Source of the DNA: Raillietiella orientalis
Lineage: Eukaryota
Direction of reading: 5' to 3'
Length of the DNA stretch: 64,000 nt
Assembly: GCA_036172245.1 (NCBI GenBank)
Contig: JAYWIR010000091.1
Coordinates: 124,001-188,000, forward strand
Positions 1 through 64,000 of the stretch are shown in pieces (position 1 is the first letter of the stretch; every line of letters starts with the position of its first letter). Made by a program: the position numbers and the translations under genes. The notes under the pieces are model-generated. The model saw nothing but the letters and a program-made list of their open reading frames with translations. It was not told the DNA's origin and did not search any database.

Positions 1-3000
1 GGTCTCTCCACTCCTCCTCTAGGTGCCTGCATCCTGACAGCTGGTCTTGCTGCACGGGACCACTGCTGGTCTTTTGCCGCGATCTCCTAGCCACTTCTTT
101 TGTAGTTTCGTCTGGAAAACTTCTCCTCGCCGGGCACACACGAGCACAAGTAACTGATTAAGTTGTCGAGCGCACAATACTTTGAGCCGCGAAGCAAGTT
201 CACTGACTCGGCAGGAGAGGAGCAATCTCCCGCCTGTCAAGAATGTGACTCCGTTGCCGCCTTTTGAAAGCGTAGCGAAACCAACGCCCTCAGAGAACGC
301 AGCAAAAATCCCGGAGGTTTCCGCAACCTCTGTCGCGGAAGCATCCGAAAATGTCGAAGGCGAATGAAAGGTTGTGCAGAGGAGGTAAGAAAAACCTCTA
401 GAAAAAGCTCCGCAACATCCATCCCTGAGTTCTTTTGAAGGAAAAATTAGTCGCGGGAATACGAAAACACGCGAGGCTTGTGCCTCTTCCAAGGAAGAAG
501 CCAGCGCCTTCAACGCGTGCAAGTCCCCTTCTGTGACCGCGAAGAAGACCATTCCGGTGCAATCGGACGGATGCAAGCGTATGTCGATCGTGCGAGCATC
601 AGACACCTCAAAGGAGTCCGATAGCGGCGCTGAACGAAGCGTTAATAGCGTGGGAGCGAGCGCCCGCAGGGCTGAAGCCCTGAGGCGTGACACACTCGCT
701 GCGGAACGGCGAGTGCTCACCCCGGATCCCACAGTTTCTGCACCCGGTGAGGAGCACCCGATTACGTGCCGCACAGTTTAGGCCGGTGGCGACCGCGCCA
801 TCCAGACAGTCGTGCTGTTTACTGCCCGCTCGCCGGGTGAGGCGAGCATTACGGCCTTGCTTTCCCAGCCGTGATGAGGGCAATCGCGTCTTCTCGCCGT
901 GTTGCCGTAACGTCTTGGAACGTCAACGGGCTCCAACACGAGGAAAAGAGGCGACTAGTGGCTGACGCTCTGCACGCCTCCGACTTGACGCTCTTGCAGG
1001 AGATACACAGCATCTCTGAAGAGCAGGCTGCCGAAATCGAACGGCGCGCGGGCGGAACGCAACTTTATAGGTGCGGCGTTGCACCTACGTGCGGAGTCGC
1101 TTTTCCCGTGCGAGGAACTTTTGCAAGAGTGGTGCGAAGCGTTTGCTTCGACGCGGAAGGCACAGTGGGACAGCTTGTACTCAAGTGGTCCAACTCGATC
1201 GACCTTGTCGTAACGAACGTGTACGAGCCGAGTAATGCTCGACGATGGGCCAAAATAATTGAGTTCTTCGGTAGCCTTCAAAGCCAGTGGCTCACCCGAT
1301 CTCACCCTACTGTTGCTTATCTCATTGCGGGGGACTTTAACGTCCACCTGCTTTCCGAGAATAGGTCCCACAAAAGGGAAAAGTTGCTAGCGGTGGAGAT
1401 GTGCGCGTCCGTGCACGGGTGCCACTTCTTCGCTAGCGACCCTGTTATGGCAGCAACGCCGGACCACGTATACCTTGATGAACACTTGCTCTCTCGAGTG
1501 GGTCGGAGAGGTCCCGTGCCGTCCGTGCTTTCCGACCACAACAGGCTCGAGTTCGAGTTGCTTCCGCCAGGCAAGGAGCCTCCAAACTGTTTTTGGAGAA
1601 TGCGGCAGACTGGCTAAGCCACCCTCAGGCGGCTAAGCATCTTCTGCAGTACCTCCTCGGCTTTTCCATAGTGAGCTCGAGGACTGGGACGATCTGAAAA
1701 GATCGGTCCGCGGGTTCTGCTGCCGGTTTCCCTTGCTCCAGCTTCCGCGCGGCTTCGGAGAGGGCGTAGCCAACAGAGGAGATTTTCTGCAGGCCCGCTT
1801 TTCTTCCAGGCGCGCGGACGTTGGTCGATAATCCGACTACAAGGCCAAGGCCGAGCGCCAGGTCTGGCAGTCAGGGGCGACAGTTCTGCTCGACGACCAG
1901 GACCGGGAATGCTGGACTCCAGCCGACAAGCGACGGATAGTCAGGCGCTATTACCCTTTTCTGTATGCAGAGGCACCGATGGAAGGCAGTCTCTCCTGGC
2001 TGCTTCTGCCGATTGATGCACCTGTTGTAGACGAGGAGGAACGCGCTCATCTTGACGAGCCCTTCACGGCAGAGTAAATTTCCTCGGCCATCTCGGTGCT
2101 CGAGAGACGAAAAGCGCCAGGCGAAGATGGGCTCCCCGTGGAATTCTTTCAGTGTTTAGCGGCGGAGCTCATCACGCAGGTGCTCCAACTTTTGTCGCTG
2201 ATGCGAGACTCGGGCGATCTACCTGCCTCGTTTCGCTCAGCGAAGGTGCGTCTACTGCCGAAAGGCGGAGATTTGCGCCAAATGAACAACTGGCGTCCGA
2301 TCACATTAGTGAATTCGGACATCAAGTTGTTCTCGAAAGTTTGGGTGGCGCGGATAGGAAGGATCGCGGAATCCTTGGTAAGTCCGGAGGCGAAGTACGC
2401 TGTTCCTCTGCGGTCCATGATAGCGAATGTCTTGTTCATCCGCACATGGCTGCAATTGCAGCATTGTGTGGCGGTAGATCGTAGTGCGGAAACGGTGCCT
2501 TGGATCTCTCACCGACGGAGGCGTGTGACGCAAAGGGAGACACCAAGAGCTTTGGCGGCTGCAGTCGATCTTCACAAAGCTTTCGATTGCGTGAACCAAA
2601 AGCTTATTCTTGAGCTTTTGAAACGTCTGGGTCTTCCGGCATCCCTGTTGGCGTACTTGCGCTCCTGCTGGCGCCACGCGATTACATCCATTGTTTTCAG
2701 TGGCTGTCGCGTGTACGGCGTGCCGGTACGAAGGCGCTGCACGGGAAGCGTGGGACTGCTTTCGTTGCTACCCCACATTCGGCACACCAGAATAGGGTTT
2801 GGCTTCCCGCTGAGGCAAATGTCCTCACTGCTGGAAGCCCAAATCTGTATCTCCTGCCGCCCCATTAACATTAATGCATGTCGGCAGGAATCTCTTTCAT
2901 CGTGGGCAGCTTCCGAAGGAACGCGCCCGGAGGATCTTCGACACCTGCGACTTCTCCTGTCATTAAATGGACGAAGTCATGCAGGACAAGTATTTGTCGG

Positions 3001-4065
3001 ATCGTCTGGCCGCCACACCACTCGCCGCAGCGCTGTCTGCCCTCAGGGCAGGCAACGACGGTTGCCTACCGGCGGAATGGGAGTTCTCCTTGAAAATAGC
3101 GGGAGTCAGTAAGCTTCTCGGCAGCTGGATGACAAAGGAAGTGGTGCAAGCCGCCACTCCTCGGAATCGGGCGAAGGGCCTGCTTCGGTGGAGCGAACAA
3201 TCAAGTGTGCTTTCAGAAGAGATAATATTTCCCCCTGTTTGTTTGGACAGCTCCGTGTTCCCCCTAAGTGGAAACAAGATGTGCTGCTCTTTTTGCATTG
3301 TGCATTACACTGTAAAAGGCAGCGTAGCATCATTTCCTAGGGAGCTGCTTTGCCAAACTGTTTAAGGTGCGGAGAGATCGAGTCTTTTCCGCATCTTTTG
3401 CTGGACTGCGGTGATCTCCGGGAACTGTTACGAAGGCTCACTTCGGCCATCATGCCACAAGGAGGCACTGCCATTGATGTGCTGCGGCGCTTCTTCAGCA
3501 GAAATGGAGTTTCGGTTGGCGCGATTGTCGCAACCATGTGTTGCGTTCGCGCCATCGTGAAGGCATCCTACGCCCTAAAGTTCTCAGCGCAGCGACGGGA
3601 GGCTCACCTCCTTGCAGCTCAATTCATGGAGAAGGCTTCAAGGTGAACTCATCTTTGTGAAAAGGTGAATGGGGACATCACCTGCATACATCGTCGGTTT
3701 ACAGACCTTTGAGAACGGCGTAATCCGGTGACCCTTGCGACCTCTCGCCCCCCATACCCCGTCCCCGTTCGCTCTGTAGAATTTCCGGTGCCCATGCTTT
3801 TATCCCCGTGTCTTCTTGAGCGATCCCAAAGACCCTTATCCCGTCCTCCTTATTCATTGTTTTTATTTTATTTTGGTTTCTTTGTGTTCCCCGCCCCCCT
3901 TACACCGCTCGCAAAACTGTTGCTCTGGCCTGCGTGCCAGCAATATTCTCTTCATTCTTGTTCAGTCGTCGGTTGGGAGTTTGGTTTCAAACTAGTTTAT
4001 TTTGTATAATTGTTTTTTTTTTGTTTATGTTATATGGAATAAACGCCCCGTCGTGACCGGGTGAG
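1..4065 (+). mobile_element. E1: L1/Tx1-like non-LTR retrotransposon (family B), 5' part outside window, disabled, internal deletion in RT
   Basis: ORF1 tail ends in TGATG (872-876). APE motifs SWNVNG/LQE/NVY/AGDFN/SDH in ORF 871-1617. RT motifs KAPGEDG, NWRPITL, HKAFD in 2096-3112, with the QG/YADD region missing at ~2735. CLRCGE..HLLLDC at ~3350. T-rich 3' UTR, AATAAA at 4038 plus terminal hairpin. Confidence 0.93.
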
Positions 4066-6135
4066 AAATCTCCTCGACGTCTCTTGCATTGATCACGTTA
4101 ATCTCCTGGAGAAGCGCCAGGTCGAATTCTCGCAGGGTGTCGGCTGTATCTCGCCTGTTGCCGTCGTCGCGCAACCCGTTGAAATTCCAACAGGCCACGC
4201 GGATTCGTCGGCGACAGGAGAGCCCAGGGATTATTCCTGGGAACGTAGCATTGCGGATCTCGCCACGTTATCGGGTGGGACGGATGGAGGAGGGGGTGCA
4301 TCGCGCACCGGTTCTCCTTTCTCCACGAAGGCCGATTCCGATTCAGGCCTCATCATTGTGGTTCGGCAGGTCTCTCCTACCTGCAATTTCTCCTCCATGA
4401 GGTCCGATTCGCCGGCTGGACCTGTCGGAGGAAGGGAGAAGTTGTCACCTACCTGCTCTTTCTTCTCCATTGGGGTTGACAGCTGCTCGCTCGCGAGGAG
4501 CGGGATATTGCTTCCCTCCGTTCCCACGCTGCCGGCTTCCCCTTCGGCTGCCGGTGCGTCCCCTCCTTCTTGGTGAGGATGTGCCTCCTAGGATTCTTGG
4601 ACTTCAGTCCCGTCTTCTTTGGAGGTGCCTCCGCGGACGAGGACGCACCACCGGCATCTAGATGGGCATGACATGCTTCAGTTGCTTTCACCGTGGCCGG
4701 CCTTCTTAAGGCCTTTCTCTCCGGGATCTCGCGGCCGACGAGTTCGGCCACGAGCTCTCCCGCCGCCTGTTCGTAAGCGGCATCCTCGATTACGGACAGC
4801 GCGTCGCACGGCTCCTCCTCTGTTTTCAGAGAGGTTTCGCCTTCGGGGATCGCGGCCTTCACGCAAACGAGGCGGGGGATGTCTCCCCGGTGGCGACCAC
4901 CAAGGCCACCACGCGCTTCAAAGTGACCGAGCATTCGCGAAGTGGTGCGCGGCGCTCTCTCGTTTCTAGAGATTTCGCCGCTTGCTCCGCTTTCGTGCTT
5001 TCGATGTTCTTATTTTTCCTTGGCTTAACCGTCTGCCAGTCCTCGTTCTCACCAGCGACGTAGGGAGTTTTCTCGACCGGCGATTGCTGAGAGGGCTGGG
5101 GGTCTGGTTTCTGGTCACGCCTTGCTGCAGCTATTTCGCGCTTTGTTGTTCTTACCGCGCGTTCTCCTTTAGCTTTTTTCAAAGCGACGGAGGCCGGAAT
5201 TTCTTGCTTTGCCCGCATTTTCCGGAGGTGGCCCTTTTCTCCGCATGAGAAACACTGAATGTGCGGGCACAATTTTCTCAGGTGTCCTGTCGCATCGCAG
5301 TGTCCACAGTCCTTAAGTTTCCCCACGTACCAGACATCGACCTTTTCGTTAGCGACGTCCAGCTAGAGGGGTAACCCACCGTTTTCATGGACGGTTACAC
5401 GCGCTGCGGCCATGCCACTAAACAGTCTTCCATATGATTGTAAGACGTTGGGCTTGCTCCAGAGGGCGTGTACCGTGCCGTACTTGCTGAATTCCTCCTT
5501 GACGCCCTTCGTCGACATGCGGAGGGTAACTCCTGTGAGGTGCGCTACTACCTTGCGTTCCTCAGTTGAAGGGAAGTGCTTTCTGCTTTCCAGCGAAATG
5601 GGGGTGTTCAGCAGGCGTTGAGTCAGGCTTGCATCCTTGCAAGTCAGCTCCACCCGCTCACCCCCGCTCAACACTGAAAGACCTTCCAGCGCTTCTTCTT
5701 TGACAATCAGCCGCTGCAACTCCCTCTCGAAATTGCGAGCGGTATTTCCAACAAAGAGACTGCCTACCTTATAGATTAGGGACGACTTGTATCGTTGTTC
5801 TTTGTAGGCTGATAGTTCGGCCATGGCAGCAGCGGATGGTGCTGCAGCCAAGGCGCTCCAAGTCATCGTCGCTGGCGACGATGGCTCTGAGGACACGGTT
5901 GCACACTTTTCCATGGATGCCGATGTCCTTGCCTCCGTGGGGGTGATTGCCTCCACCACCATGGGTCGGGGAGAGGAACTAGAGTCTCCCACTCCAATCT
6001 TCATCGAGGTGTCCGCTGGCATTTCTGCCATGGGACACCGACGATGTGCCACACACTCTAGCTTACGAATCGAAATAAACGATACTTCTCAAACTGGAGC
6101 GGTCGGTGTGAAGGAAAAACACGTCCGCCACACTT
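4066..6135 (-). mobile_element. E2: 5' part of family-A element (5' motif, ORF1 6031->4231, start of endonuclease), cut by E1
   Basis: GCGGACGTGTTTTT on minus strand at 6128-6115. Zinc knuckles CGHCDATGHLRKLC and CFSCGEKGH (ORF 4859-5326). EN start ..VACWN..LLQEI ends at the E1 3' end. Confidence 0.88.
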
Positions 6136-8247
6136 CGACGAAGAATGTCGTGTGGGTCAACATGTTTTCAAGTGGTCCGAATCCAGAGCGTTGCAGGGTT
6201 GCTGTCCAGATGTTCCACGAGAGAAAACAGCACTGGAGCGAGGTAAGTTTTCCTCGCCCACCCTGGTTTTTAAGGGTTCTTTAGGACCTCCTGGAGCGTG
6301 AGGCAGTCATTACGGGCGAAGAAATGTCTCTGTTCTTCTTGGGTGCGTTAATGACTGCTCCTTACCCACGCCTGAACCATTTCTTGCAGCCATGCAGGTA
6401 TGTTACAGGGGCGACAGCCGAGCCATTCCGCGTTCTTCCACATCAGTTCAGCCACTCTCCGCAGCTGCAATCCGCAGTGACCGACTTGGCGGCGACGGCA
6501 GAGAGCAAGGAAGGATGACAGTCCCAACTTGCCTGTGGCCTGTTCGACGACGAGACGTACAGGCTTCCACCAGCTGTTACTCCAATATTTCGCCACAAGG
6601 GGAGTAACCAAAACTTGGCCTGCTGCTTAAGCTGCTGCAGCGTCAGGAGGCGGAAACCTCCATCCCGACGCGCAGCGCTCAAATCCACAAGCCGGACTCG
6701 AGCCCTCCCATTACCCCACAGGGCAATATTTAGGAGGTACTTTGTCCGCTTTTAGTCTCTGTGGTAGGGGTACAAACAAAAAGTAGGGAACGGAGGAGAG
6801 GGCCGCGAACGCGTTCCACACAGCGGCCCGTTCCGGCAGGGAAAACCTCCGGCCTTGGAACGGGCCGATTGCAGTCTCCACCTTCTGAGGACAGCTGGAC
6901 CACGCATCCGAAGGGAGATAATCACCCATCGGTACACCGAGGTACTTAAAGCATGTACCGTGGAAATACCCAAACGGACCCTGTCCGACTGTCCTGCTTA
7001 CGTTGCACCGACTGGCATGACGGATGAGTTCACACTGTTCTCCTGAAGCCCTGTTCCCCGACTAAGTAGGTCGAAGAACTCCTCGACCGCCGAAGCCGGG
7101 GTGGAAATGGGGAGCAGGAGCAGAAGGTCGTCCGCGTATGCTGACACCACAGGCGTATTCGGATAGTCGCTCGGCAGGTGCGCGAGAGTTTCCCTGTACG
7201 CTCTCAGTACCAACTCGAAGTAGGTACTGAAGAGCAAGGGACTCAGGCTGTCTCCCTGCCGTATGCCGCGTCGCACCGGTACGCCGTGCACGTAGTGTCC
7301 ACTGAAAAAGTTCTAAATGAGCGCGTCGCGCCAGCAGGATCGCAGGTAGGTCAGCAAAGTGACCGGGAAACCCAAGCGTTCCAGGAGCTCCAGGAGGAGC
7401 CTCTGGTCGACACAGTCGAATGCTTTATGTAAATCGACTGCGACCGCGAGGGCTTCCTCGCCCCCCAACCATCCCGTTTCCTAGCCTCAAAAATTCCGGA
7501 AGTCCGGTTTCCCATCCTGACCCTTTCCTTTTGGAGCGCGAAGAAGGTACTGGCGAGAAACAGGTTGGCATCTATGCTTCGCCCGGGAACAGCATATGTC
7601 TGTTCCGGGCTGATGAAGACATCCGCCAACCGCCCCAGGCGTTCAGCCCACAACTTTGCCAGCAGCTTGACGTTTGCGTTTATCACGGTAATCAGCCGCC
7701 AGTTGCTTATGCTCCGAAGGTCTCCTCTCTTAGGGAGGAGACGCAACTTTGCCGAACGAAACGAGGTGAGGACGTCTCCCGTTTCGCGGATCTGCAAGGT
7801 GAGCTGATGTACCAGCGTAGTAAGCTCTGCCGCGAAAGTTTGATGAAACTTTGCAGGCAGGCCGTCCTCCCCTGGAGCCTTGCGCCTCATAAGCTTTCCG
7901 ATGGACGAGTGATCTCGCCCATCGTGAAAGGCTCGTCCCGGGTCCTTCTATCTTCCTCCCCGAACGACGGAGCGCCTTTCGGAAGAAGTCGCGAGACATC
8001 CCGTTCCAGTGGAGCGTGCGCGTACAGGGAGGAGTAGAATTTTCTTAATAAGTCTTTTACCTGTGCGTGGGTCGAGTTCTCCGAGCCCTGGTAGTCTAGC
8101 AAGCTGGCCGACCCAGATTGCCATGCCTGCCTCTCGGCTCCTGCGCGGTATTCGGCTAGCTTGCGTACGTCTGGTGTTTGCGCGTAAAGTCGTGCTTGTA
8201 AGTATGCTCTCTCGTTACGGCCGCCTTCGCCAGCCGCTCTTGTGGAG
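6136..8247 (-). mobile_element. E3: degenerate ORF2 fragment (linker, RT, part of C-terminal region)
   Basis: KAPGEDGLP, LLPKRGDLR..NWR (7351-7890) and GIRQGDSLSPLLF..AYADD (6998-7291). Multiple frameshifts. Confidence 0.88.
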
Positions 8248-11200
8248 AGCGGACGAGTTTTTTCGGCGCTCCGTCCACGAGTACCGGAAAGCATTTTTTT
8301 TTTCTTCTGCAGTGTGTGCGTGTTCACATCGTTGGTGTACGATGGCATCGCTGCCAGAGTACACCACGATGGAAGTAGGCGTGAGGGAGGCTAGTTCGCC
8401 ACCACTGCCTACTGGATAAGGAACAGCCGCCTCGGAATCATCTTGGCTTCGCCGAGGACATCGTTGCCGCGCCGAGCGCGAAAAACTTTTCTGAACAAAA
8501 CGCATACAGAGCCAACGGTTACAAGCCGTCGCTTGTCTACAAGGTAGGCAACCTGTTCGATGGCAAGACTGCACGTGCCTTTACGAAGGCACTGCAGTCT
8601 GCAAACGTTCTGGAGCAAGATCTTCTCGGCCTCTTCGTCCACAGCGGGGTCAGCGCGTCGAGGTAGTCTACAAAGACATTACCTTGTCACAGCGTCTGAT
8701 CACCTCCACGCTGAACGTTGATGGACGCAAGATCTCGCCGGTGACCATGAACCGCTCCGTGGCTGCCCATCTCACTGGAAACACGAGCCGTATGACTCGC
8801 TCTGCGGTCGGAGAAGAACTTCAAAAGTTCGGCAAGGTGCACGCGCTGTGGCCAAAGCCCACCATATTTGACGGCTACAATAGGTTTTTGGTGGTCAGGC
8901 TGCAGCGCGGGTAACCGTGAAGCAGGAGTGTGGGCTTCCCCACAAGCTGGAGGTCGCGCAAGAGGGCGTAGACCTCTGGTATGAGGGAAAGCCTTGGTAT
9001 TGCTGTTACTGTGATGCCGTAGGAGAACTTCGCAAGAGGTGTCCTAACATACAGTGCCGCAGGTGCAAAGAGAAGGGCCACGTTCGTCGTGTGTGCTCAA
9101 AACGCCCCACCCCAGTTCCCCACGCCGCGAAAAAAGCGCAGGGGAAACGTGCGCTAAAGGTCCAAGACCTAAGTCGGACACTGCCCGACAGAGGCTGCCA
9201 GATCCTAACCCTCCAAAAGAAAGGACGGAGGATAAACCTTCCGAAGTAATGGGAGGTGAAGAGGGCTGGCAACTCGTAGCGACCAGAAAGACAAAGAAAG
9301 CTCCTCCAGAGGAGAAAAAAGAAAAGAAGCCGGCCCCATTCGAAGACGTTGCGCGAGTGCACGGTAGCATTCGAACGCATTGCCGTTCCCGAGGCTGCCA
9401 CCCGGGGAGACGAGCCTCCCCTTGCCGCTTCCGCCGCGCCCGAGGTTCGCGACGGCGAATTCTCTGTTTGCACAAAGGATGATCCGCGCGACATAGCGGC
9501 GGTCGAAGCCGCGGACGCCGCGTTCGTGCAGGCGGCGGAGGAGCTCGCGGCCACGCTGGCTAAGCGTGACAACCCCTCACGCAAGGCCGTGCAAAGGCCA
9601 CCGCAGGTGAGTTCGACATGGGGGTCGAAAGTGCATCCTCCTCCTCGGAGGCACCCCCCAGGAAGTCGGGACGCAAGTCCCAAAAGCCGAGGAAGCGCCT
9701 TCCCTCCACGAGCGAGGAGGAGAAGCAGGAAGTCGCCGGCAGCGTGGGAATCCCGGAGGGGGAACTCCCACACGCGGATGTCGCCGAGCAGGCCACCCCC
9801 ATGGACGAGGGTGAGCAGGAAGGCGAAGTCCTCCTCGCTGTCGCGGATCCTGAACAGCCCGCTCCTCTGAAGGAGGGCCAAGAGGTAGGCGCGACCCCAA
9901 CTGAGGGTGACCCGCTCGAAGCGCCGGTACCTATGGAGGAAGAGGACCAGGTGCCTTCAGCACCTGTCCCCCCTCCCTCTCCAGATAGCGTCCCGCCTCA
10001 ACAGTTGGCGGACGTCGCATCGCCAATTTCCCAGGAATAACACCTGGACTCGCCAGTCGCTTTCGGATCCGCGTGGCCAGTTGGAACGTCAACGGGCTGC
10101 GCGACGACGGCAACAGACGAGATACGGCCGACACCTTGCGTGAGTTCCACCTGGCGCTGCTGCAGGAGATCCACGTGATCACCGCGGCAGACGCCCACGA
10201 GATCGAGACGATCGCGGGGGGTCGGCTGTATTGGGGATGCGGCCTCCGCAACACCTGCGGGGTCGCGTTCTTCGTGAAGGCGGCCATCGACGCGGCCGTG
10301 AAGGGCGTGCGCTTCGATGACGACGGTCGGGTCGGTCAGCTGATTCTCAGCTGGTCTGACTCGATCGATCTAATCGTCAGGAATGTGTGCGTCCCCAGCG
10401 GTAAACCGGGATACAGCGACCGTACCAGGCTGCTGGAATCCCTGAAGCGCCGTTGGCTGGTCGATACGAACGTGCGGAAGGCACACCTGATAGCTGGGGA
10501 CTTTAATGTCCGTCTGCTGTCAGGTGAGCCCGAAGTGCAAGAACGCACGGCCAACGAGTTGTGCGCTGCCATGCGCTCGCCCAACTTGTTGGCGAACGCG
10601 GATGGAATGGACCGCAGCGTAGACCACGTCTTCCTGGATGCCGACCTGTGCTCACGGGTCGGCAAACGGGGCAAAGTTGCGTTGACGCTGTCGGACCATT
10701 CCCGGTTAATCGCCGAAATATTCCCACGCGAAACAGGACCCCCGTTCATGGCGTGGCGGCTGCCTGGGGACTAGATGCGACTCTTAGGTGCGAAAGAACA
10801 CCTTCGCCAATTCCTGAGAGGCGTCACCTTCCGGAATCACAACGACTGGGACTTCTTAAGGCCTCGGACCGACAGTTTTGCGAGGAGTTCCCTTTGCACC
10901 GCCTGCCTCCCGGATTTGGGTAGGGGGCTCGGAACCATAAGGCTTATTCATAGGTCCGTCGGTACGAGAGGACCCTGAGTGTCCGTCGCCTGGCCGAAAA
11001 TTGAGTCGGGGCCGAGCGCCAACCTAGCAATCCGGGTTGGCCAGCATGCTGGACGAACAGGGCCTGTAGCGCTTGGCCCCAATCCGATCAGGCACCTCTT
11101 GCGACGGTTTTATTTCTTCCTTTACGCCAGGTCACCCCCAGAGCGGGATGCCTCGTGGATCCTGCTTCCGGACGGAGCATCGGCAATAAGGGAGGAAGAA

Positions 11201-13239
11201 AGGATTATCCTCGACGAGCGTGATAATACTGGCGAAATTTTCGCATGTATTAAAAGGCTTAAGAGGCGTAAGGCGCCAGGGGAGGACGGCCTGCCCGCGT
11301 TGTTTTTCAAATGCTTTGCGGCAGAGCTGGCCCCCCTGGTGCTTCGGTTGACCGGGCTGATCAAAGACGAAGACGACGTTCCCGAATCGTTTCGGTCAGC
11401 CCGAGTGAGGCTCCTCCCAAAGGGAGAAGACCTGCGAACACTTGAAAATTGTTGTCCGATCAGAATTGTGAATACGGACGCCATGCTGATTGCTGGACTG
11501 TGGGCTTCGCGTTGAGGACAGGTGGCAGACTCCATAATTAGAACGGAACAGACATACGCTGTTCCCGGGAAAAGCATGGATGCCAACCTGTTCTTCACGA
11601 GCACGTGGTTCCAGGTACAACGCTGCCCCAATGAGTCAGGAAGCAAGATTAACAACCCCACTTTGGGGCCGCCAGCGTGGCTGGGGATGGACACCCGGGC
11701 GGGGAAGGGGGCCCTAGCGGTTGCGGTCGATCTCCATAAGGCGTTCGATAGCGTGGACCAGGAGCTACTATTGGAGCTCCTGGGTCGCATGGGCTTCCCA
11801 CCCTCCCTTCTCTCCTACCTGCGCTCTTGCTGGCGGAATGCGCTGATTGACATCTGTTTTAGTGGACAAACGACTACGGCGTGCCGGTGCGACGGGGCAT
11901 ACGGCAGGGCGATAGCCTCAGTCCCCTGCTCTTTAGCACATACTTTGAGTTGGTGCTGAGAACATACAGGGCGACCCTGGCAGCCTTGCCTAGCTCGTGC
12001 GCCGGCACGCTTGCCGTTGCAGCAAACGCCGACGATCTTTTGCTGATGTTGCTCATGTCCTCCCAGGCAGCCGCAGTCGAAGATTTCTTCCACCTGCTAA
12101 GCCGTGGGACTGGATTGAAGGTTAACAAGGCGAAGTCGTCGGTCGTACCGGCTGGAGCGACGTGGATCAGACGGCATGACTGGATCCGCTTGGGGATCCC
12201 CACGGCCAGGTACCTGAAGTACCTGGGTGTCCCGATGGGGGACTTCTGCCTCGCCGAAGCCTGGTCAAATCCTCTCCAAAAGGTAGCGTTGGCAATCGGC
12301 CAGTTCCTGGAAGGCAAGTTCCTTCTGCTGGAAAGGGCCGCGGTGTGGAACGCCTTCGCGGCTCCTATCCTCCGCCCCCTGCTTTTTGTGTGCCCCGTCC
12401 TTGCTCAGTTGAAAAAGAGGACCAAAGATTTTCTCCGTATCGCCCTCTGGGGCAGCGGGAGTCCAAGAGCGCCTCTGAAGGACATATGCGCTCCGCGTCG
12501 GGACGGCAGTCTTGGCCTCCTGACGTTGGAGCGCATGGACATACAGCTGCGAAGGCGCAGCCACCCTATCGCAGCAAAGACATGGAACACCCCTTGGTGC
12601 GTTCTAAACCCGTATCCTCGCCAGACGTGTATCCAGGACGCAAGGACTCGCGTCTTTTCTTCTGTGCTCCGGCCGGAAGGTCAGAAGTTTCGGCCTTCTT
12701 CTTGGACGCATGGAAGCCCTGGTGAGAGAGAACGGCTAAACGGTATGCAGCCCCGCCAACTCCTCCGCTTGGCTGGAGGAAGCCGTTAGGACGTGGGCTA
12801 AGATCAATCAACCGGAAGCACATGAATGGAACCGCCTGCGATTCGGTCCCAACGCCTGCTTTACACTGCGGACTACTCTGGAGTGTCTGAAGTGTGGGCT
12901 GAGACTACCCCTTTAGCTTCGACCCTGCCCTTTCTGCAAAGGGCTTTAACCAGCGGCCGGACGCCAAAGTGGAAAGTCTTCTGCCAAATCGCAGGCAGAG
13001 AGAAGAAGATGAGCAGCTGGACCATGGGAGAACTGGCAGATGTTACGACCCCGAGTGCTCTCACGCGTGGACTTCTTAGATGGGGCGAGCTGCTCGGCAT
13101 CCCGACGGATGACCTGAAGTGGCCCCCAGTATTAATTGGATCCAGGCTTCTCTTACTGAAGTGGCAAAAGTCGGCGCTGCTGCTGTTGCACTGGAGTCTA
13201 CCCGGCAATGCGCGTCGCTTCCACTGGTAGCGGAGAAGT
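8248..13239 (+). mobile_element. E4: family-A element from 5' end to just before the zinc finger, interrupted by E5
   Basis: 5' motif GCGGACGAGTTTTTT at 8249. ORF1 8342-10040 with knuckles CCYCDAVGEL..C and CRRCKEKGH..C. EN 10040-10774. RT fragments 10979-12789. Ends at NARRFHW. Confidence 0.9.
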
Positions 13240-16179
13240 TTTCACCCGGTCACGCCAGGGCGTTTCTTCCCAAATACTTTGATTTTGCGGTACGTGGCCC
13301 CGCTATGGCCAATAGTTCTTTAAACCTGCCGGGAAGACGGCTCGCAAGCCGGCTTGACTCTCCTCGGCAGCGGAAAGGGTAGGGGGTTAAAACGAGAAGA
13401 GAAATAAAAGAAATAAACTAAAAGAAACTATGTAGAGGGCCGGGAAGGGATCACAGCCCGCTGGCGGAAGAGACCATCCTTTCGACGATGCCCTCGAGGT
13501 ACCTTCTCATTGTTTCCAGATGGGACCAGCCGATCGCGAATCGCAGGTATCGACCAGCATGTACGATGGGATCCCTGTCGCTGCTTTCTCTGTTGGCTGC
13601 TCTCCACGCGGTCACAATCCCTCGGAGGCAGCAAAGTGCTGCCAGGGCTGAGGCTGGTGTCAGAGCGTGTCGCGGGAAGAGGAGTCTCATAACGTCTCTA
13701 GGGGGTGCTGCCTACCGGCATTGAAAGGTACGTAGCAAAACGTTCCCACAAGGGCCGGAGGGCAACGCAGTCCACTAACAGATGGGGGAGGGATTCCTTC
13801 TCCCCGCACACTGCACAGTTCTGTTCAACATTCTTCCACGTCCAGTGGTGGCGGCGCGCGTTGCAGGGAAAACCTCAGTGCAACAACAACAGCGCCTTTT
13901 TTTGCCACTTTAGGGGGAGGATGGATGAATCAATGAACGACGGGAGCCACTCTTGGTCATCCGTCGGGATGCCAAGCAGCTCGCCTCATCTCCTTAGTCC
14001 ATGCGGGTGAACTCTTGGGGTCGCGGCGTCAGCCAGTTCCCTCATGGTCCATCCACTCAGATACTTCTCCTTGCCCGCTATCTGGCTCGAGGCTTGCCAC
14101 GTCGGCTTTCGTCTGTTTTGAAGCGCCCTTCGTAAGAAAGGCTGTGCCGTGTCCAGTGGGGAAGTCAGCACCCAAGTGCTTCTGGCGGGGCACACGTTCA
14201 TGTTCCGCAGCGTGCGGCGGCTGTGAATGCCGGGACGCAGGCAGTTGCAGGATTCTTCACTGATTTCGTTAAACTTTGCCCAAGTTACAGCTGTTTCTTC
14301 CAGCCATGCGCTGGGGTTGGAGGGGCTGCAGGCCATCCAACCGCTCTTCTTTGCCAGGGGGGCCATGAGTCCCAGATGAAGTCCGCATCTTCTTATTTTC
14401 CGGCCCAGGCACAGAATACAAGACGCGAGTCCTTTAGTCCCGGACACACGTCTGGGGAGACAGCAAACTAGAACGCACCAAGGGGTGCTACACATTTTTG
14501 CAGCGATAGCTAGAGTACGCCACCACAGGCTTGTTTCCATTCGCTCCATCGTCAGTACGCTGAGATTTCCGTCCCGACTTGAAGGGCACAAGTCTTTTAA
14601 AGGCACACGAGGCCTTCCGCCGCCCCAGAGGGCGATACGTAGGAGGTCCTTTGTTCTTTTTTTGAGTTCACGGATACGAAGCATACAAGAAGCAAGGAGA
14701 GAAGAAGGGGGGCCTGGAACGAGTTCCACACCGCGGCCCGTTCCGGCAAGTGAAGCTTCCCTTCCAGGAACGGACCGATCGCTGACTCCACTTTTTGGAG
14801 ACGACCTGACCAGAATTCTGACTTACAGAAGTTCCTCAACGGAAAGCCGAGGTACTTTAAGTACCTGTCAGTGGGGATCCCCAGGCGGATCCTATCACGT
14901 CGTCCTGCCCACGTTGCACCAACCGCAACCAGCGATGACTTCGTCCTGTTCACCTGTAGTCCTGTCCCACGGCTCAACAAGTCGAAGAAATCTTCGACTG
15001 CCAAAGCCGGGGCGGACATGGGCAGCAGGAGCAAAAGATCGTCAGCGTACGCCGACACGCCCGGCGTACCTGTACACGAGCTTGGCAGGGCAGCCATTGT
15101 CACCCTGTATGCTCTTAGCACCAGTTCGAAATAGGTGCTGAAGAGTAGGGGACTCAGGCTGTTGCCCTGCCGGATGCCGCGCCTTACCGGTACGCCGAAC
15201 ACATGCTGTCCTCTGAAAAATATGTTGATGATCGCATTGCGCCAGCGGGTGCGCAGGTAAGCCAATAAAGTGTCCGGGAAGCCCATGCGATCCAGGAGCT
15301 CTAGAAGGAGTTCCTGGTCCACGCAATCGAACGCTTTGTGCAGATCGACTGCGATCGCTAAAGCCCCCTTCCCTTCCCGGCAGTCCCTTGTTCGCCGCGC
15401 TGGCGTTACCAAATTAGGTTTGTCGTCATTTTGTTCTTTTTTCTTCTCTTTTAATTCGTATCGTAGATTGAACCATGTGCTAGCGAAGAACAGGTTCGCT
15501 TCCATGCTTCGCTTGGGAATAGCGTACGTCTGTTCCGGGCTGACGAAGCTGTGAGCTACCTGTCCCAGTCGCGCAGCGCACAGTCCGGCTAGCAGCTTGG
15601 GGTCCGTGTTCACTATCGTGATCGGACGCCAGTTGCTTAATTTCCTGAGGTCTCCTCCCTTAGGGAGGAGCCTCACCATGGCTTACCGAAACGAGGAAGA
15701 AACCTCGCCTTGTTCTCGGATCAGCAATGTCAATTTGAGCACCAGGGGTGTCAGCTCTGCGGCGAAGCACTGAAAGATCTCCAGCAGGCCGTCCTCCCCT
15801 GGCGCCTTACACCTTTTGAGCCTTTTAATCGCGGTGATGATTTCCCCGTTCGTAAAAGGCTCGCCGGGGCTTGCTTTCTCCTCCTCATCTGTGCCCGGGG
15901 CTCCATCTGGAAGCAGGCGCCGCAAAACGTCCCACTCCGCAGGTGCCCTTGGGTAGAGAGAGGATTAAAATCCGCAAACAAGGCGACGTATCGAAGCCGG
16001 CTCCGAGAGTTCCTGGTCGAAATAGTCCAGCACGCTGGGCGGTCCGGTTTGCCATGCTTGACGCTCGGCCCCGGCTTTGTATTCCGCCAAGCGACCGACG
16101 TCAGGGGTCCTTGCGAAAAGACGGGCGTGCAAATACGTCCTTTCGTTGCGAACTGCTAAACTAAATCCCCTTTGGGGAG
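13240..16179 (-). mobile_element. E5: 3' half of family-A element (linker, RT, zinc finger, 3' UTR), probable partner of E11
   Basis: ORF 14597-15679 has LLPKGGDLR..NWRPIT, HKAFD, GIRQG, AYADD, KYLG. Terminal hairpin CGCCCTGGCGTGACCGGGTG at 13262-13243. Confidence 0.9.
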
Positions 16180-18551
16180 AGAGGACGTGCTTTTCCTGCG
16201 CTCCGCCTGCGTGGCAAGGCGAGTGGCTTTTCCTTCAGTGGTTTGTGCGTACACATCGTCGGTGTCCGATGGCAGCGTTGCCAGAGGACACTGCGATGGA
16301 AGTAGGCGTGGAGGAGGCTTGTTCGTCCCCACAGCCCACTGGATCATGGGCATCCGCCCCGGAATCGTCCCCGGCGACGCCGAGGTCATAGAGCGCCATG
16401 GTGGCCGCGCTTAGCGTCGAAGCCATGGCCGAGATGGAAGCCTACAAGAAAGCGGTGAATAAACCCTCGCTAGTCTATGAGGTAGGCAACCTTTTTGATG
16501 GACGGACTGCACGCGCCTTTACGCAGGCGCTGCAGAAGGACAATATCCTCGAACAAGATCTTGACGGCCTCTCCGTCCTCAGCGGCGGGCAGCGGATCGA
16601 GGTGGTATGCAAAGATATCACCTTGGCCCAACGCCTGATCACCGACCCGCTCATCGTTAATAGTTGAAAAATCTTGCCGGTGACGTTGGACCGCTCGGTA
16701 GTGGTTCATCTCACTGGGATCTCCAGTCGCATGACTAGGTCAGCGGTTGGAGATCAGTTGCGAAAGTACGCAGAAGTGCACGCGTTGTGGCCGGAGCCCA
16801 CGAATTTCCAAGGCTACAATAGGCTTTTCGGGGGTCAAGCTGCGGCGCGTATCACCGTAATAGAGGCTGGTGCGCTTCCCCACTAGGTATAGGTCTGCCA
16901 AGAAGCGGTGGACCTCTGGTACGTGGGGAAACCCCAATTTCGTGGCTACTGCAATGCAGTAGGGCATCTACGAGAAAGGTGCCCGAACATTGTGTGCCAA
17001 ATGCGGCGAAAAGGGTCACGTTCGGCGCGTGAGCTTGAAGCGCCCCACCCCGGTGCCCACTGCCGCCAAAAAGGCGCAGGGAAAACGTGGAAAGCTGGTA
17101 GAAAGACCAGCTAGCGAAAATGGCCGTTCCCAACTGCGTGCCTCCCTTCCTCCCGTACAGACGTCAGAGGAAAGAGCTCCCGTGGACGCGGGAATGGAGG
17201 AGGGTTGGCAGCTGGTTCAGGCCAGAAAAGAGAAAAAAAAGAAAGTGATGATAGAAGAAAATTCGGAGAAGAAAACTGCCGGCAACAAGAAAAAAGCCGC
17301 GCCGCTTTCAAAAAAAAAACTCCGCGAATGCTCGGTGGCACTGGAACGCTTAGCCGTTCCTGCCGAGGCCGCCCGCGGCAATGTTCACCAAACAGCTGAT
17401 GCGGATGCGATATATACTCGCGTGGACGAGCCCATTCTACGTTTAGAGGGTGAGACGCGAGCCTCGTTCGCCGACAGCCAGCAAGCCGCGCTCGATAAAG
17501 TCGCGGAGGAGCCCCCGGCAACGGTCGCCGCTAGTGAAGACGCGGCCTTCGAGAAAGCGGCGGAGGAGCTCGCAGCAACGCTCGCCGAGCGCGAAACCCG
17601 TCGCGTAAGGGCGTGCGCAGGCCGGCTCCGACGAAGAAGGCCCCCGCAGGTGAGTGCGACCTGGGGGCCAGAAGCGCATCCTCCTCCTCGGAGGCACCCC
17701 CCAGGAAGTCGGGACGCAAGTCCCAGAATCCCAGGAGGCGCCTCCCCTCCACCAGCGAGGAGGAGAAGCCGGAAGGCAGCTTCAGCGTGGGAATACCAAA
17801 GAGGAAATTCCCACGCCCGGAAGCCGTCAAGTCGGCCATCCCCATGGAGGAGGATGAGCAGGGGGGTGAAGTCCTCCCTGCAGTCGCGGAACCTGAGCAC
17901 CCCGAACCCATGGAGGAGGGCGAACAGGTAGGCGCGACTCCACCTGCGGGTGATCCGGTCGACGCTCAGGCACCGATGAAGGGGGAGGAACAGGTGCCAT
18001 CAGTACCTGTACCCCCTCCCCCTCCACCTAGGGTCCCGCCTTAGCAGGTGGCAGACGCCGCATCGCCGTTTTCCCAGGACTAACACCTGGGCTCGCCAGT
18101 CGCCATCGGATTCGCGCGGCCTGTTGGAATGTCAACGGGCAGCGCGACGACGGCAACAGGCGAGATACAGCCGACATTCTGCGGGAGCTCGACCTGGCTC
18201 CGCTGCAGAAGATCTTCTTGATCTCTGCGGCGGATGTCCAGGAAATCGAGACGATCGCGAAGGGTCGGCTGTACTGGCAATGCGGCTGCCGCATCACCTG
18301 CGGGGTCGCGTTCTTCGTGAGCGCAGTTATCGAAGCTGCCGTGAAGGGCGTGCGGTTTGATGACGACGGTCGGATCGGTCAGCTGATTCTCAGCTGGTCC
18401 GACTCGATCGACCTAATCGTCACAAATGTGTATGGCATCAGCGGCAAACAGGGGTACCGCGACCGCACCACGCTGCTGGAAACCCTGAAGCGCGACTGGC
18501 TGGCGAATACCAATGTGCGGAAGGCTCACCTGAGAGCGGGAGATTTCAATC
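16180..18551 (+). mobile_element. E6 5' part: family-A element (ORF1 16269-18083, EN up to AGDFN), split by E7/E8
   Basis: GGACGTGCTTTT at 16183. ORF1 closely similar to E4. EN ORF 18218-18646 reads ..KAHLRAGDFN and then switches to E7 5' UTR sequence. Confidence 0.9.
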
Positions 18552-18569
18552 GAGTGCGGACGTGTTTTT
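18552..18569 (+). promoter_or_regulatory. Conserved 5'-terminal motif (G)CGGACGTGTTTT, candidate internal promoter element
   Basis: Variants near the 5' end of E2 (6128-), E4 (8249+), E6 (16183+), E7, E8 (24474+), E11 (41736-) and E15 (57956-). Confidence 0.55.
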
Positions 18570-18629
18570 CTTCGCTCTCGTCTCCGTGCTTTCATCCGCT
18601 TCATCTTGGCGTCGTACATTTTGACGACG

Positions 18630-20552
18630 ATGTCGACCCAACTTGAAGCTACTGAAGTTGGAGGAACAGCATCCGGATCTGCAATCGCGGAACCGACGGC
18701 CGCCTCCACTTCGTATTTCTCGCCGATGGAGAGGAGTTTTGCTGACGTTGCTGCCACAGCAGCCATCAAAGGGAAACCACTCGACGAGTCGGAGTTGCGG
18801 GCATACGTAGCCCAAGGCTATAGACCTGCTCTCCGATATAAGGTGAGTGGCTTTCTTTCTGCGCGCGACGGAAATCAGTTCAACGATGAACTGACCCGTG
18901 TTGGCGTGCGGGAGGATGACCTTCTCGCCATTATGCCCGTAAAAGACATGGGCTATTTCAAGGTGCGTTGCAAAGACGCTGCACTTGTGCAACGCTTGCT
19001 GCGCACCCCGTTGTCGATCCGCGGCCAGAAGGTCTTCCCGGCCGCCATGGACGACTCATTTGTGGCGGAGATTTTCGACATCGAGTCGGAAATCTCCGAT
19101 ATTGATATTCGGAACGCGTTGGCGAAATTCGCCACGCTCCATGCGCTGTGGAGGGTGCGTAGCAACCTCAAGGACTTCCCGTCCATACACAGCGGAGTCG
19201 CTGGAGTCCAACTTACAATGCCGGACCGCCGTCTGCTGCCCACCAAATTACAGGTGAAAGACACGGTCGTTCACCTGTGGTTCGTGGGCAAATTAAGAAC
19301 GTGCGAGCAATGCGGGAAGAAGGGGCATTGTTTGGATAAATGCCCCTCTGGAAAATGCCGTTATTGCAAACTATCCGGGCACCAATTGAAAAATTGCCCG
19401 GATCTTTTGCGAAAAAAGGCAGCCGCGAAGCTCCATCCTAGAAAACAAAGCGCGGATAAAAAGAAAAAATCTGCGAAAAACCTGGAGACCCCACGGCAGA
19501 AATTCCGAAATAACGCGAGGCGGAATGTCGCCCCACAGCAGCAGGAAACCTCGCACGCGAAGCCCTGCGCGCCCCCTCTCGCGGCACGGGAGCCGCAAAA
19601 GAAAGGGTGCGGGGAATTCGGGGCAATGGTAAGTCCCCCTAGGCGCAATAGCTGTCACTCGCAAGCACGCCCGGCTCTTTCGGAGTTCGAGCAACCGGCG
19701 GGGACGTCAATCGTCAACGGCGGTAAGGACACTTCCAGTACCGACAGATGCATTCCTTCACCTCCTGCAGTGGCTGAGAAGCCCAAATCGGGTAAGAAGG
19801 GTTGTGCCGTGTCGACTTCGAAAGTCGGCAAAAGAAAATCCGCGTCGCGTTCCAACACCGCGAAAGCGGAGAAAAATCTCTCGCCGTCGCAATCGGAGAG
19901 GAAGCTCTCGACTGGCGCGGATGCCATGCCAACGAAGGGATTAAAATCCCTTCCGAAGGCAGCGTCCAAGACGAGCGTGTCGAAGCCATCCAAAGTGCTC
20001 CCGTCCAAAGACGCGGATGGCTTCAAAGATGGCAATGGAGCACAATCTCCATTTACGGCGCCACGCGAAGTGAGGAACCGTAATGAAGTAAAGAAGACTT
20101 GAGCAAAGGTCCCTCGTGCAGCTGCGCGTGAGCACGCTGAAAACGCGCGCGCCGGGAAAGCAGCCGTCACCAAAAGCGATGCTCTGGTGACGGAAAACGA
20201 CAACAGGACAGCTGTCAATCCAGCAGAACCTGTCACTGCTTCGCGGAAGGCCGAAACCCGATCGAACATGCGCCGGTCGGACTCCGAAATGGATGCCGTT
20301 CCGATCACCGAGACGAGGACAACTCGTTCGAAAGCGTGTGCGCGCCGATCAAAAGTAGCCAGCCAGGCAACTCTAGCCGCGAAGCCACGCAAAGTCTCCA
20401 CGAAACCCCACGGGGATAAGCCTGGCGTGGAGGCATTACATGCATGCAGCACGACAGAGGACGGTGGCGACCGTCCCCTCCAGCCAGTCGTGCTGCTCGC
20501 CGTCTGCTCGCCGGATAAAGCGAGCAAAAAGCCGCCACCTTCCCAGCAGTAA
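18630..20552 (+). pseudogene. E7 ORF1, gag-like nucleic-acid-binding protein with two CCHC knuckles; premature TGA at 20100
   Basis: CEQCGKKGHCLDKC and CRYCKLSGHQLKNC, with a basic low-complexity C-terminal half. E8 has TCA at the equivalent stop codon. Confidence 0.88.
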
Positions 20553-23500
20553 TGCGGGGAATCGCGTCTTCTCGTCGTCTGTCCGTAACGTGTTGGAACG
20601 TGAACGGACTACAGAACGACGACAAGAGGCGATTAGTAGCCAACGCCCTGCGCCCCTTCGACCTCGCGCACCTGCAGGAGATTCACGTAATCTCCGACGA
20701 GAAGGCAACCGAAATCGAGGAGCGCGCAGGCGGAACGCTACATTGACGGTGCGGCGGCGCACACACGTGCGGCGTTGCGTTCCTCGTAAGAGGAAAAATG
20801 GCGGAAGCGGTGCGTAGTGTTCGTTTCGATGACGACGGACGGATAGGCCAGCTTGTCATCAAGTGGTCCGAGTCCATCGATCTCGTCGTTACGAACGTCT
20901 ACGCGTCGGGTGGCTCTCGCTACCTCGAAGAAAGAGTAGCTTTCTTTGGTGAGGTGCAGAGCCACTGGCTCAACAACTGCGGTTTCCAAGTGGCGCACCT
21001 CGTCGCTGGGGACTTCAACGTCCGCCTGCTCTCCGACGATTGGAGCCGCCCGAGGGAGCGCGCGCTGCCCATCCAGATGTGCGCGTCCTTGCACGCCGCC
21101 AACTTGATAGTCAGCGAACCTGAAATGGAAGGATCGCTCGATCATTCCATTTTCCTCGATGAAAACCTGCATTCGCGTGTGGGTAGGAGAGGAAGATTGT
21201 TGACTAGGCTTTCTGACCACAACAGGTTGGAGTTTGAGATTCTTCCGGCAGACAAGGGGCCTCCGTTGCAAAACTGGAGGATGCAGGCGGATTGGCTTAG
21301 CCAACCGGAGGCTGCGGAGCATCTACGTGGATACCTCCGAGGCTTTGCCATTCAAGAACTTGCGGACTGGGACGATCTCAAAAGATCTGTCCGCGAGTTC
21401 TCCTGCCAATTCCCCTTGCATCGGCTTCCACGCGGTTTCGGAGAGGACATGGCCAACAGTAGAGACTTTCAGCAGGCCCGCACGTTTTCGAGACGCGCGG
21501 ATGTCGGGCGTCTCGCAGAGTACAAGGCGAGGGACGAGCGCCAGGTCTGGCATTCCGGAGCAGCAAGCCTGTTGGACGACAAGGGCCAGGAATGTTCGGC
21601 CCCAGCCGAAGTACGCCGCATTGTGAGACGCTACTACACCTCGCTCTACGCGGAATCCCCGACGGAGGATATTCTTTCTGAGATACTCCTGTCTCAGGAT
21701 GCTCGTGTTGTCGGCGAGGAGGAACGCGAACGTCTCGACGAGCCCTTCACGGCGGATGAACCTTCGTCCGCCATCGCTGGGCTGAAGAGACGAAAGGCGC
21801 CAGGCGAATACGGGCTCCCTGCAGAGTTTTATCAGTGCTTTGCAGTGGAGCTCATTCCCTTGATGCTGAAACTCGCGACGCTGATGAGTGAATCCAGGAA
21901 TGTCCCGGATTCCTTCCGCTCAGCGAAGGTGCGTCTCCTGCCGAAAGGCGGAGACTTGCGCCAACTTAACAACTGGCGTCCGATCACCCTTGTGAACTCG
22001 GACGTCAAGTTGTTTTCCAAGCTGTGGGTCGCGCGGTTAGGAAGAATCGCGGAATCTGTGGTGAGCCCGGAACAAACCTACGCGGTTCCGGGACGATCCA
22101 TGGAGGCAAACATCCTTTTCGCGCGTACATGGATGCAGCTGCAGGATGTTGTGGCGCAACAAAGCCAGGCTGCTGCGAAAGTCACTGCCGCAGGCAAAAA
22201 GAACAGGCGCCGACGGCAGGAGGGAACACCAGGTGCCTTGGCGGTCGCGGTCGATCTCCACAAGGCGTTCGACTGCGTAAACCAGAAGCTGCTTCTGGAG
22301 CTTATGGAACGTCTTGGGTTCCCGGCGCAACTCCTGCTGTATTTGCGCGCTGCTGGCGCCACGCGCTAACCTGCATCACTTTTAGCGGCTGCCGCGTGTA
22401 TGGTATTCCCGTCCGTAGGGGTATCCGACAGGGCGACAGCTTAAACCCGTTGCTCTTCAGCATCTTCTTTGAGTTGGTGCTAAGAGCATACAGGCTGACG
22501 CTGTCTCACTTGCCAAGCTCCTGCCCGGGAACGCCTGCCGTGGCCGCCTACGCTGATGACCTGCTTCTTCTGCTCCCCATGTCCACCCAGGCGTCCAGTG
22601 TCGAGGATTTCTTCGACCTGATTCGTCGGGGAGCGGGCGTGAGCGTGAACAGAGAGAAGAGCGTGGTCGTTCCTGTGGGTACGTCGTGGGAGGGGCAGTC
22701 CGACTGGATCCGCCTGGGGATCCCCACGGGCGGGTACTTTAAGTACCTTGGCGTTCCGTTAAGCGCTTTCGGCGCAGCCGAAGCGTGGGCGGACTGTCTT
22801 CAGAAAGCAGAGTTGGCCATCAGCCCGTTCTTTAACGGCAAGTTTACCGTGCAGGAACGGGCGACTATTTGGAACACCTTTGTGGCCCCCCTCCTCCGTC
22901 CCCTGTTTTTTGTTTTGGACCCCCCCTATGCGGCAAAACAGCATGCTAAGCGCCTGCTGAGGAACGCTGTCTGGGGTCCGGCGAGATCCAGGATCCGCCT
23001 TAAAGATTTCTTAGCTCCGCGTCTGGATGCTGGTTTGGGTATCTTGACAATGGAGCGAATCGGACTGCAGGTGCAGTTCCGACTGCTGGCACTGTGTGCC
23101 CAGCTATGGACATCCCCCCTGGGTGTGCCAGCCCGCATTCTCCTGCGGAGATGCGCCGGCAGCGGAGGATTTCTCTCGCTTTTGCCGGGCACTCAATACA
23201 GGAAGCGGGGTTTCGGGTTTCCATTGCGGCAGTTAACCGCACTTCTGGAAGCACACTCGTGTATCTCCTGCCGCCCAATGAACTTTGAAGCTTGGCGGCA
23301 GGAGTCTGTTAAATCCTGGGCGGCGTTCCAAGGAATACGCCCTGAAGATCTTCGCCCCCTGCGCCAATTTTTTCCACGATCCTTGGAAGAAGTACTGCAG
23401 GACGAGGTGAAGTTTTCTACCCTGGCGGCCACGCCTCTTGCCTCAGCGCTGTCTGCCCTCAGGGCAAGAAACGACAGTTACCAACCGGCGAGGTGGGAAG

Positions 23501-24147
23501 TTTCCTGCACGATAGCGGGAAGAACCAAACTCCTTGGCACCTGGAAGACAAGTGAGTAGGCGGACGCCGCCACTCCTCGTGTTACTGCAAAGGGACTCCT
23601 CCGGTGGGCAGAAGAACTTGCTGTCACCCCCGTAGAACTTGTAGTCCCTCCACAGTGTATAAACAGATCGCTGCTCCTTCTTGCTTGGAAACAAGCCGTG
23701 CTGCTTTTCGTTCACTGGGGTTTTCAGTGCAACGAGCGTTGGCATCGTGACTCCGGGGGACTTGCGTCTGCGAACAGCGTTCGGTGCGGATCGATGGAGT
23801 CGATTCCGCACCTACTTCTGGACTGCGGTGTCCTACAAGGACTGTGGTGTAGGCTGGCAACAGCAACAATGCATCCCGTGGACACCGCAAGAGACTTGCT
23901 GCGACGATTCTTCACGCCGAGCGGGCTTTCACTAAGCGCAAGGATTGCAACCATCGGTTGCATACGCGCGATAGTTTCCGTCCACCAGGCGTTCGTAATC
24001 AACGGACAGCACCAAGAGGTAATCAGCAAAGCATCCATCTACATGGGAGCATCCGCTAGATGGCCTCATTTGACAGAGGAGACAAAAAGGAATCTCGCCG
24101 CAATACACCGCCGGTTTACACACCCTCATCAGCGGCCAACCCGGTGA
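20552..24147 (+). pseudogene. E7 ORF2, APE endonuclease-reverse transcriptase-zinc finger (~1200 codons); stops at 20744 and 23557, frameshift ~22349
   Basis: WNVNG, LQE, AGDFN, SDH; KAPG, NWRPITL, HKAFD, QGDS, AYADD, KYLG; xVRCG..HLLLDC. Confidence 0.92.
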
Positions 24148-24469
24148 TCATTGCCCTACCCTCCATATACTAAATTTCTATTTTCTTTTTACACCCGCGT
24201 CCCTATAGGCTCCGGAACATTTTAGGTGCTCATCGTATAAATCCCCGTGAGTACGGAGCCTAACCAAAAACCCGTTACCCTTCGCTCCAGTTTTTGATTT
24301 TTGTTTGTTTCCCCTCATTCCCCCCACGCTGCGAGCGGTTTGTTTACCAGGCCTGCGTGCCGGTCATTTTTCTATGTTCTCTGTCGTTCTCTTGGTTGGG
24401 GACATTGTCCCTGACCAGTTTATTATTATTAATAAAAGGCCGGGCGTGACCTGGTGATAAATTTCAATC

Positions 24470-27400
24470 GAGTGCGGACGTGTTGTTCTTCGCTCTCGTC
24501 TCCGTGCTTTCATCCGCTTCATCTTGGCGTCGTACATTTTGACGACGATGTCGACCCAACTTGAAGCTACTGAAGTTGGAGGAACAGCATCCGGATCTGC
24601 AATCGCGGAACCGACGGCCGCCTCCACTTCGTCTTTCTCGCCAATGGAGAGGAGTTTTGCTGACGTTGCTGCCACAGGAGCCGTCAAAGGGAAATCACTC
24701 GACGAGTCGGAGTTGCGGGCATACGTAGCCCAAGGCTATAGACCTGCTCTCCGATATAAGGTGAGTGGCTTTCTTTCTGCGCGCGACGGGAATCAGTTCA
24801 ACGATGAACTGACCCGTGTTGGCGTGCGATAGGAGGACCTTCTCGCCATTATGCCCGTAAAAGACATGGGCTATTTCAAGGTGCGTTGCAAAGACGCTGC
24901 ACTTGTGCAACGCTTGCTGCGCACACCGTTGTCGATCCGTGGCCAGAAGGTCTTCCCGACCGCCATGGACGACTCATTTGTGGCGGAGATTTTCGACATC
25001 GATTCGGAAATCTCCGATATTGATATTCTGAACGCGTTGGCGAAATTCGCCACGGTCCATGCGCTGTGGATGGTGCGTACGAACCTCAAGGACTTCCCGT
25101 CCATACACAGCGGAGTCGCTGGAGTCCGGCTTACAATGCCGGACCGCTGTTTGCTGCCCACCAAACTACAGGTGAAAGACACGGTCGTTCACCTGTGGTT
25201 CGTGCGCAAAGTAAGAACGTGCGAGCACTGCGGGAAGGAGAAGCAATGTTTGGATAAATGCCCCTCCGGAAAATGCCGTTATTGCAAACTATCCGGGCAC
25301 CAATTTAAAAATTGCCCGGATCTTTTGCGAAAAAAGGCAGCCGCGGAGCTTTATCTTAGAAAACAAGGCGCGGATAAAAAAAAATATCTGCGAAAAACAT
25401 GGAGACCCTACGGCAGAAATTCCGAAAAAACGAGAGGCGGAATGTCGCCCCAGAGCAGCAGGAAACCTCGCACGCGAAGCCCTGCGTGCCCACTCTCGAG
25501 GCAGGGGAGCCGCAATAGAAAGAGTGCGGGGAATCCGAGGCAATGGTAAGTCCCCCTAGGCGCAATAGCTGTCCTTCCCAAGCACGCCCGGCTCTTTCGG
25601 AGTTCGAGCAACCGGCGGGTACGTCAATGGACAACGGCGGTAAGGACACTTCCAGTACCGTTAGATAGAAATCCTTCACCTCCTGCAGTGACTGAGAAGC
25701 CTAAATCGGTTAAGAAGGGTTGTGCAGTGTCGACTTCGAAAGTCGGCAAAAAAGAATCCGCGTCGCGATTTAACACCACGAAAGCGGAGAAAAATCTCAC
25801 GCCGTCGCAATCGGAGAGCAAGCTCTCGACTGGCGCGGTTGCCGTGCCAACGAAGGGATTAAAATCCCTTCCGAAGGCAGCGTCCATGACGAGCGTGTCG
25901 AAGCCATCCAAAGTGCTCCCGTCCAAAGACGCGGATGGCTTCAAAGATGTCAATGGAGCACAATCTCCATTTACGGCGCCACGCGAAGTGAGGAACCGTA
26001 ATGAAGTAAAGAAGACATCAGCAAAGGTCCCTCGTGCAACTGCGCGTGAGCACGCTAAAAACGCACCCGCCGGGAGAGCAGCCATCACCAAAAGCGATGC
26101 TCTGGAGACCGAAAAAGACAACAGGACAGCTGTGAATCCAGCAGAACCTGTCACTACTTCGCGGAAGGCCGAAGCCCGAACGAACATGCGCCGGTCGGAC
26201 TCCGAAATAGATGCCGTTCCGATCACCGAGACCAGGACAACTCGTTCGAAAGCGTGTGCGCGCCGATCAAAAGTAGGCAGCCAGGCAACGCTCGCCGCGA
26301 AGCCACGCGAAGTCTCCACGAAACCCGACGGGGTTAAGCCTGGCGTGGTGGCATTACATGCATGCAGCACGACAGAGGACGGTGGCCACCGTCCCCTCCA
26401 GCCAGTCGTGCTGCTCGCCGTCTGCTCGCCGGATAAAGCGAGCAAAAAGCCGGCACGATCCCAGCAGTATTGCCGGGAATCCCGTCTTCTCGTCGTCTGT
26501 CCGTAACGTGTTGGAATGTGAACGGACTATAGAACCACGAGAAAAGGCGATTAGTAGCCAACGCTTTGCGCCCCTTCGACCTCGCGCTCCTGCAGGAGAT
26601 TCACGTAATCTCCGACGAGCAGGCAGACGAAATCGAAAAGCGCGCAGGCGGAACGCTACATTGGCGGTGCGGCGGCGCACACACGTGCGGCGTCGCGTTC
26701 CTCGTAAGAGGAAAAATCGCGGAAGCGGTGCGTAGTGTTCCTTTCGATGACGACGGACGGATAGGCCAGCTTGTCATCAAGTGGTCCGAGTCCATCGATC
26801 TCGTCGTTACGAACGTCTACGCGCCGAGTGGCTCTCGCTACCTTGAAGAAAGAGTAGCTTTCTTTGGTGAGGTGCAGAGCCACTGGCTCAACAACTCCGG
26901 TTTCCAAGTGGCGAAACCTCGTCGCTGGGGACTTCAACGTCCGCCTGCTCTCCGACGATTGGAGCCGCCCGAGGGAGCGCGCGCTGCCCATCGAGATGTG
27001 CGCGTCCGTGCACGCCGCCAACTTGATGGTCAGCGAACCTGGAATGGAAAGATCGCTCGATCACGTTTTCCTCGATGAAAACCTGCATTCGCGTGTGGGG
27101 AGGAGAGGAAGATTGTTGACTAGGCTTCCTGACCACCACAGGTTGGAGTTTGAGATCCTTCCGCCAGGCAGGGGGCCTTCGTCGCAAAACTGAAGGATGC
27201 AGGCGAATTGGCTTAGCCAACCGGTGGCTGCGGAGCATCTACGTGGATACCTCCGAGGCTTTGCCATTCAAGAACTTGCGGACTGGGAAGATCTCAAAAC
27301 ATCTGTCCGCGAGTTCTGCTGCGAATTCCCTTTGCACGGGCTTCCACGCGGTTTCGGAGAAGGCGTGGCCCACAGTAAAGACTTTCTGCAGGCCCGCACG

Positions 27401-30376
27401 TTTTTGAGACGCGCCGATGTCGGGCGTCTCGCAGAGTACAAGGCGACGGCCGAGCGCCAGGTCTGGCAGTCCGGAGCAGCATGCCTGTTGGACGACAAGG
27501 GCCAGGAATGTTCGGCCCCAGCCACAGTACGCCGCATTGTGAGACGCTACTAATCCTCGCTGTACGCGGAATCTCCGACGGAGGATATTCTCTCTGAGAT
27601 ACTCCTGTCTCAGGATGCTCGTGTTGTCGGCGAGGAGGAACGCGAACGTCTCGACGAGCCCTTCACGGCGGATGAATTTTCGTCCGCAATCGCTGGGCTG
27701 AAAAGACGAAAGGCGCCAGGCGAGGATGGGCTTGCTGCAGAGTTTTATCAGTGCTTTGCAGTGGAGCTCCTTCCCTTGTTGCTGAAACTCGCGACGCTGA
27801 TGAGTGAATCCGAGAATGTCCCGGATTCCTCCCTCTCAGCGGAGGTGCGTCTCCTGCCGAAAGGCGGAGACTTGCGTCAACTTAACAACTGGCGTCCGAT
27901 CACCTTGTTGAACTCGGACGTCAAGTTGTTTTCCAAGCTATGGGTCGCGCGGTTAGGAAGTATCGCGGAATCTGTGGTGAGCCCGGAACAAACCTACGCG
28001 GTTCCGGGACGATCCATGGAGGCGAACATCCTTTTCGCGCGCACATGGATGCAGCTGCAGGAAGTTGTGGCGCAGCAAAGACAGGCTGCTGCGAAAGTCA
28101 CTGCCGCAGGCAAAAAGAAAAAGCGCCGACGGCAGGAGGGAACGCCAGGTGCCTTGGCGGTCGCGGTCGATCTCCTCAAGGCGTTCGACTGCGTAAACCA
28201 GAAGCTGCTTTTGGAGCTTATGGAACGCCTTGGGTTCCCGGCGCAACTCCTGCTGTATTTGCGCGCGTGCTGGCGCCACGCGCTAACCTGCATCACTATT
28301 AGCGGCTGCCGCGTGTATGGTATTCCCGTTCGTAGGGGCATCCGACAGGGCGACAGCTTAAGCCCGTTGCTCTTCAGCATTTTCTTTGAGTTGGTGCTAA
28401 GAGCATACAGACTGACGCTGTCTCACTTGCCAAGCTCCTGCCCGGGAACGCCTGCCGTGGCCGCCTACGCTGATGACCTGCTTCTTCTGCTCCCCATGTC
28501 CACCCCGGCGTCCAGTGTCGAGGATTTCTTCGACCTGTTTCGTCGGGGAGCAGGCATGTGCGTGAACAGAGAGAAGAGCGTGGTCGTTCCTGTGGGTACG
28601 TCGTGGGAGGGGCAGTCCGACTGGATCCGCCTGCGGATCTCCACGGGCGGGTACTTTAAGTACATTGGCGTTCCGTTGGGCGCTTTCGGCGCAGCCGAAG
28701 CTTGGGCGGACTGTCTTCAGAAAGCAGAGTTGGCCATCAGCCCGTTCTTTAACGGCAAGTTTACCTTGCAGGAACGGGCGACTATTTGGAACACCTTTGT
28801 GGCCCCCCTCCTCCGTCCCCAGTTTTTTGTTTCGGACCCCCCCTATGCGGCAAAACAGCGGGCTAAGCGCCTGCTCAGGAACGCTCTCTGGGGTCCGGCG
28901 AGATCCAGGATCCGCCTTAAAGATATCTTAGCTCCGCGTCTGGATGCTGGTTTGGGTATCTTGACATTGGAGCGAATCGGACTGCAGGTGCAGTTCCGAC
29001 TGCTGGCACTGTGTGCCCAGCAATGGACATCCCCCCTGTGTGTGCAAGCCCGCATTCTCCTGCGGAGATGCGCCGGCAGCGGAGGATTTCTCTCGCTTTT
29101 GCCGGGTACTCAATACAGGAAGCGGGGTTTCGGGTTTCCATTGCGGCAGTTGACCGCACTTCTGGAAGCTCACTCGTGGATCTCCTGCCGCCCAATGAAC
29201 TTTGAAGCTTGGCGGCAGGAGTCTGTTGAATCCTGGGCGGCGTTCCAAGGAATACGCCCTGAAGATCTTCGCCCCCAGCGTCAATTTTTTCCACGATCCT
29301 TGGAAGAAGTACTGCAGGACGAGGTGAAGTTTTCTACCCTGGCTGCCACGCCTCTTGCCGCAGCGCTGTCTGCCCTCAGGGCAAGGAACGACAGTTACCA
29401 ACCGGCGAGGTGGGAGGTTTGCTGCACGATAGCGGGAAGAACCAAACTCCTTGGCGCCTGGAAGACGAGTGAGTTGGCGGACGCCGCCACTCCTCGTGTT
29501 ACTGTAAAGGGACTCCTCCGGTGGGCTGAAGAACTTGCTGTCACCCCCGAAGAACTTGAAGTCCCTTCACAGTGTATTGACAGTTCGCTGCTCCCCCTTG
29601 CTTGGAAACGAGACGTGCTGCCTTTCGTTCAATGGAGTTTTCAGTGCAACGAGCGTTGGCATCGTGTCTCCGGGGGACTTGCGTCTGCGAACTGCGTTCG
29701 GTGCGGATCGACGGTGTCGATTCCGCACCTACTTCTGGACTGCGGTGTCCTACAAGGACTGTGGTGTAGGCTGGCAACAGCAACAATGCATCCCGTGGAC
29801 ACCGCAAGAGACTTGTGCGACGATTGTTCACGTCGAGCGGGCTGTCACTAAGCGCAAGGATTGCAGCCATCGGTTGCATACGCGCGATAGTTTCCGTCCG
29901 CCAGGCGTTGGTAATCAACGGACAGCACCAAGAGGTAATCAGCAAAGCATCCTTCTACATGGGAGCATCCGCTAGATGGCCTCATTTGACAGAGGAGACA
30001 AAAAGGAATCTCGCCGCAATACACCGCCGGTTTACACACCCTCATCAGCGGCCAACCCGGTGATCATTGCCCTACCCTCCATAAACTAATTTTGTATTTT
30101 CTTTTTACACCCGCGTCCCCATAGGCTCCGGAACATTTGAGGTGCTCATCGTTTAAATTTCCGTGAGTACGGAGCCTATCCAAATTCCCTTTTCCCTTCC
30201 CTCCAGTTTTTGATTTTTGTTTGTTTCCCCTCATTCCCCCCACGCTGCGAGCGGTTTTTTTACCAGGCCTGCGTGCCGGTAATTTTTCTATGTTCTCTGT
30301 CGTTTTGTTGGTTGGGGACATTGTCCCTGACCAGTGTATTATTATTAATAAACGCTCCGGCGTGACCGGGTGATAA
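24470..30376 (+). mobile_element. E8: second full-length family-B copy in direct tandem with E7
   Basis: Colinear with E7 over its whole length (>90% by eye) with different disabling changes. 696-aa RT-containing ORF at 27761-29851. AATAAA at 30347 plus hairpin. Confidence 0.95.
26470..30063 (+). pseudogene. E8 ORF2 (APE-RT-zinc finger), disrupted
   Basis: EN pieces 26566-27193; RT/zinc finger 27761-29851 (AYADD, CVRCG..HLLLDC); C-terminus 29815-30063. Confidence 0.9.
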
Positions 30377-33300
30377 ATTTCAATCTCCGCCTGCTAACAG
30401 GTGAGCCGGAAACACAAGTGAACGCGATGAACGAGTTGTGCGCCGCCATGCGTGCTCGCAACTTGTTCGCGGGTGAGAGGGGAATGGTCCGCAGCATCGA
30501 CCACGTGTTCCTCGACGCTGACCTATGTTCACGGGTCGGCAAACGGGGGAGGGTTGCGTCAACGTTGTCGGACCATTCCCGGTTAATTTTCGAGATGCGG
30601 CCTCGCGACAAAGGACCGCCATCCAGGGACTGGCTTCTGCCGGGGGACTGGACGCGACTCTCAGGTGCGAAGGAACACCTTCGGGAATGCCTGAGAGGCG
30701 TCACGCTCCGGAATCTCCAAGACTGGGACCTTTTTAAGGAATCGGTCCGGGAGTTCTGCGAGGAGTTCCCCCTGGACCGCCTGCCCTCCGGATTCGGCGA
30801 GGGTCTTCGCAACCAGGTCCGGGAATGTTCGTCCCCGGCGTCGGTACGGCATCTCGTGCGGAGTTATTATTCCTCCCTTTACGCCAGGGCGCCCCCGGAT
30901 CAAGATGCCTCTCGGCTCTTGCTTCCGGATGGTGCCCCGGCAATAGGGGAGGAGGGGTCGTTAAGCCTCGATGAGCCTTTTACCACCGGCGAAATTCTTG
31001 CCGGTATCAAAAGGCTCAAGAGGCGGAAAGCTTCAGGGGAAGAAGGCTTGCCCGCGGAATTCTATCAGATCTTCGCGTAAGAGCTGTCACCCCTGCTGCT
31101 TGAGCTGACAAAGCTGATCCGAGACGGAGGCGATGTTCCCGCCTCGTTTCGGTCAGCCAGAGTGAGGCTCCTTCCGAAAGGGGGAGATCTTAGGAATTTG
31201 AACTGGCGTCCGATCACGATTGTGAATACGGACGCCAAGTTGGTTGCCGGGCTATGGGCTTCGCGTCTGGGGCAGGTGGCAGAATCCGTAATTAGCCTGG
31301 AGCAGACATATGCTGTTCCCGGGCGAAGTATGGATGCCAACCTCTTTTTCGCGAGCACATGGATGCACGCGCAGAGGTGTCAAAAGGAAGGGAAAGGAAA
31401 AATCGGCAACCCCACTTTGGGGTCGCCAGCCGGGCTGGAAAGGGACCCCCGGGCAGGGAAGGGGGCCCTAGCGCTCGCAGTCGATCTCCATAAGGCGTTC
31501 GACTGTGTTGACCACGGCCTTTTGTTGGAGCTCCTGGGTCGCATGGGCTTCCCACCCTCCTTGATCAACTACCTGCGCTCCTGCTGGCGCCATGCGAGAA
31601 TTTCCATCTTTCAGCAGTCAGAAGGTGCATGGCGTGCCGGTGCGGCGGCGCATCAGGCAGGGAGATAGCCTGAGTCCCCTGCTCTTCAGGACCTACTTTG
31701 AGTTGGTGCTGAGAGCCTACAGGGTGACTTTGGCCTCCTTGCCGAGCTCGTGTCCCGGCACGCCCGCCGTAGCAGCCTATGCCGACGACCTTCTGCTCCT
31801 GTTACCTATGTCCACCCCGGCGAAGGCGGTCGGAGACTTCTTCGATCTGCTCAGTCGTGGGACCGGACTGCAGGTCAACAGGGCGAAGTCGTCGGTGGTG
31901 GCAGTAGGTGCGGCGTAGGCAGGGCAGCAGGACTGGGTCCGTCTGGGGATCCTCACGGCGAAGTGCCTCAAGTACCTTGGTGTGCCGTTGGGTGACTACT
32001 CCCCAGCGGAAGCGTGGTCCAGCTGTCTTTAAAAAGTGGAGACGGCGATCGGCCCTTTCCTGGAAGGCAAGTTTCACTTGCCGGAACGGGCCGCGGTTTG
32101 GAACGCCTTCGCGGCCCCCATCCTCCGCCCTTTGCTTTTTGTTTGCCCTCTCACCGTGGAATCAAGAAGAGGACGAAGGACCTCCTCCGCATCGCCCTTT
32201 GGGGCAAGGGGAGTCCCCGAGTCCCTCTGCAGGACTTGTGCGCCCCGCCTCGGGACGGCGGCCTTGGCCTCCTGACGCTGGAGCGGGTGGAAATCCAGCT
32301 GGGGTGGCGAACCCTCGCCATCGCAGCGAAGATGTGGAGCACCCCTTGAGCGTTCCGGCCCGCCACCTCGCCAGGCGTGTGTCCCGACGCGTAGGACTCG
32401 CGTCGTTTCTTCTGTGCCCTGGCCGGAAGAACCGAAGATGCGGCCTTATGCTCGGACGCATAGCAACCTTGGCGAAGACAAACGGTTGGATGGTTTGTGG
32501 CCCCGCCAACTCCTCCGCCTGGTTGGAGGAGTCTGCTAGCACATGGGCTAAGCTGAACCGGAGAAGTGAAAACCACATGAACTGCCTGCGAATCGGTCCA
32601 TACGCCAACCGCACCCTGGGGGAAATACTGGAATTTCCCCGGAGTCGCAGGTGGGCGTTGACGACCCTTCTTGCTACGGCGATGCCCTACCTCCTGAGGG
32701 CGCTTCAGGATCGCCAGAAGCCGAGGTGGCAAGTCACCTGCCAGATCGCAAGATGTTAAACGGCTGGACCACAGGAGAATTGGCGGACGGCACGACCCCG
32801 AGCGTCCAGCCGCGTGGATTAATGAGATAAGGCGAGCTGCTCGCCATCCCTACGGATGTGCTGAAGTGGCCCCCGGTACTAAAGGAATCCAGGATCCTGC
32901 TACTTAAGTGGCAAGAGTCGGCGTTGCTACTGCTGCACTGGGGTTTACCCTGCAACGCACGACGCTTCCACTGGACAAGGGGAACTGTGGATCCTGAGTG
33001 TGTCAGGTGCGGAGAGCGGGAATCGCTCTCCCACCTTATGGTGGACTGTGCTGCCATCTGATCCCTCTGGGAACGGTTCGGGGCGACCCTAGGGCTCCCT
33101 ACGGGCAGCACCCCCAGAGACGTTCTTCGGCCCCTCTACGTGAAGGACGCACTGCAGCCAGCCGCAGCCATCGCAGCCTTGTGCTGTGTCCGTGGCATCG
33201 TGGCGGCATGGAGCGACGCCAAGAACGAAGGAGTTTATCCACACGCGAGGGATGTCATCCCAGACGCCCAACGCTTCATGCGGAGAGCTGCCGGATGGCC

Positions 33301-33583
33301 CCAACTGGGGAATATACGGACGGACCTCGAGGGCTTCCTTCAACGGATGGGCCCTCCTCACAGCGTTTAGTGATCCCTTCCCTGCCCTCCAACTTCTTTT
33401 TGTCTGTTTATTTTTTATTTTTCTTTTTGTTTTATCCCCATCCCCCTTTGCTGCTGAGGAACGCTACGCTGGGCTGCGTCCCGGCGTCCCGGCAGGTGCA
33501 GTGCATATGGCCGTGAGCGGGGCCTTGTACCGCGGATGTAGAGTTTTTTAAAAATAAACGCCCCGGGCGTACCCGGGTGTAAA
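30377..33583 (+). mobile_element. E6 3' part: rest of EN, RT, zinc finger, 3' UTR
   Basis: FNLRLL..SIDHVFLD..SDH (30370-31080), AYADD (31592-31918), CVRCGERESLSHLMVDC. AATAAA at 33553 plus CCCGGG-CGTA-CCCGGG hairpin. Confidence 0.92.
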
Positions 33584-36500
33584 CCTCCAAGGCTGGCAAA
33601 AAGGCAGTGAGGCGTCCGGCCTCCACCGAGGTGTCGGTGACTTCCGACCCCGAAGCGCAGGCCGGAAACCAAGTTTCCATCTCCGCGGCACCCCGCCGGA
33701 AGGCTGGAAGGAAGTCCAGCAAACCCCGGAAAGCCCCTCTCCAGGTCGAAGGCGTGGAGATGACTTCCGACTGCGAGGGTGCCACGAGCGTGGGAGAATC
33801 CCGGGAATCGTCACCCGAGAGACCACCACGCACAGACACGGAGGAGATGGAGGGGGTTGAAGCCGGAAAGGTACCCAAGGTGCCTGAGGAGGCTGAAACA
33901 CTAATGGTCATCTCACCCACCTCGGAAGAGGCGGGTTCCCCCACACCGTCATCTTCCCGGCATTACTGCCGGGAATCTCCTCCCGCCGTCGTCTGCGCAT
34001 CGCCATTTGGAACGTGAACGGCATGACAGATGCCAGCAGGAGACGAGACATGGCCGCCATTCTAGGATCGTTCGACCTTGTGCTGCTGCAGGAGATCCAT
34101 GTGATCTCTTCGGAACAAGCGCAGGAGATCGAACGCATCTACGGAGGGCGGCTGTGGTATCGGTGTGGAACATCGAGAGGTTGTGGTGTCGCCTACCTGC
34201 TTCGGCCCGCCATCGAGGCCGCCGCCCGTGTAGTTCGGTTCGACGATCACGGTCGTGTCGGCCAGCTGACTCTCAGCTGGTCCGACTCGATCAACCTGAT
34301 CGTTACAAAGGTTTACGCCCCGAGCGAAGCGGACCTGACGAACAGGAGGGCCAGGAAAGAATTTTTCCTTGCCCTCCATCGCGACTGGTTGACCGAGGCA
34401 GGCGTACGGAATGACCATCTGGTTGCAGGCGATTTTAACGTTCGTCTGAAACCGGATGGGCCGAATCACGAGCGTGACCTGGTCAACGAGGTGTGCGCGG
34501 CGGTGCACACTTGTAATTTGTTGGCCAGTGTACCAGGGATGGAGGACAACATCGATCTCGTGTTCCTTGACGAGCACTTGTGCACTCGTGTGGGCAGGCG
34601 CTGCAAGTTGCCGTGCGAGATGTCCGACCATCAACCAATCGTGCTTGAAATCCATCCGCGAGACAGGGGCCCCCCCTCGTCAGCGTGACGTTTGCCAGGG
34701 GACTGGCTGAAGCTCCCGGACGCGACGGAACATCTCTGCACGTTTATACGGAGCTTTAGCATCCAGACGCTTCAGGATTGGGACCGCTTCAAACGGTCGG
34801 TGCAGGAGTTATGTGACCAGTTCCCTCTGCACCGCCTTCCCGCGGGATTTGGAGACGAGGTACGTAACGAACGAGCCTACCTGCAGGCCCGTCGTTACGC
34901 CAGGGCCCCCGAAATCCGGAGGCTGGTGGAATACAAAGCGGGTGCCGAGAGGCAAGCCTGGCAGTCAGGATCGGCCAGCTTGCTGGACGATCAGGGCCAG
35001 GAGCATTCGGCATTCGCTCAGATCCGCGGTCTGCTGCGGCATTTTTACTCCTCCCTGTACGCAAGAACTCCTCCCGAGCGGGATTTCTCACGAATCCTGC
35101 TTCCGGAAGGCGCTCCTGCGATCGGGGAAGAGGAGAAATAGTCCCTCGACGAGTCTTTTGCAAACTTTCGCGGCTGAGCTAACCCCCCTGGTACATCAAC
35201 TCACCTTGCTGATACGCGAGACAGGTGACGTTCACGCCTCGTTTCGTTCGGCAAAGGTGCGGCTTCTCCCCAAGGGAGGGGATCTGAGGAGCATGAACAA
35301 CTAGCGTCTCATCACAATAGTGAATGGGGATGCCAAGTTGATAGGTAAGGTTTGGGCTGAGCGTTTGGGACGAGTTGCAAACGCCTTCATCAGCCCGGAA
35401 CAGACATATGCTGTTCCGGGGCGAAGCATGGAGGCGAACCTGTTCCACGCTTCCACCTGGCTAGAGCTCCAACGCGAAAGGGGCTGGATGCGCACCGGGA
35501 ATTCCGGTGAGTCCGTCAGTCATGCGACGGTTAGTCGGATGGGGGAGGGAGCACTTGCGGACGCTGTCGACTTGCGTAAAGCATTCGACAGCGTCGACCA
35601 GAATCTCCTTCTGGAGCTTTCGGAACGCTTGGGCTTCCCGGCCTCATTATTGGCCTATCTGCGCTCTAGCTGGGGCGATTCGCAAATCAATGTAACTTTC
35701 AGCGGGCATACTGTTCACGGCGTGCCGGTGCGACGTGGGATCCGGCAACGAGACTGCCTGAGCCCCTTGCTCTTCAGTACCTACTTTGAGTTGGTACTGA
35801 AAGCGTACAGGTTAACTCTGGAGCACCTGCCACATGAATGCGCCGGAACGCCTGCGGTTTCAGCATATGCGGACGACCTCCTGCTACTGCTCCCTATGTC
35901 CACCCCGGCTTCGGCAGTCGAGAAGTTCTTCGACCGGCTGAATCGAGGAACCGGGCTTACGGTGAACAGGGCGAAGTCATCCGTGATGCCAGTTGGTGCG
36001 GCATGGGCAGGGCAGCACGACTGGGTCCGTTTGGGGATCCCCACGGTGAGGTAATCCAAGTACCTTGGTGTGCCGTTGGGGGACTACTCCCCTGTGGAAG
36101 CGTGGTCCGGCTGCCTTCAAAAAGTAGAGACTGCTATCGGCCCGTTCCGAGGCGGCAGGTTTTTCCTGTCTGAACGGGCCGCGGTTTGGAACATGTTCGC
36201 GGCTTCTCTCCTCCGTTCCCTGCTTTTTGTTTGCAGCCCCACAGAGAGGATCAAAAAGCGGACGAAGGACCTTCTCCGTATCGCCCTTTGGGGCAACGGG
36301 AGGGCCCGAGTCCGCTTAAAGGACTTGTGCGCTCCGCGTCGGGACGGTGGTCTGGGCCTCCTGACATTGGAGCGGCTGGAACTGCAGCTCCAGTTCCGGA
36401 TTTTGGCACTTGTGCCGGAGTTGTGGTGCACCTGTTGGTGCGTCCCTGCACGTCTCCTCCTTCAGCAAGCCACCGGCAAGACAGAACCTACGTCGTTTCT

Positions 36501-37615
36501 TGCACTCCATCGAAGCCGCAGCAGCCGATGTGGGCTTCAGCTACGGAGGGTGGCTGTGCTGTCAAGGAAAAATCAAGGATGGATCACCTGTCTCCCCGCG
36601 AACGGTAGTGCCTGGTTGCAGGAAACCGTTCGCACGTGGGGACAGTTCGTCATGCAACCATCCCATCAGGAACGAAGGTTCCTGTTTGGGTGTTACAGAA
36701 GTTGCACGCTTCTTGAGATCCTGGAGGATCCGAAGAAGAGAGCGTGGTCAGGAAGAACCTTCCTCGCTGCTGCGATGGACTTCCTAGTGGAATATCAGGA
36801 CAGAGATGTTGCGGCGCCGTGGGAGGTTACAATTAAAAACTCCGGGAAGGAGAATAATTAGAGAGAGTGGAAGACGTGCCAGCTAGCTGATGCGGCGACC
36901 CCGAGTACGCCTCCTAATGGACTTCTGCGCTGGGCAGCGCTGCCTGATGTTCCAATTGAACATCTGAAGTGGCCCTCGATTCTTATAAACACTTCCATCC
37001 TCCCCCTAAAATGGCAGAAGTCAGCATTCCTGTTGCAGCACTGAAGACTCCCCTGCAACGCCCGTCGACACCACTGGACCTGGGAAGCGGTGGATCCCAA
37101 TTGTGTAAGGTGCGGGGAACGGGAATCCCTCCCTCACCTCCCAGTGAATTGTGTTGCCGTTCGGCCCCTTTGGTTCCGCTTTGCCGCGGCCATCGGTATC
37201 CCTTGCGATATCCCAGGGACGCACTAAAAGCCTTCTTCGTTGCCGACGCCCTGCGGCCAGCGTACTCGATAGCAGCCTTGTGCTTCCTTCGTGGGATCGT
37301 TGCCGCCTGGAGCACGGCGACGGGAGGACCTAGCGATATTGACGCCATCTAGTGCGCCTCCCAATTCCTGAGGAGGGCGTCGCGATGGCGCCACCTGGAT
37401 GTTCATTACAAACAAGAGCTTGTCAGCATCCTGAGAGGGATGATGCGGCCCCAGCAGCATCAGTGATCCCTTCCCTTTCCCTCCCACCCTTTGTTTCTTT
37501 TTGTTTAGTTTTTTTGTTTTTCCCCTTTCCCCTGCTGCCTTGGTGGACCGTACCGGTCTAGAAAGCGGTGAATTGGCAGGCTCCGTGGTTCTTTGCTTCT
37601 GGCTGGAGCATTGCC
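33584..37615 (+). mobile_element. E9: element of a third subfamily, from late ORF1 through ORF2 into a truncated 3' UTR
   Basis: EN 33966-34688 (WNVNG, LQE, AGDFN, SDH); RT 35320-36054 (KAFD, AYADD); CVRCGERESL at ~37100. Confidence 0.9.
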
Positions 37616-37617
37616 AC

Positions 37618-39095
37618 ACCTCTTCTTCGCAAGCACGTTGATGCACCTGCAGAGGAGAGAGAAGAAAAGAAAAGATAAAATGGGCAACCCCACATTGAAG
37701 CCGCCAGCGGTGCTGGGAAGAGACCCCGGGGCGGGGAAAGGAGCCCTAGGAATCGCAGTGGATCTCCATAAGGCGTTCGACTGTGTAGACCAGGAACTCC
37801 TCTTGGCGTACCCTTGACATCGCAGCGAAGATGTGGAGCACCCCGTGGTGCATTCCGGCTATCCTTCTCGCCAGTCGTGTGTCCCGGTGCGAGGGACTCG
37901 CGTCTTTTCTTCTGTGCCCCGGCCGGAAAATCAGAAGATGCGGCCTACAGCTCGAGCGCATGGCATCGTTGGCCAAGGAGAACAGCTGGATGGTTTGCTG
38001 CCCCGCTAACTCCTCCGCCTGGCTAGAGGAAAACATCGGAACGTGGGCAGTGGTGAACCAGAGAAGCCACGTAACGTGAAATTGTCTCCGATGCGGCCCC
38101 TACGCCCGCTGCACTCTGAGGAATTTCCAGGAGAATCCAGGTAGAAGCACGTGGGCAGAGACAACTTGCTTGGCTACGGCGCTGCCCTTCCTGAGGAGGG
38201 TGCATTACAGCAGTCGGACGCCAAGGTGGCAAGTCTCCTGCTGCATCGAGGGACGGGAGAAGAGAATGAGCGGCTGGACCATGGATGAACTGGCGGACGC
38301 CACGACCCCGAGCATCCAGCCGCGAGGACTAAGAAGATGGGGCGAGCTGCTGGCCATCCCTACGGATGTGCTGAATTGGCCCCTGCTTCTTCATGAATCC
38401 AGGATCCTGCCTTTTAAGTGGCAAGAGTCGGCGTTGCTGTTGTTGCTATGGGGTTTACCCTGCAACGCACGCCTCTCCCACTGGACAAGAGGAGTTGTGG
38501 TTCCTGCGTGTGTCAGGTGCGGAGAGCGGGAATCGCTCTCCCACCTTATTGTGGACTGTGCTGCCAACTGACCCCTCTGGGAACGGTTCGGGGCGACCCT
38601 ATGGCTCCCTACGGGCAGTTCCCCTAGAGACGTTCTTCGGCCCCTCTTCGTGAAGGACGCCCTGCAGCCAGCCGCAGCCCTCGCAGCCTTGTGCTGCGTC
38701 CGAGGCATCGTGGCGGCATGGAGCGACACCAACAAGGCAGGAGTGGGTCAACACGCGAGGGATGTCCTCCCATATGCCCAACGCTTCTTGCGGAGAGTTG
38801 CTGGATGGCCCCAACTGGGAACTATACGGATGGACCTCGAGGGCTTCCTTCAACGGATGGGCCCTCCTATTAGCGAACAGTGATCCCTTCCCTGCCCTCC
38901 ATCCTTTTTTGTTTGTTTGTGTTTTTATTTTTACTTTTGTTTTTTCCCCATCCCCTTTCGCTGCCGGGGAGTTCCACGCCAGGCTGCGTCCCGGCGTCCC
39001 GGTAGGTCCCGTGCATAAGGCCGTGAGCGGGGACTGGTACCGCAATTGTAGAGTTTTTATTAATAAACGCCCCGGGTGTACCCGGGTGGCAACAC
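37618..39095 (+). mobile_element. E10: 3' fragment of family-A element with internal deletion at ~37805
   Basis: LFFAST..HKAFDCVDQELLL jumps to the region preceding MWSTPW. Zinc finger 38170-38571. AATAAA at 39062 plus hairpin. Confidence 0.88.
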
Positions 39096-39096
39096 A

Positions 39097-41780
39097 AAAT
39101 CTCCGGGGCAGGCGGTGCAAAGGGAAATCCTCGCAGAACTCGCGGACCGAGACCTTCATGCTGTCTCATTCTTCGATGTTGCGGAGGATGACGCCTCTCA
39201 GGAACTGACGGAGATATTCCGCCGCACCGGAGATGCGCGTCCAGTCCCCTGGCATACGCAAGGCCCTGGATGGTAGTCCTTTGTCGCGTAGCATAATCTC
39301 GATTACCAACCGGAAGTGGTCCGATAGCGTCGACGTAAGTTTCCCTCGTCTGCCGACCCGAGGGCACACGTCGGCGTCAAGGAAGACGTGGTCTAGACTT
39401 TGGGCCATTTCCGATAGGTCCCCCAGCAAGTTGCGCGTACGCATAGCGGCGCAGAACTCGTTGGTTGCGTCTTTTTGCCTCCAGGGCACACCTGAGAGCA
39501 GGCGGATGTTGAAATCCCCAGCGATCAGATGTGCCGTGCTTACGTTTGTATCCGCCAGCCAGTCGCGCTTCAGAGTTTCGAGGAACCGGGAACGCTCAAC
39601 GTACTCGCATCCTCCGCAAGGAGCGTACACATTGGTGACGACAAGGAGGATCAAGTCGTACCACCTAAGGATAAGCTGGCCAACCCGACTGTCGTTGACA
39701 AAGCGCACTTCCTTTACGATGGCGGCGACTACTGGCTCCATAAAAAATGCGACGTCACAAGTGTTGCGAGCGCCGCTTTGTGAAAACAGACGACACCCTG
39801 CGAACGTCTCGATCTCCTGAGCATTCTTCGCGGTGATTACGTGGATCTCCTGATGGAGCGCAAGGTCGAAGTCGCAAAGGGTGTCGGCCGTAACCCGCCT
39901 CTTGCCGTAGTCGCGCAGCTTGTTGACGTTCCAGCAGGCTACGCAGACGCTTCGGCAACAGGCGAGCCCAGGTGTTAATCCTGGGAAAGTGGCAATGGGG
40001 CTCCCGCCGCCTTGACGAAAGGGACGCTAGCAGGAGCAGGTACGTCGCGCACCACTTCCCTTTCCTCCATGGAGGCCGAGTCATCGTCAGGGCCGTGCAG
40101 AGGAAGGGGAGTTTCACCCACCTGCACTTCCTCCTCCATGAGGGTCATCCGCTTAACTGTGTCGAGGAATGAGAGCTTCCCATCCTGAACTCCCACTCTG
40201 GCGGCTTCCCCTCGGGTGCCGGTTCATCCTCTTCCTTCTTGATCCGTATGCGCCTCACGGGATTCTGCGACTTGCACTCCGTCTTCTTTGGTGGCGCCTC
40301 CGTTGAGGAGGAAGAACTTCCGCCATTCGGTTCGACCTCACCAGCATCCGGAGCCTTCCTCGCGGCCGGCCTTCGCAAGGCTTTTCGCGAGTTCTTTTGA
40401 GGCCTTGCAGTTCAGCCGTGAGTTCTTCCACCGCCTGCTGGAAGGCGGCCTCCTCGATCGCGTCGAGCGCGGCGCGCGGTTCCCCCTCTGGTTTCCCAGG
40501 GGGTTGGCCATCGACCGTTGCGGCTTCGGCGCATGCTAGGGGGGGATTGCTCCCCTGGTGGCGGCATCGAGTGACTCCACACGTTCCAATTTAACGGAAC
40601 ACGCGCGGAATTTTTCGCGTCACGGTTTTTTGCGCTGCGTTTTGTTTTCCCCGCGCTTTGTTCGGGAATAACGGGCTTTCATCTGGGCTGTACCATCTGC
40701 CAGCCGTCGCCCTTGCCAGCGTCGTCGGGAGTGCTCTCAACCGACGTTTGCGGCGATGACTTAGGGAATGGCATCTGGCTTTTTACTGCCTGCTTCATGT
40801 TAGTCGTCTCTCCCGGCCGTTTCCCCTTTGCCTTTTTTGCAACGTTTAGGACAGGGATTTCTCGTCTTCGGCACCTTTTGTGGATGTGGCGTCTGTTTAT
40901 ACAAAAGTGGCATTGGATGCTAGGGCACCGTTGCTTTTGGTGCCCTGCTTCTTCGCAATGGCCGCAATACTTTTGCTTTCCCACGTACCAAACGACTTTT
41001 TCTTCGCCGATATTTAGTTTTTGGGGAAACCCACCATACTCCGGTAGTGTGATGCGGGCAGCGCACATCCCACTGAATATCTTCCCGTACGTTCGGAAGA
41101 CATTGGGTTTGGCCCAATACGCGTGCACATTAGTTTGTTTTGACAAGTGCTCATGGACGCTGGTTTTTTCCATTGGGAGTATTACGACCGTGGGGTGGAC
41201 CAAGAAAGAGCGGTCCTCCGTCACAGGGAAGATCCTGCGGCCGTCTACCGTAATGGTGGTGTTAAGCAGGCGCTGCGCTATACTTGCCTCTTTGCAAGTC
41301 ATCTGAACTCGCTGCCCCCCACTAAGAACGATGAGGCCCTCAAGGTCTTCCTCCCTCACGTTAAATCGTTGTTGCTCGATTTCGAAGGAGCGTGCAATGC
41401 TCTTCTCGAACACATTTCCTACCCTTTAGATCAGCGACGGTTTGTATCTGCTGTCCTTGCAGGCTGTCTGTTCGGCTACTGCAGCCGGGGATCGTGCAGT
41501 AACGACGGCACTGCAACACTTCGCCACTGGCGAAGATGGTCGCGAATGGGCGGTTGCCCCGATTCTGATGAAGCAAGTGCCCCGGATTCCGTGAGGGCGG
41601 ATGCACTTACTTTCATGGGTGGAGAAGAGCAAATCGCCTCTCGTCCTCCGATTTTCATTGCGGTGTCCTCAGGCTTTTCTGCCATGGGACACCGACTTTC
41701 CCACACAAAAGACAAAATCACCTAAAACGTACGCACTTACCAGACCGCTGTGCGATACCACAACACTTCCTCACCCTAGA
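39097..41780 (-). mobile_element. E11: 5' half of family-A element (ORF1 41685->39975, EN, ends at FPLHRLP), probable partner of E5
   Basis: Knuckles CGHCEEAGHQKQRC and CHFC in ORF 40679-41413. EN ORF 39166-39741 (NVYAP, AGDFN, LDH, SDH). 5' motif variant GTGCGTACGTTTT at 41736-41724. Confidence 0.88.
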
Positions 41781-42390
41781 CGGACACGGGGAAAAGTGAA
41801 CCCTAACTGTGCCCGGTGTGGGGAGCGGAAATCCCTCCCGCGCCTTTTAGTTGACTGTGCCTCCCTACGTTCCCTGCGTGAAAGTTTCGGTTCCACCGTC
41901 GCGATCCTGGAAGGTAGACCTCCCAGAGACGTTTTTCGAATCCACTCCATACAGGACGCCCTGCAGCCACCTGCTGTGATAGCAGCTCTCTGCGGCTTCC
42001 GTGGTATTGTGGCAGCTTCGAGTGGATCTGACGAAGCAGAGGATGTTAACGGAAGAAATGCCTTGGAGTATGCAGCTCGCTTTCTGCGAATAGCATCCCG
42101 ATGGCTCCATCTGGGAAATCTGTACCAGGACCCCGTCGGCATCCTAAATAGGATGGAAGCCTAACGCAACGGACAGTGATCCCTTCCCGGCCCTCCAAAT
42201 GACAAGTATTTTTTTTTTTCTTAATTTTTTTTATTTTGTTTTTTCCCAACCCCTTTCGTTCACGTGGAGTGTCAATTCGGTCTGTGCACCGGAAGCGCGA
42301 CAGCTCCACAAAACTATTGGCCGCAGCAAGCCTTGTACCGCACATACAGTAAGTTATTAAATAAACGGCCCCGCTTGAATGGTGAAAACG
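41781..42390 (+). mobile_element. E12: 3' terminal fragment (zinc finger, C-terminus, 3' UTR), probable continuation of E4
   Basis: TRGKVNPNCARCGERKSL..LLVDC..RMEA*. AATAAA at ~42360. Confidence 0.85.
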
Positions 42391-43050
42391 TGTAAACAAA
42401 CGTCCCTGCCCGTTCAAGAACCCTGTCCCGGACGAGGAACACGACTCCGCACGTGTGTGCGGAGCCTTTCAGCCAGTAGAGCGTCCCACCCGGGTGCTGT
42501 TCCAGATCGGCTGTCTGCCGTTCGGAGATGCTTTGTATCTCTTGTAGCAGCACCAAATCGAAAGCTCGCAAGTTGTTAACTACCGTCAATTAATTGTCGG
42601 CGTCGCGCATCTCGTTGACGTTCTCACGGGCCACGCTGACGTGACGTACGGACGCAAGTCCACGCCTTACTGCTTTGGACATTACGGCGGGCTCCTAGCC
42701 CAGTCCGGAGAGAAGTTGGCTAGCAGCACAGTGGATTGGGAAGCGGAATTGGTCCTATTTAACGCCACATCGCAATCAGCTGACTCCTGGGAGCCGAAAA
42801 TCATCGCCTTGGGCTCCGAGCAGGGGCCGGATCCGTCTCCTACAGCAGATTCGTCCTTGCGCTCTTTTGCCCTGCGCGCTTCCGGGTTACCCCGGGGTGC
42901 GCGCTCTATTTGTTTGCACTGGTACTCCACCTTGGAGTCCGAATGCCTAACGCGAGACTGGCGTTTCGCCTGTCTGTTTTTGTTTTGGCAGGTAGAATCT
43001 TGCCCTGCACGTTCGGCGGTCGCCGCTGTTCTTCTTGGGGTGGCAGAATC
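42391..43050 (-). mobile_element. E13: degenerate fragment spanning ORF1 end and EN start
   Basis: TAATG at 42684-42680. LRAFDLVLLQEI..HTCGVVFLV (ORF 42314-42589). Confidence 0.75.
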
Positions 43051-43998
43051 TCACAATGTACCAATTCCTAACTAAGTACACTGCTTCGTTTCAATGACAA
43101 GTCTGCACATGAAGGAGTATGTATGATTTAAATGCGGGACATTTTGCACGTTGCCTACGTGACGATATTTTCATTATTCGTAGCGGAAAATCTGGAAAAG
43201 CAATTACGGAACTCTGGAAGTAACATTGATTTCTCTTTTAAAACCCTGGATATTGCGGAGATACCAAGCGACAGGTTTTCCAAGGAAGTTAAAAGGTAAC
43301 CTGCAGCATAGTGAGTAGACGAGACTCCTTGCTTACAGAACTACATGTTTGCCGGTTCCAGCTGCTATTTCATGTGTTTCAAACAAAGTTCTGATACATT
43401 AGATCGGGCTCAGAAGATTCTTTCTGAAACATGTGTTTTCAAAAAGAAAATTCCAATATATGTAGAAAGATTAATGCAAGCATTTAATTCTGATATTTCA
43501 CCTTTTCTCTTAATGCTCAAGTCACTAAGTAAGAGTTTTTCTTGTATATTTTTCCAGATTAACCAAAAACACAACCTGATAAAATGCAAAGGAATGTTCA
43601 GAACGCTTTTATTCTGAAACGCCCATTCTGCGAGCAGATCTTCAGAGGTACTGTGGAAAACCGCCTGATCAATTAGCTACAGATCTGGCTGTAACTGTGA
43701 AACGGCTTCCTCTAAGAGTGGACCAATCACACCTCAACTTCACCGGAGCAAATGCAAGATTTGGCCCAGGATTTAGCCTTAAGCATGTTTAATTATAAAC
43801 ACGGAATTAGAAAATGCATAAAATGCAATAGACAAATTAAGCAATAGTTCATAAGCACAGTCACTCAGAAGTGCTTGTTTTCGGTATGAAGAACAACTGA
43901 AAAACCGGAAATCCGAAAACAAATTACAAAAATACCGAAAACTTTCAAAAAGAAACTCTGTAATGTATAGTAAAGTCAACAAATTAGTATATAGTGAG

Positions 43999-44056
43999 GT
44001 TATACTAAGATATACAAAGTTATACAAAGATTACACTAAGTTATACTGCGGTTATA
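43999..44056. repeat. Short imperfect ~10-bp tandem repeat (GTTATACTAA-like)
   Basis: gttatactaa gatatacaaa gttatacaaa gattacactaa gttatactgc ggttata. Confidence 0.55.
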
Positions 44057-44599
44057 GGGAGATACGAAAGAAAGAGTACGTCTACAAAATCCCCAGAATA
44101 CAAAGGACACAGAAACCAGCTTGGAATATACACACATTCAATAATCTTTTTCAGGAGAGCTAAAAATTACACAAAAACAAACAAAAATCAACACTCAAAC
44201 TTTCACAAATTGCCCCATTATACATACATGCAGTTAGCACGTACCTCCATGATACACCTGATACTTCTGTATAACAGTTCCCACTGAACTGCGTCAAAAC
44301 GAGACTAATTCGCACAGTAACTCGGGGATCCAATGTCTGAAATGCTAATAAGATCAGTGCGTATAAGAAATCAGCTTACAAATAAAAAGACAGTGCAAAC
44401 ACCACGACCCAACGTGGAACGTGAATTAGTTAGAGATATCTCGCATGCTCCTGCACGGTTCGTAAAAAAAGAAACACATGGTCCGCGTAGATCTTCGAAG
44501 CCTACTACTCCTGTGAGAGCTCTGTCCAAAGCAACAGTAGAATTTCCAATGTCAGAAGAATCAAAACCAATTTCCTTATAGCATAAAAATCCGGGTATC

Positions 44600-47500
44600 A
44601 CCTACGAAAAACAAGCAGTGAGTGATATAGCAACGTATGCGAAACGCTAAATGCAGAGAAAAAAATTAACAGCAATGAGCAAGGAGTTCGCGCTATGTGA
44701 ATCCAGGACATTCTCGAGCAACGCAATGCTTGATATCACAGCGAGGAGAGGAAGCAACTTAGTGAAGAGCACTTCCACGAGACACACGAATCCACGAAGA
44801 ATCAGGTGATCTTTCGATAGACAGCCTTCCGTACAATTGGAGACATCCAATGGGCATTCCATTGGGATGCACATCGGACATGAGAAACACGAGAACATTC
44901 GGCGAATGACGACGGAATTACCAAACAAGGACGAAAAAAAATAACACGAAAGACTGCAATATGAAGAAAAACAAGAGAAAAAAGCAATGTGACATAGAAT
45001 GTATAAAAAATTGGAAACGGAGGAAGAAACCATTATTTTTCATGTATGCAGACTCAGAACCCGTACGCAAGCACGTTCGATGGATGGACGCATGCCAAGC
45101 GCGCACGTGTCCCTCGGAAGGTTAGCTTACGTTCACCGGACCGCGACTCTCCATTCAAATTTATTAATGTCATCCTAGGAAGCCATCAGTGACCTGCAGG
45201 AAAGGCTTCCGTAAAAGCGAACATGGTCAGAAAAAGGACACTGAGCACCAACGCAGATTCCAGAAAGGGTATGTGGACGATGTCTGAATTTTGGTGAAGA
45301 CGTAACAGCAGCACACACGCAATGTAAAGTTCCAGCATGACAAAGCAGCAATCACTTCTTTAGAGTGTACCACGGAGCCTATGTCTATCGAGAAACTCGG
45401 CACAAATTGGAAAAATTCTGTTCTGCGGCGCAATGAACGGAAGTGCAGACGAAGTTTCGTTTCAACAGTAGATTCCACGGACAAGGAATGCGCCCGACCC
45501 TACAGAAACCAGACCACATCCTTCCGCAGTTAGAAAGCAAACGAACAGAAAGCAAAAGAAGCGTTCGGATTCTCTCAGTTGCGCGATGAAAGTCGACTGC
45601 GCGACGCCGGATACAAGAAGCCACACGCAAGAGGAAAAAAAGGGGTCCGACTAGCGATGCAATGGCTCTCTCTTATAATACTCCTTACGATGGTGAACAA
45701 GATGCCGCACAGCATGCTGCCGCACTCTAGAACTTTTCACTGGACGAGAGGTTTCTTTGGCTCAGCATTCAAGAGAGGCGCGAAACTTCTCCAGCGTTTA
45801 TACCGAATTACCCACATTGCCAACCAATACCAGCCATGGTCAACACTTGGAACCACATTCGTCAAGTGTTTCGAGCGCTCATACTTCTGGAAATCCCCTT
45901 ATCGCAGTATCTATGATGCAACACTAAAGGATTCACAGCTGCAGGAACGTTAGCTGCAAATCAGACGAGCGATGTCGCCACGTATCAATGCTACAAAGAT
46001 GCGTTTAGGATTATCAGCAAAATGGCGTGTGAAGGAACGGATCACTGCAACCTCCCGATCCGCAAGGCAAAACGGCAAAGAAACTAGTGCAGACAACGGA
46101 GAATTCTTCCAAGATCTGCTGTTTCAACAGTAGCTACTTAGAAGAAATACCTGAAAATCAAATCATGCAAAGCGAACGATCTACGTATTGTAAGAAAAGG
46201 ACCTCGCAGCTTGATATCGAAAACTAAATGTACACAGAAACAAGGGAAGGTGAAAGGCCAACAAAAAGCCATGAGAATTCGCAGCCGGTTTCATGCTCCT
46301 TTGGGCTACGTTTCTCATATGTTGCTCGTCAGCAGAGCGCTGCACGAGTAAGGCTTTTCTTGAACAAAGACATCCAAGAAAGACTGTCGCAACGCTCCCA
46401 AAACGTACGTCGCAATCGAGTCGAGTCCGCTATTCTGAATTCTCACCTCCATCCAGATTGCTTGCGAGAACGCAAAATCAAAAGCAATAGTGATAAAACG
46501 CGTTCTTCTCAGCGGCGGAGTCAGTTAAACAAGAAAAGTATGCGAAATATCTCGGGCAAGTAGAAGAGCCTTGTGGAGAGAAGGAGTGCTCGGAACTTAA
46601 AGATAGGCGGTCAACTTTCCAGCAGGTTTTGCGAGAATTACGGAATAACGCTTCTTGTGCTGCGATCGCTGTTCAAATGCACAAGCTAAGAAGTGAAGGC
46701 TTCACTGAATAAGACGAAGTCTCCCATGAAGTCAGTGACATAGGAGATTCAAACGTAAGCACGATTTGCATCGCCTGACAGTTGTGAAAGAGGATACGCC
46801 AAGCTTCCTTGATGTATAAGTTCTCAGTCCATTAGCTGTCAACTGCGTCCCCATCCTGCTGTTTTTCAGCGCAAGCAGCCCACCGCTGGAGAGGGAGCAG
46901 AAGATCTCTTACATACTGCCAATTCTAGCTTAAAAGTGAACGACAGTACCGGATGCTCCCTTGGAGATTCTCCGAAAGAACACCACGTGTTGCGTCCCGC
47001 GATCACTGCACATTCGCTTTTCAAAGAACAAAGAGGAACTAGAGAAAAACCAAGAAACCTGCATTTGTAACGAAAATGTGATCGGGATCAAAACAAATAG
47101 GAGAGATTTGGCAGACAAAAACAATAGAATTAAGTGCGTCGTTCGAGAACGCACAACAGAGAGGTAAAAGTTCCCGAACACCGCAATGATGGCGATCTTC
47201 GGCAGCTGGGAGGGCACTTTCTATGTCCTAACTCGACGATGCGAGATGCTCATTCCTCATTCCCTGGGCCCTACACGGCAGCAAAGAGCTCAAGATCGCA
47301 TTTTTGTGCAGCTGATTGGATCAGGGTGCTTACCTTTCCTCAGCATCGTTCCCTAGTTTCTCTAGAGTCCAACTCCTTTTGTAAGATCACTGTATGTGGA
47401 ACATGGCAAACATGCCTCAGAAAGACAGCTGGCGATCTCAGAAGGCTTTAAATTCCTACAAGCGAGTAGTGCGGCAAAGAGACAGTACATATGAAGTACG

Positions 47501-48432
47501 CATTTCTCGTGCTTGTAACCGAAAAGAATCAAGGTTTCAAATCCGCGTTGCAGGGTGCTGGAATAAGCATCCTCAGGCAAAACACTATGCAGCGTCATCA
47601 CCTGTTTCGGAAGTTAGCCCAAGCTGCGAAGTTTCCGATCACCTAAACTCTGGTCCCACCACGGATGGGCTGGAGTTTCTCCTAATCTACTGCGACCCAA
47701 AAATGCCCCGACTTGCACATGAGCACCGACAGATGGTTGCCGCGGTGGTGATCGGAACTTAAAGAAAAAAAAAGTGCTCCGTATAAATTCACATTCTCAG
47801 CTGATGCTCATTCCTTGTTTCAGGAAGCATCGAGGGAACAAAGAAGACGTCATTGCCTGGAATAAATTTAACTGCTTTCGCGAAAACGATCGTGAGTAAC
47901 AGCGTAGACAAAAACTTGACGACAAGTGGAGGCAGATCAGCTGCATTACTGGAAGACGCACAAATTTGTTGGATGTTTGCTTTCAGTGTCAGCTGTTTGA
48001 CTCTTCGAATCCCTCCGCTGTGCCTGGAGAAGATATTTGCACGACCGATTTAACATGAAACCTCGTTGGCTGCAGTGGAAATGCGCGTGCAAACTTTGGA
48101 TAACCTCTGGTGCTTTCCGTCATGCCACACGGCTCGGCCCCGTGATCCCGCATTGGACCATGTCATGCAACACACGCTTCCATCAGTGTTGCAGAAAGAC
48201 CAGGATTCCAGATCGAGCCTGATTGGATGAAGGGCTGCTGCTTCTGCGGACGTTCTGAGTGTTTCGCGTTGCCAGAAATTTTTGTGGTTTCGCCGACTTT
48301 TCAGCAATCGCAGAGTGTGGTGTCTGCGGGAAGAGTGCGCGGTGCACAAATGCTGTGAGCGAGCCACGATCGTCAGCCGCCTCGCGAATCCGCCTTTTTA
48401 CTCGCATGAGCGCGGCGCCTTATCAGACACTT
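44600..48432 (+). repeat. Left arm of long diverged inverted duplication (possible decayed gene)
   Basis: Reverse complement matches 49838-53662 throughout, e.g. ORF 45579-45953(+) vs 52437-52832(-) and 47134-47451(+) vs 50799-51134(-). Confidence 0.9.
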
Positions 48433-49837
48433 ATATAATGTTACACCGAGGAAGACTGGAAACGGTGGAGGCGCCTAGAGGCGCCAAGGATGGGATGGTG
48501 TGGGTGTGAAGAATCCGTCTCCTTCCGTTGACGTTTGGGAGGTGTCTCTGGGATTCCTGCGCTACATTCCATTCCATCCTGAGTTCTGCCGTGGAAGTGT
48601 ACAAATCGTGTGTGCGATCATGCTTGGCTGCCCTTTCTTCTGCATTAGGAAAAGCCTTTTTCTTCCTTATCCCACGGGGAACTTTTCTTTTCCCAATGTA
48701 GCAGCATGGATACTACTTCTGCTTGCCCTAATTACAATCCAGTCACGTGTAATGCCTGCAACTCTTGTGAGTTTTCAATAGAGATAGCCACAAGGTATAT
48801 CAGGGCAATGAACATCAGTTCTATTGGATGCTTTCGCGCCTCTTTGCGCTCACGGTTATCATTAGGAGTAGCAGCTCGTTGCAATGAACAGGAATTCTTT
48901 TGCTTGGATGATCTTCGTAAACGTATTTGACTATGATTTGTATCTCTGGCGGTTCTGTTAACGTACCTCCTTTGCATCAGGAGACTCACGCTGAAATCGA
49001 TATAAATCAATTCTTTTTGTTACTCACCTGATATTAAAAAGAGCAAGTTATTCTCTGCATAAAATCCTTCATGAACTCCCTGAAGAATTCTCTCTCTGGA
49101 ATTACGTAAGGCGCAGGTGTCATCTAAAAAAATTTAAAACACATCTGCTTATATGTTTTACGAAACATATGTTCCCGCAAATGTAATTCAGTAGATTTTG
49201 ATCCGTATTGGATCAGTATAATTTTTTGAGCACCTAACTAGGCTTTACTAGTCAACTCCTCCAAACTTTCATCCAAGAAAAAATACTGACTTGAAAGCGT
49301 TACCTAGCATACACTTATCCATCTCCTTTAAAGGAGCATTTTTCACAAACTCCTCATCAGCGGGTTGGTCGACTTGTTCTCAAGCGAGGTTCTCTCTTTC
49401 TATACAGCCAGTCTATGAAACGGAAGAAATTGTGTTTTTTCTGATGTGTTTTAAGCACGTTTTCATTAAGAATTGAGGAACACGTTTTTTAATGTTTCTT
49501 AACATGCGTATGTGATCGAACAACGCTCTAAGAAGCATTTGATGTCAATTTTCTTCGTATTTTAGGTACACAGAGTTTCATGTTTTCACGCAGTAACTCA
49601 ACCATAAGAAACTCTCTGGAAGAATTTTCGAAATAAAAACTAACACTGTTCTGCAGTCCTTTGTTCATACCGATGTTCCCAAGACAGTCTATTTCGTAAC
49701 CTCCGATTTCGAGTTTGTGCTTTTCCTATTCGAGAAGGAAGACGAATGCGTCGGGCCAGGCGTACGGTCTATCGTTCGGTGTGCTCACGTTTGGGATATT
49801 TTGAAGCCAAAAACACGAAAAAAGAGGGAACGCTTCC

Positions 49838-52800
49838 TAGGTGTCCGTTAAGTCGCCGCGCTCATGCGAGTGAAAAGACAAATTCGGGAAGCTGCTGACG
49901 ATCGTGGCTCTCTCACAGCTGTTGTGCATCGCGCACACTTCACGCAATCAAGACACTCAGAGATTCCAGAAAAGTCGGCGAAGCCACAAAAATTTCTAGC
50001 ACAGCGAAACACTCAGAAAGTCCGCAGCAGTAGCAGCTCTTCATACAATTTGGCTAGATATGGAATCCTGGTCTTTCTGCAGCACAGATGGAAGCGTGTG
50101 TTGCATGACATGGTTAAATGCGGGATCACGGGGCCGAGAAGTGCCGCTTGACGAAGCACCCGAGGCTATCCAAAGTTTGCACGCGCATTTCCACTGCAGC
50201 CAACGAGGTTTCATCTTAAATCGGTCTTAAAAATATCTTCTCCAGGCACAGCGGAGAGATTGGAAGCGTCAAACAGCTGAAACTAAAAGCAAACAACCAA
50301 CAAACTTGTGCGTCTTCCAATAATGTAGCTAATCTGCCTCCACTTGTCAAGCTTTTGTCTACGCTGTTAATCACAATCGTTTTAGCGAAAGCAGTTAGAT
50401 TTCTACTAGACAAGGACGTCTTTTGTGTTCCCTCGATGCTTTGCTGGAACAAAGAATGAGCATGAGCTAAGAATGAGGATGTATACGTAGCACTTTTTCC
50501 TTCTTTAAGCACTGAACAAGTCCGCGGCAACCATCTGTCGGTGCTCGTGTGCAAGTGGGGGCATTTTTTGGTCGCAGTAGATGAGGAGGAAACTCCAGCC
50601 CATCCGGGCCGGGACCACAGTAAAGGTGATCGGAAACTTCGTCGCTGAGGAAAAATTTCAAAGCAGGTGATGACGCTGCATCGTGTTTTGCCTGAGGATG
50701 CTCATTCCAATGTCCCGAGACGAGGATTCGAAACCTTGATTTCTTTCGGTTAGAAGCACGAAAAATGCGTACTCCATGTGTGCTGACTCTATGCAGCACT
50801 ACTCGCTTATGAGAATTTCTAGCCTTCCGAGATCTCCAATTGTTCTTTGGAGGCATCTTTGCCATGTGCCAGTGACAGTGGTCCTCCAAGATGAGTCAAG
50901 CTGTAGAAAAACTAGGAGTCGATCCTTAAGAGCAGGTAGCACACCAATCCAATCAGCTGGACAAAAATGCGATTTTGAGCTCTTTGCTGCCGTTCTCAGC
51001 TGAGTAAATGGGGAATCAGCATCTCGCACTGTCGAGTTAGAACATAAGAAATGCCCTTCCAGCTGCCGGGGTTCGCCATCATTGCCGTGTTCGGGAACTT
51101 TTTCCTCTCTGTTGTGCGTTCTCGAACGACGCAATTAATTCTATCGTTTTTATCTGCCAAATCTCTCCAATTTGTTTTGATCTCGATCACATTTTCTTTA
51201 CAAATGCACGTTTCTTCGTTTTTCTCCAGTTCCGATTTGTTTCTTTAAAAGAGAATGTGCTGTGATCCCTTGACGAAGCATGCAGAGCTCTTTCGGAGAA
51301 TCTCCAAGGGAGCATCCGGTAGTGTCATTCGCTTTTAAGCTAGAATTGGCAGTTTGTATGAGATCTTCTGCTACCTTGCCAACGGTATGATGCCCTCTTT
51401 GAAAAAACACATCGGAATGGGGAGTGCAGTTGACAGCAAATGTACTGAGAACTGATACATGAAGGAAGCTTGGCGTATCCTCTTTCACAACTGTCAGGCG
51501 ATGCACCTCGTGCTTGCGGTTAAATCTCTCATGTCACTGACTTCATGGAAGACTTCGTCACATTCAGTGAACCCTTCACTTTTCAGCTTGTGCATTTGAA
51601 CGGCGATCGCAGCACAGGAAGCGTAATCCTGTAATTCCCGCAAAACCTGCTAGGAAGTTGATGACCTTCCTGTAAGTTCCGAGCATTCCCACTCTCTACA
51701 TGGCTTCCCTACTTGCTGGAGAAATTCCGCATACTTGTGTTGGATAACAGATGCCGCTGCTGAGGGGCAGGCGTTTTATAATTATTGGTACAGATTTTGT
51801 ATTCTCGCAACAAATCTGGTTGGAATCGGGAATTGGGAATGGAAACAGGACTCGATTACGGCGTACCTGTTGGGATCGTTGCGACAGTCTTCTAGAATAT
51901 CTTGGTTCAAGAAAAGCCTATTCCGTGCAGCGCTCAGCTGACGAGCAACATAGCAACGAAGAGCAACGAAGTCCCAAGGAGCCAAAAAATGGCTTCGATT
52001 TCCCATTGCATTTTGTGGGCTTTAAGATTCAATTGTTCCTGTGGACATGTAGTTTACGATATGAAGCTGCGAGGTCCTTTTTTCTACGAAACGGAGATCG
52101 CTCGCTCTGCAACATTTGATTTTCGGTTGTTTATTCTGAGTAACTACTGTTGATACAGCAGATCTTGGTAGAATTCTCCGTTGGCTGCTTAGTATCTCTG
52201 CCGTTTTGCCGCTTGGATCTGGAGGCTGCAGTTATCCGTTCCTTGACACGCCGCTTTGCTAAGAATCGTAAACGCATCTTTGTAGCGTTGATTCGTGGCG
52301 ACTTCGCTCTTCCGATTTGCAGCTAACGTTTCTGCAGCTGTGACTCTTTTTGTTTCGCATCACCGATACTGCGATGAGAAGCTTTTCAGAACTATGAGTG
52401 TTCAACACACTTGACAAAAGTCGTGGCAAGTGTTGATTATGGCTGGTATTGGTTGGCAATGTTGGTAATTCGGTATAAACGCTGGAGAAGTTTCGCGCCT
52501 CTCTTGAATGCAGCGCTCAAGAAACCACTCTTCCTGTGTAAAGTTCTGGAAGGTGGCAGCATGCAGTGTCGCATCTTGTTTACCATCGTGAGCATCATTA
52601 TTATAGGAAACCTTTGTATCGCTAGTCTGACCGGGTTTCCTCCTCTTGCGTGCGGCTTCTTGTATCCGGCGTCGCGCAGTCGACTTTCATCGCGCAGCTG
52701 AGAGGAACGGAGCGCTTCTTTTGCCCTCTGTTCTTTCTCATGCCAACTGCGTAAGGATGTGGTCTGGTTCCACTTAGTCGCACACGTTATTTCTCCGTGG

Positions 52801-53662
52801 AGGCTACCGTAGAAACGAAACTTCTTCTCCACTTCCGTTCCTCGCGCCGCAGAACTGAATTTTTCGAATTTGTGCCGTGATTTTCGATAGACTTAGGCAC
52901 CGCGGTACGCCCTGAAGAAATGATTGCTGCTTAGCGAGGCTGGAACTTTACATTGTGCTGCTGTTACGTTTTCTCAAATGTTCAGACATCGTCCATTTAC
53001 CCTTTCCGGAATCTGCGTTGGTGCTCAGTGTCCTTTTTCTGACCATGTGCGCTTTTGTGGAAGCCATCCTTGCAGTTCACTGATGCCTTCTGGAGTAAAC
53101 ATAAATAAATTTGAATGCAGAGTCGCGAATCCGGAGAACTTGAGCTGCGACCTACGAGAGTCACGCGCATGCTTGACATGCGGCCATCCATCGAACGCCC
53201 TTGCGTACGGGTTCTGAGTCTGCATACTTGAAAAATAGTGGCTTTGTCCTCCGTTTTCAAGTTTTCTTGCATTCTAGGTCACATTGCTTTCCTCTGTTGT
53301 TTCCCTGGAATTTGCTGTCTTCCGTGTGATTTTTCTTCGTCCTTGTTTGGTAATTCGGTCGTAATTTGCCGAAATTCTCCGTGTTTCCCTTGTCCTCTCT
53401 GCTTCCCAATGGAATGCCCATTGCATGTTTCTAATAGTGCGGAATGCGCTCAACCGAAAAGTCACGTGATTCTTTGTGGGTTCGTATGGCTCGCGGAAGT
53501 GCTCTTCACTATGTTGCGTCCTTTTCTCGCCGTGATAACAAGCATTGCATTGCTCGAGAATGCCTTGGATTCACGTTGCGCAAGCTGCTTGCTCGTGTCT
53601 GCGCAAACTGCTTTTCGTTTTAATTTTCGTATGTTACACTGAGAGCTTGTTTTTTGTAGGTT
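49838..53662 (-). repeat. Right arm of long diverged inverted duplication
   Basis: Inner edge: CTCGCATGAGCGCGGCG (48401) vs CGCCGCGCTCATGCGAG (49854). Outer edge: CCTACGAAAAACAAGC vs GCTTGTTTTTTGTAGG. Confidence 0.9.
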
Positions 53663-56474
53663 TCCATTGTGGTTCTGTTCTGTAGTAGAGGTAGTTAATG
53701 TTTCTCTTTGTGTAAGAACGTCGCCTCGAATGACGATATAATTGTCGAAGATCTTCTGTACTTTACACATCAGACAGGGGCTTTCCTTTTTTCTTTTGAG
53801 AACACTGGAAATAATTGTAATGTATGGCTGAGTAATCAATAACGTCCTACACCTGGGGGTACTTGCAGTTTGGACATTGAGGTGAGCAAATTCTATGTGA
53901 GCCGCGAATATTGTTTGATTTTAGGTGGAGGGGCCTCGTGCTTCTGAGCAGATTAATTTCTTCCTTGAAGGACCAGACCGTTCTTGTACTGTAACTTATC
54001 CTCAGAGTGTTGCCACGTATGTATTTTTGTGCATTCTTGTTTCCATTTTAAAACGATTTGCTTTTTGCCGAATTTGAATCGAATACATATTTTCTTCAGA
54101 TTTCTACTACTGTGCATGTCTTCTGCGAAATCATTTACCAGAAATTGCTTCTGCTTTCTGTTGATAATTATATACATATTATATCTTTTTGATGTTTGTG
54201 CAGCTGGGGCATTTAAAATCTTCGTCTGAATTCGCACGGGTTTCAAAAAATTATCGGAGAGCTTCAGTTTGCAATTATTGACTTCAACCTTCTCTTTGCT
54301 CCTACTTTCTCACATCATCTGGAAGGAATATAATTTGCGGAAGCAAGATGTTCTATTCTTCGAATGCTATGCCGGATTCTAATGGATTGTTTTTGATTCC
54401 GTACAAATGCGTGGGGATTCTCTTAGGCTACGTCAAGGCCGGAATGTGAACCCTGTACCTGGCAAACTAAAATGCACATGGAGGTCTGGAACGATCGTCA
54501 CTGTAAAGTTGAAGAGCTTAACTAACTAAAAGCGTTATTATTCTTCAATTCGAGAAGAAAAGTTTCTTTCCATTTTGCTGTTGATTTTTCGTGGAAATTT
54601 GAATTATTTTAAATAAAAAACTTATTGCACTGATATCCTTTCTTCATAGGACCACATGTGTCGACCAAGTAATAAAAGCACAATTAAATGGACTTTTCCT
54701 ATCCTCATTTACATTCTGGATTCCGCATCACACAAAAAACTGATATGTTCCAAAAATATAGATGCTAGATTTCCTGTCTTTAGAGAATTTTAAAATGGTT
54801 TTCATTCTCTGATTTTCCAGAATTTCATCTTTCAATTGTTAGATTTTCATATTATTCGTTCTCAAAGAAAACAAGTTGTTGTGTGCATTTCGTGATAAAT
54901 AGTTGACTGCTTGGTTTGAAGATGTTATTACAATGTCAAACATTGAAACTAAAGTTTCTCTTTATTAAGATCTACTTCAATTATTAATTAGGTCAGTGGT
55001 TGTCATAATGGCGAACAATCCACTAACAATTATTTTATCGCATTTAGCCATCTCTCTTATAGAGTTTTTTTTACTATAAGATTAATAAGCATTATCCGTC
55101 ACTACTACCATCGATTGTTTACATTTAAGATCATCATTATAATTTCTAGCTTCTTTGCATTCGATCCTGCAAGTGTTCCTTCTGCACTTAATCTGCACTG
55201 TTATTCACAGCATCTTTATCAGCAAAAATCAAAACTGCTCCAATTCAACCTTCAAATGAATTACGAATCTCGCTTGCAAGAACTTATGTGAACAAAATAT
55301 TTCTTCCATTCAACAGTTTTATCATAGAATTCTCCTTTTCCAGTCACAACATACGCACCATACGCATATCCTTCTTTTGTGTGCCTCACATATGACTTCC
55401 TTTAAATGGAAAATGTGAAGACAGTCCGTGCGCAGCGAGTCGATACGCCGGAAAGAATGCAAAGTCTCGCTCGACTCTCGAGAATCCTACGAATTTGTCC
55501 GTACCTTGCGATAAGAAAGTGCTAAAGGCAAAGGTAGCGAGAAAGCAAATGGCTAGGATAGCCCAACGGGGAGACGTCGAAAGGCCTTCGCATCGAGCCG
55601 AGGCAACTCAGAAGACGACCAGGCCGTCTGGATTCTTGTGGAGGGAAGAAGAAACTGAGAAAGACAAGAGATGCTTTCCATTTCCCCATCATAAAAGTAG
55701 GAGGTGTGAGTAGGCATCCCCGTGCGTCGAGGAATTTGCATGAAAAACTTTCCACTGCGATTGCGTGGGCTGACACTGCTGGCCGCCGTGAAAGGGAAGT
55801 TGAAAACGCCGAAACCTTGAGTGGCGGATCGTAGACGGCGACTCCTTCGCTGAATGCTGGAGCATGTTCAAGCTGCCCAGCAAAAGTGCTGATAGAAAAA
55901 ACATTTATAGTGCACAAGAAATTTATACTCCGAGGTGGAGTCCGATGGTTGCTCATTGGGTCCCCAAGTTTCTTGGAAACCCTAGGCTACGCGGAAAACC
56001 AAAGTTTCCAGGAGTAAGCCTGATTCCGCGAATGGTTTCCGATACTCTACGAAGTCCAAGACAATGTTCTTTGACTTCTGAGAGAGGGCCGAGCGCGGCG
56101 TGGAGGAGAACCAGCATGGTTGCGCTCCCGAACATGCTGCGCTCCAGGGTGATGCCGCGCGGGACAGGGCAGGGAAGGCACCGCCATTTTCGCAACATTA
56201 ATGAGTGGGCTCTTATCTTCTCGTTGCGTTCCCATGATCAGCTGAAACATCAACAGGCTGCAGGTTTATGATGATAGGCGGTTGTTGGCTCACGTATTGC
56301 GCGAAGTCCCATCAGGTCATGCTGCTGAAGGCACGCCTCTTCTCCGAACAGCAAGCCGCCGATCTGGCCGATTTATCACGTAGGACACCCAATTAACGGC
56401 AAAACTCTCAGAAAGCGTGCAGAATACCAGTCGTTGTCCGGAAGAGGGTGAAAGGGGAAGTGCGGAACTTCTGT

Positions 56475-56950
56475 TTCCATGTTACCACCCGGTCACAGAG
56501 GGGCATTTACTATAGAGAAAACAACCGATTCGGTAAAAAAGCCCCTTTACGGCTAACACAACAACGGACCTGCCTGCCTGTTGACGGGCAGAACGACTTG
56601 ACTTTCCACAGCAGCGGACGTGGAAAGAGGGAAAAACAAAAAAAAAAATAAAGCAAAATTAAATAAAGAAAATATTTGGAGGCTCGGTAAGGGATCTCTA
56701 CCCGCTTGATGCAATGTGCATTTACTGCAGGATGTCTTCGAGGAACTTTATCATATTCGCTTATAGTTTGGGCGATTGTGTTGCTATCCACATGAAGCGA
56801 ACTGCATATCCGATCACGTTCCTGTAGTAGTCATCACCTTCTTCGTCACATATTCTCCAGGCGGCGATAGTACTGCGGAAACATGAAAACGCTGCTACCG
56901 CTACTGCTTACTTTTAGGCGTGCCGCACGAAGAGGATCCGAAAAACAAAT
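56475..56950 (-). mobile_element. E14: old 3' terminal fragment (ORF2 C-terminus and 3' UTR)
   Basis: Manual translation FRILFVRHA..AAFSCFRSTIAAW resembles the other ORF2 ends. Terminal TGCCCCTCTGTGACCGGGTG at 56505-56486. Confidence 0.72.
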
Positions 56951-56954
56951 CTGC

Positions 56955-57172
56955 AAACTCGAGGAAAACTTCCACGTTACGACCCTGAGTGTCCCGCCGG
57001 GAGGACTAAAGAGATGAGGCGAACTCTTCAGCACCCGAGGGAATAGCCTGAAGTGGTCCCCGATATTCACATGATCCAGGATTTATCCCCTAAGCTGGCA
57101 AGAGTCAGCTCTTACGTTATTGCAATGGGTCTTTCCGGCAACTCACGCCTCTTCTTTTGGTCGCTGGGAAGT
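56955..57172 (+). mobile_element. Short ORF2 fragment (pre-zinc-finger region), cut by E15
   Basis: Reads ..LKW..SRI..WQESAL.LLQW..GNSR.FFW, homologous to E4 13040-13239. Confidence 0.7.
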
Positions 57173-57960
57173 TCTCACCAAGCTTCGCCAAGGCGTTCAT
57201 TAATAAACACTTTACATCTACGATGCTAGGACCCGCAACAGTTAATAGTTTATAAGATCTGCCAGAAAGCAAGTTTGCAGACCGGATACACTCTCCTCGG
57301 CAGTGGAAGGGGACAGATTGTAGGAACAAAAAGAAAAATAAATGAAATAAGCAAAAAGAAACTATTTGGTGGGCCGTGAAGTGTTTGCAGCCCGCTGGAG
57401 GAAGAGACCATCTTTAACGGGATGCCCTCGATGTCCGTCCTAATATCTCCCAGATGATACCAGCCTATCACGATTCGCATGTAGCGACCCGCGTGTACGA
57501 CTGGGCCCCTGTCGCTGCTTCCTCTTTTGGCTACGCTCCACGAGGCCACAATGTACTGCCCTCCGCAACGTATGTTCATAGAGCACAGCTTCTCCTGCTG
57601 TACATTGTTAGCGCGCATCTTTTTCAAAAATTGACGCAGGCTTTCAGAACAATACAGATTGCCTACCTTGTAGAACAGCGAGGGGTTATATCCCTCTTCC
57701 ACATAAGCAGACAGTTGCGCCGCGGCAGCAGGCGACGACGCCGACACGACGGCGCTTCACGCCCGCGCTGCATCGGGGACCGATTCCGCGGGGCGGATGA
57801 CCTCATCTCCATCGCCACTGAAGGAGACGTTGCCGCCGCCTCCTGTCACGCACTGGTGGTCGTGTCAGGCATCGCTGCCAGATCGACAACCAACACACAC
57901 GAAGTCTACACCTAGGGACGTTTCCTGGTACGAGGAGCACTGAGTAAACACGTCCGTCCT
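57173..57960 (-). mobile_element. E15: ~790-bp internally deleted element retaining both termini (ORF1 N-terminus fused to ORF2 C-terminus)
   Basis: 5' CGGACGTGTTT at 57956-57946. ORF 57250-57747 joins ORF1-like PSLFYKVGNL..GGQ to ORF2-like IVASWS..GWYHLGDIRTD. 3' UTR resembles E5, with terminal hairpin 57195-57176. Confidence 0.8.
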
Positions 57961-57967
57961 AACCGGA

Positions 57968-60081
57968 ATTAAGCATTTGACTGCGTCGACCGGGAGCTCC
58001 TGCTGGAGCTTTTAATGCGCTCGGGCTTTCCGGCCTCTTTATTGGCCTTTCTGCACTCTTGCTGGCGCGACGCGCTGACCAATGTAACTTTCAGAAGAAG
58101 GAAGAAACGTGTTCGGTGTGCTGGTGCACCGTGGGATACGCCAGGGTGACTGCTGGAGCCCCTTGCTCTTCAGCACCTACTCTAGGCTAGTGATCAGGGT
58201 GTACAGGGAAACTTATGGTCGCCTGCCGCGCGTGTGCACAGGTGCACCGGTCGTGGGATAGTATGCGGACGAACTCCTGCTGCTGCTCTCCATGTCCACC
58301 CCGGCGTCGGCGGTCGAAAACTTTTTCGAGCTGCTGCGTCGCGGGACAGGGCGGGAGGTAAACAGAGCGTAGTGGTCCGTTGTTGCAGTTGATTCGTCGT
58401 GGACAGGGCAGCCGGACTGGTCTCGCTTATGGATCCCAGCGGTACCGTACTTCAAGTACCTCGATGTGCCGTTGGGGGACTATTCCTTAGAGGAAGCGCG
58501 GTCTAACTGCCTCCATAAGGCCGAGAGGGCGATTGGCGCTTTCCTGGATGGCAAGTTTTTCTTGCCGGAACGGGCCGTGGTGTGAAACACGTTTGTGGCT
58601 CTTCTGTTTCTCTCCTTGCTTTTTGTTCGCCCTTCACCTTGCGATGTGAAAAAGCGGACAAAGGACTTCCTAAGAATCGCCCCTTGGGGCAGTGGGAGGC
58701 CCCGATTCCGCCTGAAGGACTTGTGTGCTCCTCGTTGCGATGAAAGCCTCGGCCTCCTCACTGGAGCGGCTCGAACTGCAGCTGTAGTTCAGGACGTTAG
58801 TCCTAGTGACAAAGACATGGAGCACCAGCTGGTGCGAGCTTGCACGATGCCTTGTTCAGCGAGCCGGCGTCTGCGGAGGAATGTCTACCTTCCTGGCGCG
58901 CCGCAAACGCCGGTATCTGTTCCACTGCGGACTGGCACTTCGGCGAGTGGCAAAGCTGACCAGCAAGAGCATTTATATCTCCTACCGGCCCGCGAACGGC
59001 ACCTCCTGGTTGCAGGAAAGCCTTCGCAAGTGGGCCCAGATTGAGGAAGCGAGCCTGGAGTCGCGGCAGCGAATGCTGCACTCCTATCAAAAGAGCCGCC
59101 TCTGCAGGACATCATCGTGCCGCCCACCTTTAGTGCGTGGGCATAGAGGACCCCTCTTGCCACAGCATTGTCCCACCTTAAAGAACACCTGGGCAGTAGC
59201 CAGCCGGCGAAGTTGGAGGTCCGATTCAGAATCTTGTCAAGAGATAAAGAACAAGGTGGTTGGATCACAGGCCAGCTGACTGACGCCGCGACCGCAAGTG
59301 CCCTACCGAGAGGACTGTCGCGCTGGGGAGAGCTGCTGAGCATCCCTCTGGATGTACTCGAGTGGCCCTCACTGCTGAGGAACACCCGGGCCCTCCTTCT
59401 GAAGTGGCAGGAGTCGGCGTTCTTCGTGTTGCACTGGGGACTCCTTAGCAACGCTAGCCGTTCTCACTGGACGATGGGGGCTGTGAACCCAAACTGTGCC
59501 AGGTGTTGGGAACAGGAGTCCCTTTCGCACCTTCTTGTTGACTGTGTTGCCCTCCAGCTGCTGTGGTTACATTTCGCAACGGCCCATGGTGCACCCTTGC
59601 ACGCTCGCAGAGACGTTTTGTAGCGCCTCTTTGTGCGCGACGCACTTTCGCCCGCCACAGCCCTTGCAGCCCTCTGCTGCCTACGAGGGATAGTGCAGGC
59701 CTGGAACACCGCCAATGATGGACCGAACGACAGCGACATCATCTGCTCTGCTCTGCGCTTCCTGATGACGGCAGCCGGATGGTATCATCTAGGACAAATG
59801 CGGACTCAACATGCCAGAATCCTTGAAAGGATGTAAAGGACGACCCCAGCGGAACGTGATTCCATCCCCAACTCCTCCCTGCTGTTGTAAGTTGAGTTTA
59901 ATTTTTGGTTTTGTTGTTCCTTCCCCCCCGCTGCCGAATCAAAATCGCCGGCCTGCGTGCTGGTTTCCCGGCGAGTTTAGGACTTTCATAAGAACATTTT
60001 TTGAACGCTGTAGGGGGAAAAGCCCTACAAATCCTACTTTGTTTTCATTGCAAAATAAACGCTTCGGCGCTCCCAGGTTTC
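57968..60081 (+). mobile_element. E16: 5'-truncated degenerate element (RT to 3' end)
   Basis: KAFDCVD, GIRQGD, YADE, KYL; CARCWEQESLSHLLVDC. AATAAA at 60054. Confidence 0.88.
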
Positions 60082-62757
60082 AAAGAAGTGCCGACTGTTG
60101 CCACTTCGTGGGGAGGGTGTACGAGTTTATGAGCACCGGGGCACTTGAGAAGTTCCTCGGAACTTCCAGTAGCTCTTGTCAGAGCAAGAGTCCATTTGGG
60201 GTGGTCCTCGGGATCGCAGCGTTGGAAAGATGACCCGTTCTCCAGTCCCCGATCTTGTTTTCCCTATTGGCGATGCTGAAAGTAACCTCCCATTGTGCAT
60301 CGATGTCGCTGCCCAGATGTTCCCGTAAAGTAGACAGTACCGCAGAAAGGGAGGTTTTTTGTGCCCACGCTGTGCTTCGGGGATCCTCCACGATTTCTCG
60401 GAGCGTGCGGTGGGCGTGCGTCCCGAAAAGAGCTATTCTCTCGTGTTGCGGGCTCTGCTCATGAGTCATCGACCACGTGCGCACGGTTTCCTGCAGCCAG
60501 GCAGGACCCTTCACGGGGCGTACAAGGATCCGGGCCGAGATGGTCTTCACGAGCTTGGCCGCCCTCCGAAGCTGAAGTCCGCAGTGGCAGATGGGGCTTC
60601 GAAGTGCAAAGTAGGACAAGAGTCCCGCATTGCCGGTGGCCCGCTTGACAAGGAGACGTGCAGAGAGGCACCAGGGTGTGCACCAGTTTTTTGCCATAAA
60701 GGCAAGTATCCGGAACTGGAGCTGAAGCTCCAGCCGCTCCAGCGTCAGGAGGCCCACATCACCATCCCGACGCGAAGCGCACAAGTCCGCGAGACATACT
60801 CGGGGCCTCCTTCTGCCTTAAAAGGCTATCCTCAGGAGGTCCTTCGTCCTCTTTTCCATCTCCGCTGAGGGGGTGCAAACAAAAAGCAAGGGGCGAATTA
60901 GGGGGGCCGCAAACGCGTTTCACGCCGCAGCCGTTTCTGCAGGAAGAACGTGAGGTCCTGGAACGGGCGGATCCCCTCCTTGGCCTTCTGAAGCCAGCCG
61001 GACCACGCTTCCACGGGAGGATAATCCCCCAACAGCACACCAAGGTACTTGAAGTACCTCACCGTAGGAACCGTTAAAGGTACCCAGTCGTGCTGCCCTG
61101 CCCACGCCGCTACGACTGGCAGTACAAACGACTTCGCCCTGTTTACCTTGAGTAGTGTTCCCCGACTGAGCAGATGGAAAAAGTCCACCACCGCCTAGGC
61201 CTTGGTGGATATAGGGAGCAGCAGCAGGAAGTCGTCCGCGTATGCCAAAACCACAGGCGTACAGCGACAATCGCGCGACAGGTACGCCAAAGTCTCCGTG
61301 TACGCACTCACCACCAATTCAAAATAGGTGCTAAAGAGCAAGGGCCTGAGGCTGTCTCCCTGCCGTATACCACGTCGCAACGGTACGCTGTGCACGGTAT
61401 TCCCGATGACAAACACATTAATAAGCGCATCGCTTTAGCTGGAGCTCAGTTAGCCCAGCAAAGAGGCCGGGAAGCTTAAGCGTTCCAGAAGCTCCAACAG
61501 GAGATTCTGGTCGACGCTGTCGAATGCTTTACGGAAGTCGACAGTGACCGCACGGGCCCATTTCCCCACTCGACCGTCGCGTTTCCCATCAACGTACGTA
61601 CCAGAATTCCGGCTGCTTATTAAGCCCCTTCCTTGTTGGAGCTCTAAGCATGTGAAAGCGTGAAAGAGGTTCGCCTCAAACATCGCCCTGGAACAGTATA
61701 TGTGTGTTGCGGACTGATGGAGATGTTCGCAACCCGTCCCAGACGCTCTGCCCACAGTTTAGCTAGCAACTTGAGGTCCGCATTCACTTTTGTGATGAAA
61801 CGACAGTTGTTTATGCTCTTCAGGTCTCTTTCCTTAGGGAGGAGCAGCAACCTTCTGAACGAAACGAGGCGGAAACGTCACCTGTCTCGCGAATCAGCAA
61901 GATGAGCTGATGTACCAGGGTAGTAAGCTCTGCCACGGAAATTTGGAAAACCTTTGCAGGCAGGCTGTCCTCCCCTGGGGCCTTCCGTTGTTTGAGCTTT
62001 CCGATGTCCGAGATGATCTCGCACACCGTGAAAGGCTCGTCGAGGCTCCTTTTCTCCTCCTCCACGATCGCTGGAGCACCTTTCGGAAGCAGGAGTCGTA
62101 AGATATCCCGCTCCGTAGGGGCTCTGGCGTACAGGGGGGAGTAAAATTTCCTAACTATCCCGCGCTTCTAAGCAGGATCCGAGTGCACCCGGCCCGGGTC
62201 GTCCAGCAAGCTGGCCCACATGGATTGCCGAGATTGCCTCTCGGCTCCCGCTCGTTACTCCGCTAACCTGCGCATGTCGGTGGTCCTAGCGTGACAACAA
62301 GTCAGCAGACAGGCTCGTTCGCTACGGACCCCGGTCCGAAAACCCGGAGGTAGGCGGTGCTGAGGGAACCGGTCACAAAACTCCTGGTCCCACCGCTTGA
62401 AACGGTTTGAATCCTAAATTTTCTGCAGCCTAAAGCTCTGTATAAACGTGCGGAGATGTTTCGCCCCGTCTGAAAGCTTTAGCCAGTCCCCTGGAAGTCG
62501 CCACGCTTACGAGGGAGGACCCCTGTCGCGGGGGTAAACCCCGAGGAAGATCGGGCGATGGACGGACAGCTCGCAGGGTAACTTGCCGCGCCTGCCCACG
62601 CGAGGGCACACGTGCTGATCAAGGAACAAGTAGCCGATGCTGTCCTCCATCCTTGGTTCACTGGCCAACAAATTACAGGTGTGCGCAGCCATGCACACCT
62701 CCTTGACCAGGTCATGCTTGTGATTCTGCCCATCTCGTTTCAGGCGAACGTTGAAAT
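60082..62757 (-). mobile_element. E17: ORF2 fragment starting exactly at FNVRL of the EN GDFN motif
   Basis: FNVRLKRDGQNH.. (ORF 62507-63046), KAPGED, KAFD, GIRQGD, AYADD, KYLG. Similar to E9. Confidence 0.88.
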
Positions 62758-63722
62758 TTTTTTCCTCGTTCACGCCGGGACGTTGATTGATATAAACGAG
62801 CTGGAAACAGTTGTTTCCAGCTTTCGACAATAAAAAGATGCAGCGGAGATTTACGCCTAGCACGCAGGCCAGGAAAACGGAAGAACATGGACGACTGAGG
62901 GGTGTCAAAAAAAAAAAAATTGTAAACGGGAGGAGTGGGCCAGGGAACTTTGGTGACGCTCCACAGTCACAGGGAAAGTCAAATGTTTTGGCACCAAAAT
63001 CACTGCGGAGCGTAGAGGAAAAAGGACGCGAGAGGAAAAAAATCAATTGAAAATAAAATGAGGGCGGATCACCCGTTTCGTCGTTCTAAGCGGTTGCTCA
63101 TCCGGCGATGGATACCGGTTAGCTCATCCGTTGTGTCCTCCCATGAGTGTCGACACTCTGCCGCCAATCTGATGAAGTCAAGTTATTTCCTGGTGACATA
63201 ACATCGCCGTCCAGTGTTCTCGAGCACGTCTCGGATTGTGACGACGGCGCGGATGCAACCAACAGTGGAAATCATCGCAGCCATCGAAAGTCCTTGTGGC
63301 CGGAAGAACCGCCGCAGCACTTGTCTAGCGGTGCCCCCCGGTGGCGGGAGACCTTCTGCTAGCCTCCGCTACAGTTCGTGGAGGGCAGCGCCGTCCATAT
63401 CAGGGTGCGGGAACGAATCGTTCGCTTCGCACTGCGCACAGTAGAAAGAAGCCACCCCACCGGAATCCCGTTGTCGCCGCTCGTCGTAGCGCAATCCCCA
63501 GTGCAAGGAGAGCAAAACGTCTTGCTTTTATGCAGGGGGAAACATCGAACCGTACAAACACCAGGGAGGGACTATAAGTTCCTCGGGGGCAACACCAAGA
63601 GCTTCTTCCCACCGAAGTAACCCTTATGGTGTAGTACGAGGAGTGGCGGCATCCGCAATCTCGCTCGTGGCCCATTCGTTAACTGGTTTTGTTCTTCCTG
63701 CAATGATGCAGGAGGAACCTGC
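62758..63722 (-). mobile_element. E18: 3' ~1 kb of a family-B element
   Basis: IIAGRTK..W.TSEIADAATPR and C-terminus resemble E7/E8. 3' UTR with GGCCTGCGTGC. Terminal AATCAA-CGTCCCGGCGTGAACGAGG-A6. Confidence 0.85.
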
Positions 63723-64000
63723 AGGGGGTGGCGTGTAAGTCTTCAGTGTAATATTCTTCAGAATAGGGGGCACTCCGGGATAGGTGTCCGCCCTTTGAAT
63801 CCAGGAAGGGCTCCGAGTCTGTTCCTCCCACGCTTGGGGAGGGATCCCCTCGGACGGAGGGTACGCACCTCCCACCCTGGTTGTCTTCAAAGATGAACCC
63901 CGAAAAGAATCTCCTTCCTCATTCTCTCTGGAGGAACACCCTCCTAATAAGGGATGTTCCTGTCCATTTCAATTTCTCCCGAAAAAGCCCGGAAAGGAGC

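What the first reader, a model, noticed from the sequence alone, without database searches (positions are those of the whole stretch)
4064..62763. Shared non-L1 target consensus A-Y-Y-T-C at element 3' junctions
Seen, in element sense after the short A-tail: E1 ATCTCC (4068), E5 ACTTCT (13239-), E7 ATTTCA (24461), E8 ATTTCA (30377), E6 ACCTCC (33583), E10 ATCTCC (39099), E15 ACTTCC (57172-), E18 ATTTCA (62757-). That is 8 of 11 ends. E12 is a near match (ACGTCC after a short spacer); E14 and E16 do not fit. Ignoring the A, YYTC occurs by chance about 1 in 64. This differs from the TT/AAAA preference of mammalian L1. Inference: the EN nicks the bottom strand at about 5'-GARRT^, a specificity shared across subfamilies.
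Basis: partly seen in the sequence, partly recalled or inferred. Interest (0 to 1): 0.75.

Follow-up and report, generated by a model that had tools for sequence, protein, structure and literature searches.

The report
Retrotransposon target sites sharing a pyrimidine start
The A-Y-Y-T-C strings are real target DNA next to the 3' ends of LINE retrotransposons, but the eight cases reduce to four fixed landing sites inside sister LINEs, so a common cutting motif is only weakly supported.

Summary
All 8 hexamers are at the stated coordinates, directly after a conserved 3' end (AATAAA, short hairpin, GGTGA, 1-7 A).

They are host DNA, not element termini. Uninterrupted sister copies carry the same bases, and target-site duplications (TSDs) start with them.

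The 8 cases are not independent.
- E7 and E8 are a tandem dimer sharing one 9-bp TSD in the endonuclease GDFN codons of E6. E18 sits at the same nucleotide in another host.
- 'E5' is the 3' half of the element that hosts E10, and it shares its site with E15.
- E6 and E10 bound one block inserted at one site.
- 'E12' is the 3' end of the element that hosts E5.

This leaves 6 sites, and 4 read AYYTC. E12/E14 read ACRTG directly after the tail. E16 is unclear.

Allowing free choice of motif, 11 of 3000 random site sets are as extreme. Using the 5' TSD copies instead gives 421 of 3000.

Specificity is much longer than 5 nt. AYYTC occurs about 1 in 218 positions, yet hits recur at single nucleotides.

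Verdict: these are site-specific LINE families nesting in each other's coding motifs. This scan already noted that on other pieces of this genome. A shared nick-proximal 'A then pyrimidines' core is plausible but unproven. No genome was available for a logo.

The parts
211..4067 (+). E1. A 5'-truncated LINE with an internal deletion at 2737. Its 3' end is ...GGTGAGAA.
   Evidence: nhmmer map against E8. RVT_1 hit. 3' end shown.
4068..6105 (-). M1, the host of E1 (5' half, including the endonuclease N-terminal part). Site S4: E1's flank ATCTCC is the antisense of codons about 17 after the LQE motif.
   Evidence: 7 of 8 uninterrupted paralogs read ATYTC at the homologous position.
6166..8232 (-). 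M3, a LINE fragment that ends at the LPxGFG site (S2), where the 5' end of P1 abuts it. The left target copy reads AGCCGC.
   Evidence: The alignment 6634-9151 vs 14543-17089 runs through both junctions.
8233..13239 (+). P1, left part. It is interrupted by M2 at site S3.
13240..16171 (-). Its flank ACTTCTCCGCTACC (13239 downwards) is the 3' copy of a TSD of about 14-16 bp.
16178..18551 (+). E6, 5' half. It ends with TSD copy 1, ATTTCAATC (18543-18551), which is the codons GAT TTC AAT of the endonuclease GDFN motif.
18552..24460 (+). E7, a full-length LINE and the first unit of the tandem dimer.
   Evidence: 94.8% identity to E8 over 5930 nt.
24461..30376 (+). TSD copy 2 (24461-24469) followed by E8, a full-length LINE with a 765-aa open frame carrying RVT_1.
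30377..33582 (+). TSD copy 3 (30377-30385) followed by the 3' half of E6. The 3' end is ...GGTGTAA.
33583..37540 (+). E9, a 5'-truncated LINE with no 3' end. Its first bases, ACCTCC, are the flank of E6 and are homologous to AGCTCG or AACTCA in sister copies.
   Evidence: Exo_endo_phos and RVT_1 hits.
37612..39098 (+). E10, a 5'-truncated and internally deleted relative of E6 (84% identity over the 3' 350 nt).
39099..41778 (-). M2, 5' half. E10's flank ATCTCCGGGGCAGG is the antisense of the LPxGFG codons (site S2). The left copy, ATCCCC, lies at 16164-16169.
   Evidence: Both halves align to one uninterrupted paralog and overlap in AAATCCC/AAATCTC.
41779..42388 (+). It starts with the 5' TSD copy of M2 (reverse complement of 41782-41797 = ACTTTTCCCCGTGTCC) and ends ...GGTGAAAA.
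42389..42759 (-). H0, the host of P1's 3' end. Site S5 is the antisense of the endonuclease codons R-F-D|D-D. The flank reads ACGTGTAAAC.
56134..56484 (+). H1, the host of E14, at the site homologous to S5. In E14's sense the flank reads ACATGGAAAC.
56485..57000 (-). E14, a 5'-truncated LINE 3' end.
56972..57172 (+). P1', a host fragment carrying site S3. E15's flank reads ACTTCCCAGCGACC.
57173..57558 (-). E15, a LINE 3' end related to M2 (72% identity over the 3' 350 nt).
57962..60079 (+). E16. Its left edge is at the RT KAFD codons. Its 3' end is degenerate and its junction with E17 cannot be placed to the base.
60082..62757 (-). E17, the host of E18. It begins, in its own sense, at ATTTCAACG of its GDFN codons (site S1).
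62758..64000 (-). E18, a distant relative of E7/E8 (62-64% identity over the 3' 350 nt). It runs off the window.

Best explanation
The window is a nest of APE-endonuclease/RT LINEs in which each family inserts at its own fixed nucleotide inside a conserved coding motif of sister LINEs.

The AYYTC strings are the first bases of those target sites: the start of the TSD, just 3' of the bottom-strand nick. The eight cases reduce to four sites.
- S1: GDFN codons, sense orientation, ATTTC.
- S2: LPxGFG codons, antisense, ATC(T/C)C.
- S3: just upstream of the C-terminal Cys motif, antisense, ACTT(C/T).
- S4: endonuclease N-terminal part, antisense, ATCTC.

Shown here: host origin of the bases, the nick position at S1, re-use of sites, and one site per family.

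Inferred: the related endonucleases share a nick-proximal preference. The bottom strand ends in T, which can pair with the terminal A of the RNA, and that T is preceded by purines. This would act as a short core beneath a much longer family-specific recognition. R1Bm endonuclease is a precedent: it has a 5-nt core yet the element uses one 14-bp rDNA site. The core is neither sufficient nor universal here.
For: Element type: RVT_1 and Exo_endo_phos domains.

Host origin and nick position:
- Three identical copies of the 9-bp TSD ATTTCAATC flank the E7-E8 dimer. Uninterrupted copies read GGnGAYTTYAAY there.
- M2's TSD copies are ACTTCTCCGCTACC and ACTTTTCCCCGTGTCC.
- The two halves of M2 align to one uninterrupted paralog and overlap in AAATC(C/T)C.
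- 7 of 8 paralogs read ATYTC at E1's site.

One site per family (combined):
- E7/E8 (93% identical) and E18 use S1.
- E6/E10 (84%) use S2.
- M2/E15 (72%) use S3.

Specificity longer than 5 nt: AYYTC occurs at 0.0046 per position, yet hits recur at single nucleotides.

Core signal: 4 of 6 sites read YYTC. Only 11 of 3000 random 6-site sets give an equally extreme best 4-letter motif. The first target base is A at S1, S3 and S4 with a non-A host base before it.

Precedents from papers (passages or abstract read):
- Tx1-clade families insert in (TC)n, (TTC)n, (TTCC)n and (TTTC)n, and at fixed positions in DNA transposons (PMC4494074, passages).
- R1Bm endonuclease has the core 5'-A(G/C)(A/T)!(A/G)T (PMC1919474, abstract and passages).
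Against: - Only 6 sites are available, and the motif was chosen after seeing the data.
- Using the 5' TSD copies for S2 (ATCCCC) and S3 (ACTTTT), the best motif is no better than 421 of 3000 random sets.
- S5 (E12 and E14) reads ACRTG and E16 does not fit.
- At S2, 0 of 7 uninterrupted paralogs read AYYTC. P1's 5' junction in M3 uses AGCCGC.
- At S1, 3 of 6 unoccupied GDFN sites also read AYYTC, so the motif does not predict occupancy.
- E6's flank ACCTCC is the internal sequence of the truncated E9. It is therefore either a microhomology junction or chance.
- Some repeated junctions could be old duplications and not separate hits. The E12 and E14 junctions lie colinear in an inverted structure. 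At S3 the element (72%) and its flank (67%) are about equally diverged.
- No genome-wide data and no enzyme assay.
Confidence: 0.55

Rival explanations
1. Coincidence plus a forced A. Each family has a long target of its own. The only shared feature is a target A at +1, whose complementary T primes on the RNA's terminal A. The YYTC resemblance among four sites is chance, helped by choosing the motif after seeing the data and by the pyrimidine-rich antisense strand of coding motifs.
For: - 421 of 3000 random sets match or beat the data when the 5' TSD copies are used.
- S5 and E16 do not fit.
- The S2 paralogs read ATCCG, AACCG or AGCCG.
- The motif does not predict which GDFN sites are occupied.
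Against: - With the 3' junction copies only 11 of 3000 random sets are as extreme.
- At S3 the two occupied hosts read ACTTC, while 0 of 5 paralogs from other families do.
- At S2 the occupied host reads ATCTC at the 3' junction, while 0 of 7 paralogs do.
- TC-rich targets recur in the Tx1 clade (PMC4494074, passages).
Confidence: 0.3
2. One short consensus (bottom strand 5'-GARRT^) is the main determinant of where all subfamilies insert, in the way TT/AAAA works for mammalian L1.
For: 8 of 11 ends read AYYTC. The nick geometry at S1 fits.
Against: - AYYTC occurs about 54 times per element, yet insertions recur at the same nucleotide: S1 twice or three times, S2 at least twice, S3 twice.
- Each family keeps to one site.
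- E12, E14 and E16 do not fit.
Confidence: 0.05
3. The repeated junctions are copies of a few old insertions, spread by segmental or inverted duplication inside the cluster. The apparent site re-use and the AYYTC count would then both be inflated by descent.
For: - The E12 and E14 junctions are colinear within an inverted structure (41924-42818 vs 56953-56050), next to a 3.8-kb inverted repeat.
- The E5 and E15 homology runs across the junction, with similar identity on both sides.
Against: - E8 keeps a 765-aa open frame yet is only 62-64% identical to E18. That difference looks like family divergence, not decay in place.
- The E7/E8 TSD copies are identical.
- The M3/P1 and M2/E6 junctions involve different target hexamers.
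- Notes from other pieces of this genome report the same sites (not checked here).
Confidence: 0.08
4. YYTC belongs to the element's own 3' terminus, for example as read-through sequence carried along with the element.
For: None beyond its constant position after the tail.
Against: - Uninterrupted sister copies carry the same bases as part of conserved codons.
- TSD copies of the same bases sit at the 5' junctions.
Confidence: 0.02

Closest known systems
Target-specific Tx1-clade LINEs: Tx1L in the Tx1D transposon; Kibi in (TC)n; Koshi in (TTC)n; crocodilian Tx1 families in (TTCC)n or (TTTC)n and in Mariner or Harbinger transposons (PMC4494074, passages read)
   Same: - APE-type LINEs with family-specific targets, some of them inside other transposons.
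- T/C-rich target cores that resemble ATCTCC, ATTTC and ACTTCC here.
- Tandem arrays arising from repeated use of one site.
   Different: - Here the targets are coding motifs of sister LINEs of the same superfamily, in both orientations.
- Clade membership was not tested. The only pointer is an automatic cluster name.
- The nick positions of Kibi and Koshi were not seen in the passages read.
Zepp and Zepp-like L1 LINEs of green algae (PMC8226300 and PMC3446292, passages read; Higashiyama 1997 is not held)
   Same: GC-rich clusters of nested LINEs that target existing copies and build arrays of 5'-truncated 3' ends.
   Different: - Zepp is listed as ending in (A)n (PMC3747384, table 3). Here the tails are 1-7 A after a conserved hairpin.
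- Several families are present here, each with its own exact site.
- No fixed target nucleotide or consensus is given in the Zepp passages I read.
- Homology to Zepp was not tested, and the organism is unknown.
R1Bm endonuclease (PMC1919474, abstract and passages read)
   Same: A site-specific LINE whose endonuclease has only a short degenerate core, 5'-A(G/C)(A/T)!(A/G)T, within a region of about 10 bp, while the element uses one 14-bp site. This is the model proposed here of a short core plus longer recognition.
   Different: Different clade, different target (28S rDNA) and a different core sequence. Biochemistry exists for R1Bm and none exists here.
Mammalian L1 (nick consensus TT/AAAA, recalled from general knowledge)
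   Same: APE endonuclease, target-primed reverse transcription, TSDs and 5' truncation. The endonuclease has a weak sequence match to the L1 endonuclease structure 1vyb (E = 0.005).
   Different: No A-rich TSD start and no long poly(A). There is a conserved 3' hairpin, and the sites are fixed, not loosely chosen.

Membership tests
Target-specific APE-type LINEs (functional class) | ORF2 with an APE-like endonuclease and a reverse transcriptase | tested here: met
   Exo_endo_phos (E = 1e-14) and RVT_1 (E = 1e-21) in the window's frames.
Target-specific APE-type LINEs (functional class) | Independent copies inserted at the same nucleotide of a recurring target, with a TSD | tested here: met
   - S1: E7/E8 in E6 and E18 in E17, with a 9-bp TSD.
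- S2: the block in M2 and P1's 5' end in M3.
- S3: M2 in P1 and E15 in P1'.
Independence of some pairs is not proven.
Target-specific APE-type LINEs (functional class) | The endonuclease itself nicks the target sequence specifically | not testable with these tools
   Needs an enzyme assay.
Tx1 clade of the L1 group | The RT groups with Tx1L, Keno, Kibi and Koshi in a phylogeny | not tested
   No reference sequences were available. The only lead is an Atlas cluster named 'Transposon TX1 ... 149 kDa' at score 0.97.
Zepp / Zepp-like L1 | Nested clusters formed by insertion into existing copies | tested here: met
   Nest H0 > P1 > M2 > (E6, E9, E10), with E7 and E8 inside E6.
Zepp / Zepp-like L1 | A poly(A) 3' end | tested here: not met
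   Tails are 1-7 A after GGTG(N). Zepp is listed with (A)n in PMC3747384, table 3.
Zepp / Zepp-like L1 | Sequence homology to Zepp ORF2 | not tested
L1-type relaxed targeting (TT/AAAA) | A-rich TSD start next to a T-rich stretch, with flanks otherwise unrelated | tested here: not met
   0 of 10 recognisable junctions show this. Flanks are fixed coding motifs.

The most novel reading that the evidence does not exclude
A guild of related LINE families keeps an ancestral T/C-rich nick core, as in the Kibi/Koshi-type Tx1 elements, while each family has evolved a different extended recognition. Each then lands on a different conserved codon motif of its siblings (GDFN, LPxGFG, the motif before the Cys knuckle, the endonuclease N-terminus). 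The core would be the fixed part of a retargetable endonuclease.
Probability: 0.3. Interest if true: 0.7.

Novelty: new variant of a known kind. Interest (0 to 1): 0.42.

Why it matters
If a shared core holds genome-wide, this set of sister families would show how an APE-type LINE endonuclease changes its target while keeping its cutting chemistry. It would give closely related enzymes with different long targets and one common nick core.

It would also help explain how LINE-only islands, possibly centromere-like clusters, build themselves.

The core remains unproven on the evidence here. The solid result is the site-specific nesting, which this scan had already noted on other pieces of the same genome.

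Tried and rejected
- Whole genome for a logo: none is held.
- Metagenome scan with a 25-letter pattern for the 3' end: 0 matches. The second scan that is allowed after an empty first one was not used.
- Sequencing runs: one DNA run (X1) holds 0.19 of the sampled words.
  - Its contigs were laid on 23500-43400 at 80% likeness. 622 records were laid; 376 only partly fit.
  - One 1040-nt record covers 29357-30395, which is 19 nt past the E8/E6 junction.
  - One 3755-nt record starts matching at 24461.
  - The output does not give the flanks of other copies, so no logo could be made.
- TSD search by exact or near-exact match of each 3' flank: it found only the E7/E8 copies. A hit at 33679 for E10's flank lies inside E9's body and was dropped.
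- TSD of E15: no copy found to the right of 57558.
- M1's 5' junction in M3 (about 6105-6165): the host is not alignable there, so no site could be defined.
- The idea that E6's flank ACCTCC is a TSD copy of S2 (11 of 15 matches to E10's flank by eye): weakened, because the bases align to E9's own sister sequences.
- 3' hairpin: RNAalifold gives only 4 pairs, one of them with a compensatory change. That is too little to claim a structure.
- Papers: Higashiyama 1997, Yamamoto 2003 and Christensen 2000 are not held. Whether Zepp or Tx1L nick sites resemble AYYTC therefore stays open.
- Searches for a described target consensus of Zepp-type LINEs and reads of passages found none.
- Earlier-notes look-ups by words and by sequence gave nothing for this window.
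Full report
WHAT THE WINDOW IS

The window is GC-rich (about 57%) apart from a low-GC block at 42.8-56.1 kb. It is filled on both strands with degraded frames that carry RVT_1 and Exo_endo_phos domains. These are APE-type non-LTR retrotransposons (LINEs). No whole genome is held for it, and the organism is unknown to me.

CHECKING THE OBSERVATION

Each follows a conserved 3' end: AATAAA, a short G+C inverted repeat, GGTG, 1-3 variable bases and 1-7 A.

A profile built from ten 100-nt ends finds those ten and no others. E16, near 60079, is an eleventh and degenerate end that I identified by eye.

YYTC occurs at 1 in 42 positions here, not 1 in 64. After an A its frequency is 0.020, and AYYTC occurs at 0.0046 per position.

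IS IT HOST DNA OR ELEMENT DNA?

It is host DNA.
- E7 and E8 are a head-to-tail dimer, 94.8% identical over 5930 nt. The 9-mer ATTTCAATC stands before E7, between E7 and E8, and after E8 (18543, 24461, 30377).
- The sequence left of 18552 and right of 30376 is one element, E6, split at the codons GAT TTC AAT of its endonuclease GDFN motif. Uninterrupted copies read GGnGAYTTYAAY at that place.
- At E1's site, 7 of 8 uninterrupted paralogs read ATYTC after ...TCG.
- This removes the alternative that YYTC is the element's own terminus.

SOLVING THE NEST

I mapped the window against two reference copies and aligned the junctions to uninterrupted paralogs.

- P1 (+) is 8233-13239 plus 41779-42388, so 'E12' is P1's own 3' end. 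It is split by M2, with a diverged TSD of about 14-16 bp. In M2's sense the copies read ACTTCTCCGCTACC at the 3' junction and ACTTTTCCCCGTGTCC at the 5' junction.
- M2 (-) is 41778-39099 plus 16171-13240, so 'E5' is M2's 3' half. Both halves align to one uninterrupted paralog and overlap in AAATC(C/T)C.
- Between the halves of M2 lies a block made of E6 (with E7 and E8 inside it), E9 and E10.
- The split point of M2 is the antisense of the linker codons LPxGFG. The codons themselves are read.

So E6 and E10 bound one block at one site. E7 and E8 share one TSD. E18 sits at the same nucleotide of the GDFN codons in another host, E17. E15 sits at the site homologous to M2's.

E12 and E14 also share a site, in the antisense of the endonuclease codons R-F-D|D-D. 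There the flank directly after the tail reads ACGTGT and ACATGG.

E16's junction cannot be placed to the base.

FAMILIES AND SITES

Identity over the last 350 nt groups the elements as follows, against a background of 53-60% for unrelated pairs.

| Group | Identity | Site |
|---|---|---|
| E7/E8 | 93% | S1 |
| E18 to E7/E8 | 62-64% | S1 |
| E6/E10 | 84% | S2 |
| M2/E15 | 72% | S3 |
| P1/E14 | 59% | S5 |

Elements that share a family share a site. TSD length differs by family: 9 bp at S1, about 5-6 bp at S2 and about 14-16 bp at S3.

HOW STRONG IS AYYTC?

The proper unit is the site. There are six sites.

| Site | Reading after the tail | Fits AYYTC? |
|---|---|---|
| S1 | ATTTC | yes |
| S2 | ATCTC at the 3' junction, ATCCC in the 5' copy | depends on copy |
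| S3 | ACTTC at two 3' junctions, ACTTT in the 5' copy | depends on copy |
| S4 | ATCTC | yes |
| S5 | ACRTG | no |
| S6 (E16) | unclear | no |

I compared these with 3000 random sets of six A-started positions taken from the LINE part of the window. For each set I took the best of all 4-letter IUPAC motifs at two offsets.
- Only 11 of 3000 sets are as extreme as 4 of 6 sites reading YYTC.
- With the 5' TSD copies used for S2 and S3, the figure is 421 of 3000.
- The simple binomial tails used p = 0.0185, slightly below the measured 0.020. They overstate the case because they ignore motif choice and non-independence.

Evidence against a general rule:
- 0 of 7 uninterrupted paralogs at S2 read AYYTC (ATCCG, AACCG, AGCCG).
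- P1's 5' junction in M3 lies at that same site, with the target hexamer AGCCGC.
- 3 of 6 unoccupied GDFN sites read AYYTC just as the 2 occupied ones do.
- E6's flank ACCTCC is the first sequence of the 5'-truncated E9 and aligns to AGCTCG or AACTCA in sister copies.

Evidence for some role:
- At S3 the two occupied hosts read ACTTC, and 0 of 5 paralogs from other families do.
- At S2 the occupied host reads ATCTC at its 3' junction.
- The first target base is an A preceded by a non-A host base at S1, S3 and S4.

MECHANISM

Shown: target-primed insertion with the bottom-strand nick immediately 5' of the target A. At S1, for example, the top strand reads GGGAG^ATTTCAATC^TCCG, giving a 9-bp TSD. 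Also shown: re-use of the same nucleotide by a family, and tandem arrays when a site is used twice.

Inferred:
- The T left at the nick pairs with the terminal A of an RNA whose conserved 3' end is recognised by the RT (stringent-type recognition; PMC3747384, passages). The predicted hairpin has only 4 pairs and little covariation.
- The related endonucleases share a purine-rich core ending in T on the bottom strand, beneath a longer family-specific recognition.
- After E9 had replaced the sequence more than about 6 nt downstream of the S2 nick, E6 still landed at the same nick. This hints that the determinants for that family lie upstream of the nick and within about 6 nt downstream. That is inference from one case.

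COMPARISON WITH KNOWN SYSTEMS

- Site-specific APE-type LINEs are well known. Tx1-clade families use the Tx1D, Mariner and Harbinger transposons, and the (TC)n, (TTC)n, (TTCC)n and (TTTC)n repeats (PMC4494074, passages). The T/C-rich cores here resemble those repeats.
- R1Bm endonuclease has a 5-nt core although the element uses one 14-bp site (PMC1919474, abstract and passages).
- Zepp-type LINEs nest in existing copies (PMC8226300 and PMC3446292, passages). I found no stated target consensus for them (searches; the primary Zepp and Tx1L papers are not held).
- Clade membership was not tested. The leads are an automatic Atlas cluster name and a weak match to the L1 endonuclease structure.

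EARLIER NOTES OF THIS SCAN

Notes on other pieces of the same genome already describe families that hit the GDFN, GGAGAT (antisense ATCTCC), LPxGFG and KAFD codons.
- My S1, S4 and S2 agree with them. I found S1 before reading them.
- If the KAFD note's TSD is as written, its flank would start with the antisense of the F codon. In this window's copies that would not read AYYTC. This is my inference from an unchecked note.
- Here only a 5' junction at KAFD is visible, at 57962.

VERDICT

It is wrong that a 5-nt motif chooses the sites. The claim of a core shared by all subfamilies is unproven.

Noticed in passing
42800-56100: A low-GC block (39-46% GC) sits inside the LINE nest. It has a 3.8-kb inverted repeat (44670-48433 vs 53601-49838, 82.5%). 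15 frames of at least 110 aa gave no Pfam family. The LINE junctions on either side (41924-42818 vs 56953-56050, 56%) are colinear with the inverted repeat, so the whole region may be an old palindrome.
   Followed up: partly
8233 and 42388; 57173 and about 57950-57962: Two elements have 5' and 3' junctions at different kinds of site. P1's 5' end is at the LPxGFG site of M3, but its 3' end is at the R-F-D|D-D site of H0. E15's 3' end is at S3, while a LINE 5' terminus about 780 nt away abuts the KAFD codons of E16. Ectopic recombination between same-orientation copies, or large target deletions, could explain this.
   Followed up: partly
16178, 18552, 24470, 8233, about 6105 (-), about 41778 (-): Full-length copies share a 5' terminus motif (G-rich, then GGACGTG, then a T-rich run), so 5' ends can be placed to within a few bases.
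   Followed up: partly
2737 and 37807: E1 and E10 each lack about 730-780 nt just downstream of the RT core (E8 coordinates 3879-4605 and about 3758-4534). The two deletions are similar in position but not identical.
   Followed up: no
37541-37611: E9 loses homology about 130 nt before its expected 3' end. The next 70 nt match nothing else in the window.
   Followed up: no
S1, S2, S3 junctions: TSD length differs between families (9, about 5-6 and about 14-16 bp). The spacing of the second-strand cut therefore appears to be specific to each family.
   Followed up: partly
18530-18551 vs 30355-30376; 41798-41806 vs 13240-13252: The host bases just upstream of the nick resemble the inserted element's own last bases (CGGGAGA vs CGGGTGA at S1; GGGTTC vs GGGTGA at S3). 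I did not test this against chance.
   Followed up: no

Follow-up and report, generated by a model that had tools for sequence, protein, structure and literature searches.

The analysed window, a stretch of 64,000 nucleotides of Raillietiella orientalis DNA, contains two loci where a retrotransposon adjoins the GDFN codons of a related element's endonuclease at the same nucleotide. This raises the question of whether such codons constitute a dedicated target or one preferred landing site among others. Three related LINE lineages with an APE endonuclease, designated A1, A2 and B, make up a nest that occupies about 50 kb of the window. In the reading favored here, to which a probability of about one half is given, these related LINEs would insert into each other with a selectivity exceeding that of the AYYTC motif seen at their junctions. 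Three sites (G, S and U) are reused with nucleotide exactness, the GDFN codons being the case of lineage B.

Composition of the nest and class of its elements

The nesting order can be summarized as E4[X2[E6[E7,E8],E9,E10]] plus E17[E18, E15], and the coordinates of the features are collected in Table 1. The GC content, measured in 2-kb windows, is 53-61% in the nest (mostly 55-60%) and 39-46% in the neighbouring block.

Table 1. Elements, target-site copies and junctions of the nest, in order of position in the window
Feature	Positions	Strand
E1, outer member of lineage B; 3' end adjoins ATCTCCTCG	780..4067	+
X1 (E3, A2), 3' part; E4 5' end joins at position homologous to site S	6365..8244	-
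E4 (A1), nearest relative of E6; GDFN uninterrupted (GGGGACTTTAAT at 10496); X2 inserted at site U	8245..13239	+
X2 (A1), 3' half (E5); 3' box adjoins E4 site U	13240..16176	-
Site S left copy AAATCCCCTTTGGG, at end of X2 3' half	16163-16176	
E6 left piece (host, A1): 5' end, ORF1, endonuclease to G-D-F-N	16177..18551	+
Target-site duplication copy 1 ATTTCAATC, last 9 bases of E6 left piece	18543-18551	+
E7, full-length B-lineage LINE: ORF1, endonuclease, RT, 3' box; frames broken	18552..24460	+
Copy 2 of ATTTCAATC, separating E7 from E8	24461..24469	+
E8, full-length B-lineage LINE; 765-aa open RT frame	24470..30376	+
E6 right piece: rest of endonuclease, RT, 3' box ending CCCGGGTGTAA	30377..33582	+
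Copy 3 of ATTTCAATC, opening E6 right piece	30377-30385	+
E9 (A2), 5'-truncated, nearest relative of E17; GDFN uninterrupted (GGCGATTTTAAC at 34428); middle of site-S stack	33583..37611	+
E10 (A1, sister of E6), 5'-truncated, internal deletion; 3' end adjoins site S right copy	37612..39096	+
Site S right copy AAATCTCCGGGGCA, at start of X2 5' half	39097-39110	
X2 5' half (E11): ORF1 and endonuclease; GDFN site GGGGATTTCAAC unoccupied	39097..41787	-
E4 remainder beyond X2	41788-42388	
E14, fragment of plus-strand element, ends at site U	56976..57171	+
E17 3' remainder (probable), beyond inserted E15	57172-57970	-
E15 (groups with A2), 5'-truncated, antisense within E17; 3' junction ambiguous (CCCAGGTTTCAAAGAAG)	57971..60083	+
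E17 (host, A2), F-N of GDFN through RT	60089..62757	-
E18, 3' part of old B-lineage element; continues past window edge	62758..64000	-

The endonuclease of E4 (9989-10774) displays the Pfam Exo_endo_phos domain and matches the human L1 endonuclease structures (PDB 1vyb and relatives) with an E value of ~1e-5, its LIAGDFNVRL segment being aligned with LIMGDFNTPL of human L1. Pfam RVT_1 is present on frames of E7, E8 and E6, and the domain order endonuclease then RT within ORF2 was obtained using TBLASTN. Target-site duplications measure 9 bases at G, 10 at U and about 14 at S, and elements E1, E9, E10 and E15 are 5'-truncated. Judged from their sequences by both domain order and target-primed insertion, the elements classify as APE-type (L1-superfamily) non-LTR retrotransposons. 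Their 3' ends carry a conserved box, AATAAACGCCCCGG-CGTGACCGGGTGA(N)AA, and no long A tail was seen at the 3' ends of the nest elements. The closest database protein is 56% identical and others 22-35%, the nearest proteins bearing no family names; a look-alike cluster in the Atlas bears the name 'Transposon TX1', with a score of 0.97, and is taken as a lead only.

Eight of the 11 3' junctions start with AYYTC, the chance of which is ~0.9% per junction (p ~6e-15), and the motif is off or blurred at the remaining three (E4, E13 and E15). Each element contains 41-59 AYYTC sites, and each full-length element 18-34 sites of the form AYYTC[CA]. The endonucleases would nick in such a way that the 3' junction opens with 5'-AYYTC(C/A), and a second nick 9-14 bases downstream would produce a target-site duplication restoring the site. 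Target-primed reverse transcription would be the route by which members of the three lineages enter each other. Strict site specificity of the R1/R2/Tx1L type was not found within the window, because B copies are located at GDFN at two loci and elsewhere at one (E1), and because the A lineages use at least two sites, with three of the 11 junctions off the motif.

Two junctions within the GDFN codons

The endonuclease of E6 reads GGAGATTTCAAT (GDFN) in frame at 18539-18550 and is interrupted within GGA G|AT TTC AAT by E7 and E8, arranged head to tail and measuring 5.9 kb each. Downstream of E8, the reading frame of E6 picks up as FNLRLLTGEPE. E4 is collinear with E6 over this site (9514-10507 with 17539-18550, and 10502-10937 with 30379-30815), and E6 opens at 16177 with the 5' end GAGAGAGGACG, in agreement with how E4 and E7 start. 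The preliminary description of this locus, namely a host broken at GDFN by E7 and E8 and then resuming, with ATTTCAATC present three times, holds in all its sequence facts. E7 and E8 are 94.8% identical across 5,930 bases, and share a common 5' end GAGTGCGGACG and an identical 3' box. Their omega of 0.76 and nearly even codon-position differences (80/73/88) denote near-neutral divergence and therefore leave room for a tandem duplication, so that the pair may represent a single insertion event duplicated later.

The second junction is located on the minus strand, where E18 terminates in GAGGAAAAAA, followed by ATTTCAACGTTCGC from 62757. The 3' end of E18 at 62758 adjoins ATTTCAACG of E17, the nucleotide position being identical to that of the E6 junction, and the endonuclease of E17 goes on as FNVRLK. 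E17 is collinear with E9 from this point (34432-35158 with 62757-62031, 78%). The 5' junction of E18 lies beyond the window, the junction being known from its 3' end alone. E18 clusters with E7/E8 inside lineage B (tree support 99/97) and E17 belongs to A2, which confirms that a family-B element adjoins the FNVRL of a host of a different subfamily at 62757. E7/E8 are inserted in E6, and E18 in E17, one of the two sites holding a second head-to-tail copy; such stacking may reflect re-insertion into the regenerated duplication.

The host tree, ((E6,E4),(E17,E9)) with support 100/100, bears directly on whether these are separate events. E4 and E9, the nearest relatives of E6 and E17 respectively, both have an uninterrupted GDFN, which argues that the two insertions are independent. 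It could nevertheless be proposed that a single ancestral insertion was later copied as DNA by segmental duplication, giving rise to the E6+E7/E8 and E17+E18 composites and also to the S and U pairs described below. Such a scenario is consistent with the similar identities of hosts and inserts (E6 versus E17, 66%; E18 versus E7, 55% (tree alignments), 67% in BLAST matches) and with the E7/E8 pair being itself possibly a local duplication, but for every host with an insert there is a nearer relative lacking one. Moreover, omega values of 0.33 (E4 versus E6) and 0.38-0.41 (E9 versus E17) point to hosts that diverged largely under purifying selection; they therefore arose by separate retrotransposition and do not descend as copies from a single inactive composite. 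The two occurrences at S, and likewise those at U, differ in the lineage of their hosts or their inserts, and the 5' truncation points are unlike between occurrences. Segmental duplication is accordingly regarded as highly improbable and, as far as these sequences tell, largely refuted here. The preliminary description had named descent of the 18543 and 62757 junctions from a single duplicated event as a ground for abandoning its proposal; the host tree and the uninterrupted E4 and E9 indicate otherwise. On these relationships, GDFN was hit twice independently, with nucleotide identity of the position.

Reuse of sites G, S and U

Site G is used in sense, the insertion point following the first base of the GDFN Asp codon (G^ATTTCAAY). 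Sites S and U are both antisense, the former directly past the endonuclease domain (AA^ATCYCCGGGG) and the latter in the C-terminal part of ORF2 (^ACTTYTCC), and each was used in two unrelated hosts. At U, X2 (A1) is inserted in E4 with a 10-base duplication (ACTTTTCCCC / ACTTCTCCGC), and E14 is joined at the same nucleotide to a 3' end on the minus strand (57172), which probably belongs to E17 (A2). At S, the halves of X2 are bounded by duplicated AAATCYCC...GG copies enclosing a full-length E6 together with E9 and E10. These three elements belong to different sublineages, and therefore at least two separate insertions took place at this site in X2. A third one is uncertain since the middle copy, after E6, matches at only 10 of 14 positions; moreover, no clean 3' end is seen where E9 meets E10. 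The second occurrence at S is the 5' junction of E4, located at the homologous position in X1 (A2); the E4 3' junction, however, lies ~610 bases from site S, in X1.

The sample consists of one window with 7 loci, of which 3 are B loci. In simulations with equally likely site classes, the p of three coincident pairs among 7 loci ranged from 0.01 (59 classes) to 0.10 (18 classes). Two of the three B loci falling at one homologous site gave p ~0.05-0.16 if the AYYTC-type sites of the host are equally likely; the GDFN coincidence for lineage B alone is suggestive and not significant by itself. These values bear on the proposal that the endonucleases read only ~AYYTC, that insertions persist only in this block, rich in LINEs and poor in genes, owing to regional targeting or to their being purged from other places, and that homologous sites are hit twice by chance because each element offers few motif sites. 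The strength of the motif, the small number of AYYTC[CA] sites per full-length element and the three off-motif junctions all agree with chance, as do the values obtained with 18-24 site classes (p = 0.06-0.10 for the nest-wide reuse and 0.12-0.16 for B only). It can be argued, however, that equal class weights are conservative, since the lineages would not have most of their motif sites in common. Chance would also have to account for three coincident pairs that are all nucleotide-exact, for at least two different elements at the single S site of X2, and for a perfect separation of lineage and site at the locus level (B: G, G, N; A: S, S, U, U; 1/35 = 0.029, post hoc). Coincidence is consequently considered rather doubtful, and the selective landing of related LINEs is preferred; the endonuclease (or ORF2p) would then read more than 5 bases, and the preferred site would differ by lineage.

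A stronger proposal had been made in the preliminary description, according to which lineage B is strictly sequence-specific, with GDFN as its dedicated target, and would be a putative hyper-parasite gaining a safe haven by knocking out the endonucleases of its competitors. What stands of it are the two independent B hits at the same nucleotide in hosts of different sublineages, one of them with a head-to-tail pair and the target in three copies. Both hit hosts spell the site ATTTCAA (2 of 3 GDFN sites with this spelling are hit, and 0 of 5 with variant spellings), B's own GDFN (GGGGACTTCAAC) is one synonymous base away from it, and no A-lineage element was found at site G among the 3' junctions of the window. 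A dedication to GDFN is not supported in this form. The B copy E1 is inserted in antisense at ATCTCC, the ATCTCCTCG at its 3' end being the antisense strand of the N-terminal part of the E2 endonuclease and not a GDFN site, and the X2 GDFN site ATTTCAAC (39515, minus strand) carries no insert. Reuse of equal precision is shown by A1 and A2 at two non-catalytic antisense sites of ORF2, so a special link to catalysis is unnecessary. Among 8 ATTTCAA sites in LINE DNA, both occupied ones belong to the GDFN class (p = 0.11); the B hits amount to n = 2 loci, with the p of 0.05-0.16 given above, and the activity of the hosts at the time of insertion is an assumption. A dedicated hyper-parasite is therefore distinctly unlikely.

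An extended form of selective landing can be put forward tentatively. Each lineage might have its own nucleotide-precise site in a conserved part of sister ORF2 sequences, namely the GDFN codons for B, and the antisense FPLHRLPRGF-coding stretch and the C-terminal site for A1/A2. The LINE community would build and also maintain a centromere-like block by mutual parasitism, and the synonymous GAT to GAC change in B's GDFN would provide self-immunity.

Comparison with known systems

Human L1 has a loosely defined nick site, TTTT/AA, and a poly(A) end. The nest elements have the fold family of its endonuclease (PDB 1vyb and relatives) and the GDFN motif in common with it, but appear to nick at AYYTC and end in the AATAAACGCCCCGG-CGTGACCGGGTGA(N)AA box.

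The Tx1 clade is reported from animals by Kojima 2015 (PMC4494074), where Tx1 is described as inserting into the piggyBac-type Tx1D, Tx1-9_AMi into Harbinger elements, and other members into the pyrimidine-rich targets (TC)n, (TTC)n and (TTCC)n/(TTTC)n. As described there, the clade (Tx1L, Keno, Kibi, Koshi and the crocodilian Tx1 families) is comparable to the nest in being APE-type, in its target preference and in the insertion of some members into other transposons, a likeness of description and not of RT phylogeny. The AYYTC(C) core of the nest also resembles these pyrimidine-rich target repeats. Unlike DNA transposons, small-RNA genes or microsatellites, the targets of the nest are coding sequences of sister LINEs, and the specificity is not strict. 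Lineage-specific targeting of conserved coding motifs, if true, would represent a type of target new to site-specific retrotransposons.

Self-targeting LINE clusters, as in the nest, are also formed by Cnl1 of Cryptococcus in subtelomeric arrays; the account in PMC12810828 places this element with R2/MoTeR-type elements, links it to telomere repeats and describes its precise sequence specificity as still undefined. The nest elements differ in being APE-type and in having an ORF1, and the nest showed no telomere repeats within the window.

In the accounts of both the Cryptococcus subtelomeres and the green algae, clustering is ascribed to insertion into existing copies, and the algal clusters are described as presumed centromeres of several species, with one cluster per chromosome in the Zepp-like case. 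Nested Zepp clusters are reported as local GC peaks (Blanc et al. 2012, PMC3446292). Zepp of Chlorella/Coccomyxa and ZeppL-1 of Chlamydomonas form, like the nest, GC-rich nested clusters of L1-type LINEs in lower-GC DNA (Craig et al.), and here, too, copies inserted into older copies build up nested tandem arrays. Unlike Zepp, the nest contains several full-length members, three diverged lineages inserting into one another and nucleotide-resolved sites in ORF2; the two are likened by architecture, not by phylogeny. The window offers a core nick motif, nucleotide-level candidate targets (G, S and U) and some indication that sister lineages partition the sites, and the way in which self-targeting LINE clusters grow becomes a testable question. 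By this analogy, the nest resembles the self-targeting LINE clusters of green algae more than the work of a dedicated killer of rival endonucleases.

Insertions at the GDFN codons

The endonuclease frame of the LINE copy E6 reads GCG GGA GAT TTC AAT at 18536-18550 and is interrupted there by two successive elements, E7 and E8, with the stretch ATTTCAATC before, between and after them. A third element, E18, lies on the minus strand; its 3' end, ...CGTGAACGAGGAAAAAA at 62758, adjoins ATTTCAACGTTCGC of another host, E17, whose frame continues past the junction as FNVRLK. The 5' end of E18 falls outside the window. In both hosts the Asp codon of GDFN is split between G and A. The sequence facts reported for these junctions in the preliminary description are confirmed.

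Features of the nest: coordinates of the principal elements and membership of the three related APE-endonuclease lineages
Feature	Coordinates	Strand	Remarks
ATTTCAATC, copy 1	18543-18551	+	last bases of E6 before E7
E7 (5.9 kb)	from directly after 18551 to 24460	+	start GAGTGCGGACG, end ...CGTGACCTGGTGATAA
ATTTCAATC, copy 2	24461-24469	+	between E7 and E8
E8	24470-30376	+	second copy of the E7-type element
ATTTCAATC, copy 3	30377-30385	+	E6 frame resumes after it as FNLRLLTGEPE
X2, 3' half (E5)	13240-16176	-	host element, inserted into E4
X2, 5' half (E11)	39097-41787	-	host element, inserted into E4
E10	37612-39096	+	internal deletion
Lineage B			E1, E7, E8, E18
Lineage A1			E4, E5/E11, E6, E10
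Lineage A2			E3, E9, E15, E17

Uninterrupted relatives are available for both hosts. E17 is collinear with E9, and E6 with its paralogue E4 on either side of GDFN (9514-10507 with 17539-18550, 10502-10937 with 30379-30815). The endonuclease frame of E4 belongs to Pfam Exo_endo_phos and matches human L1 endonuclease structures, LIAGDFNVRL aligning with LIMGDFNTPL; residues D145 and N147 of the human L1 endonuclease are catalytic.

The possibility that both GDFN insertions descend from one duplicated event was examined with a maximum-likelihood tree of the hosts, covering about 2 kb downstream of the GDFN site. The tree obtained is ((E6,E4),(E17,E9)), with 100/100 support for both pairs against the lineage B elements. 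As E6 and E17 each pair with a relative whose GDFN site is uninterrupted, a single ancestral composite would require two precise losses. Omega is 0.33 for E4 and E6 (1,007 codons; 199/176/319 differences per codon position) and 0.38-0.41 for E9 and E17. Judging from these values, the divergence of the hosts largely reflects purifying selection, and the hosts are separate retrotransposition products rather than decayed duplicates. The two insertions are therefore independent. The C-terminal tree, (E1,(E18,(E7,E8))), with support of 99/97 and 100/100, assigns E18 to lineage B; its long branch and its identity of only 55% to E7 indicate an old element.

A further reading, in which a unit of the form X(-) Y(+) was copied by segmental duplication, was prompted by the match of 6634-9151 with 14543-17089 across a head-to-head junction. 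It was ruled out on three grounds: E4 and E6 diverged under selection, E5 and E11 are matching halves of a single element, split at site S (see below), and the remainder of E4 is located at 41788.

The E7/E8 pair may stem from two insertions or from a single one that was duplicated. The two copies are 94.8% identical across 5,930 bases; 302 substitutions and 6 indel events separate them. With an omega of 0.76 over 1,614 codons and differences of 80/73/88 by codon position (chi-square, p ~0.06), their divergence is almost neutral. Such a pattern is compatible with separate insertions of two near-identical elements followed by decay, and re-insertion into a regenerated target is plausible by analogy with the stack at site S described below. 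A microhomology-mediated tandem duplication fits equally well. The ATTTCAATC lying between the copies rules out simple template switching from one RNA to another. The differences within 18552-30376 comprise 137 transitions and 165 transversions, a share of transversions unusually high for decaying repeats.

Public sequence data provide hints only. Sampled words were present at 32% in one sequencing run (X1, a label distinct from that of the host element X1) and next to absent from two others (X2 and X3, likewise distinct); at 80% likeness, 228, 1 and 8 contig pieces of these runs, respectively, aligned to 17500-31000. Among the contigs listed for the first run, one spans 18522-22279, including the 5' junction between E6 and E7, and shows 102 differences (~97% identity). 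Another joins 18542 to 30377 in the manner of an unoccupied site, its shorter side measuring only 21 letters.

Landing sites of the three lineages

The nest was resolved through self-comparison and tblastn, and the lineages were defined by trees. Much of the window consists of LINEs inserted into LINEs, and a 3' box, AATAAACGCCCCGG-CGTGACCGGGTGA(N)AA, is common to all three lineages. Besides the GDFN codons, read in the sense direction (site G), three further landing sites can be named: U, antisense in the C-terminal part of ORF2; S, antisense and just past the endonuclease domain; and N, where the 3' end of E1 (lineage B) lies against ATCTCCTCG, the antisense of the N-terminal part of the E2 endonuclease.

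At site U, E4 halts at 13239 beside the 3' box of an element on the minus strand, and its remainder restarts at 41788, the exactly homologous position, the two ends bearing a 10-base duplication (ACTTTTCCCC / ACTTCTCCGC). The same tail-to-tail junction recurs at the same nucleotide at 57171/57172, where E17 probably supplies the inserted end. X2, the minus-strand element within E4, is in turn split at site S, its halves, both placed in lineage A1, ending in a duplicated stretch (left AAATCCCCTTTGGG, right AAATCTCCGGGGCA). Between them lie, all on the plus strand, the full-length E6 with E7 and E8, the A2 element E9, and E10, whose identity to E6 is 81%. E6 forms the left junction and E10 the right one, which implies at least two separate insertions at this one site; E9, whose 3' end is not clean, may represent a third. 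The 5' junction of E4 sits at the S-homologous position of a different host, the minus-strand A2 element X1. Since sites S and U were reused by other elements, neither the precise reuse of sites in sister elements nor the stacking on regenerated targets is special to lineage B or to catalytic codons; both are general in the nest.

Several structural details accompany this architecture. In E10, an RT piece (37612-37792, equivalent to 31335-31514 of E6) is joined to the equivalent of E6 from 32305 onward, and E9, just upstream, is devoid of its last ~45-70 bases, including the 3' box. The 3' end of E4 (GGTGAAAA, ~42388; 42381-42661) meets the antisense strand of X1 in the early part of the endonuclease region, some 610 bases from the site S at which its 5' end joins; this offset points to deletion of target DNA during insertion, or to a subsequent loss. 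An 11-base 3'-UTR motif, GGCCTGCGTGC, occurs exactly at 3927, 24350, 30266 and 59950 (+) and at 62870 (-), in E1, E7, E8, E15 and E18 (7 matches with at most one mismatch vs 1.7 expected); E15 thus carries it together with the lineage B members although its RT groups with A2. Where its host E2 would be expected to continue, the 5' end of E1 instead adjoins a sequence (1-779) unlike anything else in the window; the minus strand of this sequence has an open frame of 252 aa (19-777), for which Pfam gave no match. The nest is broken up by a block of lower GC content (42700-56400; 39-46% in 2-kb windows) containing a large inverted repeat (44677-48433 vs 53594-49838, 82.7% identity); none of its 12 scanned open frames of at least 110 aa matched a Pfam family.

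Target motif and selectivity

The motif AYYTC opens 8 of the 11 3' junctions (E1, E7, E8, E18, X2, E17, E10 and E6) and is absent or ambiguous in E4, E13 and E15; the flank of E4, CGTGTAAAC, does not match it. The 50.3-kb nest contains 450 such sites, both strands counted; the probability of this outcome by chance is ~6e-15, and the preference of the nick site for AYYTC is solid.

Further selectivity was evaluated by simulating coincident insertions among 18 to 59 equally likely site classes; each full-length element holds 41-59 AYYTC and 18-34 AYYTC[CA] sites. Three coincident pairs among 7 loci are obtained with p = 0.10 (18 classes) down to 0.01 (59 classes), and one pair among the 3 lineage B loci with p = 0.16 down to 0.05. 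The partition of loci is perfect, lineage B occupying G, G and N and the A lineages S, S, U and U (1/35 = 0.029, a post hoc test). Selectivity beyond the five-base motif is thus likely but not proven for the nest as a whole.

The GDFN selectivity of lineage B, taken alone, is only suggestive. The window contains ATTTCAA 11 times; of the 8 distinct sites that fall in LINE DNA, two are occupied, and both are GDFN sites (p = 0.11). None of the five GDFN sites spelled GGGGACTTTAAY, GGCGATTTTAAC or GGGGACTTCAAC is occupied. The GDFN of lineage B itself (21008-21019, 26927-26938) is spelled GGGGACTTCAAC, one synonymous base away from ATTTCAAC and ATTTCAAT, the host spellings struck by this lineage. 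Strict targeting of GDFN by lineage B, as initially proposed, does not hold: E1 sits at site N, and a third GDFN site, spelled ATTTCAAC, is empty in X2 at 39515 (-). The broader proposal that specific spots of sister retrotransposons are targeted is borne out at sites G, S and U, but as a habit of all three lineages, of which the GDFN insertions are one case.

Putative mechanism and related systems

Behind the observed junction anatomy, duplications, motif, event independence and site reuse, we infer target-primed reverse transcription. The bottom strand would be nicked opposite 5'-^AYYTC, and the nick would prime cDNA synthesis from an RNA recognised by ORF2p via the shared 3' box. A top-strand nick 9-14 bases downstream would produce the duplication, which regenerates the site and could allow later elements to stack head to tail. 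Preferred sites lying in conserved ORF2 coding stretches would stay available across diverged lineages. The additional selectivity could reside in the endonuclease or in another part of ORF2p. Targeting of the region, or the purging of insertions from other places, may also have shaped the nest. No complementarity between the RNA 3' end (tail ...GAUAA-3') and the nicked target (...GAAAT-3') was apparent by eye. The 3'-box hairpin has only a 4-pair stem, almost without covariation among 9 aligned ends, and no structural claim is made. The Pfam search with ORF1 of E7 returned no family; CCHC knuckles were recognized by eye only. A benefit to the inserting element from breaking the host endonuclease is putative, and the 'endonuclease-killing hyper-parasite' stands as an idea.

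Relatives were also sought in databases. The closest protein is 56% identical and unnamed, the remaining ones 22-35%; an Atlas cluster labeled 'Transposon TX1' is a lead only as to the clade. A scan of viral contigs with the RT of E8 gave no match. A metagenome scan for the 3' box returned at least 120 loci, which were treated as chance matches, an AATAAA-like sequence lying upstream in just 3 of the 120 listed and no LINE-like end being found among them.

In the literature searched (main texts; two earlier Zepp papers were outside its scope), no LINE was described as inserting into sister LINEs at fixed nucleotide positions of their coding sequence, and novelty is not claimed. Kojima 2015 (PMC4494074, as far as consulted) describes Tx1-clade LINEs whose targets are DNA transposons, snRNA genes or repeats of the types (TC)n, (TTC)n and (TTTC)n, and the AYYTC(C) core of the nest resembles these repeat targets. 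In the parts consulted of the respective reports, most insertions of Celine in poplar lie in other transposons, with a target-site duplication unique to each element and without a shared landing site (PMC11288735), and Cnl1 of Cryptococcus inserts into its own copies with a specificity described as undefined (PMC12810828). The closest behaviour is that of Zepp and Zepp-like LINEs, which form clusters in green algae. Nested Zepp clusters appear as GC peaks, according to the portion consulted of Blanc et al. 2012 (PMC3446292); similarly, the GC content of 2-kb windows in the present nest is 53-61%, mostly 55-60%, against the 39-46% of the adjoining block. The finding belongs with such self-targeting, site-preferring LINE clusters, and the value of the nest is that it names concrete landing sites, open to confirmation or refutation.
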